Virus record (IMG/VR): IMGVR_UViG_3300047159_000064
Origin: a virus
Taxonomy: Duplodnaviria > Heunggongvirae > Uroviricota > Caudoviricetes
Direction: 5' to 3' (one strand)
Length of the DNA stretch: 64,000 bases
The notes below the pieces were generated by a model. The model ran no database searches. It was not told the origin of the DNA and was given only the letters and a program-made list of their open reading frames with translations. The position numbers and the translations under genes were made by a program. Within the stretch, counting starts at the first letter, position 1, and every line of letters begins with the position of its first letter. Of this stretch, positions 1 to 64,000 are shown in pieces.

Positions 1-356
1 AAAAACTGGCGTTCTGGCGTAGAATTGTCGCTGGCAGCTCAAGTGTCTACTTTCGTCAGCAGCTGCTTTACGGTCGTGACGTACTCATTGGCTTTGGCTT
101 TGACTATGGCAGGGTCTTCGCTTTCTATTTGGCCTGACAGCACTATGGTTTTGTCCAGCAGCGAATCGATGTTGTCTACGAGCTCAGATTTTTCGTCGGA
201 GCTCGTATTCGCGCTGTCGCTCAAAAACGACAAAAGCTCGCTCGACTGCCTTTGCAGCTGAGCGGCTATGGTAGCATAATCTATCGTCGGATCATCCTCA
301 TTGAGCATGAATCTCTCGCAGAGCGTGAATTTTCTATGCTGTTGCATGTCTGTCAT
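1..356 (-). CDS. Hypothetical protein, partial (runs off the window edge); in-frame TGA at 41-39 read as Trp
   Basis: ATG 356 directly follows the TAA of the upstream gene; the frame stays open past the TGA (KVDT*AASDNSTPERQF) to position 1. Confidence 0.6.
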
Positions 357-357
357 G

Positions 358-867
358 TTAATCGTCTCCATCATTATCGACGAGAAGCGTGTTGGTCTGA
401 TCGCTGAAATCCGTATGCAGGGCAGGTTCGTCGACGTCTTCGTATTCCGGCGCTATTTCGCAGGCTATCGACGCAGGATAAACCATTATCGTCTGCATGC
501 TTATCACCCTGAATACCCTTCCTTCGGCTTGGTCTAAGCCGCTTGGAACGATGAACAGCGCGCCGACCTGCAGCCCAGGCAGGTCATATGGGACGTGAAT
601 TATCGAAGACGTTTCTTGCAGTTCTGCGACCCAGCCCATTTTTTTCAGCGTTTTCTGATCTGGATGTTCCTGGAATATGCAGCCTACAACAACGCCTTTT
701 TTATAGTCGGCGTCTAAATCTCCATGCGAATCGTAAGTAGATTTGCTTAGAGGCTCTTTGTAAATGCAGTTTATGCCGATGAGCTTGGTCATCTGCTTGA
801 AGTATTTTCTGTGCAGCTTTATGTCTTGGTTGTACAATATGCCGTAGTCATTTGGCGAATCTGACAT
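358..867 (-). CDS. Putative neck/head-completion protein (T4 gp14-like)
   Basis: 169 aa ORF in the head module, preceded by the late motif at 948-956; call rests on size, position and weak resemblance. Confidence 0.45.
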   Translation of the reverse strand: MSDSPNDYGILYNQDIKLHRKYFKQMTKLIGINCIYKEPLSKSTYDSHGDLDADYKKGVVVGCIFQEHPDQKTLKKMGWVAELQETSSIIHVPYDLPGLQVGALFIVPSGLDQAEGRVFRVISMQTIMVYPASIACEIAPEYEDVDEPALHTDFSDQTNTLLVDNDGDD

Positions 868-947
868 TTATTTATACCTCCAATCCATCGCAGCTTGTCA
901 TATGAATTGCGCCGGCCCGTTTTTGCAGGTCGGCGCTGTTTAGCAAT

Positions 948-956
948 TAATTTAGC
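948..956 (-). promoter_or_regulatory. Candidate late promoter GCTAAATTA
   Basis: Exact copy, upstream of 867. Confidence 0.6.
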
Positions 957-3900
957 GCTGCTTGCCGGTATCGCCCTTTACGGCGACGCCTTCTATGCAG
1001 TAATCGTAAGACAGGCCGTTGGTCAGCAGCTTGGTGCCGGCCGCGTCTGTTTTGCAGCTGAGCGCGAATTTTCCGTTCTCGCCTAAGCCGTCGTTTGTTC
1101 CGAGAAGCAGAATGCCATCGTCGGCTTTCTTGGCTTCCGTGAACACGTATTTAGTGCCTTTTATCTGGCCTGATTTGAATTTTATTTCGCCGTTTATCGT
1201 AAGCTGCTCATCGAGCAGATCGCAGTCTTTCAGCGTGAATGATTCAACGTTGTCGTAGACGTTCGTCAACGACTCGGTTATGCTTTTCTGCAGCAGCGCT
1301 TCGTCGATGTCCTCTACCTTCGCCAGCTCTTCTTTCACTCCGTCGGCTTTAGGCGCTTCCAGCGCTTCGCCGATTAGGGCTTTCGTGTCGCGCGCGGTTA
1401 GCTTTCCGCTCTCGTACGTCAGCACAGGGGCAGAATCTTTTTTGTCTGCGTGTATCGTCGCTTTGCCTAACGCGCTAACTTCTTTGGCGTAATCTATGGC
1501 TGTCTGAAGCTTCTTTACTTTGCGCCACAGCGCTGTTTTGTCGGATACCTTTATTATCCAGGCTTCGGCTTTGGCCTCAAGCGCCGTTACTTGCTCCGGT
1601 TTAAGCTCGGCTGGCTCTTCAGCCGGCTTCGTCGGCTCGGCGTCCGCCGTCGGCTCTGTCGGTTTTGTAGCCGGCTGAACAGTCGGCGTCGACAGCTCTT
1701 CTTTTGATTTGCTTACGTAGTCGACGGAATTGTCATGTACTATCTTGCCGTTCGCCAGCTCGATAAGCCTGAAGCCCGCGACCATGTCTTTTCCTTCGCC
1801 GCTGATATAGGTGGCTACCGCGACCGGCCCGCTTGTTATCGCTTTGGCGGCTTTTATGGCGTCTAGCAGCTTGTCGTGATCGTATACTTTTCTTTCGCTC
1901 GGCGTCACTACGCACCATTTTCCGTCCCATTTGCCGCTGGCGAGCATCGCGTCTACGCTGATCGTCTCGCCTTGCGGGCGCTTGACGTCTACGGCTTTGT
2001 TGTAAATCAAAGACGGGTCTTCCGATATCTGGCCCTTTTCGTACGAGGTGTACAGTATCTTCTTTCCGCCTTTTATCCCGTAGATGTCGGCCAGGCCTTT
2101 GCCTGGATTCTTAGACCAGGTTACGGCCGCGTTTCTGGCGTCGCTTATTTTGCTGAAATGCGCGCTGTCGGCTTGATGCAGTCTTTTCGGATCGAGGTCC
2201 GATGCTGGTTTATCGAATTCCACTACGTCGAATCCGCCGTCGAATTCGGCGTCCGCGTCTTTGTCCGTCATTGCGTTTTTAATGCCTTGGAACGGGTGCT
2301 TGATGTCGAATTCATTCAGTTTCTCTTCGTTTAGCTTTTTGTCTTCATCATCGTCGTCATCAGCCTCGTCAGACTTTGCGTCTGCTTCATCGTCTTCAGC
2401 TTTATCGCTTTCGATGGGTTGATTAAAAGAATCGAACGGATCGATTTTGCTTATGTCGTCATTATCGCCGCCGTCTTCATGTTCGTCGTCTTTGTCGCTG
2501 TTGTGATGGCTTTCGCCGTGCTCGTCGTCATGTTCATCTTCATCATGCTCATCGTCGTCGTGTTCGTGCTTGTCGCTGTCATGATCTTCTTCGTCATGCT
2601 CATGCTCGCATTCGCCGTTTGCGCAATCGGCTTCGCAGCTGTCGCACTTAGGGGCGCCATCGGCTTGCGCCGCGTCGCCTTCTGTCGCTATGGGCGCTGC
2701 TGCAGCGGTATCTTCCGCCGTCTGTTCGATTGGAGCGGCAGCGGGCTCCGCAGGAGTTTCCGCTGGCGCTACGGCCGCGGCAGGAACCTCGACAGGGGCT
2801 ATGTCTGCCGTCGCTGCGGGGAGAGGATCTGCTGCCGGCGTCGCAGAGGCGCTTTCCGCAGGCTGCTCTCCGTCTTTCGGCGTAGTGGTCTCTACCGATA
2901 CGACAGGCGCTTTGCCGTCTTTCATGTCGATTTGGACCGTCACTTGCTTGCCCTCGTTAAGCGATTTGTTGTTCGAGGCGTTGGCCGAATCGGCCTTCGC
3001 TTTGTTTTCTGTCTTATTGAGGCTTTCGTTTGCATAGTTGTCGAGCTCGCTGTCGTCGATGCCGTCGTATTCATGGCCTTTTCTTACCATCGTGAAATGA
3101 TCTATCGGCGTTTCTTTGCCTTTGCTGTCGAGCTTAGATACGTAGACGATTATGACTTTCTCGTTTTTGTCCAGCAGGTCGTTTTCGACGGCCTTTAGAT
3201 CGCCGACTTTACCTGTTTTGTCGTCATAGGTCCGCTTGGTGACTTCTGCGCCGGTCGCGTCTGTGCCGTAGATGACGTATTTATCGCCTTTTGACTCGAG
3301 CATTTCTTCGCTTTCGTTAAGCGATTTGTTCTCTGAACCGTTCTTAGAGTCATTCTCTGATTTCGCGGCCGAGGCGTTAAGAGATTCTTTCTTTTCTTTG
3401 TCTTCGCCTTCGGCGTCGGCGGCCGGCGTGAGGTCAAGCTCATCGGCTGCTTTGCCGTCGTCTGCCGGCTTCTCTTCTTTCGTCTCTGGCTCAGTCGCAG
3501 CAGCATCATCCGCCGGCTTTTCTTCGTCTGCCGGCTTTTCCGCGCCTTCGTCTTTAGGCTCGTCGAAGCTTAGATCGAGCTCATTGTCGTCTTTGTCTCC
3601 GCTCTCTTCGGCGGCGACGTATTTGTCTTTCTCTTCTTCGGATACGGAATCTACCTTGCCGACGACCGTATAGCCGGATGCGTTGCCGCAATGTTGGCAT
3701 ACTTCGTTGACGTTGACTACCGTATCGTCGTCTTCAGACGGCTCGATGTCCTCAGGCTTTTTATAGAAAAGCGTCATGCACTGCGGGCATTGGATTATGA
3801 CTTTTCCGACGTAAGAAGGCTGCAGATCCTCAGGCGTTTCTGCGTCCAGGTCCACGATCTTCTCGATTCTGGCCAATTTGGCTTTGGCGACTTCTTCTTG

Positions 3901-4113
3901 TCTGTCGTCTTTGGCTTTTTCAAGGTCTTTCTGATCGCCTACGTTGTAGTAGTCCTCAACGAGCTCGTCAGTTTTGAGCTTGTCTGACTTGAACGCCTCT
4001 TGCATGTCGTCGACGTTAGGTCTTATGCCGCCTTCTGCTTTCGGCGTTTCGATGTCGTCCAGCGCCTTGAATGCGGCGTCAAGATCGAACTTTGTTACTG
4101 GTTCTTTATTCAT
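952..4113 (-). CDS. Large acidic low-complexity protein with CxxC..CxxC zinc ribbon and His/Asp-rich tract; putative internal head protein
   Basis: 1053 aa; CPQC...CQHC; CDSCEADCANGEC followed by EHEHDEEDHD...; many LxE(S/A) motifs. Confidence 0.7.
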   Translation of the reverse strand: MNKEPVTKFDLDAAFKALDDIETPKAEGGIRPNVDDMQEAFKSDKLKTDELVEDYYNVGDQKDLEKAKDDRQEEVAKAKLARIEKIVDLDAETPEDLQPSYVGKVIIQCPQCMTLFYKKPEDIEPSEDDDTVVNVNEVCQHCGNASGYTVVGKVDSVSEEEKDKYVAAEESGDKDDNELDLSFDEPKDEGAEKPADEEKPADDAAATEPETKEEKPADDGKAADELDLTPAADAEGEDKEKKESLNASAAKSENDSKNGSENKSLNESEEMLESKGDKYVIYGTDATGAEVTKRTYDDKTGKVGDLKAVENDLLDKNEKVIIVYVSKLDSKGKETPIDHFTMVRKGHEYDGIDDSELDNYANESLNKTENKAKADSANASNNKSLNEGKQVTVQIDMKDGKAPVVSVETTTPKDGEQPAESASATPAADPLPAATADIAPVEVPAAAVAPAETPAEPAAAPIEQTAEDTAAAAPIATEGDAAQADGAPKCDSCEADCANGECEHEHDEEDHDSDKHEHDDDEHDEDEHDDEHGESHHNSDKDDEHEDGGDNDDISKIDPFDSFNQPIESDKAEDDEADAKSDEADDDDDEDKKLNEEKLNEFDIKHPFQGIKNAMTDKDADAEFDGGFDVVEFDKPASDLDPKRLHQADSAHFSKISDARNAAVTWSKNPGKGLADIYGIKGGKKILYTSYEKGQISEDPSLIYNKAVDVKRPQGETISVDAMLASGKWDGKWCVVTPSERKVYDHDKLLDAIKAAKAITSGPVAVATYISGEGKDMVAGFRLIELANGKIVHDNSVDYVSKSKEELSTPTVQPATKPTEPTADAEPTKPAEEPAELKPEQVTALEAKAEAWIIKVSDKTALWRKVKKLQTAIDYAKEVSALGKATIHADKKDSAPVLTYESGKLTARDTKALIGEALEAPKADGVKEELAKVEDIDEALLQKSITESLTNVYDNVESFTLKDCDLLDEQLTINGEIKFKSGQIKGTKYVFTEAKKADDGILLLGTNDGLGENGKFALSCKTDAAGTKLLTNGLSYDYCIEGVAVKGDTGKQR

Positions 4114-4147
4114 TTTGTTTTCTCCTTGAAATTTTTTTCAATTTCTG

Positions 4148-4891
4148 TTAGTCTACGCAGTAGATCAGATTAGAATTAGCTCTCAGCACGTCTTCCAGGT
4201 CTTTGAGTTCCGTGGTTCCTTCTTCAAGCAGTTTGTCTCCGTCTTGCGCCCACAGCGCGCCAGATTGGACGAATCGCGTTCTTATTCTGCCAAGCGTTAT
4301 CTTAGTCAGCGCTTTGCTCATTTTTATCAGGACGTCGATTCAGTAATCGCTTTGTATGTCTTCTACCGATTTAAGTTTCGGTATGTACTTTATCGTTATG
4401 TATCCAGGCGACGTCATCGCGCTGTTTATGTACAGCTTTTTGTTGTGCCTGTCTTCTTCGAACGCCAGGTCCGTAGACAAGGTGTTCCTTATTTTTGACA
4501 GCGTCAGCCATGAGGCGTAATTCATCACGTAGTCGTTCAGATTGTACATCGTTCCGCCGTTGCTGAACATCATCCATTGCTGAGTGTAGAGGGGATCGGA
4601 CATGACGCTCGTCGTTCCGTTCGTCGTTTCGCCGACGCCGGCCGTTCTGTATATCTTGACGATCGAGCTCACGTTTTCGTCGAAGACGTTTTTTCCGTCT
4701 TTGTCTTTGGCCGAAAGATCTATGCAGGACGCGAACGGAATGGTCACCATCGTCGTTTCGTCCCAGAACCTATTTAGCTCTCTGAGAGCCCTGTTGACGA
4801 TTTGCACTATCGTTGAATCATCAATTTCGAGCTCAAGCACTTCCCCAGTTAGTTCGAGTTTTACCTCGTTAACTACTTCTTGCATTTTCAT
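4148..4891 (-). CDS. Putative neck protein (T4 gp13-like); TGA at 4342-4340 read as Trp
   Basis: Frame continues IQSDY*IDVLIKMSKALTKITLGRIRTRF...ALWAQDGDKLLEEG to TAA at 4150-4148; 247 aa. Confidence 0.65.
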
Positions 4892-4928
4892 TTACGTGGG
4901 GCGCCTCCTCTTTAGCTGCTTTATCATA

Positions 4929-4937
4929 TAATTTAGC
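4929..4937 (-). promoter_or_regulatory. Candidate late promoter GCTAAATTA
   Basis: Exact copy, upstream of 4891. Confidence 0.65.
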
Positions 4938-4984
4938 TAATAAACTCAGCATAAAAGCCTTTGGCGGCCTTATTCGCCGTAAAT

Positions 4985-5014
4985 AAAAACGCACCTGCGT
5001 AGCAGGTCGCGTTT
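4985..5014 (-). terminator. Probable intrinsic terminator
   Basis: Imperfect hairpin aaacgc-acctgc/gcaggt-c-gcgttt with a T-run on the minus strand, just after the nuclease stop. Confidence 0.5.
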
Positions 5015-5021
5015 GAAGGCT

Positions 5022-5891
5022 TTACTCGTCTTTGTCCGTGCTTCAGTGCTGCCAGGACGGCGTTAGGCCGAACAGCAGCGAATACGGCAGCGCAGGCCAA
5101 TCTTTTTTATCTGATATTTTGCCGCAGTTGGTCTTTATGAGATTCAAGTCTATCTGAGTTGTGTGGCGGTCGTTCCATACGGCGCTGTCTGGCGAATCAA
5201 GCTTTATTTCGAACAGCGTTGACGGATGTTCTTCTTTGGTGATGAATATCGCGGTCTCTGCACCGTGGAAAGCGTTTCTTTTCTGCCTGTCGAAATCCTC
5301 TCTGAGGTCGGTCAGATACATCTCGATGGAGTTTCTGTCTTTGCATAGCTTGGCTTCTATCCTGCTCCCATCTGGCGCCGTAAAATCAGGCTGGCAGTCT
5401 TGCTCAGTCGCCATGCCGGAATGAAGGGTGTTATGCGAATTCTCGTCTAGTTTCAAGCCATATTTTTCCGCTACGGCGTATTCCATCCGCTTGGTGTTTA
5501 TGAATTGGACCAGACGCGTGAGCCATGTGGCGTATATGCTGCTGAATGGATCGACGCCTTTTTTGATGTACATACCGTCGATTATCTTGCAGACGCTGCC
5601 GAAATTGTCGAACCACCATTCGCTGTTGTGGAAATTCTCTTCTATCTCTGATATTTTTATGCTTGTCCGACTGCAATCCAGCTTAGACAGAATGTTCGTG
5701 CGCAGCCATTTGTCGTCTCTGACGAACTTGCTGTTTTTGTCGGCTTTAGCTTTGTTGTACTCAGGCGAGTGTCAGCCCTTCCAGCTGCTGTTGGTCCAGT
5801 TTTTGTGGATGTTCTCCTTCGAGAAGAAATCGGAGTTGTCTGTCTGAGCGGTGTGCTCAGGGGCGCTGTCGTCGTTGATGCAAAAATACAT
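5022..5891 (-). CDS. PD-(D/E)xK-type nuclease, possibly a free-standing homing endonuclease; two TGA=Trp (5774-5772, 5045-5043)
   Basis: QPDFTAPDGSRIEAK motif; ATG 5891 with SD GAAAGGA; 289 aa only if TGA is read through. Confidence 0.55.
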
Positions 5892-6016
5892 TAAATTGTC
5901 CTTTCGGGAATTCGTATCTTAATCGTAGTTCCAGCGAGCAATAAAAAAGCGTCGTCTTTTCTTTTTAGCGCTGCTTTAACTCTCATGGATATACAATATA
6001 ATACGACTTCAACATC

Positions 6017-6025
6017 TAATTTAGC
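6017..6025 (-). promoter_or_regulatory. Candidate late promoter GCTAAATTA
   Basis: Exact copy, upstream of 5891. Confidence 0.6.
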
Positions 6026-6101
6026 TGATGTATGCTTGCTGATCGCTGAAATGACCAGCGCCTATCTATTAAATACGATGAAAAATATTTATGCGCGGCG
6101 T

Positions 6102-6132
6102 AAAAAAAGAACCTCATTTCTGAGGTTCTTTT
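6102..6132 (-). terminator. Intrinsic terminator after the major capsid gene
   Basis: agaacctca-tttc-tgaggttct hairpin flanked by A/T runs. Confidence 0.75.
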
Positions 6133-6154
6133 GATTCGTCTTGGAGACTAGCGA

Positions 6155-7513
6155 CTAGGCGCCAGCTTTTGTCGTGACAGCGTCAAGGGGCTCTGTGACG
6201 ATCTTGCCGGCGACAAGGAGGTTCTTGTTGAGCAATGCTTTCGCATACCAAGTCGAGAATCCTTGTGCGAGGCCGCCGTCCGGGGTGCCAAGCAGCTGTG
6301 TCGGAACGATCGCCATGTACGGTGCGTAAACACCGGCAGAGCTCATCATATCCGAGCCGTTGAGACCGAAGAAGAAGTTGCCATCTTCGAGCTCAGGCGA
6401 GACGTAGATGCTGAGAGAATCGAGTTCGCCGACCTTGTAAGGTCCGTTCATCTTAGGAGATTTGACTCCGACGTAGCCGTTCACGAAGCGAAGGACCGGC
6501 AGAACGTCAGCTGCGATGACCATGTAGTTCGGCTGGAACTTCTTGGTTCTCTTGTAGATTATCGCGCGGGCAGCTTCGATGACTTCGAGGAAGCCATTGT
6601 AGTGCTCGAACTTGCTTACGCCGAGAGGCAGCGTTTTGTTCCAGACGAGCGAGGCATCAGCTTTGCCAGCGCCCTCTGCGAGCATGTTGACGATTTCAGT
6701 ATCGATTTCGTAAGCGAGCTCTCCGCAAGCCTGCTCAGCGATTTGCTTATCAAGCGAGAAGCCGTAGTCGGTCTTCGCCTGGAAAGCGGTGATCTGATCG
6801 TAACGGACGGCGATTCTGCGAGGCTCCGCGACAAGCGCGATGTGCTCCATCTTCGGTCCGATGGTCGGAATGTCTTCCGCCGGAACGCGTTCCATCTGGA
6901 ATTCGTTGCTGAAGTAAACGATCTTAGAACCAGCCGGGATCTTTACAGCGACGCCAGTGGCATCACCATAAGTGACTGTGCCGTCTTTTGCGACGAGCTT
7001 GTAGTCATGGGCTGCGCCTGCATCGTCTGCGAAGGCGCCGGTCTTGATGGCATTAAGTGCGGTATTGGCTTCTGCGGCAGTCGAGTTGGTTTCGACAATC
7101 GCCTGCGAAGAGAATGCGGTTCTCGCTGCGCCGCTGACGCCAAGACCGAAGACGCTGTTGAATTCGTCGCCTTTCTTGATGTCGCCTTTGTCTGTCTTAG
7201 AAACGTACTTCAGGTACGCTACAGAGCCAGAGTAGCTTGTCATCGGGTGTACGATGACCAAATCGTTGGCGATGAGTGACGGAACAGCGATATTGGTGAG
7301 GTTCAAGCAGAACTTCTTCCAATCGCCGAGGTCTGATCTCTCAGTGGCCGTGGTGTTGAGGGCCTCTGTCATCCAACGATTTGTGTTATCGAGTAAGACA
7401 GCGGTTGTTAGTTTGGTGTTTGCAGAAACTGTTCTGCCGTCAAAGTTCTTGGCGACATAGGCTTCGGCAACTTTTAATTGGCGATCATAGGTCTCCAGTA
7501 AATTTTGTCTCAT
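6155..7513 (-). CDS. Major capsid protein, T4 gp23-like
   Basis: IAVPSLIANDLVIVHPM, AEPRRIAVRYDQITAFQAKTDYG, ELAYEIDTEI, GVYAPYMAI are gp23-family-like; likely start ATG 7513 (MRQNLLE). Confidence 0.9.
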   Translation of the reverse strand: MRQNLLETYDRQLKVAEAYVAKNFDGRTVSANTKLTTAVLLDNTNRWMTEALNTTATERSDLGDWKKFCLNLTNIAVPSLIANDLVIVHPMTSYSGSVAYLKYVSKTDKGDIKKGDEFNSVFGLGVSGAARTAFSSQAIVETNSTAAEANTALNAIKTGAFADDAGAAHDYKLVAKDGTVTYGDATGVAVKIPAGSKIVYFSNEFQMERVPAEDIPTIGPKMEHIALVAEPRRIAVRYDQITAFQAKTDYGFSLDKQIAEQACGELAYEIDTEIVNMLAEGAGKADASLVWNKTLPLGVSKFEHYNGFLEVIEAARAIIYKRTKKFQPNYMVIAADVLPVLRFVNGYVGVKSPKMNGPYKVGELDSLSIYVSPELEDGNFFFGLNGSDMMSSAGVYAPYMAIVPTQLLGTPDGGLAQGFSTWYAKALLNKNLLVAGKIVTEPLDAVTTKAGA

Positions 7514-7526
7514 AGTTTTTTCCTTT

Positions 7527-9764
7527 TTAAATGTTGTTTTTGTCAATTCCGGCTAGCTCGAAGAGCGAATCATCAGGCTCGTATCCGTCATCTGGATCTT
7601 TGGTTGCGGCTTTTGGCTCAACCGCTTCTTTGATGGCGACCTTCGTCTGAGATCTGTCAATCCCGAATGGCAATCTGTTAATGTTGACAGCTTTGTCTAA
7701 TAAGTCATCGCATACCGAATCGATATCGTCCATGGTGTAGTTCTCATTAAGCCTACTCGTTATTTCGGCAGAACGTACGCCTAGCATGGATGCCTTAGAT
7801 GCGATATATTTCTCAAGCATCGCGTCGGCTTTCGCCTTGTAGCGTTTCGCGAGCGTAGTGCGCTCGATTACTCTCTGCTTTGCTTGCTCCAACTGTTCCT
7901 GAAGCGTCTTCGTCTTGGTTTCCGAATCAGCCTGCATCGAGGCTAATTGTTCAGTCAAGCTCTTGACTTTAGTTTCGTTGGTGTGCGCGCTCTCAGTCAG
8001 ACTGGTGGCTGCAGCGGCCTGTTCTTTCAACTGCGTTATCGTCGCGTCTCTTTGCTTAAGCTGCTCTGACAGAGATTTAGCGTCTTTGTCCGATTGCGCG
8101 GCCTTAGCTGCCAATTCGCTCACTCTAGCGAAAGCGGTCTTATACTTATCTAAGCTCTCTTTTAACCCCTTAACCTCGGCATCGCCAACTGTCTGCTTGT
8201 TTTTGAGTGCTTTGACCTCTTTGTCCAGCGCGTCTTTCTGACGGATAGCTTCTTTAAGGCTTTCGATCGCGACGTCGTCTCCGCCATCGGCGGCTTCCTC
8301 TGCGCTCTCTGCTTCCTTGCTTTCGGCTGTCTTGCCAGTAGAATCGGCTACGGCGTCCGCCTTATCGGCTTCTGCCGTCGTATTTTCACTGCCCTCCGTA
8401 GGAGCGCAGCTGATACCAATTATCAACTTCCCGTCTTCGTCACCGTCGAGCTTTAGCTCAGCGGCGTATTCTTTTCCGTCTACGATCACATGGCCGATTT
8501 CTAGCGCGCGATCTTTGTAATCTGACAGCGCTTTGACCAGGTCGTCTACTTTCTCGAGAGGAGCGGCTTCTGTGTCAGTCGCTGCGGGTTTTTCCTCTTC
8601 TTCGTGCTTTTCGTCTTCTTTATGCTCTTCCTTCTCGGCTTCTTCGGGCTTGTCGCCTTCTTTGGCTTCGTCGGAATCGTCTTCTTTTTCGTCGTCTTCG
8701 TCTTCGCCCTTGGCTTCCGTCAGCTCGTCTCCGAGCTGCGATTCAGGGATCATCGACACGTCTTTCGGCGTGCCGCCTGGCAGCTTGGCGCCGGCTTTGG
8801 CGTCTTTGGCGGCTTCCGTTATCGGAGCCGCGGCCGGAGCGGCTGCCTGAGCAGCGGCAGGTTTGGCTGTCGCATCAGGCTTGTTTTCGCATTCGGTCAT
8901 CGTTTTGTCGCAGGCGGCTTTGTCTGCCGTCGGCTTGACGTCTTCTTGCAGCGCCGCTATCAGGCCTTTGACGTCTTTCGAGTCAAGGCTGTGCTGCTTC
9001 TGAAAGTCATTGAGATCGGCGATTGTCACCTTCGTGGCGTCTTTGTTGAGCTTCTTGCCTAACAGGCTCGTTATGGTGGCCAGCTCGTCTTGCGTGGCTT
9101 CGGTCAGAGTCAGCGGCTTATCGGCCGCTTCGTCTAGCTTTATGTCTAGGTTGTTAAGTGCTTCTTTCATTATCTCTTTGTCTTTTTCGTTAGAGCTGTT
9201 GTATGATTCTGTCAAGGCTTGCTTAAGCTTCAGATCTTCCGTGTCGAGCGATTCGCAGACTTTTAGTCTTGCTTTCTTGACGGCCGGAAGCTGGACGATG
9301 TCCCAGGTTTCCAGGAAGAACGTCTCAGGATCGACTTCGTCGTTGTCCATGACGTCTCCGGAGCCGCGCGAGCTTATGCCAGGCACGAATCCGTAATCGC
9401 ACAGCGTCTTCAGCAATCTTCCGTTGTTTGTGTCGAGGATGTCGACATAGGCATAAAGGTCTCCGTCGACGATCTTAGGCATTTCAGGTATGCAGGCGCA
9501 TACTTTCTCCATGTCGGTCTCTTCTCGATCGGCAGGATGCCCTAATTCCAGGAATAGGCTTTTGTTGGCCAGCTTCTCTTTGAAGATGTCGTCGGTCAGC
9601 GCTTTTTCCCAAAGGTCTTTGTTGTACAGTCTTCCGTTCCTGGTGCCCTCTTTGCAAGTGGCGATAGGTCCGTAAAGTCTGCCGAGAATATGTCTTGCCG
9701 CTTTTTCTTCTTCGGACAGCGGTTGCATTTTCAATGCTTCTAATATTTGCTTTGTTTTGTCCAT
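7527..9764 (-). CDS. Prohead core protease (T4 gp21-like) fused to an acidic/coiled-coil scaffold-like region
   Basis: NGRLY, LELGHP, GISSRGSG, WDIVQLPA protease motifs in the N-terminal ~170 aa; directly upstream of the MCP. Confidence 0.85.
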   Translation of the reverse strand: MDKTKQILEALKMQPLSEEEKAARHILGRLYGPIATCKEGTRNGRLYNKDLWEKALTDDIFKEKLANKSLFLELGHPADREETDMEKVCACIPEMPKIVDGDLYAYVDILDTNNGRLLKTLCDYGFVPGISSRGSGDVMDNDEVDPETFFLETWDIVQLPAVKKARLKVCESLDTEDLKLKQALTESYNSSNEKDKEIMKEALNNLDIKLDEAADKPLTLTEATQDELATITSLLGKKLNKDATKVTIADLNDFQKQHSLDSKDVKGLIAALQEDVKPTADKAACDKTMTECENKPDATAKPAAAQAAAPAAAPITEAAKDAKAGAKLPGGTPKDVSMIPESQLGDELTEAKGEDEDDEKEDDSDEAKEGDKPEEAEKEEHKEDEKHEEEEKPAATDTEAAPLEKVDDLVKALSDYKDRALEIGHVIVDGKEYAAELKLDGDEDGKLIIGISCAPTEGSENTTAEADKADAVADSTGKTAESKEAESAEEAADGGDDVAIESLKEAIRQKDALDKEVKALKNKQTVGDAEVKGLKESLDKYKTAFARVSELAAKAAQSDKDAKSLSEQLKQRDATITQLKEQAAAATSLTESAHTNETKVKSLTEQLASMQADSETKTKTLQEQLEQAKQRVIERTTLAKRYKAKADAMLEKYIASKASMLGVRSAEITSRLNENYTMDDIDSVCDDLLDKAVNINRLPFGIDRSQTKVAIKEAVEPKAATKDPDDGYEPDDSLFELAGIDKNNI

Positions 9765-9826
9765 ATTCTCCCTCGTTGCGGCCGCCAGGTGATAGACAAG
9801 ATTAGATGCTTCTAAATTTGTCTATT

Positions 9827-9835
9827 TAATTTAGC
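9827..9835 (-). promoter_or_regulatory. Candidate late promoter GCTAAATTA
   Basis: Exact copy, upstream of the protease-MCP operon. Confidence 0.65.
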
Positions 9836-9942
9836 GAATGTAAGTCGATGATTTTTTCGAAAACTTAATAATTTAATAAGTCATTAAAAATATCGGCTTG
9901 CGGCGATCTGTTTCGTCTCCGCAGATTTGCTTCCAAATCAAC

Positions 9943-9951
9943 TAATTTAGC
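9943..9951 (-). promoter_or_regulatory. Candidate late promoter GCTAAATTA
   Basis: Second exact copy in the same intergenic region. Confidence 0.6.
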
Positions 9952-10030
9952 TAATAATCCAGATTTATAAAACAAAAAGGCCGGCGTAATCGCCAAGCCC
10001 TTTTATAGTCTATATCAATATATGTTTTAA

Positions 10031-10951
10031 TTAGGCTTTTACCACAGAGAACTCCGATGTCGTCACGCAGCGCCGTATCGCTATGTTATGCGCCAGAGAG
10101 TCATTGGCGTAATAATTATGGCAGTCTAGCTCGTCGCAGTCGTCGCCTATCGATAGATTGTATCTTTCGAATCCTTCTGCGATATGCTGCTCTATAGACA
10201 CGACAGTTTTCCAGCCGCGCATTGTTTTTACTTCGTCGCCGATCATCAGGCAGCCATAGCCGTCGCAGCAAGTCAGCGAATGCCAGCCTTGCTTGGTGTA
10301 CAGAGGATGATAAGACGCCATTTCGACGCTGGATCCATCTGAGAAAGCCACCGTGGCTTTCGGCGTTTTAGACGTCTTTATGACTATCGAGCTTACTCTG
10401 GCGAGGCAGTCTTTGCCGTCAGTTATGTCGTAAGATAATACCTTGTCGCCGATTCTGATATCCTGTATTTGTCTTTTTGATCCGTCGGCCATCGTTATCA
10501 AGGTGTCTTTGGCGAAGCAGCACGCGGTTGAAATAGGCGTGATCGACGTGCTGACAGACGAGTCATCTGTGACGATGCTGCTGAACGACGTCCTATATCC
10601 TTGGATGTAGCTGACTGTAAGATAAGTCGTAGCCGATAGGCTGGCCGTCGTTTGCCATGATCCGCTCTTGAAATAAACGACAGATATGCTGTAGTTCGAA
10701 GAATCCGTAGAATTTCGGTCTAGTAGCACCATCGCCGGGCATTCTACGTGCTCGAGGACGCCGCCTGTGCTGTTTTTAGTTTCGAAGTTTAGAACGGCGC
10801 TGACGATTCTGTTGGTATCGTTGCCCAAAGCGCCGACGATGAAGCTTTTTAGGTTGGCGGCGCTGTCTATCGACGCGAAGTTTACCAGGCAGAGATCGCC
10901 GACTGCCGCAGGTATGTGATGGGAATATACGTTCGTAGCTTCGTCTGCCAT
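10031..10951 (-). CDS. Hint (intein-like/BIL) domain protein
   Basis: Ser/Thr-rich N-terminal domain, then CFAKDTLITMADGS...GDKV...YHPLYT...NYYANDSLAHN (10519-10085), then a 17 aa tail starting with Ile. Confidence 0.8.
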   Translation of the reverse strand: MADEATNVYSHHIPAAVGDLCLVNFASIDSAANLKSFIVGALGNDTNRIVSAVLNFETKNSTGGVLEHVECPAMVLLDRNSTDSSNYSISVVYFKSGSWQTTASLSATTYLTVSYIQGYRTSFSSIVTDDSSVSTSITPISTACCFAKDTLITMADGSKRQIQDIRIGDKVLSYDITDGKDCLARVSSIVIKTSKTPKATVAFSDGSSVEMASYHPLYTKQGWHSLTCCDGYGCLMIGDEVKTMRGWKTVVSIEQHIAEGFERYNLSIGDDCDELDCHNYYANDSLAHNIAIRRCVTTSEFSVVKA

Positions 10952-10955
10952 CGTT

Positions 10956-11429
10956 TTACGCTCCTATGAGCTCTCTGCGTCCGCTGATGTATTCCAGCAC
11001 GAGAATGTCTGATTTTATCAGCTTGAGCAGCGCCACGCATTTTTCGGCGTCTTCGGTTTTGAAGTAGCCACTGAGCACGCCGGCTATCTCGTCTGCGCGC
11101 ACCTCTCTGTAGAAATTGCCCGCGTCGTCGAGCTTGCTGCCGTACAGCGAGATCTGCGTCATCAGGCAGGTCAGCGTTATGACGACATCGTTGACGTCTG
11201 ACACCTCTTTGAGGATGTTAGCGTACAAAGGCGATTTGTCCTTGTTGTGCTTTTTGCGCAGCATCTCGTAGAAATTGCCAACTTCGATGCCGCGGTTCTG
11301 CGAAATGAACTTCAAGACGTCGAGCGGGACTTCTTTCGACGCCAGCAGTTTGCGCATGCAGGCGTCGATATTGACGCCGTTGTCCTCCATTTTTACCAGA
11401 ATGGACAGGCAGTCGTTTTTCGTTATCAT
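10956..11429 (-). CDS. Hypothetical protein
   Basis: Helical ORF between portal and Hint protein; likely start ATG 11429. Confidence 0.65.
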   Translation of the reverse strand: MITKNDCLSILVKMEDNGVNIDACMRKLLASKEVPLDVLKFISQNRGIEVGNFYEMLRKKHNKDKSPLYANILKEVSDVNDVVITLTCLMTQISLYGSKLDDAGNFYREVRADEIAGVLSGYFKTEDAEKCVALLKLIKSDILVLEYISGRRELIGA

Positions 11430-11457
11430 GTTATTGTTTTGCCTTTCTTTGCTTCGC

Positions 11458-13413
11458 TTATTTGTTTTCGGTGAAGTCTTTGTCTTTGTCAGCTTCTTCT
11501 GGAGACGGCAGCGTGTTGTCGCTGTCCTCCACAAGGGCGTCGTTAGAGGCGCTGTCGCCTTTTTCGTCGAGCGATTCTTTTACGGCGCTGTCCGGCATCG
11601 GCGTTAGACTCAGCGCTGCGTCGTCTTTAGGCTTATCGCCTTCTGGCGCTTCTTCAGGCTTTGGCTCTTCGGCCGTTTCAGCGGCTTTCTTTTCGGCAGC
11701 CTCTTTGGCTTTATCGGCCTCTTCTTCGGCTTTTTTGGCCTCAGCCTCTTTCTTTTTGGCCTCTTCCAGCGAATTTATCTCGCCTTGTATCTCGGCGACG
11801 ACGTCATCGTTGTAGTTGAGCGAGCTTATCAGCGACTTCAGGATCTTGAGCCTTCTGCTCTTGTCTTCGACGTCGGTCAGCAGCGAATTGAGGTTGTTTA
11901 TGGCGTTGATTCTGTTAGCCATGTTGTCACGGTAGTCTATCTCTTCTTGTGTGACTGGCGCCTTTATCTTCAAGACGAAGTTGTTTATGTACGATTTGAG
12001 GCCTTTGTTTATCAGGATGAGGTTGATCACGTCGGTCACCATCTGTATGACCGAGTTCTGCACGCGTTTTATGCCTTTGGCGTAAACGCTTGACAGAATG
12101 GTCAGCGACGTTCCGCCGTTGAATCCTGCTCCGTCGTCGGTCCAGCCGAAATACTGCTTCGGTATGCCGTACGAAGAATAGAATTTGTTGTTCCACCAGT
12201 CTAGATCGGCCATGCTCTTTACTTCGACGTCGCCGCCGACGGAATCGACGGTGATGGCGCCTTGGCCGTTGTGGGTGGCGAAATAGATGTTGTTCTCCAT
12301 CGGGCCTGGGTTGTTGTACTCGGCCATGCTGCCGTCTTTGTTGAGCGCCGTTTTCTGCTCCATCATGTCTTTGACGCGGCGCAGCGTTTGCTGCACCTGC
12401 TCTTTAGACATGTCGCCGACTTCCACAGATACCTTTCTGAGAATGCTGGAGCGCGTTATTCTGTTGAGCAGCGCGGCGTTTTCAAGCAGCGCTTTCTCTC
12501 TCCAGATCTTATATGAGTCATAAAGAAGCGATTTGCCGCGCTTGACGGTGTAGGTCAGCGCGTTGGATCCTGCCGTGTAGTCGTTGTCGGACGTGAATAT
12601 CTGCACGGTCTCGGGGAACCTCGAGAAATTGTCTTCTAGGCAGGCGTGCGCGAAATCGTCGGCCTGATACACGTTGACGTCCGTGGATTTAAGCTTGTAG
12701 TTGAAAGCGGTTATCGTTTGGCCGCCCATGACGGCGTCTGATGTGTCGAAGCCTGTCGATTTCATGTTCGGCACTTCAATGTAGCCGTATGTCTTGCCGT
12801 ATTTCGTCAGCTCGAACATCGTGCTTGGATCCGGTATCATCTCGACGTAATAGCTGTATGGGTCGTTTGACGAATGGACGTTGAGGTTGACCGCCTCATT
12901 AAGCGTCCTGGTGGATTCGGCGTTATCGACGCTGTCTTTTGAGAACAGCCTGTCGTCGTAATCCGACTCTCTGTACAGCCTGAGATAGACGTCGCCGTAT
13001 TTCAGCAGCGAATAAGTCCATCCGTATATGTTCTTGTCGACGTTCATGACGTTGAGCAGGTAGTTGACGAATTTGCTTACCTTCGGATCGTTCGATTCGC
13101 ACCACATGATGTGGCCGTTGTCTGACATCTCGCAGACGTCTTCTGCGTAGGTTCTGACGATAGACGACACTGATGAGTCTTTGCACATCGTGTCTATCAG
13201 CTGATAGACTTGATCGCGCGAATTCGATATGTTGGTGAAATTATCGATCTCTGAGGTATCGAGTTTGCCAGTCAAGCCTGCGTCGATGATATTGTCGACC
13301 ATCGTTTTCTTGGTGTCGATATCAAGCTTTGTGGTGTCGTCTAGCACCGTCGGCTTTGCCTGGTTGCCGATCAAAGGGCTTCTCGGCGTAGATGGTTTCT
13401 TTTTTGCTGCCAT
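11458..13413 (-). CDS. Portal protein, T4 gp20-like
   Basis: YAEDVCE, LLKYGDVY, ALLNRITRS, SSYGIPKQY; follows TerL. Confidence 0.85.
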   Translation of the reverse strand: MAAKKKPSTPRSPLIGNQAKPTVLDDTTKLDIDTKKTMVDNIIDAGLTGKLDTSEIDNFTNISNSRDQVYQLIDTMCKDSSVSSIVRTYAEDVCEMSDNGHIMWCESNDPKVSKFVNYLLNVMNVDKNIYGWTYSLLKYGDVYLRLYRESDYDDRLFSKDSVDNAESTRTLNEAVNLNVHSSNDPYSYYVEMIPDPSTMFELTKYGKTYGYIEVPNMKSTGFDTSDAVMGGQTITAFNYKLKSTDVNVYQADDFAHACLEDNFSRFPETVQIFTSDNDYTAGSNALTYTVKRGKSLLYDSYKIWREKALLENAALLNRITRSSILRKVSVEVGDMSKEQVQQTLRRVKDMMEQKTALNKDGSMAEYNNPGPMENNIYFATHNGQGAITVDSVGGDVEVKSMADLDWWNNKFYSSYGIPKQYFGWTDDGAGFNGGTSLTILSSVYAKGIKRVQNSVIQMVTDVINLILINKGLKSYINNFVLKIKAPVTQEEIDYRDNMANRINAINNLNSLLTDVEDKSRRLKILKSLISSLNYNDDVVAEIQGEINSLEEAKKKEAEAKKAEEEADKAKEAAEKKAAETAEEPKPEEAPEGDKPKDDAALSLTPMPDSAVKESLDEKGDSASNDALVEDSDNTLPSPEEADKDKDFTENK

Positions 13414-13550
13414 TTTGTTCTCCTTTTAAACCGGTTCGACGCTTTTTAGCTTTTTATTCGAACCAGTTCGACGGCTTCATTCGAAGCCGCGTTAGCTTAT
13501 CTTTATGTTTATTATGCTTTATGTGTCTCAGGCTTTGCGCAAGCCATATC

Positions 13551-15350
13551 TTATATTATGATTATGCCGTCCATGATGTCTTTGTAGGACTCGAGCTCCT
13601 CTTTCTTCTTTGGATCGATTTGCTCGCTTTCCTCTTCGCTGTCATGAAGCCCGGCGTAAGCCTTAGTCAGCTCTTCTTGGAACGCCGCGATCATCTGGCG
13701 TTTTCTGTATGCGTCGGATTCTCCTGCGTTGACGTCGAGCGCCGAATCGAGGCTCTCGCCGTAGCTGTATGAGTATTCTTCGGCGAATCCGCTCGCCAGA
13801 TACAGCGCGCCGCACACGGCGTCTGCCTGGTCTTTCGAGTTGATGCCGTCTGGCGTGTGGTCGATGTGGCCGTCAGGCTTTCTTTCAAGCCCTATAAGCT
13901 CGTCGGTCAGCAGATCGCATTTCTTGTATATGAGTATTCTTTTCTCGTATATCGCAGATTTCAGATATTGATACGGCAGGCAGACCTTAGTCTCCTTGTC
14001 GACTCGGTCTACGGAGATTATCTTCGTGTTGAACCCATCGCTCTTCAGATCCTGCTGTATTTGCGCGGATTGGAACGTATCTGACGAGATCCCTTTTATG
14101 GAGAATCCCTTGTCTCGCAGCCATCTTATGAAGTTTCTGTTTTTCTCGAAGCTGACCTGATAGCCTTTAGGCGCTTTCACCGATACGGAGAACGCGGTTC
14201 TGTAGCGCAGCTCCCTTGATGACTCCTCCGCGCCGTCTTTGCCTAATGCAGAAGCGGTTTTCCCGGTTATCCATACGCCGGCTATTCCGGTCTTGTCCCC
14301 GGTCATCGACATGTCGAGGTGTATGAACAACGGCCTCGCCATGTCGGCTGGGCTTACTTTGGACAAATCGAAGAAATTGGCGTATTGCGTATGATCGTCC
14401 GGCGAGTTTCCTACCTCTATGACGTCTTTGCTGAACGGGTTAGAATATTCGTCGGTCTTAGCCTGATTGAGCCTTACGCCCGAGATATATTTGGTGGCGC
14501 TGGACGACGACAGGCCTGCGATGTCCATCAAAGCTTGATCGAGGTTCGTTTCGAAGTCCTCTCTGAAGCCTGGCGGTATCTTCAGCATCATATAGCCTTT
14601 TTCTCTGTATTTGTCTATATCCGCCTCTGGGAATCCGACGGGCAGCAGCTCATGTGCAAGGAATTTGTTTCCGACAGCTACGTAGAAGCTTCCAGGATCG
14701 TTTGGGGATCCCTTGTCGTTTCTTATGACCCACTGAGGCTCGTCTATGATTAGCGTTGTTTTTGATTCATTTGTCTTTTTGGTATTTATGTACGAATCAA
14801 GGAAAGCCTGCTCTGTGTCTTTGGACGATATTATTATATTAAGCGTCGGAAGATAGGTGCCCTTCATGAAGCGCGATTTCATACGCGCGTCGATCTGGGC
14901 GATCATTTTCTTCTGTTTTTCTTTTTTCTTCTCTACGTCCGAGCCGATGCCGAAGTTAACCTCCACAAATGTTATCGTCTGGCTTTTTATCCAGGCTTCT
15001 TATGCTTTCGCATAAGGTCAGCGTACATTTCATTCCGCAATGGAACCGGACACTCTTGGGCAGATTATATTTATTCACTGCCTACGCGTTACGGTGGCTC
15101 GCCGCTCTTGCGATATCGGCGAGCTTACCTCGGTACCTGCATTTAAGCATCCACCGATTTTGCCCGAGTTATTTGTCTGACATCTCTGTCAGCCGGATCA
15201 AGTTAGTTTATCCGTTAAGTTACAGTTGTGTGATACGATGTAACTGTCGTTTGTCTTTATTAAGAAGTTGTTGTATGGAGCAGCCTCTATGACATCATAA
15301 TATTGCTTCGGCTCAGCGAGAGTAACTTTTCTCACTGATACTATTTTCAT
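13551..15350 (-). CDS. terL: Terminase large subunit, C-terminal part: join(15350..15210, 14963..13551); begins with the IntC half of a split intein
   Basis: IntC-HN/CNLTD|EVNFG restores the Walker B DE; nuclease motifs FIHLDMSMTGDKTG, ISSDTFQS, DHTPDGINSKDQADAVCG. Confidence 0.8.
14964..15209 (-). ncRNA. Group I self-splicing intron without an ORF (~246 nt)
   Basis: Pairings on the minus strand: P1 CGGAU/AUCCG, P2 CUGACA/UGUCAG, P3 CGGGC/GUCCG, P4 CGGUGG/CCACCG, P6 GGCAG/CUGCC, P7 AGUGU/ACGCU, P9 CUUAUGC-GAAA-GCAUAAG, terminal G; removal restores the frame; boundaries +/-1 nt. Confidence 0.8.
15225..15350 (-). mobile_element. Split intein C-fragment (IntC, 42 aa)
   Basis: MKIVSVRKVTLAEPKQYYDVIEAAPYNNFLIKTNDSYIVSHN followed by Cys(+1); too short for the ORF track. 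Confidence 0.8.
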
Positions 15351-15351
15351 G

Positions 15352-17145
15352 CTACATTGGTTCCTCCTTAATGTCTTTTAATTCGTCGTCTTCAGTAAGG
15401 TACTGAGCTTCTTTGTAAGTGCCATTTTTAAGCAATAGCTTATGATTTGGCGTGCAATGTATCACGGTTCCGTCTTCTAGGCTTATATGATATTCTTCAG
15501 AAGCCACAGTTGTCGGTTTTACCGTGCAGGTGTTGCTTATAGTCTTATTTCCGCTGTCATCTACAGAAATTACCTTTATCGGCTTGTCTACAAGGTCTTC
15601 TAATTTTTTATTGCCTTCTGTGGTCAGTATCTCTGTTTTGCCATCTAGACAAAACAAAGCACGGCCGACTATATGCCTGTTATTAGAGCCGAATATCAGC
15701 TCTATGCCTTTCGGCGGCTGCCATTGCGGATTAGTGCGGCTCGCGTTAAGGTTGCCGTGCGTCATGAATCACGGAGAATTCTGTATATGCTGCTGCAGCT
15801 TGTCCCAGCCTACGCCTTGCGCGGCGTCTAGGGTGATGTTGAGCATCGAGAAAGTTATCTTGTCGTTCGGCATCATGCCGTAATAAGTATAAGGATCTTT
15901 GAGGCATAGCATGCGATACAGCAGATAAAGCATGGCCACGACGGCTATTTCAGTGTTATGAGTCACGATGAAATCGTTGGTCAGGTAAAGATGCTCTTCG
16001 CTGTTTATGTAAATGCACTGGCAGAAGTCTTCGCCGACGTATTCTACGTCCGTTATGTATCTGTAAGGCTCGAACGCTTTGTCGTTCAGCCGCGCCTTTT
16101 TATCGTCCGTAGTGAAGGGGCAGATCGTTTTCGGCAATTTTATGGTTATGAGGATTTTGCTGTTCCTGTGCAGCGGCTTGTATTCTTTGGCGTGACATGT
16201 GCCGCCGAGCGATTCTACTAGCGTTATAAAATCTTTTTTCAAAGCTTTGTTTCGCGTGCATAAGAATATGTAAGAACCGTCTTTTCCGACGTATCCAGCA
16301 GAATCCATCATACCTTGCATGACGGCTATTCTCGTCTCTTTGTCGTTGAATAGGAAATCATCCGTTATGTGCAGGTCTTCTCCGCCTGCTTTTTTGCCGG
16401 CTTTTCCTAATGAAAGGCCGAACAGATACGGATTGACGAAAATGTTTTTATGCGCGAATTCTATCGGCGCGGTCATCGGTATTTTGTACCTGTGGTTATT
16501 GCCGCCGTCGTTTCTGCATTTCAGATTGCGGCTGTGATCCAGCAGCTCTTTGGTCTTTATGGTCTTCCAGACTTTGCTTTTGGTGTTGTATACGGTCCAA
16601 AGATGCTCGTCGCAGCAAAGCGTGGACGTTCCGTCTGAGAACGTCACTTTGCATATCATCATCTTACCCTGCGGGAAAATGCCGAGGATGTCATGAAGCT
16701 TTCCGTCGCTGCCGAATACCTTGTCTGATATCGACAAATCGCCCATTTTCTTATAGCCTGTTTCAGTCAGCACCAGCGAGCTCAGCGGCTGCGCTTTGCC
16801 TAAGCCGATAGCTCCGGTTAGTATCAACGTGTTGTAGCTGGTCGTGAGATTGTCGGGGAAAAGCTTATGCAGCATGTTTCTCCAATAAGGGAAAAGAGTG
16901 CACTGACGTTCGCCGGTGAACTCGTCTGTTCTTCAGATGTCATGCCCAAGATAGTCGTCGTTGTCTAAGAATTCGTCTATGGCGACGGGTATTTCTTCGA
17001 AATCTGAGTATTTGAGATCTTCTAAAGTGTCCGATTCGCCTTTTTGCGAGTATTCTTTTAGGATGCGCAGCGCCAGCTCTTTCTCTTGCGGAGAAAGCTT
17101 TTCCAGGGCCTCTATGTTTATGCTAGGAGCTTTTTGGTTTTCCAT
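15352..17145 (-). CDS. terL: Terminase large subunit, N-terminal part (597 aa with 2 TGA=Trp, a cis intein and IntN)
   Basis: Three track ORFs share one frame, joined by TGA at 16935-16933 (GHDI*RTD) and 15771-15769 (NSP*FMTHG); Walker A GAIGLGK|T. Confidence 0.85.
15355..15651 (-). mobile_element. Split intein N-fragment (IntN, 99 aa)
   Basis: CLDGKTEILTTEG (block A), IHCTPNHKLL (block B), ends at TAG 15354-15352. Confidence 0.8.
15955..16794 (-). mobile_element. Cis intein (280 aa, Ala1-type) with a degenerate LAGLIDADG domain, inside the TerL Walker A
   Basis: AQPLSSLVLTETG...CCDEHLW...FIVTHN|T; endonuclease blocks PYLFGLSLGKAG and QGMMDSAG. Confidence 0.9.
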
Positions 17146-17294
17146 AAACTAAAAAGCCTCCTTGGCTGCGGAGGTTAATCTAAAAAACTGCCTATATCAG
17201 GCGATTATGCTTCATTCGCTCGTAGTCGCGACATTGTTATCTGTAAGAATATTTTGCATCACAAATTTATTCCTTTATATGATACGATAAAAGG

Positions 17295-18089
17295 CTACTT
17301 TTCGCCTTCTTCGCCAGGCTGCTCAGGCTTGGCCGCAGATTTTCCGTTCAGGCCGTTTATATACTCGATTAAGCCGTTTGTGTTCTTCAGCCTGTCTTCG
17401 CTGTCTATCAGGCCTTTTCCTACGGCGTCTTCCGCCGACATGCCGTACAGCTTAGGGAATATGATCGCCAAGAACGGCTTCTGCAGGTTCTGTTCGGCGT
17501 ATTTTACGTAATTGCTGATGACGCTGGCCACTTTCATCAGTCAGTCTCCGTTGTCCAGCACTAGCAGGATGTGCTTGCATCCTCTGCCTTTGTCGTCGTT
17601 TGGGTTCCTGATGTTGCGGCCGGGGCCAGGATCGTGCGCGGTATCGTCAACCGACACTCTGTTTATTATATTCCAGTGAGCGTAATTGTATTTGAAATCG
17701 TCGCAGGTGCATTTGACGAAGATATTGGTGGTGTTGAACGCTTTTGTCAGCGCTTGTATCACTGTTCTGAATTCGAATTTGTTTTTGTTGTTCTTTATGT
17801 TCTTCTGCATTTCGGCTACGACGCCGTCCATGCGCACGGTCACAGTGTAATTGTCTGTTTCTCCGGCTACGGGGATATCGACTTGCAGAAGATCTTTTTT
17901 GAACAGGTCGTTCATGTCTATTGTGTTGAAGCTTTTTGCCTGCCCTTCGACATGCGAAAATTTCCTGCGATCGTATCGGGTGGCGCCTCTCGTCGTGTCA
18001 GTTTTGTATTTGCCGGCGGCTTTTGATTTATTCAAAAGCAGCGTGCGCGTATCCTCATCAAGTATGCTATAAGCTTCTTTTTCTGTCAT
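17295..18089 (-). CDS. SWIM-type zinc-finger protein; TGA at 17543-17541 read as Trp
   Basis: CTCDDF...GCKH; two track ORFs joined in frame as LDNGD*LMKVASVI; likely start ATG 18089. Confidence 0.7.
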
Positions 18090-18110
18090 TTGCTTTGTTT
18101 CCGTCGCATA

Positions 18111-18119
18111 TAATTTAGC
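18111..18119 (-). promoter_or_regulatory. Candidate late promoter GCTAAATTA
   Basis: Exact copy, 22 nt upstream of 18089. Confidence 0.65.
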
Positions 18120-18150
18120 AGAAGATGAGCGGCATATTTTTATTAAAAAT

Positions 18151-18179
18151 AAAAACGAGACGGCATTTGTCTCGTTTTT
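18151..18179 (-). terminator. Intrinsic terminator
   Basis: aaaaacgagac-ggcattt-gtctcgttttt hairpin. Confidence 0.7.
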
Positions 18180-18204
18180 GCGCATTAGCGTCTATATTTC
18201 AGCT

Positions 18205-19620
18205 TTATTCGTCTTCGTCTTCGTCGTCCGGCTGATCTTTTATTTTGCCTTCTACCGTGAATAGCCTGGTAGGCAGCTTATTTGGCATTACGTACGAGAA
18301 GTCATATTTGCCATGCGCGCCTTTTCTTGCGTATTTCACGAAAGCTTGGCGCTGCAGGGCTGCTATCATGCCGTCTACTTCTGATTCTTTTACGTTGTAA
18401 ATGAAGAAGTAGCCGTTGCTTTGGACTATCGGCTGCTCGCCGGTAACCCTGGCGATGTTTATCCTGCACTGATTGCGGAATTTTTCCTTCAGCTCCTCTT
18501 TCAGCGATTCCAAAGACAGCGTCTTAGACGTCATTTTGTCTTTCAACGCCTTGAGATCGTCCAGTATGTTCATGCTTCTTATCTCTTTGAAGGTAAGGTT
18601 GTCTATGCTGTATTCGTCTCCGTCTTTCAAGCCGTTTTTGCGCAGTTCGTACAGGTCTTCTATGTACTTGTCTATCTCATCGTAGACAATCTGAGGATCT
18701 GCTTTATCGTCTTTTGTATCTAAGATTATCTTATCGGCTCTTTCTTTCCATTTGGCGACTTTATCGCCTAGCGCCTGCTTGTCTATGTCAGGTATAGCCT
18801 CATGTTTTGGCTCTTTGATCCATTCGTTGTTTTTCACAGAATAGATGCCATTGCTGACCGTCGGCATGTCGCCTGTTTCTACGAACAGCTCGACCGGCGT
18901 GCCATAAAGCGTTATGTCGAATTTCTTGTTGAATAGGCTTCTGTACGCGTTGTATATCGCCGGATAAAGATTATCAGGGCATTTCAGCGCGTCGGTGTCA
19001 GCCATGATATGGACATCTAAATCGCTGTCTTCCGTGTAATTGTAATTGGCGTTGGATCCAATTATCAGAATGTCGTTTATCAGAATATTTATGCCATCTT
19101 GCTCGAGCTCTTCTACGAAGGCGTTAACTATCTCCAGGATGTGCTCGCGCACGTCGTCTTTTAGCTTTTTGTCGTCGCCGTACAAGCGCGGATTAAGCAC
19201 TTCATGCTTTTCGACGTTCTCATCGAGATCGTCATACTGATCCATGGCTTCCGTTATAGTGCCGTCAAGCACCTGTTGGGCATGCTCCAGGAACGGCTTC
19301 CATTCGCCCATGATTGAAATTAGGTAATTGCCGTATTGCTCTGCGTCGTATTTGTCTATGCCGAATTCTGACTTTAGCCTAGCTGCATAGCCTTCTTGCA
19401 CTTCTTTTCAGCCTAAAATAGCCGCAATCATGCAATAATGCAGCATTTTGAATTTGTCTTTTGTGCTTCTGACGAGATTGTACGGCTGGTTTATCCAATC
19501 GGCTTGCGCGCCTTTGTCTTTGAAGCATTTATAATGCTGCGCCATGCGCGTGAAATCGCGCTGCGTCAGCGCGAGATTAGCTTTATCGGTCAGGTCTAGG
19601 TTTTCGTTGATCATTGTCAT
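18205..19620 (-). CDS. Pol-beta-superfamily nucleotidyltransferase with an N-terminal extension; TGA at 19410-19408 read as Trp
   Basis: GSNANYNYTEDSDLDVH (GS..DxD), VELFVE; track ORFs joined as AILG*KEVQEG. Confidence 0.75.
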
Positions 19621-19653
19621 TTTTATCGCCTTTCAGCGCTTGTAGCTTTGTAG

Positions 19654-20706
19654 CTATTTAAGTTTGTCGTCGTCTGTCGCGGCTTCTTCGTCATCGGCCT
19701 GCGGCTCGACGAACTTATGATAGCATGCGTCGCAGCATACCCCTGAATCTGAAGGCATATACGGCGCAGGATCATGCCCTTCGCCTAAGAAATCCTCGCC
19801 GCAGATGCAGCAGGTGTTTTTCTCGGCGCTTTTGTCTTCTGTCAGCTTCTCTCCGTATACGTTGACCGACTCGAAATCCTGGTTGAACGCGTCATCGACG
19901 CTTTCGTTTAGGCCAGGTCCGGTCACGGCAGTTATTCTGTCGTCGTATTCTTTTTCGAAGGTGGCGTGCGAAACGCTGTCTACGTCTCCAGGGAACTTTT
20001 TGCGCGTTTCTTCGTGCTTTATGTAAAGATCGTAGTCCATTACGCGAACGTGATTTTTGTCATAAAGCACGCCGGCGTCATAATAGTAGATAATGTCTTT
20101 AGTGGTCAGCTTATGAACGTCTTTGTTGTCTCCGAGGTGCTTCAGCGTGTAAACAGAACAGTTGTTGTTGCCTATCGAAATTAAGGCTCTGATTATGTCG
20201 GCTTTGTTCGCGCAGAAAAGATCTTGCGGTCTTATGTAGTATCTTCTTACTTCTCTTTTCGCTTCGGTCAGCTCATTGGCTGCGTCTTTTTTCAGCGCTT
20301 CGCCGATGCCGGAACCGGCGTCGCCGCTCGCGGCAGACTCTGCTCCTGATGCTCCGGCTGAGCTTGCGTCAGCGCTAGCCGCGGCCGTTGTTTCGGTTGC
20401 GGAAGCCGCTGTTGTTGCGGCTGTTCCTGTTGTTGCGGTCGTAGCAGCTTTCGCCGCATCCTCTGCTGCTTTTTGTGCTTTGGCTTCTTCTGTGCTAGGA
20501 TTTCCGAAGTCCGTGCCCATCATCTTGTTAAAATGCTTGATATTGAGCGCGACGTCGCCCGTAGTCACGGTCATCGAAGAGTACGGTTTTTTCTTTTTCG
20601 CCTCTTCTAGGGCGAGATCCTCGTTTTTCTTAGGCCCTATGTTAAAGGCGGCTTCTATTGCCCCAAGCCTTTTTTGGATGAATTCATTTGTTATTTTTGC
20701 TGCCAT
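19654..20706 (-). CDS. Hypothetical protein with an Ala/Thr linker and a C-terminal Cys cluster; putative head protein
   Basis: 350 aa; CCICG...CCDACY; several LxE(A/S) motifs; late motif upstream. Confidence 0.65.
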   Translation of the reverse strand: MAAKITNEFIQKRLGAIEAAFNIGPKKNEDLALEEAKKKKPYSSMTVTTGDVALNIKHFNKMMGTDFGNPSTEEAKAQKAAEDAAKAATTATTGTAATTAASATETTAAASADASSAGASGAESAASGDAGSGIGEALKKDAANELTEAKREVRRYYIRPQDLFCANKADIIRALISIGNNNCSVYTLKHLGDNKDVHKLTTKDIIYYYDAGVLYDKNHVRVMDYDLYIKHEETRKKFPGDVDSVSHATFEKEYDDRITAVTGPGLNESVDDAFNQDFESVNVYGEKLTEDKSAEKNTCCICGEDFLGEGHDPAPYMPSDSGVCCDACYHKFVEPQADDEEAATDDDKLK

Positions 20707-20801
20707 TTGGATCTCCCTTGTTTATGAAAGCGCTTTTAATTGCTGTATAAGACGGAAGCGGCACCAGTGAAAGGATAAGACCGAATATCGCTTCCGTCAA
20801 A

Positions 20802-20810
20802 TAATTTAGC
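20802..20810 (-). promoter_or_regulatory. Candidate late promoter GCTAAATTA
   Basis: Exact copy, just past a terminator and upstream of 20706. Confidence 0.65.
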
Positions 20811-20815
20811 AAATT

Positions 20816-20845
20816 AAAAGACGGATAACAGAATTATCCGTCTTT
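20816..20845 (-). terminator. Intrinsic terminator
   Basis: aaagacggataa-cagaa-ttatccgtcttt hairpin. Confidence 0.7.
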
Positions 20846-20870
20846 ATGACAGCTTCAGGCTATATTCTGA

Positions 20871-21767
20871 CTAGTCTGCTTTTTGCGGCGTGTTGTCAGG
20901 GTATAAATCCGCGTCTGTCAATGGGGCGGCATCTGACGCTGGGTTGTCGAAATCCAAATTAAAAGCGTTGTCATTGGCCGCGCTGCCAGTCGTATCGCTT
21001 TGTTGCTTGTTTTCTGCCCAGGGTTTACTATCTATAACTTCTTGATTGGCTGTATTTCTTAGAACATAGCCGGCTATCTCTATATAGTAATTGTCTAAGT
21101 TGAGGTCTTTTATGGCAGCCAACAGGCTGTCTATGCTGTCGTAATCCTCATCGAAGTTGCCTTGGTCTTGTCCGGATTCATAGTTGTATAAAGAGAACAG
21201 CCTATAGGTTTTTTTGCCGGTTTTTTCATCTGTATCGCTGTTGGCAAGGTATAAAGTAGAGACATAAGGGTCTTTATATTCGTCGCAGCCTCTGCCCTCG
21301 TAGCAATCGCCTATTTCAAGGCTGTCGTCTCTGCCAAAATTATTGCTGTCTAGCAAATCTTTGAATTCCGTTTTTGTCAGCTTTAGCGTGTCATAAGCAT
21401 TAGGTTGCTTAAATTCTTCTTTTAAAGCGGCTTTAGCTTTATCGCCGCTGCCTGTTGTTGTGGCTTGCTGCGGTTGTTTTGCGGCATTTTGCACGCTTTC
21501 AGTCACTGCCTTGGTTTCATCTGCGGCTTTGAGATCAGGCATCTCGATGTAGTCCTTGTTCTGCATGTGAAGCTCTAGTTGGCCGATGCAAACCAAATAG
21601 GCGTCGACGAGCGGCTGCAGTATCTCTTCAACTTTTTTCGTGCCGCTGAAGGTGTCTTTTATCGAATTGATAGTCTCTTTCAGCTGACCTACCTGGTCCC
21701 AGCCGCGCGATACGAAGTCCGTAAGGAACGATATCGGAAGCTGTTCTTTTGATTCTTTAAGATCCAT
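20871..21767 (-). CDS. Hypothetical protein
   Basis: 298 aa ORF with SD AGGAG. Confidence 0.65.
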   Translation of the reverse strand: MDLKESKEQLPISFLTDFVSRGWDQVGQLKETINSIKDTFSGTKKVEEILQPLVDAYLVCIGQLELHMQNKDYIEMPDLKAADETKAVTESVQNAAKQPQQATTTGSGDKAKAALKEEFKQPNAYDTLKLTKTEFKDLLDSNNFGRDDSLEIGDCYEGRGCDEYKDPYVSTLYLANSDTDEKTGKKTYRLFSLYNYESGQDQGNFDEDYDSIDSLLAAIKDLNLDNYYIEIAGYVLRNTANQEVIDSKPWAENKQQSDTTGSAANDNAFNLDFDNPASDAAPLTDADLYPDNTPQKAD

Positions 21768-21817
21768 AAATTTTAAGTTCTCCTTTTGTTTATTTTAAAC
21801 TTAATATTTAACAAATT

Positions 21818-21826
21818 ATTATACGA
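21818..21826 (-). promoter_or_regulatory. Candidate early/middle promoter TCGTATAAT
   Basis: Intergenic, upstream of 21767. Confidence 0.55.
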
Positions 21827-21832
21827 TTTAAG

Positions 21833-23887
21833 CTAGTTTTCCAGCTTGAACTGCAGCGTGCCGCGGCGACCTCTGAGCTTTTCCGGCATGGCGTTCGATC
21901 TGGTGTTTCTCCATAGATACCATACGCAGCCGTCGAGCCATAGGCTTGGTCCTTTGCGCGCTTGGTCATCCATGTCAGAATCGGTTACTATGATCGCGTT
22001 TTTGGCTTTATGCGCCTTAAGGTTGCTCAGGATCTCGATCCATGCTGATGTTCCGCCTTGCGCTCTGGCTGACGCAGCGTCAGAGAACACGTTATTCGAG
22101 AAGTAGTAAATATCAAGCTTTATTTCGCCTTTTTCAGCGAAATCGTTAATTACGCTTATCGCCTGAATGCCTATCTTTATGTCGTCCGCCTCCCAAGAGC
22201 CGGATTGATCGAAATAGACCTCTATCGACGGTATGTCATTAGGCACATCATCGAGGATTATGCCTTTTTTTATGATGGATTTGTCATCTTCGTGGCGTCT
22301 GTCTATCGCCGACCAAGACGCATCTTCGTCCTCTGCACTGTCTACCTGATCTTTTATGGCACGGTAGAAATTAAGCTTGAATGACGTTAGATTTTTAAGC
22401 CCTGCGGCAGAAGTTGAATATTTTTGCCGCTCGAGCTCTCTGGCCTTAGCGTGCATTATGTCGTCTTTCATGTTGAGATTATCTTCGGTGTCGAGCTCGC
22501 GGTTTATGACGGCGTTCGACGCTTCGTCTTTTATCTCTTGTATGCGCGCTTCTATATCCGTGCTATAGCTCGGTTTTTTGACTTTATCTATCTCATCGAA
22601 TACCTTGTTTATCGTATCGTTGAATTCGTCGTCAGACATGTCTTCTAGCGCTTTAAGCGCCTCTGTCAGCCTTCGATCTAGGCTCTCATTGGCGCCTGCT
22701 GTTCTGCCATCTGATCCGTCTTTTGTGTATTTTGAGACGTCGATGCCTTTTTCTCTTAATATGTCTAGCAGGGCGTCTTTCGCGCCGCGTTTGGCATCGC
22801 CTTTAAGCTTAGATAGCACTCTGATCACTGCGTCCCATTCAGCCTCTGTCTGCAACGATCCGTCATTCAGTTTTTGAGCGACGTCTGGCGGAAGCTGCTG
22901 ACCTACTTGGCGCGAGAAAGGATTGACGAGCACTTTGCCGTCTTTTATGGCTTACCAGGGCTGAATTGATCATCAGGTCTTCTGAATCATCATCGTCATC
23001 GTCTTCTTCTTGTCAGAATCGGTCATCGCCAGATTCTGCTGCTTTTGATTTGTCTTCAGAATCGTCTTCTTGATCGTCTTCAGAGTCTTCAGAATCGATT
23101 CTCCGTTTTTGCCTTTTGCTTTTGCCTGCTTGCCGTCTCCGTTTTCGCCGTCGTCTTCTGTCTCATCTGAGCCGGAATCTGAATCATCCGGCTGTTTATC
23201 TTGTCGAATCGTCGGTGAATGCTTTCGTCTTCAGATTCATCGTCGTCTTTTTCTCCGCCGTCTTTGTTTTGGCATCGCCTTCGTCAGCTGGCCGTCTTCG
23301 CCCTTTTTGTCATCCTCAGAAGATCTTCTGAAGGCGAATCTTCGGCGTTTTGGCTGTATCGTCTTCGCTTTAGGCTTGTCGTCGTCCGTGTGCTGTTCGC
23401 CGCTGGCCTCATTGTCGCCGGCTGAATCGTCTTGCCAGTCAGGATCGGCTATTTTGCCGTCGTCTTTTCCATTTTTTGGGTCGCTGCCATTTTCTCCGGC
23501 TTCGTTTCCGGCTTTGTCGCTGGGGCCATTGCCTTCGCCTTCGCTGCTGTCGGCGTCGGCGTTTCCTTTTTCGTCTTCTTTAGGCGTTTCGCCGTTTGCG
23601 TCGTCTTTAGTAGCATCAGGCTGTCCTGCTCCGACGTCTGTTCCGCTGTTAAGCAAAGCGTTAAGATCAGCTATTTTCTCTTGCAGTATCGCTGCTTCTT
23701 TGGCGTCTCCGGCGGCTTGCGCGGCTGAAAGAGCGGCGTTTGCCGCTTCAAGCACGCGGTGCACCGTCGTGCGTCTTATTGTCAGCGTTTCTTTGCTTAT
23801 CTTGCTCTTTTTTCCGTAGATCTCGTCGTCGTAGCTTTTGTTGACGTCATAGGCGCCTTCTGTTATGGTTTTATCGCTGTCGTTCAT
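21833..23887 (-). CDS. VWA (MIDAS) domain protein with a long acidic linker; several apparent indels between ~22950 and ~23400
   Basis: YFDQSGSW, GGTS, IIVTDSD in the C-terminal part; the D/E/S-rich reading switches frame repeatedly in the linker. Confidence 0.65.
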
Positions 23888-23901
23888 TTGGCTGTCTCCT
23901 A

Positions 23902-25020
23902 TTAGTCCTTGATGACGTTATTGAGCAGATATATTGCCGCGTCTGTAGGATTTATGCCTGTGTCTTGCTCGAGATCGTTTGTCATCATGTCTTTGACTTT
24001 TTCGTACCATTCATGATATTCGGTGCGATATTTCTTCAGCACCTCTTCGGCGACGTATTTCTCTTCCGGCGTGTACAGCGTTATGCTGTTGCCTCCGCTG
24101 AAGATGGTTATCTGTTTGTTTATGGCAGTCGCCGCTATCTGCTTGAGCAGATCGTCTACTGCGGCGTCCGATACGCCTTCGGCTGTCGCCGAATCGAAAA
24201 GATTTTTGGCGAGGGCTCTGAAATCTTCGTTCCACTGCTTCATTCCAACTGGCGTCATGACTTTGCATCCGCCGTCTATGAAATCTTTGAGCGGCCCTTT
24301 TATTATGGATTTGGCGTTGATGTCCTGATACGCGTTATACGCAGAAATAACGGAGAGCGTTATTTGATCTTTGGTCGGATCTGCCGTGTGCAGCGGCACC
24401 TTTATTTTGCCGTTGCTGTTTATGGCGGCGGTTATGTTGGCTATCTCTTCTTCAAGTTTGTCGCACATTTCCTCAAGCGTCAGATTCTGTCATTCAGGTC
24501 GATGGTCTTCGGTGACCAATCCGCTTATTATCTTGCCGTTGAGCCAGATGTTGCGCACGGTCTCTTTGTCTTCGTCTGTGTAGCGCTTGTTGGATATCTC
24601 GTCGTCTTCAAGTATGTTAAGCAGATCGTGGATTGTCGCGCTTTTTGCTATTTTGTCGTAATTAGGTATCTTGCGCATCAGCCTTATCTGGTGCATGAGC
24701 AGGTTATGCGAAAGCTCATGCCTGAGAATGACGTTGAGCTGGCTGAATACCGACGGATCGGCCAAAAGGCCTTCTCCAATGAAGATTACTCCGTCGTCGA
24801 AGGAAATAGCCGCCGTGAATCTAGGGTCTGCGGCCAATGGCACTATATTGACGTCGAATTTCTCCAAACGCGCGGCGTATTTGGCGTGATGATGACCTTT
24901 TCCGTCGTCGCGCAAAAGGCGAATAAGCGCCTTTTTAAGCGCTTTTTCGCGGTCGGTCATGAAAGCCCTAGCTTTGGCTTCGGTCAATAAGATGTTGTCG
25001 TCGCTTTCTTGCATGCTCAT
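23902..25020 (-). CDS. HExxH putative metallopeptidase-domain protein; TGA at 24492-24490 read as Trp
   Basis: LRHELSHNLLMH, NILEDDEISN; joined as EDHRPE*QNLTLEEMCDKL. Confidence 0.7.
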
Positions 25021-25038
25021 TTTTGCGCGCTCGCGGTT

Positions 25039-26463
25039 TTAAAACGTCGGCCAATTGGCCATCGCGCCTTTTATGTTGCCTACTGCAACGGCAGGCGATA
25101 CCGTTCTGGCGGATCCTGTAGCCGCAGGCTGAGAGAAGAACGAGCCGTCGTCTTCTATATCAGCTTCTTTTGCTTCTGGCTCCGCAGGCTTTTCAGGCTC
25201 TACGGCCACCGTTGTTTTTCCGGCGTCTAAGTTGATGCCTTTAGCCTTGCACAGGTCTTCGAACGACGGCACTACGTAGTCCGCCAGTATGTGATGCAGA
25301 AGCTCTTTGTCTTTCTCTAGGAATTCTGAGTAGTCGTCTACCCACTTCTCGAATTTGTCTTTGTCGCCTTCGGCGAGATTGAGGCCGTCGGTCAGCGATC
25401 TCTGATTGAACATCGTCGCTTGCTGATCTGCCAGATCCTCCAAATCGTCTTTGGTGTCGAATCCTGGCGTGAACTCTTTGTGCGAGCAGATGAATGTTCC
25501 GAGGTCTTGCACGCGCAGGTATTGCTCCAGGTCGTCTTTGTAGAATTCGTCTTTTGGATTCAGCTTGTTTATCTTGAAATCGTAGTTTTTCTTGAAGTAG
25601 TCCAGCGCCGTCAAAGGATTGGAATCGAATTCCAGCTTGAGCGGGAAACGAGACAGCTCGGCGTCGTTAAGCGGAGCCGCGCCTTTGTCGGTAGGAACTG
25701 CCGGGTTGATGCAGGCTATGGTGAAAAGCAGGTTTTTGAACACGTGCGTTCCCTTCGGCGTGTCGTCTCCGGCGATAGTATGCTCGTTGATTAAAGTATA
25801 AAGCGAAGCTCTGATCTGCGGCTTTACCTGGCGGTTGTATTCGTCCAAGAACAGAATCGAATTAGGTTTTTCCAAGCCGTTGAGGTTGGTGGAAAACGCG
25901 TTGGTGACCCTGTTCGGATTGTCCGCCGAGCGCACTGTATAGCCGTTTATGTAGGCGTCAAGATCGTTGTTCTTGGCATTGATGTATACGATGTTTACCT
26001 TCGGCGAAGCCTTGGCCGCTCAGTCGTATACGGAAGCGGTTTTTCCAGAGCCAGGGAGCCCTGTTACCAGGACGTTCTGGTTCAGCGATGCGTTCTGCCT
26101 TTTCGCCCTTAAAGCGCTGCGAAGCGCCAAATCGAGCGTGCGGGTTAGCTCGTTGTCCGTGCCGATGCTAGAATCTTCGTCTTTTGTCACGACCGCGACA
26201 GTTCCGGCGTTAAGCTCGCTCGCTGCCGCCTTGACCTCTGCGGCCATCGTCTGCGCCGCGGCAGGCGTCACGGTCTTCTCGCCTTCTGACGCGCCTTCGA
26301 CGTGGTCCGTCAGGTCTTTGGCTATCTCAGCCGTGCTTTGGTCGGTGCTTATAGGCGCCGTCGCCTCGGCCTTAGATAGCTCAGGCTCTTTCTTTTCTTC
26401 GGGCTTTACCTCTTCTTCGGCTTCTGTCAGCTTGTCGTCTGCGACTTTTTTGTTTAGTTTCAT
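25039..26463 (-). CDS. AAA+ ATPase (MoxR/dynein-like); TGA at 26022-26020 read as Trp
   Basis: Walker A GLPGSGKT, Walker B ILFLDEYNR, ACINP, LSRF; joined as SVYD*AAK. Confidence 0.85.
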
Positions 26464-26482
26464 AATGGTTATCTCCTTGCTG

Positions 26483-27601
26483 TTATTCGCGGTCGAATGC
26501 TTCAGAATAGACATCGATGTCCATTATGTTGTATTTGCCAGGCAGCTTCTCCTTGCTTTTTATAATCTCGGCTTCGGCGTCTGCTTCTTTTTTAGCGTCT
26601 TCGGTCAGCGTGGCCTCATCGCCTTCGTCTACGCCTTCGTTGAGCTTGACGGCATTGATGTAGCATTCGCCGCAGTCTGTGCCCATTTTGTAGTAGCCGT
26701 TCTGATTAAGCCTTGCGGTTCTGACTCTCAGGCCCGCGTATTTCTGGCTGCTGTAGGTCACCGTGCCATCCGTCGGATCCGTCTGCTGCGTCAGATTGTG
26801 CAATTTGACGTAATTCTGCATGAATGCGTCGGCGTCTGGCAACCGTATTGAAGCACGCCGCGCAATCGGTATATCCTTTGGCGCTGCCTTCGAGCACTTT
26901 GTTGCTCGCCGGCGTTACGCTTCCGTCGGCTCCTTTAGAGCCCAAAGGATCTATGAACAAACAAGGCACATTGGCGCCTTTTTTGTCGAATTCCAGAGTG
27001 AATATCTTTCCGCTGTCGCCTGTCGGATGCTCTTTCTGCCCCGGCGTGCCGATCAAAGCGCGCGCCTTGCTGCTTTGCGGGCCTTGAGATTTATAATCGT
27101 TCTTAGGCTGGCCGCTTGTCGCCTGCGTTTGGCTTTGATTGGCGCCTTGAGACATTCTGCGAAAGGAAGCAATCGAAATCCCACAGCGCTCCGCCGAACA
27201 CGCTAGCCCTGTACTGGTCCATCTCATTCGTTGTTCTGTTTGTGTTGACGTCGTCCCAGTAAATGCCGCAGCTCTTGCAGAATGACGCGATGTATTTTGC
27301 GAGCATCGGTGCTGGCTTTTTTATGTATTTGCCTGTGGTCTGCGCCTTGTGCTTTCACCCAGAACCAGCCTGATCGAAGACAAGGTACTCTGAGCGCGTT
27401 GTCGACATTAAAAAAATCGAATGATCTGAACTTTATCTCATCGCAGACCACTTTGGCGTCTGACGCCGTTCTTTCTGCTATGTAGTTTGATACGCTGTCT
27501 GCTCTTTTGCTGTCGGCCTTATCCAAAATGCCGCCGGCGATGAACAGATCGTTCAAAAAGCCCATAGCGGCTAATTTTTGATCTTCTGTTAGCTTTGCCA
27601 T
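26483..27601 (-). CDS. Hypothetical protein broken by several apparent indels
   Basis: Four overlapping track ORFs hand protein-like sequence from frame to frame; late motif upstream. Confidence 0.5.
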
Positions 27602-27644
27602 TGTGTTGAATTAATCTTCCTTTCGCTTGAAGTTTTCTATCATC

Positions 27645-27653
27645 TAATTTAGC
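27645..27653 (-). promoter_or_regulatory. Candidate late promoter GCTAAATTA
   Basis: Exact copy at the start of the structural/late block. Confidence 0.65.
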
Positions 27654-27706
27654 AATAGATATGACTAAATTAGTTTTAATTTGACTAAAAGTCTTAAAAT
27701 TAGTCT

Positions 27707-28330
27707 TTAGTCCATCGGCAATATGCCGGTGCACTTAGGATAATTGCGGCAGCCGTAGAACAGTTTGCCGAATCTGCTTCTGCGGACGACCATAGGCCCG
27801 CCGCATTTGGGGCATTTTTTGTCTGAATCAACGGAATCTTCAGCGCCAGACGGCGCTTTCGCCTCTTTGTTCGCCTTTATGGAGCCTTCCAGCCCATCGT
27901 AGAACTCTTTCAGGAACGCCAGCTCCGCCGATTTGCCGTTGGCTATCTTGTCTAGGTCGTCTTCCAGCTCTTTCGTGTAATCGTAGTTGATCAGCCCAGA
28001 AAACGCCCTGTCCAAAAACGCGGCGAGCTCCTTGCCCTTCTCCGTCGGGACTATGCACTTGTTCTCAAGGGTGCAATAGCCTCTCGTCGGGCTTAATACG
28101 GTATCGACGATCGTCGCATAGGTGGACGGACGGCCGATCTCTCTTCTCTGAAGCTCTTTTATCAGCGTCGATTCCTTGTATCTCGGCTTAGGCTGCGTGG
28201 CCTTCTCCGTCTCGCTCAGCGAGGCGTCTTTCAGCTTTTCGCCTACGGCGAAATCCACCGTCGTTCAATCGGCTAGCGATTCGCTTTGAGAATCCTGCTC
28301 TTCCGCAGGCTGAATGTCTTGTTCTTCCAT
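27707..28330 (-). CDS. topA: Type IA topoisomerase, C-terminal part with zinc ribbon; TGA at 28267-28265 read as Trp
   Basis: GIGRPSTYA-like EIGRPSTYATIV, CPKCGGPM...FYGCRNYPKC; ATG 28330 preceded by GAGG. Confidence 0.75.
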
Positions 28331-28342
28331 GTTTGTTTGCCT

Positions 28343-29618
28343 CTAATCCAATGTTCTGTATCCGGCCGATTTTAGCCGCTTGAACTCGGTCTCGAAGTTA
28401 TGGCCTTCGTTGGTTATCTTAAGGCTCTTGCATTCGAATATCGCTGGCGTCATCAGGCTTTGCATGCGTGGTCTTCCAGATCAAGGCGTATACCTTGACG
28501 AGGAGATCGTTCTGCTCTTGCCTTGCTAGCAGCTCAGGCGTGAGCTTCGGATCCGTGCAATGGATGGCCTCGTGGCCAGCCTGCTCGCCTTCTGCGTGCT
28601 TCGCGGCGCGTTTGCCGTAATACAAAGCCTCTCCGTACTTGTCGCAGATGAATCTTTTGGCGTCTTCGACGAACGAATCGTTGAGCTCCGTGGTATCTGT
28701 TCTGTGGTATGAGATAAGCCCTGCCTCGAACAGCTTCTGGGCGCATGACATCGCGTCTTTGACTTTCAGGCCGAGCTTGTTCGCGGCGTCTTGCTGGAAC
28801 GCCGCGGTGCAGAACGGCGGCTTCGGGTTCTCCGCTTTGTCGCGCTTGTCTATGGCGCCGACGACGAAATCGCCTTTCGCGCATTCGGCTTTGACGGCGT
28901 TTACCTCGTCGATAGTCTTGAGATGGTTTACAGGCGCTTCGTCGGTGCCGCAGTATTTCGCCTTGAATTCGACGCCGTCTTTGACGAAGCTGAGATACAA
29001 GTCGTAATAGCGCTCCGGCACGAAGCTGTCTATCTCTTTTTCGCGGTCGACGATGAACTTAAGGCCGATCGATTGGCATCTGCCGACGCTTTTGGCGCCG
29101 ACGCAGTCTCTGGCTATCGGGCTTAGCGCGAAGCCGATCATCTTGTCGACGACCTGCCTGGCCTCTGCGGCGTCGATTAGGTTGTCGTCGAGCTTCGTCG
29201 CATGGTCTATTGCGTATTCTATGGCGTCTTTCGTTATGCTCTGATAGGTTATTCTGTAATATTCCGAATCTTTTATCCGAAGGACCTGCTTGACGTGGTA
29301 TCCGATGCTTTCGCCTTCGCGGTCGCCGTCTGTCGCGATGAGGACCAAATCGGTCTTCGCCAGCAGCTCTTTAAGGTTGTCAACGACCTTCTGCTTGTCG
29401 TCGGCTATCGCGTAGGTGACCTGAAAGTCTTTGTCGGGGTAGATGCCGGTGTTTTTGTAGCTGCCTCTGACGTTCTTTATCTCGGTGAGATGCCCGACCG
29501 TCGCCGCCACCATGGCGTGCTTGTAGCCGAGCTCTTTCATTATCGCCGACACGTGCGAGCACTTGTTAGGGCTCTCGACGATCACCAGTATCTTTGCGTC
29601 TTTGTCTATTTTGCTCAT
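28343..29618 (-). CDS. topA: Type IA topoisomerase, N-terminal part (one apparent indel near 28470)
   Basis: IVESPNK, ATDGDREGE, SVGRCQS, catalytic ISYHRTD, QAGHEAIHCT; ends GYRTLD-TAG. Confidence 0.85.
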
Positions 29619-29673
29619 GTTTTTATCATTGTCCTCGTAATATAAAACGTCGTCATATTCGGCATGACGGCGT

Positions 29674-29835
29674 TTACTGCTTTCTCGATTCTTGCTTTTC
29701 GGCGCGCGACGGCATGCTTGTCTCCAATATCTGCCTTATCAAGGCCGATACGGTTATCTTCTTGTTGTACGCCTCGGTGCGCAAAGCCTCTTTCAGCTCG
29801 TCCGATATCTCAAGGCTTATGATTTTCTTGCTCAT
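29674..29835 (-). CDS. Ribbon-helix-helix (CopG/Arc-like) DNA-binding protein, 53 aa
   Basis: MSKKIISLEISDELKEALRTEAYNKKITVSALIRQILE; below the ORF-track cutoff. Confidence 0.7.
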   Translation of the reverse strand: MSKKIISLEISDELKEALRTEAYNKKITVSALIRQILETSMPSRAEKQESRKQ

Positions 29836-29845
29836 GCTTCGCTCC

Positions 29846-30070
29846 CTACTTGCTCTTCTGCTTGTATTCGTAGATTAGGCTGACGAGCGTGTTTCCTGAC
29901 GACAGAATGCGGTATGAGAAATCGCGCGTCGTGTTGTCTTTTGCCCAATAAAAGCCCAATATCTTCCTTGATGGGAAATCGAGCGCTTGCTGCTCTCCGT
30001 TGTCCGTCGTCTTGATGATGCCTAAGATCGTTTTGTCGAAGGCTCTGATGTACTCTTCAGTAGTTGCCAT
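29846..30070 (-). CDS. Hypothetical protein
   Basis: 74 aa, start overlaps the stop of the deformylase-like gene. Confidence 0.55.
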   Translation of the reverse strand: MATTEEYIRAFDKTILGIIKTTDNGEQQALDFPSRKILGFYWAKDNTTRDFSYRILSSGNTLVSLIYEYKQKSK

Positions 30071-30858
30071 TATTTTTTCCTTCTGAGATATTGGGACAGC
30101 TGGGCTCTGTTGGCCGCTTTCTTCTGCATGTCGGCCATTTTGCCGCTCAGCGCAACGGCTTTCACCGCGTCTCTGTTGGTTTTGTTCCTGGCCTTGACTT
30201 CGGCTTCGCTCTCGACGACCTGAGTCCTGCCGTTGATGACGCTCTCGGCGAATTTCAGGCGCTTGTACGATTTCAGCTCTTCCGGAGAAATGACGCCTTC
30301 GTAGGCCTTCAGCTTCGTCGGGATGTATTTGTTTTTGTAGAAGTCGACGATTTCCTTTAGCTCGTCCTGCGTGAGTGAAGACAACGAGCCGTCTTTCTCT
30401 ACGTCTGACACCAGGCCGAGTTCGTCAGGCAGAATGCCGTCAAGCAGCTGGCTTTGCTGATCGAAAAGCCTCGCGGCCGCTCCGAGCAGCTTGTTGTCGC
30501 CGTATGAGAAGTCTTCGCCGTAATAGACGACTGTCACTTCCTCAGGCCGGCCGATCAGTATCTCTTTGCCCGGCATATTGACGAACGCCTCAGGGGCGAT
30601 GACCATGCCTTTCTTCTTCGTCACTATCGGATTGATGAACGTTTTTATGGCGTCGTTGAATCTGATGCAGAACACGCGTTTAGCGATGCCGATCTGCGGC
30701 GCCGAAAGCGCCAGAATGCCAGGATTGGCGTCCATGACCGCTTTAAGCTCCGCCATTATGGCGTTGCCTTCTGTCTTGTCAGTTCCGGCGTCGCTGAGGA
30801 ATTTCAGCGGTTCCGCCGGCGCGCGCAATGCGTTTAAATCTGCGATTATCTCTCTCAT
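30070..30858 (-). CDS. Peptide deformylase-like protein with degenerate catalytic motifs
   Basis: ALSAPQIG (motif 1), FINPIVT, EAFVNMP in place of EGCLS, DQQSQLLDGIL in place of HExDH. Confidence 0.75.
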   Translation of the reverse strand: MREIIADLNALRAPAEPLKFLSDAGTDKTEGNAIMAELKAVMDANPGILALSAPQIGIAKRVFCIRFNDAIKTFINPIVTKKKGMVIAPEAFVNMPGKEILIGRPEEVTVVYYGEDFSYGDNKLLGAAARLFDQQSQLLDGILPDELGLVSDVEKDGSLSSLTQDELKEIVDFYKNKYIPTKLKAYEGVISPEELKSYKRLKFAESVINGRTQVVESEAEVKARNKTNRDAVKAVALSGKMADMQKKAANRAQLSQYLRRKK

Positions 30859-30885
30859 TTGCCTATGTTCCCTTTAATCTATGAT

Positions 30886-30894
30886 ATTATACGG
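30886..30894 (-). promoter_or_regulatory. Candidate early/middle promoter CCGTATAAT
   Basis: Intergenic, upstream of 30858. Confidence 0.55.
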
Positions 30895-30967
30895 CAATAT
30901 CTAATAATTTAATAATTCATTAAAAAGCATAAAAAAACAAGCCTGCGCCTGATGGTTTTTATCGACG

Positions 30968-31339
30968 CTAAGCCTGTTTGGCCTTGTCTTCTGCCACTAA
31001 ATCGCCCAAATCGGCGCCGAGTTTGGCTATGGCGCCGTCGTTTTCTGCTTCGACCGACGCTTCGTCCGCTTTGTCGTCCGTCAGCGCCTTCAGCAGCGCC
31101 GCGTCTTTGCCGGCCTGCTTCTTGGACGTTCTTTTCCTGAGCCCGAGAAGATAGATTATGTACGCTAGTCTGTTGTAGTTCTCTTCCACTTTGGCGACGT
31201 CTTCTTTCACGGCGGTCAGCTTCTCTTCGGTTATGTGGCCTTCTTTGAAGGCCTCGTCGAAATCGGCCAGATCGCCTTTCATCTCGAGGTACTGCGCCTG
31301 AACAGAGGCATAGTATTTCCTTACGTCTTTTACAGCCAT
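30968..31339 (-). CDS. Hypothetical coiled-coil protein
   Basis: 123 aa ORF in a tightly packed operon. Confidence 0.6.
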   Translation of the reverse strand: MAVKDVRKYYASVQAQYLEMKGDLADFDEAFKEGHITEEKLTAVKEDVAKVEENYNRLAYIIYLLGLRKRTSKKQAGKDAALLKALTDDKADEASVEAENDGAIAKLGADLGDLVAEDKAKQA

Positions 31340-31362
31340 TGTCGTTTCCTTTCGCGCTTGGG

Positions 31363-31749
31363 CTATTCTTCTTCGTCCAGCATCAGATCTTCGGCCGAGC
31401 CGAAATAGTATTTCAGGACCGGCATAGCCGATTCCATGTCATCCAGCGTTATCTCCGTCGCCGTCGTTATCAGCTTCTTCGGATCGTTGACGAGGAGGTT
31501 CAGCTCCTTCGTTATCTTCGGCTCGTTGTAGTCTATCTTTTTGTAAGACAGCTCGAATCCGTTCGGTATCATCGGCAGGTCCGGTATCACAGGGCCGAAT
31601 TTGAGTATTCCGGTCTTGCCGCTCATTGTTCTGGTGGCGATGTAATACTCTTCGCTCTTGTCGTTCACGCATCTTATGGCGACGTTGCCCATGTCCTCTA
31701 TCTTCAAGGCCATGGTGAACACCTCTTGCGAGTTATATTCCAGTATCAT
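31363..31749 (-). CDS. Hypothetical protein
   Basis: 128 aa ORF, operon packing. Confidence 0.6.
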   Translation of the reverse strand: MILEYNSQEVFTMALKIEDMGNVAIRCVNDKSEEYYIATRTMSGKTGILKFGPVIPDLPMIPNGFELSYKKIDYNEPKITKELNLLVNDPKKLITTATEITLDDMESAMPVLKYYFGSAEDLMLDEEE

Positions 31750-31750
31750 G

Positions 31751-32047
31751 CTATTTCTCGCCTATTTTGAGATAGTATTTGTCGTTGTCGAAATCGGCGA
31801 TGAGGAACAGATTGTATTCGACGCCGTCCTCTTCTATTTCGAAGTAGTTGGTGACCTTGACGGTCGAGTTGTTGGTGTTTTTGCCGAAAGCCGGGAACTC
31901 AGTGTTTATCGCATTATCGCTCAGCTTGGTGTACATCTTGGCGTATTCGTCGCTGCCGTCTATGTTGACGACGTAGAAATGGTTGTCGTACACGCCGGTG
32001 TCTTTTATGTCCAGCCTCTTGAGAAGGCCTGTTATGTTGCTAATCAT
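31751..32047 (-). CDS. Hypothetical protein
   Basis: 98 aa ORF, operon packing. Confidence 0.6.
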   Translation of the reverse strand: MISNITGLLKRLDIKDTGVYDNHFYVVNIDGSDEYAKMYTKLSDNAINTEFPAFGKNTNNSTVKVTNYFEIEEDGVEYNLFLIADFDNDKYYLKIGEK

Positions 32048-32687
32048 CTGGTTTGTCGTCGGAAGGCTTGGTTCCGGCCTCCTCTAACTTCTCTTCTTCT
32101 TTGGCTATGGCGTCAGCGTCGATGATCTTGCCGTCGTCTTGCGCTTTTCTTCCGTCATAGGCGACGTCTTCGTCTTCGCTGCCGCCTTTGTCGTCTGTCT
32201 TAGGCGCCAGCCCGCTGAGGAGGTTCATGACCGCGTTTTTGACGCGCTCGCGCGAATCTCTGCTCAGCTGCGGCCCTTGGTCTCCTACGTTGACGGAATT
32301 GGTCTGCTGATTTATCTGGATGAGCGGCTGATCCGTCACGCCGTTCACCTGAGATTGGCTGCGCTCTATCAGATCTTGCACCGTCTTCAGCCCGTCGAGC
32401 AGATCTTTGTTGGATATCTCGTCGGGGTTCTTCGTGAAGCGGGTGACCGCTTCGTCTGTTATGACGTCGAGCAGCTCATTGAGCTTGTTGGCTCTGACCA
32501 TCGTCTTCTTGTTCTGGTTCTGATTGAACAGATAAGTAAGATCTTTGGTCTTTTGGGCGTCTTGCTCTGTTATTATCTGGCCGATTATCCTCAGCGATTC
32601 CTCGTTGAGCACGCCGGTCGGCACGGTTAAAGCGGTAGAAGCCTTTGCTTCTTCTGTCTGCTTGGTTGCTTCTGCCTTCTTTTCCAT
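32040..32687 (-). CDS. Hypothetical protein; possible terminase small subunit
   Basis: Helical core followed by a Q/N-rich beta segment (PLIQINQQTNSVNVG) reminiscent of T4 gp16-type C-termini; weak. Confidence 0.35.
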   Translation of the reverse strand: MEKKAEATKQTEEAKASTALTVPTGVLNEESLRIIGQIITEQDAQKTKDLTYLFNQNQNKKTMVRANKLNELLDVITDEAVTRFTKNPDEISNKDLLDGLKTVQDLIERSQSQVNGVTDQPLIQINQQTNSVNVGDQGPQLSRDSRERVKNAVMNLLSGLAPKTDDKGGSEDEDVAYDGRKAQDDGKIIDADAIAKEEEKLEEAGTKPSDDKPDD

Positions 32688-32691
32688 GTCT

Positions 32692-33021
32692 TTAGAATAC
32701 CTCTGACGTCAGGCTGACCAGCTTGGCCGTCAGCTCTTTCTCTAATTCGCATTCGAGCGGGTCCGCGCCCTCTATCATGCTTTTCTTTATCGTCGCCCTG
32801 AGGTCTTTGCTCGGGACGAATTTGCATTGCATGTCGGTCAGGCTGACGCTGAGCGTGCCTATGCCGATGTCGATGATGACGCTCTGCTCTTTCGAGGCAG
32901 CTGCGTCTGCGATTATGCTGCCTATACATAAATTTAGCTTATTGACCAGCTCATCCAGCACCTTGTTAGGCACCTTAGTCAGAACGCCTAGATCGTTCAC
33001 AACGTCTTGTTTTTGATTCAT
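32692..33021 (-). CDS. HU/IHF-like DNA-binding protein (shortened arms)
   Basis: Two helices then IDIGIGTLSV...CKFVPSKDLR, matching the HU beta pattern. Confidence 0.5.
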   Translation of the reverse strand: MNQKQDVVNDLGVLTKVPNKVLDELVNKLNLCIGSIIADAAASKEQSVIIDIGIGTLSVSLTDMQCKFVPSKDLRATIKKSMIEGADPLECELEKELTAKLVSLTSEVF

Positions 33022-33038
33022 TTTGTGTTTTCTCCTTG

Positions 33039-33287
33039 TTAGTCGTCGTCTATGTTCTTCAGTATCTTCATCGGATCTTCGCCGTGCAGCTTCCACAGGC
33101 TGTCGTCGATGCTTTTAACGTAAGCGTCGTACGATCTGCCTAGCTTGTACTGCACGCAGCTCGCCATTATCTGGCTTTCGCTGTACTTCGACGAGAAGAC
33201 GTCCCTTACGAACTTTACCCTCGTCTCGAAAGTGCGCTGCTCTTTCGGGAATTTGTCTATGACGGGCTTCTTTTCGCTATCTGTCAT
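33039..33287 (-). CDS. Hypothetical protein
   Basis: 82 aa ORF. Confidence 0.55.
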   Translation of the reverse strand: MTDSEKKPVIDKFPKEQRTFETRVKFVRDVFSSKYSESQIMASCVQYKLGRSYDAYVKSIDDSLWKLHGEDPMKILKNIDDD

Positions 33288-33678
33288 CTTTGTGTATCTG
33301 GCTTCTGTCGATGTTGTACTGCCCCATTATAGGCAGCAGCTTCAGGTAGAGCGCCATGACCTTGCTCTTCTGCTTAGCTGACAGGCCGCTCAGCTTCGAT
33401 TCCGCCGTCGCCATGTCGTCGCCTTCGATATTGACGTATTGGTACAAGAGCAGCGCGTTCGAAACGATCACGAAGTCATCCGCCGTCGGAAACGTCACGG
33501 TCTTCCCTGCGAAATATGCCAGCAGCCTGGCCAGATTGCTGCCGTCTAGCAGATAGCACAGTTCGCTCAGCACGGCGTATTCCGGGACGTCCTGCACTTT
33601 GTACATAACGAACAGCATCAGCGAATAGACGTCGGACAGCTGCAGCGCGTCGAGGCTGTTTTTGACTTTATTCTTCAT
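33277..33678 (-). CDS. Hypothetical protein, possibly Mor/C-like transcription activator
   Basis: LLAYFAGKTVTFP resembles the Mor-family FGG..YxP segment; weak. Confidence 0.4.
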   Translation of the reverse strand: MKNKVKNSLDALQLSDVYSLMLFVMYKVQDVPEYAVLSELCYLLDGSNLARLLAYFAGKTVTFPTADDFVIVSNALLLYQYVNIEGDDMATAESKLSGLSAKQKSKVMALYLKLLPIMGQYNIDRSQIHKDDR

Positions 33679-34489
33679 CTTGGTTGGCCGATTCTCCCGC
33701 CGGGTTGGATATTATGTCATCCAGATACTCATCGGCTATGTCGGCCGATTTGTAGCAGTCCATGATGTCCTTCTTCATTTCCACGAAGAACTCCTTGAGC
33801 AGGACTCTGACGTAATTAGACATCGACTTAGGCAGCTTTCACAATATCATCGTTATCGCGCTGGCGTCGAGCTTTTTCTTGGTCTTTATCGCGCTGACGC
33901 AATTCAGCATCAGCGATATCTTCAGCCGCTTGTATTCTATCGAGTCTTTGCCGAACGGCGATTTTATCAGGACCCTGTCGAGCAGCTCGCCGCAGTTCTG
34001 GAACGACTCTTGGACGTTCTGCTGGAACGCCTCGTTGACGCCGAGCGTCTCCCTGGCGTCGTCTTTCAGCTTCTCGTTGTAGCTGAATGCGTCGAACTTC
34101 GTCGACACGAACTCCTCTGAGATGACCTCTCTGAAGCTTTCTCTCTGGTATTCTATCTTCATAGGATACAAGAGCGCCTTAGTGTAATTCAAGCTCGATT
34201 TTATGGGCCTTATTTTCTTGCCCTTTATCGTTTTGCCTTGGTTCTGCAGGTTTTTCCTCAGAGCGAAGAACAGCCTGTTCGCCGCGTAGAACGAATACGG
34301 ATCGTAGTCCTGGAAGTTAGAGAACATCCCTTTCTTTATCGCCAGCGCCTTGACGAGCAATCATAGGTAGTTGTATACCGTGTTCTCGACTTCTGGGTAT
34401 TCTCCTGGGTTCCTGAGCTTCTCCATGTTCTTGTCGATGTACATGCACAGCTCGGTATATTTTAGACCGCTAGGTTTTTTAAAAAGCAT
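33668..34489 (-). CDS. Conserved-looking helical protein, candidate T4 gp55-like late sigma factor; 2 TGA=Trp (34363-34361, 33841-33839); probable indel near 33695
   Basis: MLFKKPSGLKYTELCMYID...VYNYL*LLVKALAIKK...MIL*KLPKSMSNYV; next to the SbcCD (gp46/47-like) genes. Confidence 0.45.
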
Positions 34490-34551
34490 TATTTACCATG
34501 CCCTCCTTTGTTGCCTGATTCTTTCCGTATCTCTTGCGTATGTTTCATTTA

Positions 34552-36420
34552 TTATGCCGTTATCTCGCTTATGCCGTTCTCGTCTTTGACGACGTGCAGC
34601 TCCGAGTCTATCGGCAGCTCGAGCTCTTCCGCGTGATGCGAGACGATGAACACCGAATCTATGGAGTCGAGCTCGCTTTCGACCAGGCTCATGACCGCGT
34701 CGCAGCTTCGCTTGTCCAGGAAGTCCGTTATCTCGTCGAGCACCAGCATGTTTGAATCGGCGCCGAGGTAGAATATCAGCATGTTCCTTATGGCGAACTG
34801 CAGTATCAGATCCACGCGCTGCTTCTCGCCGCCAGACAGATTGTCGAACATCTTGCCGCAGTACGCGATGTCTAGATCGTTGTCGTCCAGCCTGACGTCA
34901 AGCTCGTCCGTGCCGAACACAGTTTTGCAGTACTCTTTGGCTTTCTTGTTGATGTACGCTATGACGTTCGACAGGAGATAGCCGCGGAAGTCGCGCTTTA
35001 TCAGCGTCTCCATCTTCTTGACCACCGCCAGATGCTCTTGCGTGTCAAGCTTGCCGTCTTCCGTCAGCTTTATCGCGCTGTCGAGCTTGGCGACCGAGTC
35101 TTTGAGCGACGCGGCGGCGTTTTCGACAGAAAGCTTGTTCTTGTCCCAATTCGCCTTGTCGAAGCATAATTTGTCAAGCCTGCGTTTTTCGGAGTCCATT
35201 TGGCTCGAAAAGCCGCTTTTTTTGAGTTTCAGCTCAGACGCCTTGCTTTTGTTGCCGGCCAGATGCCCGTTCAGCTCGCTGAGATCGGCGGCGAACGTCG
35301 CGTCGATCTCGTCGAGGTAGCTCTTATGCTCTTTGTTGACGGTCGCCTCTCGTTCGGCGAAAACGGGGAGCTGCTGCTGCCATTTGATCAGCTCAAGCTC
35401 TTGCTTGCTCGTGTCCGGCTTTATGACGCCGGCTATCTTCTGCCCGCAGACCGGGCAGACGTCCTTTATGCTCTTCAGCCTCGCTATCTCGTCTTTCAGC
35501 GCGGCTATCTTGTTTTCTATGCCGGATCTGTCGGCCTTGATGCCGGACATAACGCTGTTGTAGGCGATGAGCTCTTGCGCGCCTACCTTCGATTTCTCGG
35601 TCATTTTGCTCATCAAAGCGCTATTGGTCTTCTCTGTGTCAGCATCTAAAGCGTCGAGCTCGGCAGACGCGGAATTGAACCCTGCGGTAGCCGCGGATAG
35701 CGCTGAGTTGGCCTCGAGGATCTCCGCGTCGAAATCCGGCCTTTTCAGCGAGGCGAGCAGCTTATTGTCGGCGTCGAGCGTGGCTTGGAAGCCGTCTTTG
35801 CTCGTGCGGTTGACCAAAAGGCTGTCTTCGTATTCGCGGAGCTTGGAATTCAGCGCGTTCTCCCTCGAGGACACCCTGTTCTTTATGTCGTCTATCATGA
35901 AATCAGATTTAGTCAGCTTCTCGAGCAGCTCTTTTCTGCCGGACGGGCTGAACGACGAAAATTTGTTCGGCATGCCTTGGCCGATGATTATCGTCGACGC
36001 TATGAGGTCTTTGGTGAGATCCGGCAGCTGCTCGGCAAGCTTCTTCTCAGATTCGCGGATGCCTTTGCCCGAGACGTCCTCGCCGTTTTTTATTATCTTG
36101 AGATCCGTGTTAGGCGATATGAACCTCGTTATCTCGAACGAGTCAGAATCGTGCGAAAAAGACAAAGCCACGTAGGCTTCGTCGTCTTCCGCTGCCGCCA
36201 GGTTCTTCAGATTCGAATGAAGGCCGTTCACGGTCTCGCCGGTAAGGGCGAAGGATATGCCGTTCCAAATCTGCGATTTGCCGGCTCCGTTTGACAGCGC
36301 GTTGTCTTTCTTGCAGCGGTTGACGCCCGTCACCAGGCAGAAGCCTTTGTTCTGCAGGCCGACGTCGGCGTGGCCGTAGCTGCCGAAATTATGCAGCGTC
36401 ACTTTCTTAAATTGCAGCAT
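34552..36420 (-). CDS. sbcC: SbcC/Rad50-like SMC ATPase (gp46-like)
   Basis: SNGAGKS Walker A, CPVC zinc hook, LSGGEKQR signature, LVLDE Walker B. Confidence 0.9.
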   Translation of the reverse strand: MLQFKKVTLHNFGSYGHADVGLQNKGFCLVTGVNRCKKDNALSNGAGKSQIWNGISFALTGETVNGLHSNLKNLAAAEDDEAYVALSFSHDSDSFEITRFISPNTDLKIIKNGEDVSGKGIRESEKKLAEQLPDLTKDLIASTIIIGQGMPNKFSSFSPSGRKELLEKLTKSDFMIDDIKNRVSSRENALNSKLREYEDSLLVNRTSKDGFQATLDADNKLLASLKRPDFDAEILEANSALSAATAGFNSASAELDALDADTEKTNSALMSKMTEKSKVGAQELIAYNSVMSGIKADRSGIENKIAALKDEIARLKSIKDVCPVCGQKIAGVIKPDTSKQELELIKWQQQLPVFAEREATVNKEHKSYLDEIDATFAADLSELNGHLAGNKSKASELKLKKSGFSSQMDSEKRRLDKLCFDKANWDKNKLSVENAAASLKDSVAKLDSAIKLTEDGKLDTQEHLAVVKKMETLIKRDFRGYLLSNVIAYINKKAKEYCKTVFGTDELDVRLDDNDLDIAYCGKMFDNLSGGEKQRVDLILQFAIRNMLIFYLGADSNMLVLDEITDFLDKRSCDAVMSLVESELDSIDSVFIVSHHAEELELPIDSELHVVKDENGISEITA

Positions 36421-36823
36421 CTTTGCCCATCCAATCGCTCATGTTGAGGCAGACGAGCTGCCAGAAGCAGTTCCAATGGAACGCTTTCTCGGCGTTGTAC
36501 TTGCTCAGCACTTCGTCCTGCGTCCCCGGCACGATGCGCTCCACCATGCCGTTTTCGCCGACTCTGAAGTATTTCCTCTCGCAGTCGGCGTATTGCTCGT
36601 ACTCTGACAGCGTAGAGGCTATTATAGCTATTTTCTTGTTCTCGGCGCCGTCTTTCTCGATGGGCTCCGTCAGAATATAGTAATCGCGCATGAACTTTAT
36701 GTAGGTGACGAAATAGTCTATGGGGTTGTTGAGCTCGGCGACGTCGCGCTTCTGAAGCGCCCTGAGCTCTCTGTCGTAGCATTTGAAAAGCCTGCTGTAT
36801 TTCTTTTTGAATTCCTTATTCAT
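36407..36823 (-). CDS. Hypothetical protein
   Basis: 138 aa ORF between sbcD and sbcC. Confidence 0.6.
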   Translation of the reverse strand: MNKEFKKKYSRLFKCYDRELRALQKRDVAELNNPIDYFVTYIKFMRDYYILTEPIEKDGAENKKIAIIASTLSEYEQYADCERKYFRVGENGMVERIVPGTQDEVLSKYNAEKAFHWNCFWQLVCLNMSDWMGKDAAI

Positions 36824-36846
36824 ATTTAACGGCTCTTTACTCTATT

Positions 36847-36855
36847 ATTATACGA
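36847..36855 (-). promoter_or_regulatory. Candidate early/middle promoter TCGTATAAT
   Basis: Intergenic, upstream of 36823. Confidence 0.55.
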
Positions 36856-36881
36856 CAACGGCTTGGCAAAAGCCTTCTGCC

Positions 36882-37913
36882 CTACTTGCATATTTCCGCC
36901 AATTCCGATTCGAGCACTGCCGAGTTGTTTATCTTGGCGCGGCAGCACTCCACGAACTTGGCCAGATGATCCATCGTCAGCTCCGAGATGTCGCCTTCTT
37001 CTGCGGCTTGCCCTTGCTTTTCGGCTATCAGCCGTATCTCGACTATTTTGCCGGACGCCTGAAGCGCGGCGAGCTTGTCTTTCGCCGCCTGCATCAGCGA
37101 TTCCGCGCATTTGACCGAAACGACGGCGTTGTTTTTTATGCTGTCCAGTGCCGAAAGGCCGCTTTGGTCGGCTATCTCAATCTTATAGAAATTGAACGCC
37201 TCTGGGTTTTCGACGAACCTGCACTGCAGCGTGTCTGTGTCTATCAGCATCGCGCTGTGGCGGTATCTGAAGGCGTCTTCGCCGAAGTCCTTGCCTGTTA
37301 TGTTGCCTAGGTTTATCGCGTTGGTCGAAATCTGCTGGCCGTTATGAAGGTGCCCGTTGACGAACAGAGAGCACGAATTGCCTATGTCGTCAATGTCGAA
37401 TCCCGCCCTTGAGACTATGGGCCCCATTTGGATGCCTTTGACGTCGTTGTGCGAAAGAATCAGCCTAGGCTTGTCCGTCATGCCGCCGAAATACCGCGCC
37501 AGCGGCTTTCTGTCGCTCTCTATGATGTACGGCAGAAGGCAGATCTCTATGCCGCCCAGCTCGAGCGTCTTAGGCTCCGTAACTATGTCATTGTTCTCGG
37601 CGAACAGCGCGTTGACCGAATTGAATTCGAGGCTGCTCACCGACGAATCGTGGTTGCCGACCAGATAATAATGCTTGATGGCGGACCATTTCACCGAGGT
37701 CAGCGCCGTTATGGTCTCGCTGTCCAGATCCGGCTGATCGAAAAAGTCGCCCAAATTGAAAACGGCGTCGCACCCCTCTGATTCGGCGAGGCGCTCAGCC
37801 CAATTGAGCGTATTGACGCAATTCTCAAGCCTAAGCGAGTATTTTTTCCCGTATCCTCTTATTATGCTGGCGGCTCTGCACATGTGCAGATCCGTGTAAA
37901 TCAGTATTTTCAT
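36882..37913 (-). CDS. sbcD: SbcD/Mre11-like metallophosphoesterase nuclease (gp47-like)
   Basis: TDLH, LGDFFD, VGNHD, NGHLH. Confidence 0.9.
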   Translation of the reverse strand: MKILIYTDLHMCRAASIIRGYGKKYSLRLENCVNTLNWAERLAESEGCDAVFNLGDFFDQPDLDSETITALTSVKWSAIKHYYLVGNHDSSVSSLEFNSVNALFAENNDIVTEPKTLELGGIEICLLPYIIESDRKPLARYFGGMTDKPRLILSHNDVKGIQMGPIVSRAGFDIDDIGNSCSLFVNGHLHNGQQISTNAINLGNITGKDFGEDAFRYRHSAMLIDTDTLQCRFVENPEAFNFYKIEIADQSGLSALDSIKNNAVVSVKCAESLMQAAKDKLAALQASGKIVEIRLIAEKQGQAAEEGDISELTMDHLAKFVECCRAKINNSAVLESELAEICK

Positions 37914-37943
37914 GATGTTGTTTCCTAATCGGCGGCGGATTAT

Positions 37944-38243
37944 CTAGTCTTGCGGCTTATCTTCGCTATGCGCCGTTTTGTGATTGGCATTAGTGCGGAA
38001 ATAAGCCTCGTCTATGAGTTTTATGAAATCTTTGTAGCCGTCGAAATCCACGATGTAGTTCTGCAAATTCTCGCCGTTGCTTCTGATGTACGGCTTCTCG
38101 TTGTAGTAGTCCCACAGGACTTTGGCGACTTCTACTCTGGTTCCGTCGGCCAAAACGAAGTTTATTGCCAAGCCGTCTATGACGTACTCCGATACGTCGA
38201 CGAGCTCGAACGCGTTGGCCGTCGCTATGATCGGCCCTGTCAT
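37944..38243 (-). CDS. Hypothetical protein
   Basis: 99 aa ORF. Confidence 0.55.
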   Translation of the reverse strand: MTGPIIATANAFELVDVSEYVIDGLAINFVLADGTRVEVAKVLWDYYNEKPYIRSNGENLQNYIVDFDGYKDFIKLIDEAYFRTNANHKTAHSEDKPQD

Positions 38244-38833
38244 TATTCTGCGGCTCCGTTCTCGTTTTCGAAGCAGGTCGCCGCCATGTCGGCCATTCTG
38301 GCGAGCGTCACAAGCGGATAGCTCTTAAGGATATCGTGCAGATCGTTCGTGTAGTTGTCGAGCGGCCGCGACTGAACGATGGCCTCTATCTGCTCGTCGG
38401 TGAACTGGAAGAAATGATTGACGGTCATGTAGGAGCTGAACCCGAGATCGCCGTACGTCGGTCTGTCTTCTTTTAGCCGATAGGCCGGCACGGACTCCCA
38501 TTGCCCGGTTTCGTCGTTTTTGACGTTCTTCTGGAATCCTTCGTACATCTCTGCGCGGTAGATGTCGCGGAACAGCGCGACCTTTATGATGTCTTCCTGC
38601 GAGTATCTGCCTGGGAAGTACGCGTTGGCCAAAGAGCCGAGCTCATAGTACGTGTCGAGCGCGTACTGGCACAATCCGCCTGGATATGCCTTGAAATACT
38701 GCGGGCTCGCCGGCTTTTCGAAATAATCGACTGAGTCGAGGTATTTCGAGAAAGTGGTCAAATCGACTCCGAGCTTGCTCAGAAGCTCGAGGTATTTCGT
38801 CTTGTTAGCCAATAATTGTTCTTGCGTAAGCAT
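38243..38833 (-). CDS. HD-domain-like protein with degenerate metal ligands
   Basis: AYPGGLCQYAL and ALFRDIY in place of the usual GGLxxH and LLHDIGK; final ADM retained. Confidence 0.6.
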   Translation of the reverse strand: MLTQEQLLANKTKYLELLSKLGVDLTTFSKYLDSVDYFEKPASPQYFKAYPGGLCQYALDTYYELGSLANAYFPGRYSQEDIIKVALFRDIYRAEMYEGFQKNVKNDETGQWESVPAYRLKEDRPTYGDLGFSSYMTVNHFFQFTDEQIEAIVQSRPLDNYTNDLHDILKSYPLVTLARMADMAATCFENENGAAE

Positions 38834-38844
38834 GTGTTTGCCTC

Positions 38845-39657
38845 CTATTTGCCTTCCGTTAGATAAGCCAGCATCTTGGCTCCTTTAGCCGACGTGTAGC
38901 CTGATGCGCAGTAGCCCACGGCGAACAGCTTAGGCACGAACGACGTCATGCAGTAATCGTTTATCTGTGCAGCGCCGCCGGCGTCGACGTTGAACAGCTG
39001 ATGCGCCGATGTCACGAGGTTCGGCCTGCCGCCCAAAAAGACTAGCATGACCGTGCATCTGATTTTGTCGTAGGTGTCGAATTTCACGACCGTCTCGTTG
39101 GAATCGCCCTCAACGAAGCAGTCTGTCACGCATGAATTAGGCAGATAGACTATATTGTCTGCGGCTTTCATCTTCGCCGCCAGATCCGCGTCGCAGCCAG
39201 GCTGCATGGCTTTGTCGCACAAATAGACGTATCTCAGTTTCTTGCTGAGCGCCAAAGCGGCTTCGACGGCGTCTTCCCCATGGCCTACTATCAGCGCTTG
39301 GCTGTATTTGTTCAGCCTCGGAAGGGAATCGACGTCGTAATAGACGCCTTTGACTTCGCGGTTGCCGACGACGAGCTCGTTAGGCGTCTGGCCTGTGGCC
39401 ATGACGACGGTCTCGCTTATCGCCAGCGAGCCGTCTTCCAGCGTCACGGCTATCAAGCCTCTGTTATAGGCTATGAACGTCGCTTTCTGATTGACGCATT
39501 CGACGCCTTCCAGCGGCTTTTTCTTCAGGCGGCTGAAATCTTCGCTTATGAGCGCTACCGTCTTGAATCTTGGCGATTTGGCGAGCTTTCGCGCTGCCTG
39601 CACGCCTTCTTTGCTGGCGCCTACGATTATGGCGTCGTACATCTTGTTCTGTGGCAT
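38845..39657 (-). CDS. Thioredoxin-reductase-like FAD/NAD(P) oxidoreductase fold, degenerate
   Basis: YDAIIVGA, VVMATG, LIVGHGEDAVEAA, PKLFAVG; no CxxC. Confidence 0.6.
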   Translation of the reverse strand: MPQNKMYDAIIVGASKEGVQAARKLAKSPRFKTVALISEDFSRLKKKPLEGVECVNQKATFIAYNRGLIAVTLEDGSLAISETVVMATGQTPNELVVGNREVKGVYYDVDSLPRLNKYSQALIVGHGEDAVEAALALSKKLRYVYLCDKAMQPGCDADLAAKMKAADNIVYLPNSCVTDCFVEGDSNETVVKFDTYDKIRCTVMLVFLGGRPNLVTSAHQLFNVDAGGAAQINDYCMTSFVPKLFAVGYCASGYTSAKGAKMLAYLTEGK

Positions 39658-39675
39658 ATTTGCAACCTTCTTTTT

Positions 39676-39684
39676 ATTATACGG
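39676..39684 (-). promoter_or_regulatory. Candidate early/middle promoter CCGTATAAT
   Basis: Just after the bS21 stop, upstream of 39657. Confidence 0.55.
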
Positions 39685-39686
39685 CA

Positions 39687-39878
39687 TTACCGGCTTCTTC
39701 GGCTTTTGCGGCGCTTGGCCGCGGCGAGCTTAGATTTCGCTTTCCTGGCTAGCGACTTCTTGACGAAGAACTGCCGCTTTCTGCATTCGTCCAGCACGCC
39801 TGAATAGGCTACGGCACGCTTGAATCTCGCCAGCGTGGCGTCTATCGCCTCGTTTTCGAACGGCTCTATCTTTATCAT
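39687..39878 (-). CDS. rpsU: Ribosomal protein bS21
   Basis: ENEAIDATLARFKR...GVLDECRKRQFFVKKS plus a basic tail; 63 aa. Confidence 0.85.
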   Translation of the reverse strand: MIKIEPFENEAIDATLARFKRAVAYSGVLDECRKRQFFVKKSLARKAKSKLAAAKRRKSRRSR

Positions 39879-39879
39879 G

Positions 39880-40830
39880 CTATTCCACCAAACGCTTGCC
39901 TTTCTGCTGCTTCATCATCGTCTGCAGTATTTTCTGGTCGCTGCCGATGTTGGCGTCTCCGCCCCATTTGAGCAGCGACTCTTTGTATCTTGAATCGCCC
40001 TTGTGGTCCCACAGGCTGAAATAAGGGCAGCATGCGGTAGGGCCGGCCTTGTCGAGGTTTGCCTTGTTTTTCTCTAGCATCGGATTGTACTCGCACCAAT
40101 GGCACAGCGGCGTCGGATTCGGCTCCCAGTCGCCGCTCTCAATCCCGCCGAACAGCTTTTCGAGCTTCTTCATGCCGCGCGTCATGTAGCCTGGCGATCC
40201 AGCCGGCTGGTTGCCGTCGCAGAACGGAAGGTCGTATTCGCACGACACCTGGTCTTTGTCGCATTTGTACAGGTCTTCGGCCGCCATCGTGTAGAACACG
40301 AACTGAAGCGGCGTCGTGAGCTCGTCGGCCTCTGCCGGAACGGGCCAGGTCTTTATGTCTTGGATCAGATAGCGATTCGTCGCTTTGTCGTGGATGACGC
40401 GGTCTATGAACCCCTTGAACACGTATTTGTCGTTGTACGCGACTTTGAAATCCTGCTCTGTGCCGACTATCTCGTACGTAGGATGGGCTTTCATGAATCT
40501 CTCAAGCCTGTAGATCTTGTCGTCGAGATATTCGTACATCTTGTCTTTGTACGTGCGATCCGATTTGTCTTTCTCTGAGAAATCCGCAGGGTATCTGCTT
40601 TCGATTTCCGCCATCTTGACGATGATGTTGTTCTTGAGGCTCGGATAGTCTATCGCTTCGCCGGCCCTGATGAAATTGGCTATGCTCTCTTCCGTCTTGT
40701 GGATCAGCGTGCCGAATTCAGTGGCGACGCTGCCTGAGAACAGGTAATGCCCGTCGAGGTACTTGAGCTTGAATTTGAATTTGCATTGCTCATACGTGTC
40801 TATTTTGGAATAAGAAAAATTCTCGCTCAT
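39880..40830 (-). CDS. PD-(D/E)xK RecB/Cas4-like exonuclease
   Basis: FSYSKIDTYEQC, GFIDRV, IQDIKT, QFVFY, LCHWCEY...C Fe-S-type cysteines. Confidence 0.8.
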   Translation of the reverse strand: MSENFSYSKIDTYEQCKFKFKLKYLDGHYLFSGSVATEFGTLIHKTEESIANFIRAGEAIDYPSLKNNIIVKMAEIESRYPADFSEKDKSDRTYKDKMYEYLDDKIYRLERFMKAHPTYEIVGTEQDFKVAYNDKYVFKGFIDRVIHDKATNRYLIQDIKTWPVPAEADELTTPLQFVFYTMAAEDLYKCDKDQVSCEYDLPFCDGNQPAGSPGYMTRGMKKLEKLFGGIESGDWEPNPTPLCHWCEYNPMLEKNKANLDKAGPTACCPYFSLWDHKGDSRYKESLLKWGGDANIGSDQKILQTMMKQQKGKRLVE

Positions 40831-40841
40831 TGCTTTCTCCT

Positions 40842-41747
40842 TTATTGTGCTACGTGAATAAGAATATAATCGAGCAGCCTGTCTTTCGTCATGTCGAGCT
40901 CTGACGACTTGAGCCTGAGGTCTATGCCTGACAGGAACTCTATGTTCTTGAACAGCCTGTCTTGCTGATAGCCGTTGTACAGATACTTCTTGTACGCGAA
41001 ATACTGCTTCTCGGAAACGCCTATCTCTTCGGCGGTCGCTCCGCTGTTCAGCTTTATGAGCGCGATGTTCTTCAGCGTCTTCAGCATGACGTTAGCCAAA
41101 GCTATCGGATCTATGTCGCAATCAGCCTCGTGCTGCATGAAGCCGTAGATCTCTGCTCTGTCGCCTTTTATCACGCTGTCTGCCAGCTTGAACAGCTGCG
41201 CTTCGTAGAAATTGGCTCCTGGCTCGAACCTGACGGCCTCAAAGACCTCTTTTTGCTCGCTTTCGTCGAACAGCGCCACCTTGTCGAGCTCGTTCTTTAT
41301 CTGATAGATGTCGCCGGCCGTCGCTTCGTAAAGCCAGTCTATCTGGCTCGCCTCGAGGCCTGGACACAATACTGCCATGTAATCTTTTATCTGCCATTCC
41401 TGGAGCTTCGGGAAAACGACGACGCTGTCTCCGAGCGCGTCGGACAGCTTCTGGTCTATCTTGTCGCAGACCACGACGACGTCCTCGAACATCGAATAGT
41501 CGGCCGCGACTTCAGAGAACACGTCGGTTTTTAGGACATAAAGCATCCCGCTGTCTTCCTGCAGCGCGAAAGCGGAATCTTCCGAATCGTGCACGCTCGA
41601 TATCGGGCAGGCCGTCTTGTTTCTGACGCGGCAGATCTCGTCTAGGTACTGATTCGCCAGAAAATAATCTCCGTCGCAGACGAAAACCATGAATCTGGAA
41701 TCGACCGATTTGCTTTCAAGCCTCGATTTAAGCTCTGTCAGCTTCAT
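40842..41747 (-). CDS. holA: Clamp-loader delta subunit-like (HolA)
   Basis: GDIYQIKNELDKV, LFKLADSV; in an operon with dnaX and a holB-like gene. Confidence 0.7.
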   Translation of the reverse strand: MKLTELKSRLESKSVDSRFMVFVCDGDYFLANQYLDEICRVRNKTACPISSVHDSEDSAFALQEDSGMLYVLKTDVFSEVAADYSMFEDVVVVCDKIDQKLSDALGDSVVVFPKLQEWQIKDYMAVLCPGLEASQIDWLYEATAGDIYQIKNELDKVALFDESEQKEVFEAVRFEPGANFYEAQLFKLADSVIKGDRAEIYGFMQHEADCDIDPIALANVMLKTLKNIALIKLNSGATAEEIGVSEKQYFAYKKYLYNGYQQDRLFKNIEFLSGIDLRLKSSELDMTKDRLLDYILIHVAQ

Positions 41748-42546
41748 GGTTCGCCTCCTTCCACATCGACGTGACGAAACTCAGCATGAAATTATCCTTG
41801 GATATTGATTTGTTGGCTTTGTCTTTTTTGGCTTTGTTGACCAATTCGTATATCGCCAAATCGGCGTCCGCGCCACCGTTCTTGTAGGCTTTGAAAGCCG
41901 CCAGCTCTAGCGCGTTGAAGAAAAGATCGAAGTCGAATCGGTCGTTTTCGTCTCCGCAGTTGACTTTGGTGACAAGCTTCAGCGCGTTGGCCCAGCTGGT
42001 CTTGCCGATGTTGGCGACTATGGAATCGCACAGCGAAAGCAAGCCTTCGACGTTCTGCGATTCGGCTGCCTTCAGCCGGCCTGGGGTATTGCATACCGCT
42101 AAGAAATCCGGCGTCGCTTTGCTCGGATCCGGCATCAGCGATTTGAGCTGATCGTCGGAGTATCGCTCGAAGAACAGCTTCAGGCATCTGTTCGAGATCG
42201 TCGGCAGCACTCCTACCTCAGAATCGGCCAAAACCACGACGAAGGCGCATTTCGCGGGCTCTTCGATGAATTTAAGAAACTGATTCTGCTGCTTCTCCGA
42301 GAATTTCGAGATCTCTATGACGTACATCGTCGGAGTCGGGCTCTGCGAATACGATATGAGATCGTCATGGGTCATCTCGTCGCTGATGACGACGTAAGCC
42401 AAACCTAAGCGATCCGCAAGCGCCTTAGACAGAAGATGCTTGCCGCATCCAGGCTCGCCTATCAGCATGAGCGTCTTCGGCATTGTGTCTATGCGATACG
42501 AGTCCAGCGCGCCCCTCAATTTTTCTTGTCCTACTATCGCTGCCAT
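41728..42546 (-). CDS. holB: Clamp-loader delta-prime subunit-like (HolB)
   Basis: IVGQ, GEPGCGK, QQNQFLKFIEEP, LPTISNRC. Confidence 0.75.
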   Translation of the reverse strand: MAAIVGQEKLRGALDSYRIDTMPKTLMLIGEPGCGKHLLSKALADRLGLAYVVISDEMTHDDLISYSQSPTPTMYVIEISKFSEKQQNQFLKFIEEPAKCAFVVVLADSEVGVLPTISNRCLKLFFERYSDDQLKSLMPDPSKATPDFLAVCNTPGRLKAAESQNVEGLLSLCDSIVANIGKTSWANALKLVTKVNCGDENDRFDFDLFFNALELAAFKAYKNGGADADLAIYELVNKAKKDKANKSISKDNFMLSFVTSMWKEANHEADRA

Positions 42547-42548
42547 GG

Positions 42549-43574
42549 CTATCCTCTGCACGCTTTGAGCATGTAGGCTTCGATCGTCGATTTGTAAGAG
42601 GCGTCGTATTTGATTTCGGTCTTGAGCTTGAGGATGTGGTCAAGGAACCCGTTAAGGAATTTTCTGTCTATCTGGGCAGTGTAGCTGACGCTGATGCTAT
42701 TATCGGCTGAATTCTCGAGATGCGCCGGAAGATTGGTCATTCCGATGTTCTTGAATATCGCGTATTTAGTCAGGTCGAGCAAGAAATCGAAATACGCGCT
42801 AATGAACTGGCGCAGATCGTCACCGTTGGAATAAAGGCGTTCGATGATGTTCAGCGTCTCCGCCTCATTGCCTTCGTACACGTAATTGGTCAGCCGCAGC
42901 ATCGTCTCGGCGTCCATGTCGCCGATGATGCGCTTTGTGTTGCTCAGGCTGAGATCATGCGAATAATCGGCGCACTGATCCAGCAGAGTGATGGCGTCGC
43001 GCAGGCAGCCCTGGCTGACGTTGCTTATCATCTCGCAGGCGTCTTCGTAGTTCGTGAAGCCTTCCTGCTTGCAGATGTACTCAAGCCTGGCTTTTATGCC
43101 GGCGTTGGAGATTTTCGTGATGTTGTAGCGCTGAAGGCGGTTGAGGATCGTGTCCGGGATCTTGTTTGGCTCCGTGGTGCAGAAAATGTAGATGGTGTAC
43201 CCTGATTCCTCTTCGAGCTCTTTCAGGATGGCCTGCCAGCCTACCGTCGTGATGGCGTGGCATTCGTCGATGATGAATATCTTGTATTCGCCTACTAGGC
43301 TTCTTTCGTGCGCCGAAGAGATTATGGCGCGGATCTGGTCGACGCCGTTGTTGCTCGCCGCGTCGATCTCTATCGGATCGCCGACGCCTTTGTTTATCTC
43401 ATTGGCGAAGATGCGGGCGATCGTCGTCTTGCCGGCCCCGGTGTCTCCGGCGAAAAGATAGGCGTGCTTGAATTCGCGCTTTTCCAGCACTTTCGTCAGG
43501 ATCTTTATGGTCAGCCCTTGCTCGACGACGTCAGAAAAAGCCTTAGGTCTGTACTTATTTGCTAATGATTCCAT
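42549..43574 (-). CDS. dnaX: Clamp-loader ATPase gamma/tau N-terminal domains (DnaX)
   Basis: LANKYRP, GDTGAGKTT, EIDAASNNGVD, IIDECH, CLRDAITLLDQ. Confidence 0.92.
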   Translation of the reverse strand: MESLANKYRPKAFSDVVEQGLTIKILTKVLEKREFKHAYLFAGDTGAGKTTIARIFANEINKGVGDPIEIDAASNNGVDQIRAIISSAHERSLVGEYKIFIIDECHAITTVGWQAILKELEEESGYTIYIFCTTEPNKIPDTILNRLQRYNITKISNAGIKARLEYICKQEGFTNYEDACEMISNVSQGCLRDAITLLDQCADYSHDLSLSNTKRIIGDMDAETMLRLTNYVYEGNEAETLNIIERLYSNGDDLRQFISAYFDFLLDLTKYAIFKNIGMTNLPAHLENSADNSISVSYTAQIDRKFLNGFLDHILKLKTEIKYDASYKSTIEAYMLKACRG

Positions 43575-43596
43575 TATATCTCCTCGAATCCATGTT

Positions 43597-43605
43597 ATTA
43601 TACGA
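43597..43605 (-). promoter_or_regulatory. Candidate early/middle promoter TCGTATAAT
   Basis: Intergenic, upstream of dnaX. Confidence 0.55.
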
Positions 43606-43608
43606 TTG

Positions 43609-43983
43609 CTATTGCTGGCTTATCGTCGAAATCTGAGTTATCTCGTCCATAGACAGCCAGCCGGACCACATATTGGCGGTATCGGCCTGCCTGTCGTAAT
43701 CGTACTCAAGGCAGTCGAAATAGACCATCTTGCCCATCGTCTTGGACACGCATGCCTTCAGGTATTTGCTTTTCGGGAACCCGCCGGAATTCCAATTGAC
43801 CGCTGTCACAGAATTGGGGTTGTTCAGCACCTCTTGCGACACGGAGATGAGATATGTTTTACCTATGTCGTACCTCGGCTTAGAATATTTTGGCACGAGC
43901 ACCGAGTAGACGCCTGGCTTAAGCCCGCTGAGATCGGCGAAAGAGCAGTTCTGAAGCTGCTCTTGCACGTATTTGCGTATCAT
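43609..43983 (-). CDS. Hypothetical protein
   Basis: 124 aa ORF. Confidence 0.6.
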   Translation of the reverse strand: MIRKYVQEQLQNCSFADLSGLKPGVYSVLVPKYSKPRYDIGKTYLISVSQEVLNNPNSVTAVNWNSGGFPKSKYLKACVSKTMGKMVYFDCLEYDYDRQADTANMWSGWLSMDEITQISTISQQ

Positions 43984-43985
43984 TT

Positions 43986-44375
43986 TTAGCGAAGCTCTTT
44001 TCTGGCGTCGAAGGCTTCTATGGCCTTTGCGTCGCTGTCGGCTTCGAATTCTACGGCCGCGAGATACTGCATGTCGCCCAAAGCTTCCGGAATATAGCAG
44101 TGATAGGCGCGTTTCTTGCCTTTTAGCACCGCGTCGCCATCGTCTTCAGTGCTGATGAGCGAGTATCCGTCGTCAGAGAACTGATAGACGTGAGATTTTC
44201 CTTTTTCTGAGAAATAAGGATCCGCCGTGACGAAGCGCGTGCCTTTGTAGCTCATGCTGCCGAACACAGGGGCCGTTTTGCCTTCGTACGCGATCAAAGC
44301 CCTGCGGACGCGCACGGCCTCTTCGTCGTCGACGAGATCGTTCTTGACGTTTATCGCCACCATCGAGTATTTCAT
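43986..44375 (-). CDS. Hypothetical protein
   Basis: 129 aa ORF with SD GGGAG. Confidence 0.6.
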   Translation of the reverse strand: MKYSMVAINVKNDLVDDEEAVRVRRALIAYEGKTAPVFGSMSYKGTRFVTADPYFSEKGKSHVYQFSDDGYSLISTEDDGDAVLKGKKRAYHCYIPEALGDMQYLAAVEFEADSDAKAIEAFDARKELR

Positions 44376-44432
44376 GCTGATTTCTCCCTGTTTATATTTT
44401 ATATATAATACGGCATAAAAGAAAGAAGAACC

Positions 44433-44819
44433 TTATTCAGGCTCTTCTTTGCTGAGTTTCACGAACTCTTGCAGCGCCTTGAAAAGCGCTTCGTCTATGA
44501 TATAATAGTTATCTCCGCCTGGGCCGAAACTGAACGCCAGCGCCCAGTTCTGCCTGCCGTCGAACACCATCTCATGCCTGAGCTTGTCGATCCATTCTTT
44601 CTTGATCGACATCGAATCGCAGTCTGACGTCTTCGTCTTGCACTCGATGGCCCAATCTTTCGTCAGCACGTCCGATTTTCCGCCGAAGTCAGTCGCGCCT
44701 GAATTAGGCGTCGTTCTTCCGCCTACAGCCTTAGCGACGGCTTTCTCTTGGCGCGAGCTGAAGTAGCGAGTAGGCTTCTGCTCGCCTTCTTTTACCCTAG
44801 TCTTTATCCCCGCCGCCAT
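44433..44819 (-). CDS. Holliday-junction-resolvase-like PD-(D/E)xK nuclease
   Basis: QEK..AK, SGA, SDV, IECKT, SIKKEW. Confidence 0.7.
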   Translation of the reverse strand: MAAGIKTRVKEGEQKPTRYFSSRQEKAVAKAVGGRTTPNSGATDFGGKSDVLTKDWAIECKTKTSDCDSMSIKKEWIDKLRHEMVFDGRQNWALAFSFGPGGDNYYIIDEALFKALQEFVKLSKEEPE

Positions 44820-46083
44820 TTTTAGGCTCCTCTTCGGCAATCGGGCCGCAAGAAGCCTCAGGCTCAGGATCGCCGCCATCTGGGTCTTCTTCTTCAGGCG
44901 CTGAAGCGCCTTTCGAATCAGGCTTAGGCTTAGAGCGATCGAACTGATGCTCCACCGCGTGCTCTTGATCGTCGATTTCGGCCGCCGTTCTGTCGTCGAG
45001 CAGCGAGCCGTATGAATCGTCTGACGCCGAAATGTATTTGTTCAGCATCGCGAGGTATTGGTTCTGGAATTCGACGTGAGTCATGATGTAATCGACCAAA
45101 TCGGCTTTCTTGCCTTGCAGAGGCTTGCCGTCGTCACCTTCGAACAATTCGCCTGTCTCCAGGTTGACGAGCTGATAAGTGACGTTGTTGACGCGTTTTA
45201 TGAAATCGAAGCCGATCGCTATCTCGAGCAAATCGTGCATCCAATCCAAACCGGTCGCGTAGCGGTAGGTTATGAAGCCGCCGCCGCGGTTGCACGGCGC
45301 GGTCTTGTTCTTCATGATCTTGAACAGAAGCCTGAAGCCGTCTGCGCCTTCGCCGTTTTCTTTGCCGCAGGCGTCCATGTCGTCCAATTTTGTGAACTTG
45401 CGCGTGCCGAATCTGACTGATACAGACGAATAATACTGAGGCGCGCCGCCGCAAGGCTCTTTGTAGATCGGAAGCCCGGTGAACGTCGTGCCGACCTGCC
45501 TGACCTGATTGATGAGTATGAGGATGTTGTTCTTCTCGGCGACCATCGACTGCATGATCGACAGGAACGGATAAAGCTTTTTGGCTATAGTCCCTCTCAT
45601 GCCCGCGTCTTTGGTCAGATCGTTCTCGAGGACGATCGCCGGCATCATCGCCGGAAGCGAATCGAGCACGATGGCGCCCGTGTCTTCGCCTTTCTGCAGC
45701 TCGACGATCAAATCGCAGATCTGCTCGCCTGAAAGGCCTACAGGATTGACGTAGAACAGCTTGCTGAGATCCAAGCCGTTCATCCTGGCCTGGAATTTAA
45801 GATCGAGCGTGTGCTCGACGTCCACGAACACGCAGGTCTGCTTCGGGAACATGCGCTGATACGCGGCCAATTCGCAGCATGCGCCGGTCGTCTTTCCGGA
45901 GTGCTGCAGTCCCGAGTAAACGGCGATTCTGCCCAAAGGCAGGCCGCCGAAAAGCGGGTAATCCATGCCTAACGCGCCGCACGCCAAACGCTCGTAATAA
46001 GGCAGAATGTTGCTTTTGATGATGAGTTTGTCCGTTTTGTATTCTTTGTTGAGACGGGACACTATTTCGCTAATTGATGACAT
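44797..46083 (-). CDS. recA: RecA/UvsX recombinase
   Basis: GGLPLGRI, GLQHSGKTT, VDVEHTLD, IVLDS, INQVR, KNKTAP. Confidence 0.92.
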   Translation of the reverse strand: MSSISEIVSRLNKEYKTDKLIIKSNILPYYERLACGALGMDYPLFGGLPLGRIAVYSGLQHSGKTTGACCELAAYQRMFPKQTCVFVDVEHTLDLKFQARMNGLDLSKLFYVNPVGLSGEQICDLIVELQKGEDTGAIVLDSLPAMMPAIVLENDLTKDAGMRGTIAKKLYPFLSIMQSMVAEKNNILILINQVRQVGTTFTGLPIYKEPCGGAPQYYSSVSVRFGTRKFTKLDDMDACGKENGEGADGFRLLFKIMKNKTAPCNRGGGFITYRYATGLDWMHDLLEIAIGFDFIKRVNNVTYQLVNLETGELFEGDDGKPLQGKKADLVDYIMTHVEFQNQYLAMLNKYISASDDSYGSLLDDRTAAEIDDQEHAVEHQFDRSKPKPDSKGASAPEEEDPDGGDPEPEASCGPIAEEEPKNGGGDKD

Positions 46084-46100
46084 TTGTTCTTCTCTCCGGC

Positions 46101-46304
46101 TTATTGCGCCTTATTGACGTCTTCCGCCAGGTATTCGGCCAAGTATTGCTTGCCTTCTTTGGCGGACGGCGCAGAAACGTAATTGATCAGGAACATCCTG
46201 ATGAGCGCCGAGACGGTTATCTCGTTGTCCGCGGCCTTAGCCTTGACCTTATCGAGAAGGTCTTTGGACAATTTCACCGAAATCAAAGTCTGTTCTTTCT
46301 TCAT
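46101..46304 (-). CDS. Ribbon-helix-helix DNA-binding protein
   Basis: LISVKLSKDLLDKVKAKAADNEITVSALIRMFL. Confidence 0.7.
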   Translation of the reverse strand: MKKEQTLISVKLSKDLLDKVKAKAADNEITVSALIRMFLINYVSAPSAKEGKQYLAEYLAEDVNKAQ

Positions 46305-46316
46305 TTTTGCCTCCGG

Positions 46317-46838
46317 CTATTCCGCTGTCGGCGCCGGGCTGTCCACCTGGCCGCTTCCGGCCGACATAGACGTGTATTTGAGATCTTGCATGCGCGACAT
46401 CAGAATCGACGAGATGGCCGCGACCAAGCGATGCAGCTGGTCTACTTTGTTCTTGAGCAGGTTAGCCATATAAGAATAGAGCGTGTCGGATACGGTCTCT
46501 GAGGCCGTGGCGACCAACGCCAGTTTGTCTTTGACGGCCGCGGAGCCGTCGGTGCCGTTGAAATTGACGGCGAACGCCTCTTCGTGCAAAGCGTCTGCCA
46601 ATTCCGCTTTCAGGATGGACTTCTCTTTGATTTCGCTGATCTCGAACGCCTTCAGCTGAAGCCTGAGAATGTAATCTCTGAGCTGGTCGATAGACAGCGA
46701 GTTTATGTGCGCGTTGAGCGCGTCGACGAGCTCGTTGACCGGGTTAAGCACTGGATCGAGGATGCCGTTCGCGATCTCGACGAGATCGTGGTAGTTCATC
46801 TCCACTCTGTTTAAAGCGTCTTCTAACTTCTTATCCAT
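46317..46838 (-). CDS. Hypothetical coiled-coil protein
   Basis: 173 aa ORF. Confidence 0.6.
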   Translation of the reverse strand: MDKKLEDALNRVEMNYHDLVEIANGILDPVLNPVNELVDALNAHINSLSIDQLRDYILRLQLKAFEISEIKEKSILKAELADALHEEAFAVNFNGTDGSAAVKDKLALVATASETVSDTLYSYMANLLKNKVDQLHRLVAAISSILMSRMQDLKYTSMSAGSGQVDSPAPTAE

Positions 46839-47329
46839 TATTGCTCCTTAGCCGCCGGTTTGGCGTAATCGAGAAGGCATGAATAATCTGACTCCATGAA
46901 AACTCTTTTTTTCTCCGACGGTATTTCTACGATATTATACGACTTATCCTGCAGGGCCTTAAGCCCGACGGATTTCTCTCCGGCCAGCGTCATTCTCTCC
47001 ATCTCTTCGATAGGCACCCAGAACACCTTGTCTTTCTCAGACAGCCAGACAAGCACGCCTGGATAGACGCCTGTTATGCCTTTGTAAGCCAGAAGCCTGT
47101 CGTATTGGCTTATGGCCGAGAAAGGTATCGACGCGCCTAAATGCTCTTTGCATTCCATCAAGAACAGCTTGCCTGAGACGTAGCATACGAAATCGCAGGG
47201 GTTCATCGACGTCTGCTTGAATCCAGTCATCTGATCGGCCAGGCGCAGGATGAAGCTGTCTGGGAACGTCGTCTTTCAGTTTAGCCTGAACTGCGTCTCG
47301 AATTTTTTGCCTAAGCTTGCTTTAGACAT
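46838..47329 (-). CDS. recU: RecU-like Holliday junction resolvase; TGA at 47278-47276 read as Trp
   Basis: MSKASLGKKFETQFRLN*KTTFPDSF..., PCDF, MECK, SQYDRL; ATG 47329 lies 4 nt after the dnaN stop. Confidence 0.75.
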
Positions 47330-47332
47330 GCC

Positions 47333-48481
47333 TTATTCTCCGACCTTGGCTTCTTCGCGAAGCTTCGGAATGAGGTTGCTGATCGTGCCGCGATTGATGA
47401 CGACGGCTCTCTGGGCCGAATCGCAGTTGAGCGTGATATGGTCGCCGCGGCATGAATCGAGCACGAGCTTCAAATCGAACAAATTGAGCTTCATCGAACA
47501 ATCTTCTCCGACCGCGCTTTCGTTCTCGATGGACACGATTTCGGTGTTGCCTTTGCCGTCGTTGATGGTCAATTCGTCGGCGTTGAGCGACACAGTCGCC
47601 GGAACGTAGGCCATGTTGGCTTTTTCGGCGCTGTTCTTGGTGAACATCATCAGGCGCGAGATGGCCGAATCGAACGCAGGCACGGAAATGACGGCGTGAT
47701 CCGCATATTGCATGGACAAAAAGCGCTTCGTCGCGTTATAAGGCCCTTGCACCTTATTCAATAGGATATCGTCGTTGGTGATGATGGCGGCGACGTAGAT
47801 ATCCGGCGTCTCGAAAGACACCTTAGACGCTATCGTGCCGTCAGGGCGAGGATCGTGCCCGAAGCTGAACGCGACGTCTCCGCTGAACAGCTTGAACAGC
47901 TTGACGACTCGATCGTTGAGCAAAAGCTTCACCGGCTTTTCAAGCGAGAACGTGTTCCAGCAGGCGCCGATGGTGAAAGTCAGGCAGCCTGTCTCGTCGA
48001 TGTAATAAAGATGCTGAAGCTCGTCGACGTCGGCGCGGTTCTTCGTTTTGAGAAGCTCCTTGCTGTTGACGTTGAGGATGCTCATGAGGATGTCGTTGCT
48101 GATGTTCATCGTCACGGTCTTGTTGTCGATTTTGATGACCGGCAGCGTCATGAGCTTGTCGTTGTCGAAGATCATCGCCAGCTTGTAATTGCTCTTGCCG
48201 GAGCTGACAAGGACGACGTTGTCTTTGATGCTGAGATCGAACGTCTCGGACGTGAAACCTGAGATGAGGTTCAAGAACAGCGACGCGTCGACCACGGCTC
48301 TGAACTCCTCAGTCGAATCGACGCTGAATTTGACAGATACGTAGTATTCTTTGTTGGTGACGTTGAGGAACAGCGCCCCGTTTTTCGCGGCGATTTCTAG
48401 ATTTGCCGCGTTCTTGTCGACGTCTACGGCGAACAATATCTTATTCGCGGCTTCTTGGAATTCCTTAGTCTTAATCTGCAT
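47333..48481 (-). CDS. dnaN: Sliding clamp, bacterial beta-clamp type
   Basis: 382 aa three-domain pattern (FRAVVDASLF, KSNYKL, KLNLFDLK); next to the clamp-loader genes. Confidence 0.8.
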   Translation of the reverse strand: MQIKTKEFQEAANKILFAVDVDKNAANLEIAAKNGALFLNVTNKEYYVSVKFSVDSTEEFRAVVDASLFLNLISGFTSETFDLSIKDNVVLVSSGKSNYKLAMIFDNDKLMTLPVIKIDNKTVTMNISNDILMSILNVNSKELLKTKNRADVDELQHLYYIDETGCLTFTIGACWNTFSLEKPVKLLLNDRVVKLFKLFSGDVAFSFGHDPRPDGTIASKVSFETPDIYVAAIITNDDILLNKVQGPYNATKRFLSMQYADHAVISVPAFDSAISRLMMFTKNSAEKANMAYVPATVSLNADELTINDGKGNTEIVSIENESAVGEDCSMKLNLFDLKLVLDSCRGDHITLNCDSAQRAVVINRGTISNLIPKLREEAKVGE

Positions 48482-48514
48482 TATGTTTTTTCTCCATTCT
48501 TTCTTTGCTTTTTT

Positions 48515-48523
48515 ATTATACGA
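48515..48523 (-). promoter_or_regulatory. Candidate early/middle promoter TCGTATAAT
   Basis: Intergenic, upstream of dnaN. Confidence 0.55.
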
Positions 48524-48525
48524 CG

Positions 48526-49728
48526 TTACTTCTCCAGCTTGCCTTCTAGGTCGAAGTTAAGGTCTTCTCCGTCTTTAAGGCAGGCGTCGAGCACGTCTCT
48601 GCTGAACTCCGGGTATTTGGCGTACATCTTCTCGAACGCCTGCTCCCTCGGCATGCCTTTGACGCCTTTTTTGGCGTCGCCTTCTATCAGCTTGCTGAGC
48701 TCTTCCCTCAGCGTGTCGGCGACTTCGTCCGTGCCCCAGCGCGACACGACGGCAGGATCGCAGGCCATCGGGATCGAGATGTCGTTCTTGACGGCCCCGA
48801 TCATCACCTCAGGCAGGCGTTTCTTCACCTGCTCTGCGTAGACCTCTGGGCATTCGACGAGAACCTCGTCGTGTACGGTGATTATCAGCCTGGCGCCGTA
48901 TTTGAGCAGCTCTGGATCGCGCGTGATGTCTATCATGGCTTTCTTGGTGACGGACGCGGCGGAGCCCTGGATTCTCGCGTTGAAGCTCTGGCGCTCGGCT
49001 TGGGCTATGCGGCCTGTGTTGGCCTGGAGCACGACGCCGTCATGCGTCAGCGCGGTCAAGGCCAACGCCTCGTATTCTCTGTTGGATCTGAGCGATTTGG
49101 CGCGGGCTACGTATTCCTGCAGCGTAGAATCCGTCATAGGTCTGTTCTTGCAGGCCAGTATCGGATTGAACGACTGGTTGATCAGCTTGTCAGGATCTTT
49201 GTATTTCGCTTCATACGATGGAAGGAAATAATCCGGCAGATGGCGTCTACGTCCGAAAGCGTCTTCGACGTATCCGTGCTCTTTGAGCGCCTGATGCGTC
49301 TTGTCTATGGCCTCTTTTACCTTCGGGAAATCCTTGAAGAAGTTGTCCATCAGCTCCTGGCCTTCCTCAGGGGTCTTGCCCATTCTAGTTCCGGCAGTCC
49401 TGGCGCTCATGCCGTAGCAAATGGCCAACAGCATTACTTTGGCGGCCTTGCGGCGCTTCTTGCCTGCTTCGTAGACGTTGGTCTTATGGCCGCAGATCAC
49501 CTTTTTGCCGTCTATCTCGATTTCTGTGCCTTCTTTGTAGTATTCTAGGTTGTCTTCGTATTTGTTGTTGAACATGGACGCAGCGATCACGCAATAAAGG
49601 TCTTTGCCTTCGGCGTAAGCCTTCGCCATGTTGGGATCGCCGCTCAGGAACGCCGTAAGGCGCGGCTCCTGCGCGGAGAAGTCGGAACCGACTATCTTGT
49701 ATTTAGTCCTCGTATTCAAGCTTCTCAT
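48526..49728 (-). CDS. polA: Family A DNA polymerase, C-terminal part (motifs A, B, C)
   Basis: GSDFSAQEPR, RKAAKVMLLAICYG, IQGSAA, TVHDE; own SD AAGGAGG. Confidence 0.9.
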   Translation of the reverse strand: MRSLNTRTKYKIVGSDFSAQEPRLTAFLSGDPNMAKAYAEGKDLYCVIAASMFNNKYEDNLEYYKEGTEIEIDGKKVICGHKTNVYEAGKKRRKAAKVMLLAICYGMSARTAGTRMGKTPEEGQELMDNFFKDFPKVKEAIDKTHQALKEHGYVEDAFGRRRHLPDYFLPSYEAKYKDPDKLINQSFNPILACKNRPMTDSTLQEYVARAKSLRSNREYEALALTALTHDGVVLQANTGRIAQAERQSFNARIQGSAASVTKKAMIDITRDPELLKYGARLIITVHDEVLVECPEVYAEQVKKRLPEVMIGAVKNDISIPMACDPAVVSRWGTDEVADTLREELSKLIEGDAKKGVKGMPREQAFEKMYAKYPEFSRDVLDACLKDGEDLNFDLEGKLEK

Positions 49729-49744
49729 GATCTGCCTCCTTGCG

Positions 49745-51916
49745 CTAATACGCCAATATCTGCCAAGACCTGGAATCCTGGTCGTATTTCCTTCCGCGGT
49801 ATTCCACCGGCTCTCCGTCGACGATTATCCTGTCGCCTTGAGCCAGATCCTTGCAGTATTTCCAGCCGGTCTCTGTCTCGATCTCGTCCGTCTCGCTGAC
49901 GACGAACGGATCTGTCTCGGCGTCGGCTTTGGCCGTCCCGTACTTCTCAGTCGCCTTGAACAGCATTCGGACTTCGCCTCCGGTGCCTGATGAGGCGCCA
50001 GGGATGTTCTGGATGTTGATGCCGCTGACGACGACAGGCGTATCTGTCGCCTCGTCGTAGTATTTTATCTTGCCGCCTGACGAATAGCGCCCGGTGTCAG
50101 TGCCGAGTGAATTGAGGTGGAATCTGATTCTGTGATCCGGCCAATGCTGCGCCAGCTCAGGGATGACGTCTATGTACGTCGTGACGAGCTTGACGATGGC
50201 GCGTCTGTCCAAAATGGCCTGGCAGAGCGACCTGGCGGCCTCTATGCCCGCCTCGAACGCCGGACGCATCTCTTTCTCGAGCGTCTTGAGATCGTCTGGG
50301 GTGATGTCTTTCGTCAGTTGCACCGAGAACGTCTTTATCTTGCCGGAATCTCCGGCGTCGTCGCTTTCGTCCTCGTCGTCCTCGTCGGCGTCGTAGTCCT
50401 CGTCGTCTTCGTCTACGTCCATCGAATAGTCGGCCGGTTTCGCGCTTCTCTGAGGCTGCGCAGGCTCGTCGTCTTCAGACTGAAGGATAGGGGCCGCCTC
50501 GGCCACTTTCATGCGGCGGATCGCCTCTAAGACGTCGGCCATCGTGCGCTTGACTGCGTTAGACACGTATTGGCCTGGATCTTTCAGCTTGTCGGCAAGG
50601 TCTTGAAGCTCGGCTTCGCCTGTGCCTCTGCCGTTGTTCTTGACGTTGATCCTCAAGACGTCGTAGAACAGGATCGCCAGCTGCGAAGGCGACGCCAGAT
50701 TGATGTCTTCGTCTATCTGGAGCATCTTAGGCCGGCCTTCTTTGTAGAAGCGGCCGGTCGGCAGCTTGTTGCCTGCTTTGTCTGTCTTGAACGTGCCGTT
50801 CGGGTTCTGCTCGTACTCGGGGATGGTGTAGGTCGCGGTCAGCTTAGCCGGCGTCATCTTCGATTTCTTAGAAGGGAAAACGCGCGGCTTGTCCGTCGCC
50901 GAAGGAAGCAGCTTCCAATAGGCCACCAGCGGCTTGAGGTTGTCGAGCTTGGCTTTGATCTTGTCGTCTATGGCGGCCAATTGCGCGTTGTATTTGTCTT
51001 TGAGCTTCGCGCCGAACGCTTCGTCGACCGTGATGCCTGCCAGCTCCATTTCGGCCGTCACGACGACTATCGGCATCTCTATGCCCATGAAGATGTTCTC
51101 GTAAAGGCGCTTGTTCTCCAGTTTGTCGAAAAACGGCTTCTCAAGGCGCTCGTAGACTTTGTCTGTCATCATGGCGTCTGTGGCGGCGTAAAGGGCGAAA
51201 ATATCCGGATCAACGTAAGCGTACTGGATGTTCTCGAACAATTCCTCTATGTCGTATTTCTCTTGCTCCGGATCGATGTATTTGGCGTAAATGTACTTAA
51301 GTTTCGCGCCGGCGTCCTTGAATTCGTTCTCGTCCATCAGCCTGGCGCCGACGATTGTGTCCCAATTGGGAGGGACGGCGACGCCGCAGGTGCATTTGAG
51401 CACTTCGTAATCGAATTTGCCGTTGTGCATGACGACGAAGGTATTCGCCGCCAAGACGCGCTTTAGCTCTTCCTGGACGTCGCTTTCCTTCAGCTGCCAC
51501 GGAAGCCTTTGCTTCGTCGCGTAATCGACGTGGTTGATAGGCACGTAAGCCTGTTTCAGGCCCGGCGCGTAAAAGCAAGGCCCCATGATCTTGCAGGTCA
51601 CCGGATCGAGGCTGTTGTTGGTTTCTGTGTCGATGTCTATCCGCCCGGTGGCTATGCAGCTAGAAATATAGTCATGGAACGCCTGTTTCGTCTTTATGAC
51701 GATCACATTGTCTTTCTGCCTGCCTAATACGGCCAAAACGCGCTGGTTGATGATAGCCAAGCGCTCTGGGATCGACATGGCTTTGGACTTAAGCACCTTG
51801 CCTATGTCCTCTTCCTTGTCTGGCGTCACTTTGCCTTTGGCTTTCTTTACGAGCCCTTTGACGCCCGGCGAATTGACGACGATATCGAAATCGTCGCCGA
51901 ATAATCCTTCTGACAT
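49745..51916 (-). CDS. polA: Family A DNA polymerase, N-terminal part (3'-5' exonuclease and thumb) with acidic insert and Hint-like tail
   Basis: IDTET, HNGKFD, YAATDA, TGRYSS, INIQNIP; no 5' nuclease domain. Confidence 0.9.
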   Translation of the reverse strand: MSEGLFGDDFDIVVNSPGVKGLVKKAKGKVTPDKEEDIGKVLKSKAMSIPERLAIINQRVLAVLGRQKDNVIVIKTKQAFHDYISSCIATGRIDIDTETNNSLDPVTCKIMGPCFYAPGLKQAYVPINHVDYATKQRLPWQLKESDVQEELKRVLAANTFVVMHNGKFDYEVLKCTCGVAVPPNWDTIVGARLMDENEFKDAGAKLKYIYAKYIDPEQEKYDIEELFENIQYAYVDPDIFALYAATDAMMTDKVYERLEKPFFDKLENKRLYENIFMGIEMPIVVVTAEMELAGITVDEAFGAKLKDKYNAQLAAIDDKIKAKLDNLKPLVAYWKLLPSATDKPRVFPSKKSKMTPAKLTATYTIPEYEQNPNGTFKTDKAGNKLPTGRFYKEGRPKMLQIDEDINLASPSQLAILFYDVLRINVKNNGRGTGEAELQDLADKLKDPGQYVSNAVKRTMADVLEAIRRMKVAEAAPILQSEDDEPAQPQRSAKPADYSMDVDEDDEDYDADEDDEDESDDAGDSGKIKTFSVQLTKDITPDDLKTLEKEMRPAFEAGIEAARSLCQAILDRRAIVKLVTTYIDVIPELAQHWPDHRIRFHLNSLGTDTGRYSSGGKIKYYDEATDTPVVVSGINIQNIPGASSGTGGEVRMLFKATEKYGTAKADAETDPFVVSETDEIETETGWKYCKDLAQGDRIIVDGEPVEYRGRKYDQDSRSWQILAY

Positions 51917-51980
51917 AGAATACCTCGTTTCGCTGCCTGCCGCTTGAATATATGCGGCATATCAATATAGTATACGATAG

Positions 51981-52004
51981 AAAAAGGGCCAATTAAGGCC
52001 CTTT
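51981..52004 (-). terminator. Intrinsic terminator
   Basis: aaagggcc-aattaa-ggcccttt hairpin after ssb. Confidence 0.65.
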
Positions 52005-52022
52005 GAGACTTATAGTCTTAGA

Positions 52023-52937
52023 TTAGAACGAGAATCCGTTGAAATTACGCGCCGGACGAGTCGGAGCTGCCGGAGTCGTCGCTGCGGCCGGAGTTGTCGC
52101 TGCTGCAGGAGCAGCCGGCGCTGCAGTCGCCGGAGTTGTCGCCGGAGCGACAGGCGTCGCCGGATTGACGACGGCGGTAGCCGGAGTAGCAGCCGGAGCC
52201 GGTTGAGCGACCGCAGTCGTCGGCTTGGCCGAGGCCGGAGTCTTGATCTGCGCCGCCGGCTTTACGGCTTGCTGAGATCCGCTCTGGTAGGCAGGGAATG
52301 CGCCTGTGGCGATGAACGTGTCGATTTCGTCTTTGGTCTTTTCCCAATAACTATGCTTGGCGATGTTGAAATTGTCGAAAGCGCCGAAATCTTCGGGGAC
52401 GAGCTCAGGCTTGAACACGGTAGGAACGGCGTAATTCAAAGAATACGCAGTCTTCATGTCGCCTGCTTTGCCGTTGCGGGTGATTTTGAGCAAGACCTTA
52501 TGAAGATCGCCGTAATCGCGGAGCGCGTTGGCGATGTCGCGCGAGAACGCCGCAGGGCGCTCCCAAATGACCGGGATCGGCGCGGAGAACTGTCCGGTGG
52601 CGCGATCTTTGTAAGAGACGATCATCTGAATATAGACTTTCTTATTGGCTTTGGACACCAAGCCGTCCGGGCTGTCGGCTGCGGCTTTGCAGAGCGGGCA
52701 GTTATCGGCGTAAGCGCCGACGGGATTCAGGCAGCTGACCTTCATCCATTTGCCTTCCGACTGAACCGTGTGGACAGACGCGAAATCGAGGTCTTCGACG
52801 CTGCCGCAATTGATGCGGGCCAAAGCCTCATCGCCGTCGTCTTTGAGCTTGAAGAAGCCGACTTTGACGGCGTTAGAGCCGCCAGATTGCGCTTTTTCTA
52901 CTACTTTCTGATAGTCTTCGAATTTGAATTGTGACAT
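52023..52937 (-). CDS. Single-stranded DNA-binding protein (gp32-like)
   Basis: FFKLKDDGDEA.R, H...SC...CPLC zinc site, LKITRNG...TAY; Pro/Ala/Thr-rich tail. Confidence 0.75.
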   Translation of the reverse strand: MSQFKFEDYQKVVEKAQSGGSNAVKVGFFKLKDDGDEALARINCGSVEDLDFASVHTVQSEGKWMKVSCLNPVGAYADNCPLCKAAADSPDGLVSKANKKVYIQMIVSYKDRATGQFSAPIPVIWERPAAFSRDIANALRDYGDLHKVLLKITRNGKAGDMKTAYSLNYAVPTVFKPELVPEDFGAFDNFNIAKHSYWEKTKDEIDTFIATGAFPAYQSGSQQAVKPAAQIKTPASAKPTTAVAQPAPAATPATAVVNPATPVAPATTPATAAPAAPAAATTPAAATTPAAPTRPARNFNGFSF

Positions 52938-53000
52938 GTTTTTTTATCTCCTTTTATGTTTTTTTATTAACATGTGCGTGAGATTGTCAACTCACGCCAT

Positions 53001-53009
53001 ATTATACGA
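53001..53009 (-). promoter_or_regulatory. Candidate early/middle promoter TCGTATAAT
   Basis: Intergenic, upstream of ssb. Confidence 0.55.
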
Positions 53010-53046
53010 TTTAACGCCCGCGTTTTTAGCCTTGGGCCTGGGCTTT

Positions 53047-54018
53047 TTATTTGGCTTCGTCAACCGCTTTCCAGAAAGCGTCGTAGCTTAGGTCCCCGAC
53101 GTCTTTCGCCGGGTGCGGTATGACGACGTCCAAGAGCAGTATTCTCTTAGACAGCGCCTGATGGAATATCTGATTGAACCTCATTCCGGCCTCGTCGTTG
53201 TCGAAGGCCAGGTACAGGGTCGTCACGCACGATCTGTTTATCGCGTCTATCTGCTCTTTCGACGGCGTGCCTAGGCAAGCCATCGCCGGGCAGCCGTACT
53301 CTTCGGCAACCGCCCTGTCGAACAGGCCTTCCGTTATCAGGCAGCTTTGGGAATTGCCGGCCTCTATTTCGCCAAGCCCGTAAACCGGCTTCATGGCGAT
53401 GTCTTTGTCGATGTAGAACTGCTTGGTGTCTATCGAGCGCCTGAGCAGCGTTATTATGTTGCCGTTCCTGTCGAAGCAGGGGAACACGATCTGCCTGTAC
53501 TTCGCGTCGTACTTTATGTGAAGCCGCTGGCAGGTCTCTTTCGACAGCTTGCGCTTAGCCAGGTAGGGGCAATAGTCCTGATACTGGTCCAGAACGCTTC
53601 TGTCGACGAATTTCTTCGCCTTAGGCTTCTTCAGCGCGATATCGAGGTCTATCGGATCTTCCGTAGGCGCGACGTCGAACGCTTTCTCGCCGAAGTTGCT
53701 TATCAGCCACTTCTTGGCGAAATCCTCTGACGAATCGAAGCATTCGGCCACGAACTTGACGAACGAGCCTTGCTCTTCGCACACGAAGCATCTGAAGTAC
53801 CCGTATTTCGCCTCTCCGTCGTCTCCGACGTAGACATTGCACGCAGGCGAGCTTTCGTGGCCGCCGGAATGGTTGGGGTTCGGGCAGGTTACGACGATGT
53901 TGTCGCCTTTAGGCTCGACGTCTTTGAGCTTTCCGTTGGTCAAAACCAGCCTAAGCCGGTTTATAACCTCCAGCAAAGGCGTCGTTATGACGTAGTTGTC
54001 TATCTGAAGCGCTTTCAT
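53047..54018 (-). CDS. dnaG: DNA primase (CHC2 zinc finger plus Toprim)
   Basis: CPNPNH...CFVC, ITEGLFD, FDNDEAG, KDVGDL. Confidence 0.88.
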   Translation of the reverse strand: MKALQIDNYVITTPLLEVINRLRLVLTNGKLKDVEPKGDNIVVTCPNPNHSGGHESSPACNVYVGDDGEAKYGYFRCFVCEEQGSFVKFVAECFDSSEDFAKKWLISNFGEKAFDVAPTEDPIDLDIALKKPKAKKFVDRSVLDQYQDYCPYLAKRKLSKETCQRLHIKYDAKYRQIVFPCFDRNGNIITLLRRSIDTKQFYIDKDIAMKPVYGLGEIEAGNSQSCLITEGLFDRAVAEEYGCPAMACLGTPSKEQIDAINRSCVTTLYLAFDNDEAGMRFNQIFHQALSKRILLLDVVIPHPAKDVGDLSYDAFWKAVDEAK

Positions 54019-54022
54019 TTGC

Positions 54023-55297
54023 TTAGAACTGGTTAGTCCCTTCGGAGCTGTACGAATTCTTCATCTTCGTCGAATCGTCGTCGCTCATCTCCTCAGGCAC
54101 GAATTGGAATTGGCCTAAGTTGAAATCTGCTTTGTAGGTCAGCTTCTTGTCGTCGCCGCCGTCTCTCGATTTGACGACGTTGATGATGAGCTGGTCGTCT
54201 TTGCGGCTGAGCATGAGGACGATGGTGGCGTCTTGGCCGATGCGGTCGGACAAGCCGATCTGCGTCGTGTCTTGGATGTCGTTGCCTTTGTCGTCTTCGT
54301 TCTTGGTCCTGTTCATCTGCGAGACCGAGATGATGGGTATCTTCTTCATGACCTGGAGGTTCTTTATCGACTTGGAGATGTTAGCGACGCGCTCGTAGCT
54401 CTTCTGCGCGTGGCTAGTGTCCTCGAGCAAACTGTACTGGTCGACGAACAGGATGTCGAGATGCTCTTTTTCGATGAACGCGCGCAAAGCCTCGACGGTC
54501 GCCGGGCCTGCGATATCGGCAGGAGTGAGCACCTTGATCGAGCCGTAGCCCATAGAAGGAAGGTTGTCAATGTACTGCTTGTATTGCTTTTGGATGTAGG
54601 CCTGGCCTCTCATGATGCCCTTGTTGTCGATGTGGCCGAGCAGCGTGTCGATTCGGTAGCCTACTTTGTCCACGGTCATCTCTCCTGAGTAAATGCCGGC
54701 GCAAAGCCCCTGCTTTGATGCCTCAGCAGCCATCTTGATCAGCGTCCATGATTTGCCGATGCCGGTTCTCGCCGCGATGACCATGTTCTCGTTCTCGCGG
54801 TCGATGCCGCCGATGAGCACGTCAAGCTCCGGGAATCCGGTATGAATGTAATATTTTGACTGATCCGCGGTTCTGTCAAGATAGCGATCGTAGCGGCTGC
54901 GGTTGGATATGATATCGGTGCTGTTGAGCGCAGAGCCTCTGTGAAGATTGTCCACCGAATGCAGGAAGTAGTCGACGGCTTTATTCGTGTCGCCTGATTC
55001 CAGCATCTTCTTGATGTCGTTGAAGCGAAGGGCCAGATAGCTTGTGTTGTAGTCCTTGATAAGCTGCTCGAGCAAATAGTTGTCGGGCTCTTGAGTGTCG
55101 ACGATATCGAAATTTGGAAACGCGCTGACGAAGGTCAGCTTGTCAGGTATTTTGCCGTAGGTCTCGTAATGGGTCTTTAGGTAATTGAATTCCGCGCGAT
55201 AGTTGAAGAAATAGTCCTCGGTGAGGTTGTTGAGCGTCACCAAAGAGAAATCGCCTGTCTGAAGAATCTTGTTTATAACCTGCAACTGAGATGTCAT
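54023..55297 (-). CDS. dnaB: DnaB-family replicative helicase
   Basis: AARTGIGKS, SGEM, FVDQY, SQMNR, IGQDA, VKSR. Confidence 0.9.
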   Translation of the reverse strand: MTSQLQVINKILQTGDFSLVTLNNLTEDYFFNYRAEFNYLKTHYETYGKIPDKLTFVSAFPNFDIVDTQEPDNYLLEQLIKDYNTSYLALRFNDIKKMLESGDTNKAVDYFLHSVDNLHRGSALNSTDIISNRSRYDRYLDRTADQSKYYIHTGFPELDVLIGGIDRENENMVIAARTGIGKSWTLIKMAAEASKQGLCAGIYSGEMTVDKVGYRIDTLLGHIDNKGIMRGQAYIQKQYKQYIDNLPSMGYGSIKVLTPADIAGPATVEALRAFIEKEHLDILFVDQYSLLEDTSHAQKSYERVANISKSIKNLQVMKKIPIISVSQMNRTKNEDDKGNDIQDTTQIGLSDRIGQDATIVLMLSRKDDQLIINVVKSRDGGDDKKLTYKADFNLGQFQFVPEEMSDDDSTKMKNSYSSEGTNQF

Positions 55298-55299
55298 CT

Positions 55300-55983
55300 T
55301 TAATCCTCCACGCCTAAGCCGCGCTTGTCGGCCCCATGCAACTCGATGTCCTCTGAGGCGCTGCAGATCCTGCTTTTAAGGCGCGGCCCCAAAAGCGCTT
55401 CGAGCTGACCCGGATTCAGATTCGTCGTGAAAATATTGGATTTGTGCGCGTAAGCGCGCTTGTCGATTCTGCTGAGAAGCTGATTGAGCTCGTATTCGGA
55501 CCCAGGCTTCGTGCCTATGTCGTCCCACACGACCAGATCCGCGTTGTCTATGCCCAATCTGATCTCGTCCAGCTTCTCGTCTCGCTCGCCCCTGCCTATC
55601 TCGTCTTTGAGATCGAGCAGGAACTTAGGCACGTTGACGAACATCGCCACGCATTCGAGCGGAGCCTTAGGCCAGATGTCGTTGATGTAGCTTTTGAGCA
55701 GGCGAAGCGCCCAAGACGTCTTGCCGTTGCCGCAGTAAGCCGAGTGCAAATAAAGGCTCTTGCCTTCTGACACGAACGAAGAGATGTTCCTCTCTATCTC
55801 GGCCAAGCGGCCGAATTCGTCAAGGTCCGTGCCGTTGGGATCGGCCATAAGCGTCATATGCGGCCATTTGGACTCAGGGACCTGAGCCAGCTTGTAAAGC
55901 GTGCTTATCTTGTACTGCCTAAGGCAGAACGGCTTGTCGCAGTCTTTGTGGTTGCAGTTCCCGTACAAAAAACAATCTGTCAT
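55300..55983 (-). CDS. DnaC/IstB-like helicase loader ATPase
   Basis: GNGKT, LVVWDDIG, IFTTNL, PRLKSRI. Confidence 0.82.
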   Translation of the reverse strand: MTDCFLYGNCNHKDCDKPFCLRQYKISTLYKLAQVPESKWPHMTLMADPNGTDLDEFGRLAEIERNISSFVSEGKSLYLHSAYCGNGKTSWALRLLKSYINDIWPKAPLECVAMFVNVPKFLLDLKDEIGRGERDEKLDEIRLGIDNADLVVWDDIGTKPGSEYELNQLLSRIDKRAYAHKSNIFTTNLNPGQLEALLGPRLKSRICSASEDIELHGADKRGLGVED

Positions 55984-55993
55984 TTGGCGACCT

Positions 55994-56407
55994 CTACTTT
56001 CCGCTGGAGCCGAACGCGCCTGTCCCGCGGGCCGGCTCGTCGAATTGCTCGACGAAATCGGCGTACGTGACGGTGCGGACGACCAATTGGCCTACCTTCT
56101 CGCCTTTGGAAAAGCGGAACGGCTCGTCTTTGATGTTGGCTAGGATGGCGTTTATCTCCCCGCGATAGCCGGCGTCGATCGGGGCGTTCGACGCGAAGAT
56201 GCCTTTGCTGGAAAGGCCTGATTTGCAGTAGATGCAGGCGTCATAGCCGTCAGGAAGCTCAAGACCTAAGCCTAATCCGACCTTCACGACCTGATGCGGC
56301 GGTATGACGACGTCCTCCGTGGCGAAAACGTCCGCGCCAGAATCGTTCCAATGCGCTCTGACAGGCGCCTTCAAATAATTGCCGAACTTGATTAGCTTGA
56401 TTTTCAT
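55994..56407 (-). CDS. dut: Trimeric dUTPase
   Basis: DSGAD, KSGL, IDAGYRGE, GQLV, RGTGAFGSSG. Confidence 0.93.
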   Translation of the reverse strand: MKIKLIKFGNYLKAPVRAHWNDSGADVFATEDVVIPPHQVVKVGLGLGLELPDGYDACIYCKSGLSSKGIFASNAPIDAGYRGEINAILANIKDEPFRFSKGEKVGQLVVRTVTYADFVEQFDEPARGTGAFGSSGK

Positions 56408-56623
56408 TTTCTATGTTATCTCCAGAATTTCATTATAATATACGATGATAAAGGCGCCGTCGTTAGCCTAAAATGGAAAAAGCTAAATAAAAACCGCCGC
56501 ATATGCTGCGCGACGGCTTTAAAATTGCTGTTTTATCTTGTTTCATATTGCTTTATCCTTTTTATATACTAAGTATATAGTACAGTATCTTGCGTCGCGT
56601 TTTTCAGCGACCCGACATTCGCT

Positions 56624-58343
56624 TTATCTCGTGATGGTGAGCGTCAGCGCGTCTTTTGACTTGCCGGTAGTCAGCTTAGCCAGCCCTGTTGCGTGGAATT
56701 CGGTCTTAGTCGAGGTTATGCTTGAGCCGTTTGGCTTCAGCTCCGTCCCGTTGAGGTCTAGCCTCACTTTGAAGCCGTACGTGTTGCCGTCCGGAGATGA
56801 CGACGTCTACGCTGTCGGCGTTTTCGTATGTGTCGCCTCATCGCGCTGATGAACGCTTTGTCGTTGGTCGGCAGCAGGCTGATCGTCGGCTCGTCGTACT
56901 CAGGCCAATCTGCACTCTTCGCCGTTTATCGGAGACGCTGACGGCCTCTTTGCATCTCGCCACCCATTTCAGCTCTTGCTGGGTCAGGCCGTCGATGAAC
57001 TGCTTTCTGTAGAACGATTATCGGGCACTTCAGCCAGGCGTGACGACCCTGGACCTGTGAATAGCGCTACCTCAAGCGTATTGGTAACGTACCGCTGTTT
57101 GCCGCCCTCGGACTCGCGCCTTGCCGGAGTTCACGGCGTCTATCGCCTTTTGGTCGTTAGGATCGTCGTAGGTTGAGCAGATGGTACGCGCCTTTCGAGG
57201 TTGGTCTCCACCGGCTTCGGATTGAACGGCGTGTCGTTCTTTATGGCCGACCTTATCTCTTTTTCCTGGCTTGACCTGCTCTTATTGTCGTCGTACCAGT
57301 ATATCTTGTCGGCCAGATCAGAATCGTCTATGGATTTGCGCAGCGCGGCGAACCTGCCGTTTTCTGCGTAGAATTCCTCTTTCCATTTCACAGGCAGCAT
57401 GACGCCGAGCAAGGCGCCTGCCACGCTTATCGAGCCGCCGCTCGTCAAGAACCTGACCTCGGCTTCGTCTATGTGGTCTTTCGACGTTATTTTCGCCATG
57501 AAATCTATGGCTTTGAACTGCGACTTGAGCGCGCTTGACAGATATCTCGTGTATTTGCTTATGTAATCCACGCTGAGCTTCCATCCGGCGTAAGCGCTGC
57601 CGTAATGAAGGAACTTCGTTCTGGTGTAAGAGTCGTCGACGTTTTTCCCCGCTCTGTCTATCAGGACTTTGTCAAGCTTGTCGGCGGGATTGTCTTCGCC
57701 GTACTCAAGCCTTTCGGCGTTTGAGGCCGTAGGCTTGTATTCCGCGTTGCCTAATCCAGGCACTTCTCTGTTGAATTCGTCTGTTATCAGCTTGCAGACG
57801 TCGAAATCGCTCTTAGTCAGTATGAACGGCTTGTTGACGCGATTGGCTTTCATGACGTATATGCGATCGTCAGGATTTTTGTCGTTGGTGTATTCCGCCA
57901 GCCACTGAACTCCGACAGGCGCGTTGCCGCCGAAGCCGCTCCATACGCCGTTGTCGGACACGTAGTAAGCCGCGTCGCTGTACCAGTCGAAATCTACGGC
58001 TTCGTAGTTATTGGCCAGATAGTTGCCGTCAAGCAGCAAAGCCACAGGATACGTTCCCGGCAGAATCGTCCAGCATGCTGAACAGAGTCGTCGACGTCGA
58101 AACGAAATTCTTGTCTCCCGATCCGTTTTTCTGCGCCTTGGACGCCATGATGCTCTTGCTGCCCAATATGCTGCGCAAGGCTTCCGCCGCGTTTGCGTTC
58201 CCGCTCTTCTTGACGGCGTACGCGACTACGCCTACGGCCGATACGCGCGGATAAGCAGATTCTTCGAGGCCTATCGGGTCTGGGAATCCGAGGCTAAGCG
58301 CGTCGCTGAGGGTCGAGATGTCGTCTAAAAGTTCTTTTTCCAT
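56624..58343 (-). CDS. Large hypothetical protein interrupted by several apparent indels
   Basis: Track ORFs 58029-58343 and 57140-58045 overlap in different frames; protein-like sequence continues to TAA at 56626-56624; late motif 14 nt upstream. Confidence 0.5.
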
Positions 58344-58356
58344 AGGTTCTATCTTA

Positions 58357-58365
58357 TAATTTAGC
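58357..58365 (-). promoter_or_regulatory. Candidate late promoter GCTAAATTA
   Basis: Exact copy, 14 nt upstream of 58343. Confidence 0.55.
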
Positions 58366-58384
58366 GCATAAAAAGCGCCTTTTA

Positions 58385-59191
58385 TTAGGCGCTCTTAAGC
58401 TTCTTCAAGGCAAGGAGGTTCTCTATGACGCTCAGTCTGGTAAGCAATCCGACGCCTCCTGGCACCGGGCTTTGAAAAGCTACTTTGAGATCGGCTTCGC
58501 AGTCTCCGCACAGCTTGCCGGTATACGGGTTCTGATTTATGCCGACGTCTATGATCACGGCCGTAGGCTTGAGCTCGAACGTAGAATCTAGCGTAAGCCT
58601 ATGGCCTGTCGCGACGACGATCAAATCGGCCATGGCGACGTATCTGCGCTTGTCTGCGTCAGAGGTCTTTGAATGAAGCACGGTGACGTTGCACGACGCG
58701 TCAAGGAGCAATTTTGCCATCGGCCTGCCGACTATGCCTGACCTGCCGATCACGACGGCGTTTTTGCCGACGAAGGAGAATCCCTGATCCTTCAGATATT
58801 CGAAGATGCCCAACGGCGTGGCTGGGACCGTCTTAGAAAGAATGTTGAATCCGTCGACGTCCTTGCTGGGCGATATGGCCTGCTTTACGGCGTCTTCGTC
58901 GATGCCTTTCGGCAGCGGAAGCTGCACGATGAAACCGTCTATTGAATTGTTTTCGTTGAGCTCTCTGATTTTCGCCAAAAGCTCGCTTTGCGTGACGTCT
59001 TCAGGCAATGCGATCAAATCGCATTTGACCATGCTGTCTTCGCAGTCTTTTATCTTATTGCGCACGTATCTGTCAGACGATTCGACATGGCCGACCTGAA
59101 CGATGGCCATATGCGCGCCGCCTGCGGCCTCGACCTCTTGCTTCAGCCTGGCTTTTTTTGCCGGAACGTACTCGTCTTTTATCGATTGCAT
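58385..59191 (-). CDS. folD: Methylene-THF dehydrogenase/cyclohydrolase
   Basis: SDRYVRNK, VQLPLP, KDVDG, PATPLG, GRSGIVGRP, PVPGGVG. Confidence 0.93.
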   Translation of the reverse strand: MQSIKDEYVPAKKARLKQEVEAAGGAHMAIVQVGHVESSDRYVRNKIKDCEDSMVKCDLIALPEDVTQSELLAKIRELNENNSIDGFIVQLPLPKGIDEDAVKQAISPSKDVDGFNILSKTVPATPLGIFEYLKDQGFSFVGKNAVVIGRSGIVGRPMAKLLLDASCNVTVLHSKTSDADKRRYVAMADLIVVATGHRLTLDSTFELKPTAVIIDVGINQNPYTGKLCGDCEADLKVAFQSPVPGGVGLLTRLSVIENLLALKKLKSA

Positions 59192-59386
59192 CTATTTCTT
59201 CCGCCTTTCTCTGTTCTTCTCGTATACGGATTTGACGACGCCTTGCTGGTATTTCGGCCTTTGGCTGTTCTTCCAGGCGTAATATTCGTCTAGCGCCTCT
59301 TTGCAGTAAAAGCTGTTAGGCGCGGCCGTGCACTGGCTGCCGGACCAGTGAGAGCAGAAATTGCATTTCGTCAGCTGCTTCTGCAT
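59192..59386 (-). CDS. Small Cys-rich hypothetical protein
   Basis: CNFC...C...C; packed between fhs and folD. Confidence 0.55.
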   Translation of the reverse strand: MQKQLTKCNFCSHWSGSQCTAAPNSFYCKEALDEYYAWKNSQRPKYQQGVVKSVYEKNRERRKK

Positions 59387-59395
59387 AAATCGCCT

Positions 59396-61018
59396 CTATT
59401 CGGCGTCTTGCTTAAGCTGCGCGAATTCGTCTAGCGCCTTGCAGTTCTTGTTGAGGCCGGGCATCATCATGACGCTTCCGCAAAGCGGAATGACGAATCC
59501 TGCCCCTGCCGCGAGCCATACGTCTTTGACGTAGATCTTGAAGCCTTTCGGGCGGCCGAGCAGCTTAGGATCGTCGCTGATGCTGAGCGGCGTCTTCGCG
59601 ACGACGATGTAGCTGTTTCCGTAGCCCATCCGCTCATAGAGGTCCATATTGCTTTTCGCCAAATCGCTGTATACGACTTCGTCTGCGCCGTACACCTGCT
59701 TGCAGATCTTGTCCATCTTGGCGCTAAGGCTCTCGGAAAGATCGTACAGCGGATGATACTCGTTTTTCGCTGCGCGAATCGTAGACAGCACGGTCTCCGC
59801 CAAAGCTTTTGCGCCTTGGGCGCCGTCGACCACGGCCGTGCTTACGGCCGCGGGATATCCGTTGGCTTCGCACCAGCCTAAAAGCCATTTGATCTCGTTG
59901 TCAGAATCCTGGGCGAATTTGTTGATCGCTATGACGAACGGAACGCCTTGGCGCTTGCAGGTGTCGATATGGCACTCCAGATTGCATACGCCGTTCTTAA
60001 GCGCGTCGATGTTCTCTATCGACAGCTCTTCGAAAGGCTGGCCTCCGTGCGACTTAAGCCCTTTGACAGTGGCGACCAAAACGGCTACGGAAGGCTTGAT
60101 GCCAGCCATAGGGGCAACGACGTCAAGCGCTTTCTCAAGTCCGAGCGAGCCGCCGAATCCGAATTCTGTGATGACGTAATCGCTGAGCTTCAGCGCCATT
60201 TTCGTCGCGATGAACGAATTGGTGCCGCATGAGATATTGCAGAACGGCCCTGCTGAGATGAGGACCGGATTGCCGCCGACGGTCTGAACCAAGTTAGGGC
60301 TCAGCGCATGCTCCATGAGAAGCATGACGGAATTAGACATCTTCAAATCGGCCAGATAGACTGGCTTGCCGTCTTTGGTGTAGGCGATGAGCATCTTGTT
60401 GACTCTGGCTCTGAAATCTTCCTTCGATGTCGACACCGTCCACACAGACATCAGCTCGTGGGCTACCGTGATGACGTATTCCGCTTTGTGCGGCGCGGCC
60501 TTTTTGTCGTCCTGCGCCACAGTCACGCTGCGCAGAGAGCGATCGTTCATGTCGACGGCGCGCTTCCAGACGATGCGATCCGGATCGATGTTAAGCTCGT
60601 TTCCCTGATAGATGTGGTTCTCGATGACCGCGCTGACGAGGTTGATTGCGCTAGTCAATGCGTGAAAATCCCCGGTGAAGTGGAGCGAGATGTCGTTGAT
60701 AGGCACCAATCCCGCTTTGCCGTTGCCGACGCAGTTGCCTTTGACGCCGAAGACAGGGCCTAAGCTGCCTTGCCGAAGCGTCAGCATCGAATTCAGGCCC
60801 AAGCCCCTGATGCCGTCTTGCAGGCCGATGGCCGTGGTCGTCTTGCCTTCGCCGAGCTTAGTGGGCTCGATGGCGCTGACGATGATCCAATGGCCGTCAG
60901 GCCGATCCTTCAGCTCGTCCATGTAAGACAGGTCTATCTTGCCCATCTCCCATCCTACGGGGTAAACGTACTTCTCAGGCACGCCTAATTCTTTAGTCAG
61001 CTCTAAAATGTTCTTCAT
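59396..61018 (-). CDS. fhs: Formate--tetrahydrofolate ligase
   Basis: GEGKTTT, GPVFGVKG, LHFTGD, GPFCNI, MMMPGL. Confidence 0.95.
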   Translation of the reverse strand: MKNILELTKELGVPEKYVYPVGWEMGKIDLSYMDELKDRPDGHWIIVSAIEPTKLGEGKTTTAIGLQDGIRGLGLNSMLTLRQGSLGPVFGVKGNCVGNGKAGLVPINDISLHFTGDFHALTSAINLVSAVIENHIYQGNELNIDPDRIVWKRAVDMNDRSLRSVTVAQDDKKAAPHKAEYVITVAHELMSVWTVSTSKEDFRARVNKMLIAYTKDGKPVYLADLKMSNSVMLLMEHALSPNLVQTVGGNPVLISAGPFCNISCGTNSFIATKMALKLSDYVITEFGFGGSLGLEKALDVVAPMAGIKPSVAVLVATVKGLKSHGGQPFEELSIENIDALKNGVCNLECHIDTCKRQGVPFVIAINKFAQDSDNEIKWLLGWCEANGYPAAVSTAVVDGAQGAKALAETVLSTIRAAKNEYHPLYDLSESLSAKMDKICKQVYGADEVVYSDLAKSNMDLYERMGYGNSYIVVAKTPLSISDDPKLLGRPKGFKIYVKDVWLAAGAGFVIPLCGSVMMMPGLNKNCKALDEFAQLKQDAE

Positions 61019-61189
61019 TAATCGCTCTCCTTTTGAGGCAGCGTGGATTCTTCCATCAGCCTCTGCTCTTCTCTTTTTTCCGTATCGTCCAGCGGCCTAG
61101 AAGCCGCTATGAGCGCCAATTCCATCAATCTGATGTTGACGCAGCGCTCGCTATCTGATTTATTGTCAGGCATGTCGTGCCTCCTGAAA

Positions 61190-61689
61190 CTAGAAGATTA
61201 TGCCGCTTTGCTCTTTCGTCCACTCATCGAGCTTCACGCCGTGCGACTTGAACAGATCGATTATGGCCTGCCGCTCTGAGCATGGGTTGTCCGGCTTCTC
61301 GTGAACCAGCAGAACGACGATCGGCTCGCCTTCGAATCTTAAGGCTTTCTTGACGTCGTCAGCCGTCCTCGACAGCTCTTTCGATCAAAGCGTCGAAGTC
61401 GATTTTCGCCAGATGGGCGCGGTACGCGTCTAAGAACTGACAGTGCGGGTATTTGTCCGAATAAGGGCAAGGATTGCCTTGGCACATCTCTTTCGGCTCT
61501 TCCGCCTCGCTCATCAAGAAACGACTCTTCCCTTATGCCGTTCATCACGCCGTTCTGATCGACGAAGCATCTGCTTTTGTCGTATGAATCGCCGTGATAC
61601 CAAGCCGGATCGCCGTACGCCGTCGACACCGGCACCATATTGGGCAAAAAGAACCTGACGTTGTAAAAATAAGTTATGAAAAACTTCAT
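61190..61689 (-). CDS. Hypothetical protein, DUF488-like; two apparent indels
   Basis: MKFFITYFYNVRF...STAYGDP.W and C-terminal VLLVHEKPDNPCSERQAI lie in different frames. Confidence 0.45.
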
Positions 61690-62197
61690 TAGTCTTTCTT
61701 GACGTCGTCGTTGACGTAATCGACTCATCGAGAACGTCTTGCCGTTCTCTTCCAGTTTCTCGCTGACGCTGACGACGCGGAAATTCGCCATTTCGTCTAT
61801 GTTAGGATAAAAAGCCGGCCTCAGGATCGAAGGCGTCAACCTTCGTGACCAAAAGCTCGTCGCAATACGGCAGCATCGACTTGTAGAACATGGCGCCGCC
61901 TATGACGTAAACGTCAATCTCAGGCGACAGAAGCCTGAGCGTCTTGAGCATCGCGTCGAACGTATGCACGCAGATGCAATCTGGGTATTCATGCCCTTCC
62001 GGGCAAAGCACGATATTGACTCTGTTCTTCAGCGCCTTTCCGCCTGGGAACGACAAAAGAGTGTTCTCTCCCATCGCGACGACGTGATGCGTCGTGCTGG
62101 ATTTGAAGAACTCCATGTCTTTCTTGAAATGGTACAGAAGGCCGCCTTTTTTGCCTATGCCGAAATGGCTGTCTACGCAAACTATGCTTTTTATCAT
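61689..62197 (-). CDS. folA: Dihydrofolate reductase (apparent indels near 61810 and 61720)
   Basis: IGKKGGL, DMEFFK, MGENT, LKNRVNIVL, VIGGA, FYPN resumes in the neighbouring frame. Confidence 0.85.
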
Positions 62198-62239
62198 CGG
62201 TTAATTGCCTCCGTTGGCAGAAAAACGCCGCCAGACGCT

Positions 62240-62765
62240 TTAATATACGCTGATCTGGCAGCTTTTCATTACTTCCAAGCGCCGCTTCGTGCTTCTCTTT
62301 TGTCACGCCTGCGCAGCATGACGAATCGACCGTGATTTTGGTGTTCGGGAAGCTGGCGCGAAGCAAAAGAGCGTTGCTGACGACGCAGATATCGGTGCAG
62401 ACCCCGCAAAGCTCAATTTCGGAGTACGCATTGCCTAAGAGCAGATAATTCCATCCGTCGAACCCGAACGTCTTTTTGTCGATGACCTCGGCTTTCATGG
62501 CAAAATCCTTAAGCTCCGGGATGATCTGCCAGCCGTCGGTGCCTTCGATGCAGTGCTTGACCGGAAGGTTTTTGCCTTCCAGCGTGTCCAAGTAATTAGG
62601 CTGATGCGTGTCTCGCGTGAAGATGATCTCGTCTTTGTTCGCCGCGGCCGCTTTGACTTTCGCCACGACGTTGCCGACGATGGCGATGGCGTCCTCATTG
62701 CGGAGCGATCCTGTGATAAAATCGTTCTGCATATCGACGACGACTAGCAATTTCTTGTTTTTCAT
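62240..62765 (-). CDS. pncA: Nicotinamidase (one extra base near 62276)
   Basis: VVVDMQNDF, TRDTH, HC..GTDGW, DKKTFG, GVCTDICV; removing one G gives HEAALEVMKSCQISVY-TAA. Confidence 0.85.
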
Positions 62766-62769
62766 TGCC

Positions 62770-63966
62770 TTATTTCTCCTCTTTCAAACGGAATTCGATG
62801 GCGTTGCGAAGGTACTTGACGTACTCAGGATCCTCGCACATCGTCTTGCCGTCGCAGTCGCTCAATTTGGCGACCGGCCGACCGTTGACGTACTGAAGCT
62901 TGATGACGATGTTAAGCGGCGTTACGCCGGAATCGTTCATGACGAACGTGCCGATGCCGAAAGCGACTTTTGTCCGATACTTGAAGTACGCGTAGATTCG
63001 CTGCGCTTTGTCGAAATCGAGCGAATCGCTGAACAAAAGCGTCTTGGTCGTCGGATCGATGCCGAGCTTCTTGTAATGGGCGATAATCTTTTCGCCCCAT
63101 TCGAACGGATCGCCGCTGTCGTGGCGGACGCCTGAATAGACCCGAGCCTGAAGGTAATCGAAATCCTTCAAGAACAAATCGGTCGTGATGGTGTCGGTCA
63201 AAGCGGTTCCGTTGTCGCCGCGGTATTCGTCGAACCAGTCTTCGAGCGCCGCGTGGTTGGTGTAAGCCAACGGGATAGTCGGAATGCCCTGATACATCTG
63301 AACGAATTCGTGGGCGTAGGTGCCGATTGGCTTCATGCCGTATTTCATGGCGAAATAGACATCCGACGTGCCGACGCAGTTAGGGAGATCCTTAAGCTGA
63401 GACAAAGCCCAGTCCTGGAAGTCGCCGCTGAAACGGCGGCGGGCGCCGAAGTCCGCGAAGCTGAACGTGTACTTGCCAGATTTGAATCCTTCGATTTTGT
63501 CGAGAAGGCGCTTTTTGGCTTCTGCGACGAGCGAATCGTAGGAATCGGCGTACATGAATCTGAAATAGACCTCGCTGACGATCTCGAGCAAGTAGATCTC
63601 GAACTGCATGGCGCCGTAAAGCGGGCCTGTGACCTCGATGGACAGCTTGCCGGCGTCGCTCAGCTTGACGTCTACGTAATCGCGGAGCGGGCGCCAAATG
63701 CGCAAAAACTCGATGTAGTCCGGCTTGAGGAAGCGAATAGTGTGAAGATAGGCGATTTCTTCTTTGGTGAAGGTCATGGTGCAGAGGTTGTCGACCTGCG
63801 CGTTGATCTCGTCTAGCATCTCTTTAGTGAAGACGATGCCTTCGTTGCGGCATTTGAAGACGTATTTGCCTGAAAGGTTGGTGTGCTTGTGGAACATGAC
63901 CTGGTTCATGTTGAACTTATAGAGGTCGGTGTCGAGCAGGCTCTTGACGATCGGGCGGAATTTCAT
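62770..63966 (-). CDS. pncB: Nicotinate phosphoribosyltransferase; frame stays open to the window edge
   Basis: LLDTDLYK, ADFGARRR, GTYAHE, RHDSGDP, FSDSL, GIGT, AKLSD. Confidence 0.93.
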   Translation of the reverse strand: MKFRPIVKSLLDTDLYKFNMNQVMFHKHTNLSGKYVFKCRNEGIVFTKEMLDEINAQVDNLCTMTFTKEEIAYLHTIRFLKPDYIEFLRIWRPLRDYVDVKLSDAGKLSIEVTGPLYGAMQFEIYLLEIVSEVYFRFMYADSYDSLVAEAKKRLLDKIEGFKSGKYTFSFADFGARRRFSGDFQDWALSQLKDLPNCVGTSDVYFAMKYGMKPIGTYAHEFVQMYQGIPTIPLAYTNHAALEDWFDEYRGDNGTALTDTITTDLFLKDFDYLQARVYSGVRHDSGDPFEWGEKIIAHYKKLGIDPTTKTLLFSDSLDFDKAQRIYAYFKYRTKVAFGIGTFVMNDSGVTPLNIVIKLQYVNGRPVAKLSDCDGKTMCEDPEYVKYLRNAIEFRLKEEK

Positions 63967-64000
63967 GTCGCGGTCCTTCCAGATATCTTTGTAGCTGATC

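Follow-up and report, generated by a model that had tools for sequence, protein, structure and literature searches.

This large wastewater phage very probably decodes UGA as tryptophan (Trp), the translation table 4 reading, at a minority of its Trp positions, which include at least 13 internal codons of the window (the whole 64,000-nt stretch of DNA that we analyzed). A first-pass annotation had listed 14 in-frame TGAs on the minus strand. We checked each position, and all 14 codons are where it had placed them (sites are named here by the first base of the codon), with 14/14 peptide contexts matching. When only TAA and TAG are taken as stops, each TGA sits in a long open minus-strand frame. 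At 12 sites, the next TAA or TAG lies 57 to 527 codons past the TGA, and the frame holding TGA 41 continues beyond the window edge. The claim that all 14 lie inside continuous genes holds for these 13 deep internal sites, which are spread over 11 genes and are crossed without a stop by the alignments of relatives, but not for TGA 5045, which is near-terminal, with TAA only 7 codons on. Beyond the original 14, in-frame TGAs also occur at 23239, 23233, 22975, 22972, 27226, and 58031 (Table 1).

Codon usage agrees with a sense reading. The 62 confident genes (19,024 codons) contain 17 in-frame TGAs, 0 TAA, and 0 TAG, vs. 494 and 299 TGAs in two other frames of the same genes. TGA makes up ~12% of Trp codons in the window. 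As had been claimed, intact genes end in TAA or TAG (66/66 checked; 41 TAA and 25 TAG), and a search for many genes ending in TGA found none among these 66. No TGA stop is obligatory; one is possible in at most four genes, each with a back-up stop at most 7 codons on. By contrast, 6-7 of ~42 homologous genes in standard-code relatives end in TGA (binomial P = 0.014). The window is GC-balanced, as described earlier (GC 0.46 to 0.54, ~50%), and table 4 raises its coding density by only 2.3%.

Table 1. In-frame TGA codons of the window and the replication module, with what relatives carry at each site
Feature	Position	Strand	Gene and place	Observation
TGA	39..41	-	gene 3..374, runs off window	TGG in 95.8%-identical strain contig L081, there one 287-aa ORF
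TGA	4340..4342	-	residue 184, head-tail adaptor 4148..4891 (PF26809, phrog_211)	Trp in 119/119 homologues
TGA	5043..5045	-	gene 5022..5891, 7 codons before TAA	homologues end at column
TGA	5772..5774	-	residue 40, gene 5022..5891	motif W-x-G-[W]-H-S
TGA	15769..15771	-	residue 459, TerL N-part 15352..17145	TGG in G001-G003, TGA in G004
TGA	16933..16935	-	residue 71, TerL N-part	relatives: 6 TGG, 9 Tyr codons
TGA	17541..17543	-	residue 215, gene 17295..18185	TGG in G001-G003 and 11 IMG/VR loci, TGA in G004
TGA	19408..19410	-	residue 71, nucleotidyltransferase-like gene 18205..19620	Trp 23, Tyr 7, other 6 of 36 homologues
TGATGA	22970..22975	-	gene 22952..23887, 5-6 codons before TAA	near-terminal class
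TGA-ATC-TGA	23231..23239	-	inside acidic/basic low-complexity gene 22952..23887	basis: table 11 gap of ~300 nt
TGA	24490..24492	-	residue 177, gene 23902..25020	TGG in G001-G003, TGA in G004
TGA	26020..26022	-	residue 165, AAA ATPase 25039..26514, directly past Walker A	TGG in G001-G003, TGA in G004
TGA	27224..27226	-	gene 27203..27601, 7 codons before TAG	overlaps next gene's ATG (ATGA)
TGA	28265..28267	-	residue 22, topoisomerase IA C-part 27707..28330	unconserved column, Leu/Val in relatives
TGA	33839..33841	-	residue 217, gene 33668..34489	TGG in G001-G003, TGA in G004
TGA	34361..34363	-	residue 43, gene 33668..34489	TGG in G001-G003, TTT in G004
Replication, recombination, and nucleotide-metabolism module, T4-type	34552..64000	-		2 TGA, 62 TGG
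TGA	47276..47278	-	residue 18, RecU-like resolvase 46838..47329	Trp/Tyr/Phe in G001-G003, TGA in G004
TGA	58029..58031	-	gene 58008..58343, 7 codons before TAA	near-terminal class

Residues at the TGA columns

We read each TGA column in the manner of Codetta, recording the aligned codon or residue in homologues, with G001-G003 as standard-code relatives. The earlier preference for Trp over Gly is borne out: columns are Trp or aromatic, and neither Gly nor Cys occurs at any. At 11 of the 13 internal sites, standard-code relatives or a 96%-identical strain have TGG or, for two of these (16935 and 47278), a Trp/Tyr/Phe mix. Overall, Trp is dominant at 9 sites, 2 are aromatic mixes, 1 is uninformative (28267), and 1 is terminal (5045). 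Every aligning relative among G001-G003 has TGG at 4342, 15771, 17543, 24492, 26022, 33841, and 34363, and G001, the only one of the three that aligns at 19410, has TGG there too. IMG/VR loci carry 26 TGG and 2 TGA at site 4342, where strain L081 keeps TGA, and 15 TGG and 1 TGA at site 15771. Gly is absent from all 12 readable columns, as code 25 would not predict, and Cys is likewise absent from every readable column, leaving no sign of selenocysteine; an Rfam search of the window returned nothing at gathering score.

Some sites say less about the residue. At 5774, the five well-aligning homologues have Trp (4) or Phe (1); the gene has no start codon from this TGA to 5573, and strain differences upstream of the TGA, counted by codon position, are few only. 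Site 28267 shows read-through only, because the alignments of relatives begin upstream of the TGA; its column is unconserved and therefore uninformative on the residue, and PDB alignments of the topoisomerase C-part begin past the TGA, so the site falls outside them. The RecU-like protein has no PDB match. In gene 22952..23887, whose homologue adjoins the next gene in relatives, TGA-ATC-TGA probably represents sense codons. The annotation had also proposed that most of its TGAs join two ORFs into one protein, and relatives indeed have a single ORF across the sites, except at near-terminal 5045.

Gene content and distribution of TGA

The phage had been called T4-like, which is fair only loosely: core gene types are present, but all matches are distant. 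The window carries a gp23-type capsid, gp20 portal, gp21 prohead protease, gp17 TerL, gp43/44/62/45/32/41/61, UvsX, and gp46/47, with T4-type genes for the clamp, clamp loader, split family-B polymerase, SSB, primase, and helicase. The capsid homologue matches PF07068 Gp23, and the other T4-type genes were assigned by PHROG matches. When GenBank phages were searched by megablast with 20 kb, the sole match was 48 nt long (Leptolyngbya phage Lbo-JY46); tblastn of the AAA protein against the same phages gave no match, and neither did a first IMG/VR scan with that protein. A 38-mer from the window had no match among IMG/VR or JGI metagenome contigs. Rfam over 14800-15400 found nothing at E up to 1 and so does not confirm the group I intron suspected in TerL. 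The stretch is present in wastewater and bioreactor sludge runs, and RNA runs contain small shares of it.

The recoded codon is enriched outside early and replication genes, with timing itself read from gene function. The virion and mixed-function half has 15 TGA and 67 TGG vs. 2 TGA and 62 TGG in the replication module (Fisher P = 0.004); assignment to timing classes relied solely on gene function plus two promoter-like motifs. One copy of the T4 late promoter TATAAATA is present in the window, which equals chance expectation. TGA 47278 in the RecU-like resolvase is the sole internal TGA of the replication module. A rule of "late genes only" is not clean: RecU contains a TGA, and none occurs in the genes for capsid, portal, or protease.

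A recoded relative and a possible mechanism

The same bias appears in a distant recoded relative, G004 (IMG/VR contig IMGVR_UViG_3300033463_000007; 232 kb, 30.6% GC, ~49% protein identity), in which ORFs of ≥900 nt cover 0.63 of the genome under recoding, up from 0.28. Like the window, G004 has a T4-like gene set and the TerL split-intein layout, carries TGA in the same genes, and spares the same replication genes. It uses TGA in 8/8 genes where the window does vs. 9/26 others (P = 0.003), and at 10/13 Trp columns in the genes that share TGA with the window; its homologue of the RecU-like resolvase has 3 TGA and 0 TGG. Unlike the window, G004 is heavily recoded, with TGA and TGG at similar frequency among the codons that align to proteins of the window, and its GC is 20 points lower. 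We also considered whether individual TGA sites were inherited in common (7/7 shared, P = 0.002), but this signal vanishes after allowing for gene-level bias. The remark that such genomes are usually AT-rich fits the relatives found, all at 27-40% GC, but not the window itself.

No tRNA, release factor, or TrpRS gene was found in the 64,000-nt window, and a hunt for an opal tRNA in G004 (ARAGORN at lowered thresholds plus two home-made cloverleaf scans) gave nothing credible. The sole find of that hunt among relatives came from standard-code G001, an odd tRNA of 89 nt (8-nt loop, 'tcac'). As a working mechanism, the host code would be standard, and the phage would bring its own tRNA (anticodon UCA), presumably charged by the host TrpRS; once expressed, this tRNA would outcompete RF2. 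Translation of the replication genes could then begin as soon as infection starts, whereas that of TGA-bearing genes would have to wait, the timing scheme that Borges et al. describe in their late-gene model. It is possible, though we hold this tentatively, that selection maintains TGA=Trp as such a timing or gating device and that it is not a leftover of AT-driven drift, with the 50%-GC lineage keeping a small functional dose plus fossil TGA stops that have TAA or TAG close by as back-up. This suggestion draws on the same genes carrying or avoiding TGA in two phages that are ~49% protein-identical and 20 GC points apart.

Alternatively, the host itself may read TGA as Trp and the phage merely follow, without a switch driven by the phage or any role in timing. 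We regard this as unlikely, even though it would account for the decoder not being found in the window, for the lack of a credible opal tRNA in recoded G004, and for the avoidance of TGA stops across all gene classes, including the replication module. A recoded host gives replication genes no reason to avoid sense TGA (2/64 vs. 15/82), and the ~12% share among Trp codons is low for one. Known bacteria with TGA=Trp are mostly AT-rich, which also counts against this explanation. Moreover, Borges et al. (10.1101/2021.08.26.457843) report that where the host is recoded, ~90% of phage genes contain the codon.

Near-terminal TGAs

Four genes contain TGA 5 to 7 codons before TAA or TAG, vs. ~0.5 expected under an even spread. 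In gene 5022..5891, most full-length homologues stop within ~2 residues of the 5045 column, and both this TGA and the downstream stop are kept in L081. Judging from where the homologues end, TGA 5045 probably is, or once was, a stop. Gene 58008..58343 has no homologues. Across genes, a further TAA or TAG within 7 codons past the stop occurs in only 23%. The most fitting reading of the near-terminal TGAs (5045, 22972/22975, 27226, and 58031) is that they are old TGA stops, retained only where a back-up stop close by keeps the extension short.

These sites also raise the prospect that TGA has two meanings, acting as a stop in certain genes or during early infection and as Trp elsewhere or later, so that the near-terminal TGAs would be working stops. 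Their excess, the ends of homologues at 5045, and the ATGA stop-start overlap at 27226 all lean that way. However, dual meaning refines the Trp reading and is not an alternative to it, and a working stop and a tolerated short read-through look alike in sequence; as a separate explanation, we find it quite improbable.

Strains and independent assemblies

We looked for TGG at these sites as a sign of faulty sequence. Instead, the TGAs are kept in independent assemblies from four studies and are thus not errors. Contigs with 0-1 differences cover 15771, 16935, 17543, 24492, 26022, 33841, and 34363. The X2 contig over 15771 has one difference, located elsewhere, and also confirms TGA 16935 and TGA 17543; TGA 24492 and TGA 26022 are intact in X2 and X6 contigs, and the X2 and X4 contigs over 33841 and 34363 have 0 differences. 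TGA and TGG interchange between near-identical strains: L081 keeps three TGAs and swaps two (TGA41 to TGG and TGG4510 to TGA).

Frame breaks in the topoisomerase, DHFR, and nicotinamidase-like genes could suggest a faulty assembly. Yet sequencing or assembly errors are contradicted by the contigs from four studies and by the pattern in L081, and random G-to-A changes in TGG would yield TAG as often as TGA, while in-frame TAG is 0. As for editing of UGA to UGG in RNA, the bases after the TGAs vary, in line with the earlier remark on flanking bases, and there is thus no editing motif. We thus consider errors or editing very improbable. Least credible of all, to the point of being negligible, is that TGA is a true stop in split or dead genes or specifies Gly (code 25), Cys, or selenocysteine: several genes of this phage are truly split, e.g., by inteins, with TerL in a split-intein layout, but in relatives one ORF spans each site and Trp occupies the column, neither Gly nor Cys appears, essential virion genes are hit, and the frames remain open far past the TGA.

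Relation to known recoded systems

TGA=Trp recoding in phages is already published; the present case is unusual only for its 50% GC and low dose. Borges et al. (10.1101/2021.08.26.457843) described code-4 phages of gut microbiomes, along with suppressor tRNAs and a bias toward late genes. The window resembles the code-4 gut phages of the Jade, Sapphire, and Agate clades in having in-frame TGA at Trp columns and TGA depleted as a stop. Sparing of DNA-replication genes from the recoded codon and standard-code close relatives within the clade are further points in common, and genomes of those phages are roughly 130-230 kb. Unlike them, the window is at ~50% GC and not low GC (a proposed precursor state that is not strictly required), uses TGA for only a small share of Trp codons, and comes from wastewater and bioreactor sludge. 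The Mycoplasma/Spiroplasma code (NCBI table 4) likewise reads UGA as Trp alongside UGG, but that code is cellular and genome-wide with UGA as the main Trp codon, whereas here the usage is minor, restricted by gene class, and viral. In code 25 (TGA=Gly) of Gracilibacteria/Absconditabacteria and their phages, TGA is sense too; the columns of the window are Trp or aromatic, never Gly. Coding features support grouping this phage with the code-4 (TGA=Trp) phages.

In practical terms, table 11 cuts 11 genes of the window into pieces, including TerL, the head-tail adaptor, the AAA ATPase, and the resolvase. The 2.3% density gain does not reach the 10% cut-off that one density-based screen applied (PMC13037316), and such screens would therefore file the phage as standard code. 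A code-4 phage at 50% GC whose relatives are all AT-rich is also a misfit to the published simple "low GC first" route. The same genes recoded at 31% and 50% GC offer a natural comparison on whether recoding is regulatory. If TGA=Trp is indeed kept by selection, light recoding that is invisible to coding-density screens could be far commoner than catalogued.

In-frame TGA codons

The minus strand carries all genes of the window, and the first-pass annotation had read 14 TGAs within them as Trp. A minus-strand TGA has its first base at each of those coordinates, and the peptide contexts quoted for them were correct. When only TAA and TAG count as stops, 12 of the 14 are followed by open frames of 57–527 codons and the frame at site 41 leaves the window. 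Their placement inside continuous genes therefore held except at 5045, where TAA follows just 7 codons on. Across 62 confident genes (19,024 codons), we counted 17 TGA, 129 TGG, and neither TAA nor TAG in frame, with 494 and 299 TGAs off frame. As also claimed, every one of the 66 genes checked ends in TAA (41) or TAG (25). In three standard-code relatives, 6–7 of ~42 homologous genes have a TGA stop, a rate at which four or fewer TGA stops among 66 window genes has P = 0.014. Trp is rare (~0.8% of codons), and TGA makes up ~12% of Trp codons. GC content ranges from 0.46 to 0.54. AT skew is strong throughout (−0.10 to −0.37 on the plus strand), with A far exceeding T on the coding strand.

A separate class of TGAs lies shortly before gene ends. 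Four such genes were observed vs. ~0.5 expected under an even spread of sense TGAs; were these plain stops, a further TAA or TAG within 7 codons would be expected in just 23% of genes. Site 5045, first listed as gene-internal, belongs here, as homologous proteins mostly end within 1–2 residues of its column. We read these as probable former TGA stops that may still terminate, surviving only where a close back-up stop shortens the read-through tail. The TGA-ATC-TGA at 23239/23233 is probably sense because the relatives' version of this low-complexity gene extends to the next gene. This acidic/basic gene is also a hot spot of strain variation (at 22949–23370), with many small indels (listed sizes total 12 nt per strain group) and replacements of 66–196 nt.

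Residues at TGA columns

The head-tail adaptor (4148..4891) has ~1,800 homologues; in the best 120 (63–73% identity, full length), the column of site 4342 is Trp in 119/119, inside an invariant S-D-Y-W motif. The family alignment led to 28 IMG/VR loci, of which four long contigs (G001–G004, 220–233 kb) were taken whole. G001–G003 (37–38% GC, 13–31 tRNAs including Trp(CCA)) read well under the standard code, and their codons at the TGA columns are tabulated. Wider sampling gave 15 TGG at 15771, 11 TGG at 17543, 6 TGG plus 9 Tyr codons at 16935, and 23 Trp, 7 Tyr, and 6 others at 19410 (n = 36). For gene 5022..5891, a word-based search matched no relative beyond its own table-11 fragment; exhaustive HMMER searching found ten further homologues, and the five that align well carry Trp (4) or Phe (1) at 5774. 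Neither Gly nor Cys occurred in any column read. The proposed preference for Trp over Gly is thus borne out by relatives' codons and wider homologues, which are mostly Trp, or aromatic where conserved, with 28267 unconserved. Taken together, these comparisons show that TGA in the window is read through and falls at Trp positions.

Positions of TGA sites, gene classes, and promoter-like motifs (window coordinates; TGA sites by first base of codon)
Feature	Position	Strand	Remark
Near-terminal TGA	5045	minus	5–7 codons ahead of TAA/TAG
Near-terminal TGATGA	22972/22975	minus	5–7 codons ahead of TAA/TAG
Near-terminal TGA	27226	minus	5–7 codons ahead of TAA/TAG; overlaps next ATG (ATGA)
Near-terminal TGA	58031	minus	5–7 codons ahead of TAA/TAG
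TGA column	4342, 15771, 17543, 24492, 26022, 33841, 34363	minus	TGG in G001, G002, and G003
TGA column	19410	minus	TGG in the only one of G001–G003 that aligns
TGA column	16935	minus	Tyr/Tyr/Trp in G001–G003
TGA column	47278	minus	Tyr/Trp/Phe in G001–G003
TGA column	28267	minus	Leu/Val in G001–G003; unconserved linker
Virion and packaging genes	1–17 kb	minus	adaptor, gp23-type capsid, prohead protease, portal, TerL (function calls)
Mixed block	17–34.5 kb	minus	nucleotidyltransferase, AAA ATPase, topoisomerase IA, peptide deformylase (function calls)
T4-type replication, recombination, and nucleotide-metabolism module	34.5–64 kb	minus	function calls
GCTAAATTA	956, 4937, 6025, 9835, 9951, 18119, 20810, 27653, 58365	minus	
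CGTATAAT(A)	21825, 30893, 36854, 39683, 43604, 44412, 46941, 48522, 51976, 53008, 56444	minus	

Distribution across gene classes

TGA/TGG counts were 15/67 in the first 34.5 kb vs. 2/62 in the remainder (Fisher P = 0.004), which encodes SbcCD, clamp loader, UvsX, resolvase, clamp, a split family-B polymerase, SSB, primase, helicase and loader, and folate and NAD enzymes. The capsid, protease, and portal genes contain no TGA. G004 is heavily recoded (30.6% GC; ORFs of ≥900 nt rise from 0.28 to 0.63 of the genome once TGA is sense), and its TGAs lie opposite Trp (23), Tyr (8), and TGA (7) in the window. It uses TGA in 8/8 genes with TGA in the window vs. 9/26 others (P = 0.003), and its replication-module homologues use TGG almost exclusively. 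Sharing of individual sites showed no excess over this gene-level bias.

Two promoter-like motifs follow the same split. GCTAAATTA has nine copies on the coding strand vs. none on the other (eight intergenic, eight below 28 kb), precedes virion genes and others that carry TGA, and occurs in all four relatives (23–39 strand-biased copies per genome). The motif differs from the TATAAATA of T4 and is a candidate for this phage family's late promoter. The sigma-70-like CGTATAAT(A) has 10 of 11 strong copies at 30–57 kb; these −10 boxes precede replication-module genes by 20–60 nt and are candidates for early or middle promoters.

Decoding and alternative readings

The UGA decoder would be a phage-encoded tRNA(UCA) aminoacylated by the TrpRS of a presumably standard-code host, and TGA-bearing genes would become translatable only after this tRNA builds up, a timing idea that follows Borges et al. 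(10.1101/2021.08.26.457843). No tRNA, release factor, or TrpRS gene lies within the 64-kb window. The tRNA array of standard-code G001 (IMGVR_UViG_3300023371_000065) includes an 89-nt tRNA-like gene (131666–131754, minus) whose variable arm is long and whose anticodon loop has 8 nt, read by ARAGORN as “tcac” (SeC or Val, queried). A host itself using code 4 (TGA = Trp) is an unlikely alternative and would leave the avoidance of sense TGA by replication genes unexplained.

Sequencing error is excluded. Random G-to-A changes in TGG should yield TAG as often as TGA, and in-frame TAG is absent. A 9.6-kb ENA contig from a 95.8% identical strain retains TGA at 4342, 5774, and 5045. Site 41 is TGA in the window vs. 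TGG in that strain, and position 4510 is the reverse, so the two behave like synonymous codons. At least ten separate studies of wastewater or bioreactor sludge have DNA runs that contain the phage. Among contigs from four of these, compared over 15300–34500, those with 0 or 1 differences span 15771, 16935, 17543, 24492, 26022, 33841, and 34363, with all differences elsewhere. The TGAs are thus real, as first argued.

Split genes and frame breaks

TerL lies in pieces (13551–17145), a layout common to G004. Its N-part (15352..17145) has ~280 residues absent from G001–G003, with a C-terminal intein N-terminal splicing domain; two bases on, the following ORF opens with an intein C-terminal block (...VSHN|C). 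Five TGAs and one TAA lie at 14966–15200 (~235 nt) in the frame of the C-part. Rfam found no intron in the TerL region, and 15048–15095 (48 nt) matches an unannotated spot adjoining a LAGLIDADG endonuclease gene of Leptolyngbya phage Lbo-JY46. Between the protease and portal genes, a 306-aa ORF (10031–10951) carries a Hint/intein-type domain (residues 140–283), another protein-splicing element. The family-B DNA polymerase (48526–51916) is two adjacent ORFs (49745..51916 and 48526..49728) that match successive portions of phrog_17.

Topoisomerase IA (27707–29618), a single ORF in 4/4 relatives, is here 28419..29618 plus 27707..28330 in different frames. Other assemblies have a 1-nt deletion at 28467, and public runs contain both alleles. 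The deletion would lengthen the N-part by ~25 residues into the C-part frame, yet a TAA or TAG remains 4 codons before the C-part ATG. Two frame breaks lie in 61339–62765: a nicotinamidase-like gene is cut short near 62270, with its conserved C-terminal EVMKSCQISVY in another frame, and near 61815 the DHFR gene (61802..62197) carries on in the frame of 61339..61899. A long table-11 ORF with a TGA stop at 61991 is a by-product of the nicotinamidase-like break, not a TGA-ended gene.

Comparison with known recoded phages

TGA = Trp phages of ~130–230 kb that spare replication genes and have standard-code relatives within their clade are already published (Borges et al., 10.1101/2021.08.26.457843), and the window phage fits this phenomenon. 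The published path to recoding begins at low GC. What is unusual here is a GC content of ~50%, vs. 27–40% in all relatives found; a low TGA dose, whose coding-density gain of 2.3% is too small for the 10% threshold that one density-based screen applies (PMC13037316); and a gene-class partition of TGA that is conserved with G004 across a 20-point GC gap.

Follow-up and report, generated by a model that had tools for sequence, protein, structure and literature searches.

How can a phage obtain an active large terminase (TerL) from a gene that standard pipelines render as four unconnected fragments, with one intein half (IntC) and an intron missed altogether? We addressed this question for a 3,595-nt stretch on the minus strand, located within a 64-kb window, by which we mean the whole 64,000-nt piece of viral DNA that was analyzed. 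The initial annotation had proposed that four layers of decoding (TGA readthrough, cis protein splicing, RNA self-splicing, and trans protein splicing) operate on this single terminase gene. We found all of its parts on the minus strand where they had been placed, as follows (coordinates are those of the window).

15352 to 17145, minus strand: TerL-N frame (precursor 1), comprising extein 1 (117 aa), intein 1 (280 aa), extein 2 (101 aa), IntN (99 aa), and a TAG stop.
16933 to 16935, minus strand: first in-frame TGA (aa 71).
15955 to 16794, minus strand: intein 1, 280 aa, AQPL...IVTHN/T, between GLGK and T of Walker A.
15769 to 15771, minus strand: second in-frame TGA (aa 459).
15355 to 15651, minus strand: IntN, 99 aa, CLDGKTEI...EEPM, following GRALF, with block A CLDGKTEI and block B CTPNHKL.
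15348 to 15369, minus strand: split junction, with AAGGAGG (15369-15363), ATG as last codon, TAG (15354-15352), one base (15351), and the IntC ATG (15350-15348).
15225 to 15350, minus strand: IntC, 42 aa, MKIV...VSHN, with block F YYDVIEAAPYNNFLI and block G SYIVSHN, followed by Cys+1 of CNLTD.
15210 to 15224, minus strand: exon 1 of the C-extein, CNLTD, five codons, the last being the Walker B Asp; CNLTD or CNFTD in intact relatives.
14964 to 15209, minus strand: predicted group I-type intron, 246 nt, without an ORF.
13551 to 14963, minus strand: exon 2, EVNFG... to the TerL C terminus, 470 aa plus stop, with the remaining ATPase and the nuclease domain.

The TerL-N frame, whose start ATG (17145) has AAGGAGG 11 nt upstream, corresponds to a precursor of 597 aa if TGA is Trp. 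Removal of intein 1, IntN, IntC, and the 246-nt intron, with both TGAs read as Trp, leaves a mature TerL of 693 aa. This rebuilt protein was 70.5 to 76.6% identical to five uninterrupted relatives, with zero gaps at all four junctions. The junction sequences claimed earlier were correct, and the rebuilt junctions, GLGKT and GRALFCNLTDEVNFG, are the same in the relatives P0003 and P0016. Exon 2 aligned with relatives over its full length at 74 to 77% identity, and its tblastn matches included genes annotated as large terminase in Listeria phage LIS04 and Bacillus phage SP-15. TerL also matched PHROG terminase families, and a portal gene lies nearby (11458-13413); in relatives, TerL belongs to PF27249 and is neighbored by Portal_T4 and Gp23. 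With its Walker A and Walker B ATPase, nuclease domain, and portal/capsid neighborhood, the gene is a T4 gp17-like large terminase of a recoded (TGA = Trp), T4-like jumbo phage from wastewater and sludge.

The same layout was present in independent samples. In a different study, a contig of 104,681 nt covered all 3,595 nt with 6 substitutions and zero indels; in a third, a 1,741-nt contig that differed by one substitution extended from the intron through IntC, the split, and IntN to the second TGA. The assemblies of these two other studies did not remove the split, as both contigs have zero indels at the junction, and because both keep the same arrangement, the layout is not an assembly artifact. 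The stretch was detected in full or in part in runs of 13 studies (2021-2025), and 16 runs contained at least half of the sampled words. From the unchanged layout in independent-study contigs and this persistence across studies, it follows that an essential gene must function in this arrangement.

Both in-frame TGAs of TerL-N face an invariant Trp: the first lies opposite the W of GIW/GLW in the five intact relatives and in two further relatives (L009 and L010), and the second opposite the W of SPWF/SSWF/SDWF in relatives. These codons had been ascribed to readthrough in TerL, an explanation that we replace with a genome-wide code change, TGA = Trp (code 4), in the phage and its relatives. Three non-TerL genes in the window also carry in-frame TGAs that face W (once F), and of the aligned in-frame TGAs in the window, 4/5 face W and 1/5 faces F in relatives. 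By alignment, TGA corresponds to W in genes 17295-18191 (TGA at 17543-17541) and 23902-25038 (codon 183). The TerL genes of relatives, with 5 to 6 TGAs each, are readable only with TGA as W; most genes of these relatives contain 1 to 17 in-frame TGAs, and their genes end in TAA or TAG, never in TGA. Programmed readthrough or selenocysteine insertion specific to this gene, under an unchanged code, would fit the observation that most long genes in the window lack in-frame TGAs and write Trp as TGG. However, the TGAs at 17543-17541 and at codon 183 of 23902-25038 also face W, and relatives with TGAs in most genes have none that end in TGA, so that we find a gene-specific event hardly credible. 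TGA is accordingly best read, on these alignments, as a predicted Trp codon across the phage and its relatives. Codes differ within one clade, with TGA = W in L009 and L010 and TAG = Q in L130. A search for tRNA genes in the 64-kb window returned none, so no suppressor tRNA is encoded there. The code 4 phages of Borges et al. (bioRxiv 10.1101/2021.08.26.457843) and Yutin et al. 2021 (PMC7886860) likewise have in-frame TGAs at Trp positions of late genes, including TerL; unlike them, the phage described here is a GC-balanced (51%), T4-like wastewater phage with few TGAs.

Intein 1 occupies a site that is continuous in relatives (GLGKT/GIGKS), and the insert is in frame, with His-Asn before Thr. 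A phmmer comparison with the gp41-1 intein 6RIZ gave an E value of 4.8e-9, and the gp41-1 motifs EHLW, LICIEV, and LTHN were aligned. The hallmarks of class 3 inteins were evident, namely Ala as first residue, DEHLW (with Trp at block B), a block F Cys (DFCQCIY), and the end THN/T. By this residue signature, in which blocks are numbered through the gp41-1 intein alignment and not a curated class 3 alignment, we classify intein 1 as a putative class 3-like intein. Class 3 inteins are said, in work by Tori and Perler, to carry a Trp-Cys-Thr signature, with that of mycobacteriophage Bethlehem DnaB as an example; intein 1 resembles them in Ala 1, the Trp after the block B His, the block F Cys, and the Thr-His-Asn end, and also in Thr/Ser at +1 and insertion in a P-loop. 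The intein is found at the same site in L129 (AQPLDS...IVTHN/S), where the class 3 residues are the same, and in P0097. Within intein 1 lies a degenerate LAGLIDADG insert; Pfam LAGLIDADG gave no match to intein 1 at E≤1.

The halves of the second intein are encoded on separate reading frames, with every catalytic block intact. IntN matched Pfam Intein_splicing (E 6.8e-7) and aligned with 16 relatives at 48 to 99% identity, and IntC was 83% identical to the IntC portion of a contiguous mini-intein in the relative L132. The predicted IntN-IntC complex scored 0.69 compared to 0.01 for the best control and so passed the mark set for this score, a pass that may reflect likeness to solved split inteins. 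Among solved complexes, 51 of 78 attain the mark, and among mismatched pairs, 2 of 108 do. Agreement between runs extended to at least 91% of contacts, and the partner pLDDT was 73. Relatives keep the same intein break at 48 to 87% identity. In L134, from another sample (IntN identity 85%), the junction is identical, with 1-nt spacing, and in L135 the halves are 103 nt apart, with a spacer that has its own GGAGG. An HNH gene lies between or after the halves in L129, L130, and L136, two genes lie between them in L131, and L132 has the contiguous mini-intein in one frame. The HNH gene that stands between the halves in relatives is absent here, where only one base separates them.

The term 'fractured genes' was applied to split inteins whose halves flank a free-standing homing endonuclease by Dassa et al. 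2009 (PMC2677866), who listed one gp17-like terminase locus with an unusual break point and a 122-aa C-terminal part. As in fractured genes, a phage gene is broken here at an intein into two frames, at the usual point of endonuclease insertion, and the likeness extends in L129, L130, and L136 to the full IntN-HNH-IntC layout. Unlike in fractured genes, a single base separates the halves here and no endonuclease gene is left; unlike in the terminase locus of Dassa et al., the break is canonical (99 + 42 aa) and precedes Walker B. We interpret the split as a 'fractured gene' that, judging from the relatives, has lost its free-standing HNH endonuclease.

The intein would not be split at all if ribosomes underwent a programmed +1 frameshift at AUG-UAG-C, stimulated by AAGGAGG as in prfB, to give a fused IntN-IntC that splices in cis. 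IntC does lie in the +1 frame, one base past the stop, the last sense codon is preceded at 5 nt by a Shine-Dalgarno-like AAGGAGG, and L132 has the same intein in a single contiguous frame. However, re-pairing from AUG to UGU would be poor, and the 5-nt spacing differs from that of prfB, which is 3 nt. The start of TerL itself uses AAGGAGG at 11 nt, and hence the 12 nt between AAGGAGG and the IntC ATG represents normal initiation spacing. Furthermore, relatives have either an HNH gene or a 103-nt spacer with its own ribosome-binding site between the halves, so the members of this split-intein family as a rule initiate the two halves independently. We regard frameshifting as very improbable and favor a split intein with separately initiated halves.

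The initial annotation had also described the inserts as more AT-rich than their flanks. In a GC scan this held for the split intein, with GC contents of 0.394 for IntN (GC3 0.38) and 0.373 for IntC (GC3 0.45) compared to 0.489 for all exteins (GC3 0.55-0.64). It did not hold for intein 1 (GC 0.47, GC3 0.62) or the intron (GC 0.47, GC3 not applicable), neither of which differs from the flanks.

Five codons past the split-intein junction, between D and E of Walker B, lies the 246-nt insert. Its predicted helices are given below in intron numbering (minus strand; window position = 15210 minus intron position).

P2: 18-23 with 28-33.
P3: 44-48 with 159-163.
P4: 53-58 with 75-80.
P5: 61-63 with 70-72.
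P6: 86-93 with 106-113.
P7: 123-127 with 185-189.
P7.1-like helix: 128-132 with 147-151, with the invariant 14-nt loop UGAAUAAAUAUAAU.
P8: 164-168 with 174-178.
P9: 194-200 with 205-211.
P9.1: 214-219 with 228-233.

Across 22 family members, 87.3% of cells were paired in this structure, compared to 30 to 41% in slid controls, and the covariation score was 0.61, compared to 0.08 to 0.13 in slid controls and reached by none of 500 shuffles. P3, P4, P6, P7, P7.1, P9, and P9.1 were 96 to 100% paired in the 22 members, with double changes at 41 of 58 pairs; P2 and P8 occur in each sequence, with poor alignment. The folding z-score was -3.4, and a family profile built without the window sequence had its sole match at 15196-14957 (E 2.2e-45). 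The covariation and the P3/P7 pseudoknot bear out the earlier suggestion that a group I-type intron splits Walker B at this point, and we designate the insert a predicted group I-type intron.

At the 5′ splice site, the last exon base is U, and CGGAU can form P1 with intron positions 12-16 (AUCCG). However, the exon U faces A12, and a U-G11 wobble needs a bulged A12, a point against the group I reading; the same arrangement is seen in L132, and most family members have, by eye, an apparently canonical U-G wobble at GGU sites. The last base of the intron, G246, lies six bases past a conserved GAUAACA, a position shared by 20 of 21 relatives. In P10, intron positions 6-10 (AACUU) pair with AGGUU of exon 2; L132 has AAGUU, a one-sided change with the pairing kept. 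Removal of the intron at GAU/GAG restores the frame CNLTD-EVNFG, as in P0003 and P0016.

The intron family comprises more than 117 viral contigs. Members part the two halves of the DNA polymerase in Enterococcus phage fHoEfa06 and of the tape measure in Streptococcus phage Javan355, and in Lbo-JY46 and crAss cr6_1 they adjoin endonucleases of the LAGLIDADG, HNH, or 'mobile intron' kind. A terminase intron is known from Lactobacillus phage LL-H and belongs in the comparison with phage group IA introns. The T4 td and nrdB introns are annotated as 'group 1A' in NC_000866. Like phage group IA introns, the element has a P1-P9 core with a P3/P7 pseudoknot, an exon U and a terminal G, an additional helix separating P7 from P3 (characteristic of subgroup IA), an insertion point within a conserved motif encoded by an essential phage gene, and family members with homing endonucleases. 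Unlike them, it has one P7.1-like helix with an invariant 14-nt loop, its P1 lacks a clean U-G wobble, and it has no significant sequence match to td or nrdB; the family profile likewise gave zero matches to these two introns. The Rfam group I model RF00028 did not match the intron even at E≤10, nor did it match three family members. This miss counts little against a group I assignment, because in a control the same library scored T4 td at 40.3 against a gathering score of 50 bits and missed T4 nrdB. The family, absent from Rfam, may represent an unclassified group I subtype.

Were the 246 nt kept in the RNA, TerL would consist of separate, non-covalent polypeptides, or the locus would be a decaying pseudogene with another terminase at work. 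The spliced joint was not found in contigs from RNA runs, in which 14991-15830 had no cover, and this fits such a reading, as does the lack of an Rfam match; a GTG at 14966 is a possible start in principle. However, this GTG has no Shine-Dalgarno sequence, and the Walker B Asp would be parted from the catalytic Glu. The covarying fold is kept across a family that splits other essential genes, the exons are 70 to 77% identical to intact relatives with the frame undamaged, and the phage persists across many samples. We therefore judge retention of the 246 nt to be extremely improbable and favor a putative self-splicing intron.

Taken together, these data make it highly probable that three independent selfish elements reside in the TerL gene of a recoded phage and that RNA, cis protein, and trans protein splicing would together give active TerL. 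We infer all chemical steps of this route from the anatomy, conservation, and covariation observed. A late transcript would carry the two reading frames, and the 246-nt group I-type ribozyme would self-splice, joining ...ACGGAU to GAGGUU..., which would make the second frame IntC-CNLTD-EVNFG..., of 517 aa. UGA would be read as Trp, presumably by a phage suppressor tRNA encoded outside the 64-kb window, and IntC would start at its own ATG, one base past the TerL-N stop, via the AAGGAGG 12 nt upstream. Intein 1 would splice in cis by the class 3 route, in which the block F Cys would attack the junction because residue 1 is Ala, and Walker A (GLGK-T) would be restored. IntN and IntC would associate, trans-splice, and ligate GRALF to CNLTDEVNFG (Walker B). 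A point against this route is that, with UGA read efficiently, ribosomes translating unspliced RNA would travel 207 nt into the ribozyme until they meet the first TAA, which could hinder ribozyme folding.

Two accounts of the stacking had been offered, an AND-gate on DNA packaging and the attraction of mobile elements to ATPase motifs. L132, with a TerL identity of about 50 to 54%, has the same intein and the same intron at the same two sites, with the intein contiguous; L129 and L131 have the split intein without the intron, and P0002 and others have a TerL without any insert. Because relatives hold the intein without the intron, or a contiguous intein with the intron, the elements come and go independently. 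The AND-gate finds no support in these genomes, as no combination is required, and the alternative, with elements gained and lost independently, fits better. Homing into the two ATPase motifs that are most conserved, and not regulation, is the most likely cause of the stacking.

An adaptive stacking, in which packaging depends on RNA splicing, protein splicing, and late-phase UGA decoding together as a timing gate, appears improbable to us. The unspliced IntC frame would give IntC-CNLTDKLT (longer if UGA is read), which could conceivably cap TerL-N as a dead end, and the intein-intron pair is kept in the distant relative L132; recoded late-gene stops have also been proposed to time translation (Borges et al., bioRxiv 10.1101/2021.08.26.457843). 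However, relatives work with no insert, with a split intein and no intron, or with a contiguous intein and the intron, and both sites are the most conserved motifs, the usual homing targets. Moreover, the endonuclease motifs of intein 1 have decayed and the endonuclease gene of the split intein has been lost, so the elements look to be at the end of the homing cycle.

We view as doubtful the idea that the intein and the intron, 15 nt apart, form one co-mobile unit with layers that interfere with each other. If they were co-mobile, homing at either site would co-convert the other, and this would fit the greater likeness of IntC (83% aa) and the intron (75-78% nt) than of TerL (about 50-54% aa) between this phage and L132. 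If the layers interfere, an IntC decoy from unspliced RNA could cap TerL-N irreversibly, such that RNA splicing efficiency would set terminase yield, and decoding of UGA as Trp would remove the stop that normally bars ribosomes from the ribozyme core. Neighboring inteins of the archaeal MCM protein are reported to disturb one another's homing (PMC10643990). That system is alike in having several mobile elements packed closely into a single conserved ATPase gene and differs in having inteins only, compared to the intein and intron 15 nt apart here. Homing into conserved motifs by independent elements remains our preferred explanation.

Each of these decoding tricks was known before. Yutin et al. 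2021 (PMC7886860) reported TerL with two inteins and TAG recoding, and PolB with introns and TGA recoding, and Borges et al. mentioned terminase genes fragmented by mobile introns; we found no description of one gene that combines recoding with a cis intein, a split intein, and an intron. Extreme as it is, this accumulation of selfish elements is mechanistically ordinary and does not imply a new mechanism. Candidate tools for protein ligation are the 99 + 42 aa pair and the class 3-like intein, and the intron family, widespread in phages and invisible to Rfam, would be useful as a new covariance model. Where a phage is recoded and ridden with such elements, surveys can lose sight of an essential marker gene, and so can the TerL trees of phage taxonomy. 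The relatives form a natural series, from a contiguous mini-intein through an HNH-fractured gene and a spacer split to a one-base split, and this series documents the persistence of a split intein after endonuclease loss.

Under translation table 11, the terminase large subunit (TerL) gene is listed as four fragments on the minus strand, with a fifth, 50-aa frame lying between the last two.

Frames and elements of the TerL gene
17145-16933, minus strand, TerL fragment (ORF listing, table 11)
16875-15769, minus strand, TerL fragment (ORF listing, table 11)
15765-15352, minus strand, TerL fragment (ORF listing, table 11)
15350-15198, minus strand, fifth frame, 50 aa (ORF listing)
14966-13551, minus strand, TerL fragment (ORF listing, table 11)
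16794-15955, minus strand, intein 1
15651-15355, minus strand, IntN, the N-terminal half of the split intein
15350-15225, minus strand, IntC, its C-terminal half
15209-14964, minus strand, intron

The first three table-11 fragments join into one frame once its two TGAs are read as sense. A query with the C-terminal fragment returned thousands of relatives, the majority uninterrupted proteins of ~680-690 aa (Pfam PF27249), on contigs reaching 270 kb. We rebuilt the protein by removing residues 118-397 of TerL-N (17145-15352) and everything past GRALF, joining on the five residues that follow VSHN in the 50-aa frame, and continuing from EVNFG onward. The rebuilt TerL has 693 aa, restores the motifs GLGKT and GRALFCNLTDEVNFG, and aligned with five intact relatives (70.5-76.6% identity) with zero gaps over all predicted junctions; both TGAs occupy invariant Trp positions in this alignment. 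The initial annotation had described four decoding layers in this one gene (TGA readthrough, an intein, a split intein and an intron) and had proposed exactly such an alignment as a check; the anatomy was confirmed and its coordinates proved exact. The C-terminal TerL fragments of four other related proteins (P0013, P0015, P0041 and P0049) begin elsewhere, with P0013 resuming at DVEKKK, which suggests that further introns or inteins lie a few codons downstream. Another intein (Intein_splicing and HNH_3) lies in the nuclease half of TerL in one relative's locus (L132:3328-3909), so the family has inteins at three sites.

The layout is real DNA. The stretch or part of it was present in runs of 13 studies (wastewater, sludge and bioreactors; 2021-2025), and 16 runs contained half or more of its sampled words. 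In one study, a 104,681-nt contig runs across the whole 3,595 nt and differs by six substitutions, with 0 indels. In another, a 1,741-nt contig with a single substitution extends over the intron, both halves of the split intein, the break between them and the second TGA. The TGAs and the split junction were untouched by any substitution listed for either contig. Two relatives, P0001 (98%) and L134 (85%), share this frame layout.

The two in-frame TGAs noted initially as readthrough are present in TerL, but they are not a local event: they reflect a code change, as TGA encodes Trp in relatives' TerL and in other genes of the window. Relatives' TerL genes yield their database proteins only under this reading; they hold 5-6 in-frame TGAs each and most neighbouring genes 1-17, with TAA or TAG as the stop codon of every one of these genes. 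In the window, table-11 ORFs 18185-17541 (214 aa) and 17537-17295 (80 aa) are a single gene of ~296 aa (17295-18191, minus strand), whose TGA at 17543-17541 faces Trp in two relatives' loci, L009 and L010. Aligned with relatives, the codon-183 TGA of frame 23902-25038 (minus strand) also faces Trp, and one in-frame TGA in 25039-26523 (minus strand) faces Phe. Most long window genes use TGG alone, so recoding is sparse in this genome of 51% GC, and no tRNA was found in the 64-kb window. Codes differ within the one TerL family (TAG is Gln in locus L130 versus TGA as Trp in L009 and L010), a difference that resembles published alternatively coded phage clades. Code 4 phages, code switching between relatives and recoded TerL genes have already been published (Yutin et al. 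2021, PMC7886860; Borges et al., bioRxiv 10.1101/2021.08.26.457843). In the frame 18205-19653 (minus strand), taking two TGAs as sense codons extends the open stretch by 84 codons ahead of the GTG (19401) listed as the start, and the true start of this gene may lie well upstream of the one given by table 11.

Intein 1 comprises 280 aa inserted after GLGK, beginning with Ala and ending in THN, followed by Thr. Its N-terminal part gave matches to gp41-1, an intein of solved structure (E 4.8e-9), and to DnaB inteins. Alignment to gp41-1 placed a Trp two residues past the block B His (DEHLW), a Cys in block F where Asp is normal (DFCQCIY), and the Thr-His-Asn terminus. We take the combination of Ala1, block B Trp, block F Cys and Thr-His-Asn end to be the class 3 signature of Tori and Perler. 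A relative with ~47% TerL identity carries the same intein and residues at the identical site, with an intact LAGLIDADG motif (YILGVLIGDG). The corresponding motifs of the window are degenerate (GLSLGKAG and GMMDSAG) and no Pfam match to the endonuclease was found, so this endonuclease is probably dead. GC and GC3 of intein 1 equal the extein values, which suggests an old resident.

IntN (99 aa) holds CLDGKTEI and CTPNHKL, and IntC (42 aa) holds YYDVIEAAPYNNFLI and SYIVSHN|C. IntN stops at TAG and, after a single base, IntC starts at an ATG that has AAGGAGG 12 nt ahead of it; the same motif lies 11 nt before TerL's own start. The fragment comprising extein and IntN aligned with 16 relatives at 48-99% identity. 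Split-intein relatives were taken from the protein database, as an IMG/VR pattern search with IntN gave matches yet no confirmed relative.

Arrangement of the split intein in relatives' loci
L132, contiguous mini-intein
L129, IntN, HNH/NUMOD3 endonuclease gene, IntC
L130 and L136, IntN then HNH gene
L131, IntN, two genes, IntC
L135, IntN, 103 nt with its own GGAGG, IntC
L134, 1-nt junction identical to that of the window

From this range of layouts, the split intein of the window is a "fractured gene" of the type described by Dassa et al. (2009, PMC2677866) whose endonuclease has been lost, and independent initiation, not frameshifting, is the rule in the family. The inserts had been thought more AT-rich than their flanks. 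This clearly held for IntN (GC 0.39, GC3 0.38) and IntC (0.37 and 0.45) compared to the exteins (0.49 and 0.55-0.64), but not for intein 1, and it suggests that IntN and IntC arrived recently from low-GC relatives (31-32% GC). A predicted IntN-IntC complex scored 0.69 against 0.01 for the best control and so passed a mark that was attained by 51 of 78 solved complexes and by 2 of 108 mismatched pairs, with contacts agreeing at least 91% between runs and a partner pLDDT of 73. Because split-intein complexes have already been solved, we read this prediction as likeness to them rather than as proof.

We found nothing relevant to the intron in Rfam, whether in the entire window (gathering threshold), in 14800-15400 (E<=10) or in three related loci, and none of its models detects the intron family; in a T4 control, however, the td intron fell under threshold and nrdB was missed, so this silence means little. 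The family profile had no significant match to T4 td or nrdB (nhmmer), and the proposed link to subgroup IA thus rests on architecture and on motif resemblance; that subgroup is characterised by an additional helix, here present between P7 and P3. The intron RNA folded better than 200/200 shuffles (z -3.4). Parts of the intron recurred by blastn in unannotated DNA of unrelated phages.

Intron relatives in other phages
Enterococcus phage fHoEfa06, between DNA polymerase halves, after an HNH gene
Streptococcus phage Javan355, between tape measure halves, after a homing endonuclease
Leptolyngbya phage Lbo-JY46, after a LAGLIDADG gene
crAss cr6_1, after a "mobile intron protein"
crAss cr131_1, after TerL

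The 27-nt core pattern occurred in at least 117 IMG/VR contigs, one of which (L090) holds three copies, and the family (window 14964-15209, minus strand, and loci L012-L128) shares an invariant 14-nt loop, UGAAUAAAUAUAAU, and conserved CAAGAGUG. Several other contigs of sequencing run X3, which is labelled RNA-Seq and is probably DNA, have just the intron core in common. An alignment of the window and 21 family members without an ORF served to test a structure derived from the window and from covariation by eye. Paired cells amounted to 87.3% in this 22-sequence alignment versus 30-41% with partners slid, and the covariation score was 0.61 versus 0.08-0.13 in the slid controls, a value matched by 0/500 shuffles. 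P3, P4, P6, P7, a P7.1-like helix, P9 and P9.1 were 96-100% paired with many double changes, and P3 crosses P7 in the group I pseudoknot. An early P3 model (intron positions 45-48/149-152) was dropped, as homologues showed covariation at 128-132/147-151 and 44-48/159-163; so was an alternative P4 (54-59/113-118), whose seeming compensating change belongs to P6, while 53-58/75-80 covaries in six sequences. A profile made without the window had its sole match in the 64 kb at 15196-14957 (E 2.2e-45).

The putative intron ends fit as well: a U closes the 5′ exon, and the terminal G lies six bases past GAUAACA, as in nearly all members. Exon CGGAU pairs with intron positions 12-16, and AACUU pairs with exon 2. 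One flaw is the 5′ splice-site U, which lies opposite A12, or opposite G11 only with A12 bulged, an identical arrangement being present in L132; splice-site pairing across the family was judged by eye. Metatranscriptome runs X17 and X18 yielded only short contigs of a ~90-95% relative, which contained no splice joint and left 14991-15830 uncovered. One of these contigs stops at 14954, and its 12 loose letters read GAT GAA GTC AAT (D-E-V-N) on the coding strand. Asp and Glu are contiguous in that relative, which could reflect spliced RNA or the DNA or RNA of an intron-less relative.

One real interaction between layers is that the IntC frame runs into the unspliced intron (15198-15209 onward, minus strand). 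Under the standard code it meets a TGA stop after three codons; under code 4, its next stop is TAA at intron position 207, past five UGA codons. In L132, by contrast, TAA is the second intron codon. Published examples exist for every kind of element here and for pairs of them within a single phage gene (PMC2677866; PMC7886860; bioRxiv 10.1101/2021.08.26.457843); in the literature we found no description of a gene with all four layers, or of a split intein that lacks an endonuclease and lies 15 nt from an intron.

The initial annotation had further proposed that the stacked layers could act as an AND-gate on DNA packaging. L132, whose TerL is ~50-54% identical, carries the same intron (75-78% identity across almost the entire element), likewise inserted at D|E and 15 nt past the same intein, and its IntC is 83% identical. 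The split intein occurs without the intron in L129 and L131, and many relatives have neither element, which leaves the gate unsupported. The interpretation as a whole was thus partly supported, with readthrough being a code change. Judged from these loci, the pairing of intein and intron recurs without being required, and this favours an origin by selfish elements colonising the Walker motifs over a gate by design.

Follow-up and report, generated by a model that had tools for sequence, protein, structure and literature searches.

The family A DNA polymerase (PolA) of a wastewater phage is encoded in the window (the whole 64,000-nucleotide stretch of DNA analysed here) by two ORFs that lie out of frame with one another on the minus strand. 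We conclude that this polymerase is probably a genuine two-chain enzyme whose gene is broken inside a shrunken, splicing-dead Hint module, with the module acting as a non-covalent clasp. The arrangement recurs in hundreds of related phages.

The upstream ORF (the N-half; 723 aa, 49745-51916) encodes the 3'-5' exonuclease, the thumb, the first palm strand, a linker and a Hint-like tail. The exonuclease domain occupies residues 72-260 (51137-51703; Pfam PF01612, E 7.9e-14); an acidic low-complexity insert at about residues 480-525 (50342-50479) is missing in shorter relatives (581-610 aa); and the thumb/palm segment, residues 561-656 (49949-50236), ends with the strand RMLFKAT (residues 650-656). 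The N-half continues for 67 residues past this strand, close to the approximately 65 given in a preliminary description of the locus, before a TAG stop (49745-49747) at the turn of the module's beta-hairpin. These residues form a variable linker (657-670; 49907-49948), which is modelled confidently as a beta-strand in an unsplit relative and is disordered when the tail is modelled alone, and a tail that resembles the N-lobe of a Hint (intein) domain (671-723; 49748-49906). The tail has the core E-x-E-T..GW...DL..GD; as previously described, its block A-like stretch starts at 49906 and lacks Cys1.

The downstream ORF (the C-half; 400 aa, 48526-49728) encodes motif A, the fingers with motif B and the palm motif C. 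A 16-nt spacer (49729-49744) separates it from the N-half and contains a Shine-Dalgarno sequence, AAGGAGG (49735-49741), 6 nt ahead of the ATG; the C-half starts with an eight-residue leader, MRSLNTRT (49705-49728), that has no HN motif and is predicted to be the last strand of the Hint-like module. Motif A (KYKIVGSDFSAQEPR; 49660-49704), with the catalytic Asp, directly follows the leader, its D..S..E pattern being read from the translation as GSDFSAQEPR (C-half residues 14-23). The start, the dedicated ribosome-binding site, the change of frame and the location of the break between RMLFKAT and motif A all agree with the preliminary description. Motif B of the fingers (KKRRKAAKVMLLAICYGMS; C-half residues 90-108, 49405-49461) and motif C of the palm (TVHDEVLVE; residues 284-292, 48853-48882) are also in the C-half; motifs A, B (RR.aK....YG) and C (HDE) are all present and are invariant in our alignment (A2). 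The Pfam PolA profile (PF00476) is divided between the two ORFs: the N-half matches positions 72-158, and the remainder falls in the C-half (E 7.8e-49). The neighbours of the polymerase gene encode a clamp-like protein, a primase and DnaB.

The split is present in independent data and is conserved. The 901-bp junction region is identical, with zero indels, in three DNA metagenome runs from three studies (2021, 2023 and 2025), on contigs that are 14-27 kb long; a 495-nt contig from an RNA library spans the junction collinearly, and all of its variant positions are third codon positions. No continuous polymerase ORF was found in the reads, that is, in the DNA data sets and the RNA-library contig at the junction. 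The split is common to >100 relatives, in which a spacer of 2, 16 or 19 nt, or an entire gene, lies between the halves and each C-half has its own ribosome-binding site; among the 120 best N-half relatives, 113 (581-723 aa long) terminate in this tail. A small number of relatives are unsplit and retain the module in frame. One further relative (P0011) is unsplit and lacks the inserted module, which shows that a single-chain version of the enzyme can dispense with it; the tail and leader are missing in P0011 and in the cultured-phage relatives Dp-1, MS1 and phiCTP1. Peptide-pattern searches of IMG/VR returned no close relatives, and neither blastn with the locus nor tblastn with the tail gave a match among GenBank phages.

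As had been proposed from its block A pattern, the tail shares ancestry with the N-terminal portion of Hint/intein domains. Although the tails are only about 33% identical, residues E29, E31, G35 and D46 each show conservation of at least 90%. A profile of the tails (A4) matched 274 of 1.84e9 proteins at E<=1e-3; these are cluster representatives from public metagenomes and are mostly polymerase pieces. Among the best 148 matches, about 114 are tails at the C-terminus of the protein and the others are internal to longer proteins; the internal matches contain Pfam intein/Hint domains in all 18 of the 18 checked (library-wide E 4e-10 to 4e-5), and their alignment to the profile covers the intein block A region. 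Hint/intein proteins are the sole significant non-polymerase relatives of the profile. When PDB sequences were searched with a profile, the first four matches were intein sequences, with the gp41-1 intein the nearest solved relative (E 0.023). The tail has the block A-type pattern T..G....L..GD, with about half of a full Hint domain present; single-sequence Pfam/NCBIfam scans of the tails gave nothing significant (best, Hint_2, E 0.015, in 2 of 56 tails).

Fold comparisons point to the same family. The top nine matches to the tail model are all Hint domains (eight inteins and domain I of PI-SceI; Z 5.3-4.2, rmsd 1.7-2.0 A over 52-55 residues). The module of an unsplit relative was modelled with pLDDT 96-98, and inteins or BIL domains make up all of its top 12 matches (Z 6.9-4.4), ahead of an unrelated fold that first comes in at Z 4.2; all of these VIA Z-scores are <8, a range that the tool rates as middling. 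The canonical mini- and split inteins MchDnaB-1 (6riy), gp41-1 (6riz), Prp8 (6owu) and AceL NrdHF (6zgq) share the module's fold across the portion of the domain that it retains (Z 6.9-6.1, rmsd 1.9-2.2 A, 62-64 residues) and also its block A-type sequence pattern; however, the PolA module is about half their size and lacks the catalytic Cys/Ser1, the TxxH motif, block F and the terminal HN. Foldseek against the PDB also placed inteins first, but with E 0.06-0.1, which is not significant.

The residues for protein splicing are absent from the module. Intein residue 1 corresponds, in structure and sequence, to Val23 of the window's tail (Pro21 at the position of the NCY variants), and this position is variable in the family; the block F Cys of the class 3 route is absent. 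The block B Thr-x-x-His has no His, the N-half stopping ahead of this position and the leader reading NTRTKY. Blocks F and G, the terminal (His-)Asn and a +1 Cys/Ser/Thr are likewise absent: the C-terminal part consists of eight residues that end in TRT, and the +1 residue is Lys in the window and Leu, Arg or Gln in relatives. Because every splicing residue is missing, the module almost certainly cannot splice, in accord with the earlier description of the tail as a non-splicing remnant. That description also anticipated homologues with the same split, which are abundant, and versions with intact C1 and HN; no relative with such an intein at the exact site was found, and a search for intact-intein relatives >1266 aa returned none, which is a weak negative. 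True split inteins (HN|C) do occur in some relatives (P0303, P0341 and P0367), only at the neighbouring PNLQ site about 20 residues upstream.

When unsplit forms, tails and leaders are aligned (A3), the gene break falls in a hairpin turn, so the leader of the C-half would supply the module's last strand; completion of a beta-sheet by the start of the C-half had been suggested, and both this alignment and the complex prediction agree with it. In the leader, R7 is invariant and T6 and T8 are >90% conserved. The intein strand that it matches is that of the block B hairpin by sequence alignment and the C-terminal block G strand by the chain ranges of the superposition. Complex prediction with both halves, one of the checks that had been suggested, docks the leader onto the tail with ipSAE 0.66 in three runs (best control, 0.00), a value that is the model's own confidence, was obtained with custom alignments and may lean on solved split-intein complexes; 58 of 80 solved complexes attained the ipSAE mark, as did 2 of 110 mismatched pairs. 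At least 92% of the contacts agree between runs, and the pLDDT of the partner is at least 88. The predicted contacts are between C-half residues 2-9 and 294-297 and tail residues 20-31, 36, 38, 48-52 and 71, with R7 of the leader in contact with tail residues 28, 29, 31 and 36. These models suggest that the leader docks on the tail, and such docking may be useful for assembly of the halves.

We envisage the following mechanism. The shrunken, splicing-dead Hint module lies at the tip of a beta-hairpin of the palm, just ahead of motif A, and contains the break in the gene; the last approximately 53 residues of the N-half would correspond to the N-terminal lobe of an intein and the leader (..NTRT) to the last beta-strand. 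Each half would be translated separately from its own ribosome-binding site, and the leader strand would then dock on the tail, with invariant Arg7 facing the near-invariant Glu29 and Glu31. Re-formation of this mini-domain would bring the RMLF and motif A strands together and so close the palm without a peptide bond. The arrangement probably descends from a fractured gene, that is, an intein (split or contiguous) with a free-standing homing endonuclease; the endonuclease would have been lost in the lineage of the window, leaving 16 nt. Relatives still have endonuclease genes at the junction.

In fractured genes, a free-standing homing endonuclease gene is located between the halves of a split intein (Dassa et al., 2009; PMC2677866). 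PolA, which does not figure in that study's list of eight host enzymes, resembles them in that a replication gene is broken in situ into two adjacent ORFs, at a conserved site inside an intein-type module, a Hint piece ends the upstream ORF and, in relatives of the window phage, a free-standing endonuclease gene is located exactly in the gap. Unlike fractured genes, the PolA module has no splicing residues, its N-terminal part is about 53 residues and its C-terminal part a single eight-residue strand, no endonuclease is found in the window and the halves would have to remain separate chains. A second comparison is phage Aeh1, in which an essential enzyme is split by a mobile endonuclease (nrdA-a/mobE/nrdA-b); according to the accessible part of that report, the break is flanked by unique C- and N-terminal tails that are missing in unsplit homologues, derive from the insertion, serve protein-protein assembly rather than splicing and are essential (Crona et al., 2011; PMC3045599). 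The PolA tail and leader are likewise break tails that are missing in unsplit homologues; however, the Aeh1 tails are not described as intein-derived in that part of the report, whereas in PolA the tail can be recognised as a Hint remnant, and its predicted geometry is one of strand complementation. The geometry also recalls engineered split inteins in which one short C-terminal strand complements a larger N-fragment, although the PolA module almost certainly cannot splice. Such designs with very short C-fragments (e.g., Ssp GyrB S11, with a six-residue IntC) reportedly do.

The homing-endonuclease context had been overlooked in the preliminary description. In the window the halves are separated by the 16-nt spacer only, with no free-standing homing endonuclease between them. 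In one relative (L003) a 605-aa PD-(D/E)xK-like ORF is located between the polymerase halves, and in another (L006) a LAGLIDADG-type ORF, assigned by motif alone. In a third (L002) the polymerase gene is broken a second time; a homologous tail marks this break too, and a GIY-YIG gene comes next. The identities of the polymerase core and the tail are nearly uncorrelated (Spearman 0.12), with one pair of relatives having 97% core identity and 48% tail identity, so judged from sequence the tails may be exchanged between lineages in cassette-like fashion. A broader and more tentative proposal, slightly less likely than not, is that the tail and leader belong to a family of mobile, splicing-dead Hint 'clasp' cassettes that move with free-standing homing endonucleases. 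These would have settled at several sites in phage polymerase genes (before motif A, within/after motif A and before motif B), so that an essential enzyme could be divided into two to four pieces and still reassemble non-covalently; the module would then serve, with its approximately 53 + 8 residues, as a minimal heterodimerisation tag of natural origin that works by strand complementation.

An artefact or pseudogene, in which one continuous ORF is hidden by an indel in the assembly, by decay of the gene or by programmed frameshifting, is favoured by the frameshifted appearance of the topoisomerase IA gene of the window and by the 32 codons for which the C-half frame stays open upstream of its ATG; its probability is nevertheless negligible, given the identical junction in three independent DNA data sets, its collinearity in an RNA-library contig with only third-position variants, and >100 split relatives with varied spacers and their own ribosome-binding sites. 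Programmed frameshifting or readthrough is rejected because the length, frame and content of the spacer vary among relatives, and an intron because 16 nt is too small to hold one; Rfam searches gave no match, either at the junction (E-value mode) or in the window as a whole. A non-canonical split intein that still ligates the halves is highly implausible: there is the homology to Hint, some tail variants (NCY) retain a Cys close to where an intein would begin, Cys1 is missing from certain intein classes (class 3-like TerL inteins were matched) and true split inteins are found about 20 residues upstream in some relatives, but position 1 is Val/Pro, the block B His, block F and terminal Asn are missing, +1 is Lys, the C-terminal part has only eight residues, and the 14-residue linker ahead of the module is variable, with no conserved junction.

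More serious, although still unlikely, is that the tail and leader are a neutral relic without a role in assembly, the halves pairing through the native palm/fingers/thumb interface alone. Other naturally split polymerases (T4-like gp43 and M. thermautotrophicum PolB) are reported in the literature to assemble without intein relics, the free swapping of tails between lineages suggests weak co-adaptation and an insert-free relative exists; however, key tail residues and the leader TRT are conserved across very divergent relatives, unsplit forms keep a module that folds confidently in models, the predicted contacts are specific (controls, 0.00) and the insertion-derived tails of Aeh1 NrdA are reported to be essential. 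We consider it improbable that the mini-domain is instead kept for binding another part of the replisome (the clamp-like protein, helicase or DNA), and is not, or not only, a clasp. The retention of the module in frame by unsplit relatives, its location on the surface at the tip of the palm hairpin and the identity of the gene neighbours would fit such a function, but the sole conserved interface seen is that with the leader, and the module is also found at a second, unrelated break site of the same gene, for which a break-associated role fits better than a site-specific one.

If the polymerase is indeed held together by a splicing-dead clasp, mobile elements would have a third way, beside RNA splicing and protein splicing, of occupying an essential gene non-lethally: an intein that loses its chemistry and retains only self-association makes its host enzyme permanently two-chain. 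The module would then be a concrete end state of intein evolution, with Hint reduced to about 53 + 8 residues, and a candidate small natural complementation pair for protein engineering. It would also account for the annotation of such phage polymerases, for which two or more separate 'DNA polymerase' genes are routinely called; with 274 cluster representatives matched by the tail profile, the module is not confined to one genome.

The window is part of a phage genome, and its genes are all on the minus strand; these include structural genes (T4-like major capsid protein, portal, and prohead protease) and a replication module (IstB-like loader, DnaB, Toprim primase, a 304-aa ORF, PolA, beta-clamp-like protein, RecU-like protein, and RecA). 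The family A DNA polymerase (PolA) is encoded by two ORFs: the N-half (49745..51916, minus strand; 723 aa), in which Pfam identifies the 3'-5' exonuclease and PolA profile positions 72-158, and the C-half (48526..49728, minus strand; 400 aa), which contains the remainder of PolA (E 7.8e-49). In the N-half, ...INIQNIP...RMLFKAT (residues 650-656) is followed by 67 further residues up to a TAG stop; we refer to this C-terminal end, numbered from R650, as the tail. The spacer between the halves is 16 nt in length and contains AAGGAGG, 6 nt upstream of the C-half ATG; the C-half is in a different frame and opens with MRSLNTRT (the leader), followed by motif A, KYKIVGSDFSAQEPR. All of these details of the preliminary description (ORFs, RMLFKAT break, Shine-Dalgarno sequence, frame, and MRSLNTRT start) were confirmed. 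The thumb region of the N-half also contains a strongly acidic low-complexity insert of ~45 residues (50342-50479, minus strand) that is absent from shorter relatives.

The same description took the dedicated Shine-Dalgarno sequence as an argument against an indel artefact, and both the identical junction in three DNA data sets and the split relatives bear this out. The 901 bp spanning the junction are matched letter for letter, with no indels, in 14-27 kb contigs from three DNA runs (bioreactor sludge or wastewater; three studies, dated 2021, 2023, and 2025). A metatranscriptome library, which may include DNA carry-over, yielded a 495-nt contig that is collinear across the junction; this contig has eight substitutions, and the seven listed by position are all in third codon positions of the C-half. 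An Rfam scan found no intron at the junction or elsewhere in the window. Homologues with the same split were found, as had been suggested as a check: 113 of the 120 best N-half relatives are 581-723 aa in length and have the same kind of C-terminal tail, and the C-half has hundreds of relatives (383-446 aa), nearly all of which start M-x(1-4)-[VI]-K-T-R-T-x-Y-K-[LI]-[VI]-G-S-D. The other seven N-half relatives are one truncated sequence, five unsplit proteins (~1000 aa) in which the module, that is, tail plus leader strand, is in frame, and one unsplit protein without it (P0011, 1011 aa), which reads RMLFRAKPGYKLVGSD. The gene order DnaB-primase-X-PolA-clamp is identical in the split, unsplit, and insert-free forms. 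The gap at the junction ranges from 2 nt (locus L004) through 16 nt (the window) and 19 nt with a GTG start (L002) to a whole gene (L003), and each of these C-halves is preceded by its own ribosome-binding site; because the junctions differ in detail and the ribosome-binding sites are separate, a conserved frameshift device is ruled out. The split in PolA is, then, real, conserved, and widespread.

The tail had been described as Hint-like, and profile searches support this assignment. Pfam and NCBIfam scans of single tail sequences gave nothing significant; the tails share only ~33% identity, although L3, E29, E31, G35, and D46 are kept in at least 90%. With a profile of 56 tails, the top four PDB sequences are inteins (gp41-1 at a marginal E of 0.023). 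A trimmed profile (52 positions) was searched against 1.84 billion cluster representatives and gave 274 matches at E<=1e-3 and 28 at E<=1e-10. In ~114 of the 148 best matches the domain is at the extreme C-terminus of the protein, and those of mid length are PolA pieces (10 of 10 checked); in the rest it is internal to longer proteins, and all 18 of those checked contain Pfam intein or Hint domains, including terminase large-subunit inteins, multi-Hint proteins, and a SNF2 helicase intein (library-wide E 4e-10 to 4e-5). The tail motif E-V-E-T-x-x-G-W-K-x-x-x-D-L-x-x-G-D aligns with the initial, block A region of these inteins, which include Cys1 types (CYDDKTEVLTEDGWK...) and Ala1, class 3-like terminase types. 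Dozens of the matching representatives are tiny ORFs of 57-90 aa, almost the tail alone (e.g., P0259, P0262, and P0276), that start at the RMLF Met or at (L to M)QNIP; they may be true mini-pieces or gene calls clipped at contig ends. In the window, a 368-aa ORF without a Pfam family (15772-16932, minus strand) has a weak partial match to the tail profile (E 5.8e-4, positions 13-35, local six-frame search) that probably reflects merely the common GW..DL..GD pattern.

The predicted fold agrees. In an all-against-representatives search with the window's tail as modeled by AlphaFold (pLDDT 79), the nine best fold matches are Hint domains, namely eight inteins and PI-SceI domain I; the match to MchDnaB-1 has Z 5.3 and rmsd 1.7 A over 52 residues, and residue 23 of the tail is aligned with intein residue 1. 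Foldseek also ranked inteins first, with E-values that are not significant. The module of the unsplit relative P0080 is modeled with eight strands (pLDDT 96-98); its twelve best matches are inteins or bacterial intein-like domains (Z 6.9-4.4), and the first unrelated fold has Z 4.2. We take homology of the tail to Hint domains as established at the profile level, with the fold level consistent; its Hint origin is well supported.

As previously claimed from the lack of Cys1 and HN, the window's module appears, from its sequence, to be incapable of splicing. The window has Val at the equivalent of intein residue 1, a position that varies across the family (a Cys two residues earlier is retained in a minority of tails); the N-half terminates upstream of block B; no counterpart of block F was found in the tail or leader; and the leader contains neither His nor Asn and is followed by Lys.

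The unsplit forms, aligned with the tails and leaders, have the sequence ...K-T-Y-L-L-A-L / E-D-S-G / T-V-L-L-R-T-R-Y-K-L-I-G-S-D; in the split forms the N-half terminates directly behind the Y-x-[LI]-x-V strand, and the C-half opens with the [VI]-K-T-R-T strand. Because they align in this way, we place the gene break within the module, at the turn of a hairpin, with the leader as the putative last strand. By superposition, this strand is near the C-terminal end of inteins, at the block G position; by sequence, it resembles the hairpin preceding block B. The internal symmetry of the fold permits either assignment.

The preliminary description proposed that the remnant is a non-covalent dimerisation module in which the leader completes a beta-sheet. 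When the whole C-half was modeled with tail residues 18-74 (omitting the RMLF palm strand), a complex was predicted with ipSAE 0.66 in three runs (best control 0.00), a value that 58 of 80 solved complexes and two of 110 mismatched pairs attained; the model may draw on solved split-intein complexes. We know of no solved split-intein complex that is split at the site of this break. Contacts agree to at least 92% between runs and partner pLDDT is at least 88; the predicted interface includes C-half residues 2-9 and 294-297, the latter adjoining motif C, and tail residues 20-31, 36, 38, 48-52, and 71, with the invariant leader R7 in contact with tail residues 28, 29, 31, and 36. The prediction supports binding of the C-half by the tail, and the Hint remnant would likely function as a clasp in assembly.

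Two described systems are closest: fractured genes, for which PolA is absent from the listed hosts (Dassa et al., 2009; PMC2677866), and the tails of Aeh1 NrdA, which are reported to be essential for activity (Crona et al., 2011; PMC3045599). The window's PolA would combine the two, with a genomic layout and an ancestry like those of the former and a non-splicing mode of assembly like that of the latter. We found no description of a dead-intein clasp in PolA in the open-access literature.

The tree of the polymerase core contains mostly split forms; the five unsplit forms with the module are in a single clade with two split forms, and the insert-free P0011 is nested as sister to a split form (support 99/93), with the root uncertain. 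Tail and core identities are nearly uncorrelated (Spearman 0.12; e.g., 97% core vs 48% tail, and 86% vs 31%), the pattern that would be expected from endonuclease-driven gene conversion of the cassette. In L003, a 605-aa endonuclease-like ORF with a PD-(D/E)xK-like core (2301-4118; weak MTES_1575 and DUF7487 matches) occupies the gap exactly from the N-half stop to the C-half ribosome-binding site; motif A of the C-half there (4186-4300) is interrupted by a TAG in frame and has three additional codons (DYSAQE-stop-PE-PRL), which could be decay, recoding, or an additional break. L002 (4284-6764), from an abundant lineage in which the N-half has 587 aa, has another break in the C-half: the first piece of this half (148 aa) carries a second Hint-like tail at its end (trimmed profile, E 2.9e-5, local search), with a GIY-YIG gene next, and a further interruption affects the motif B region ahead of the last piece, giving a polymerase of at least three pieces. 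In P0354, the tail immediately follows DYSAQE. The sole GenBank phage record with the PolA-tail junction arrangement, MT839691.1 (1-4095), is an unannotated fragment of a phage from human faeces; the polymerase in it is also cut between PNL and QNIP (~260-nt non-coding gap), its 87-aa middle piece is ~17 extein residues plus tail, and the frameshifted ORF after this piece has LAGLIDADG-like motifs (judged by eye). The middle pieces P0303, P0341, and P0367 contain a true C-intein (...HNFIA..VHN/C) at the PNLQ motif, ~25 extein residues, and a dead Cys-less tail, which places a live and a dead split intein ~25 residues apart. For the cultured relatives Dp-1, MS1, and phiCTP1, the alignment begins at motif A, with neither tail nor leader.

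Elsewhere in the window, a topoisomerase IA gene (27707-29618, minus strand) is also in pieces, with no Rfam intron found: a 399-aa ORF contains Toprim and profile positions 2-245, and a 183-aa ORF contains positions 300-410 and a zinc ribbon. Because the missing middle is legible in other frames (~28260-28480), frameshifts, a pseudogene, or a different break is suggested. Two other genes of the window, one for a full-length formate-tetrahydrofolate ligase (59396-61018, minus strand; E 6e-195) and one for a nicotinate phosphoribosyltransferase (62770-63966, minus strand), are possible auxiliary metabolic genes.
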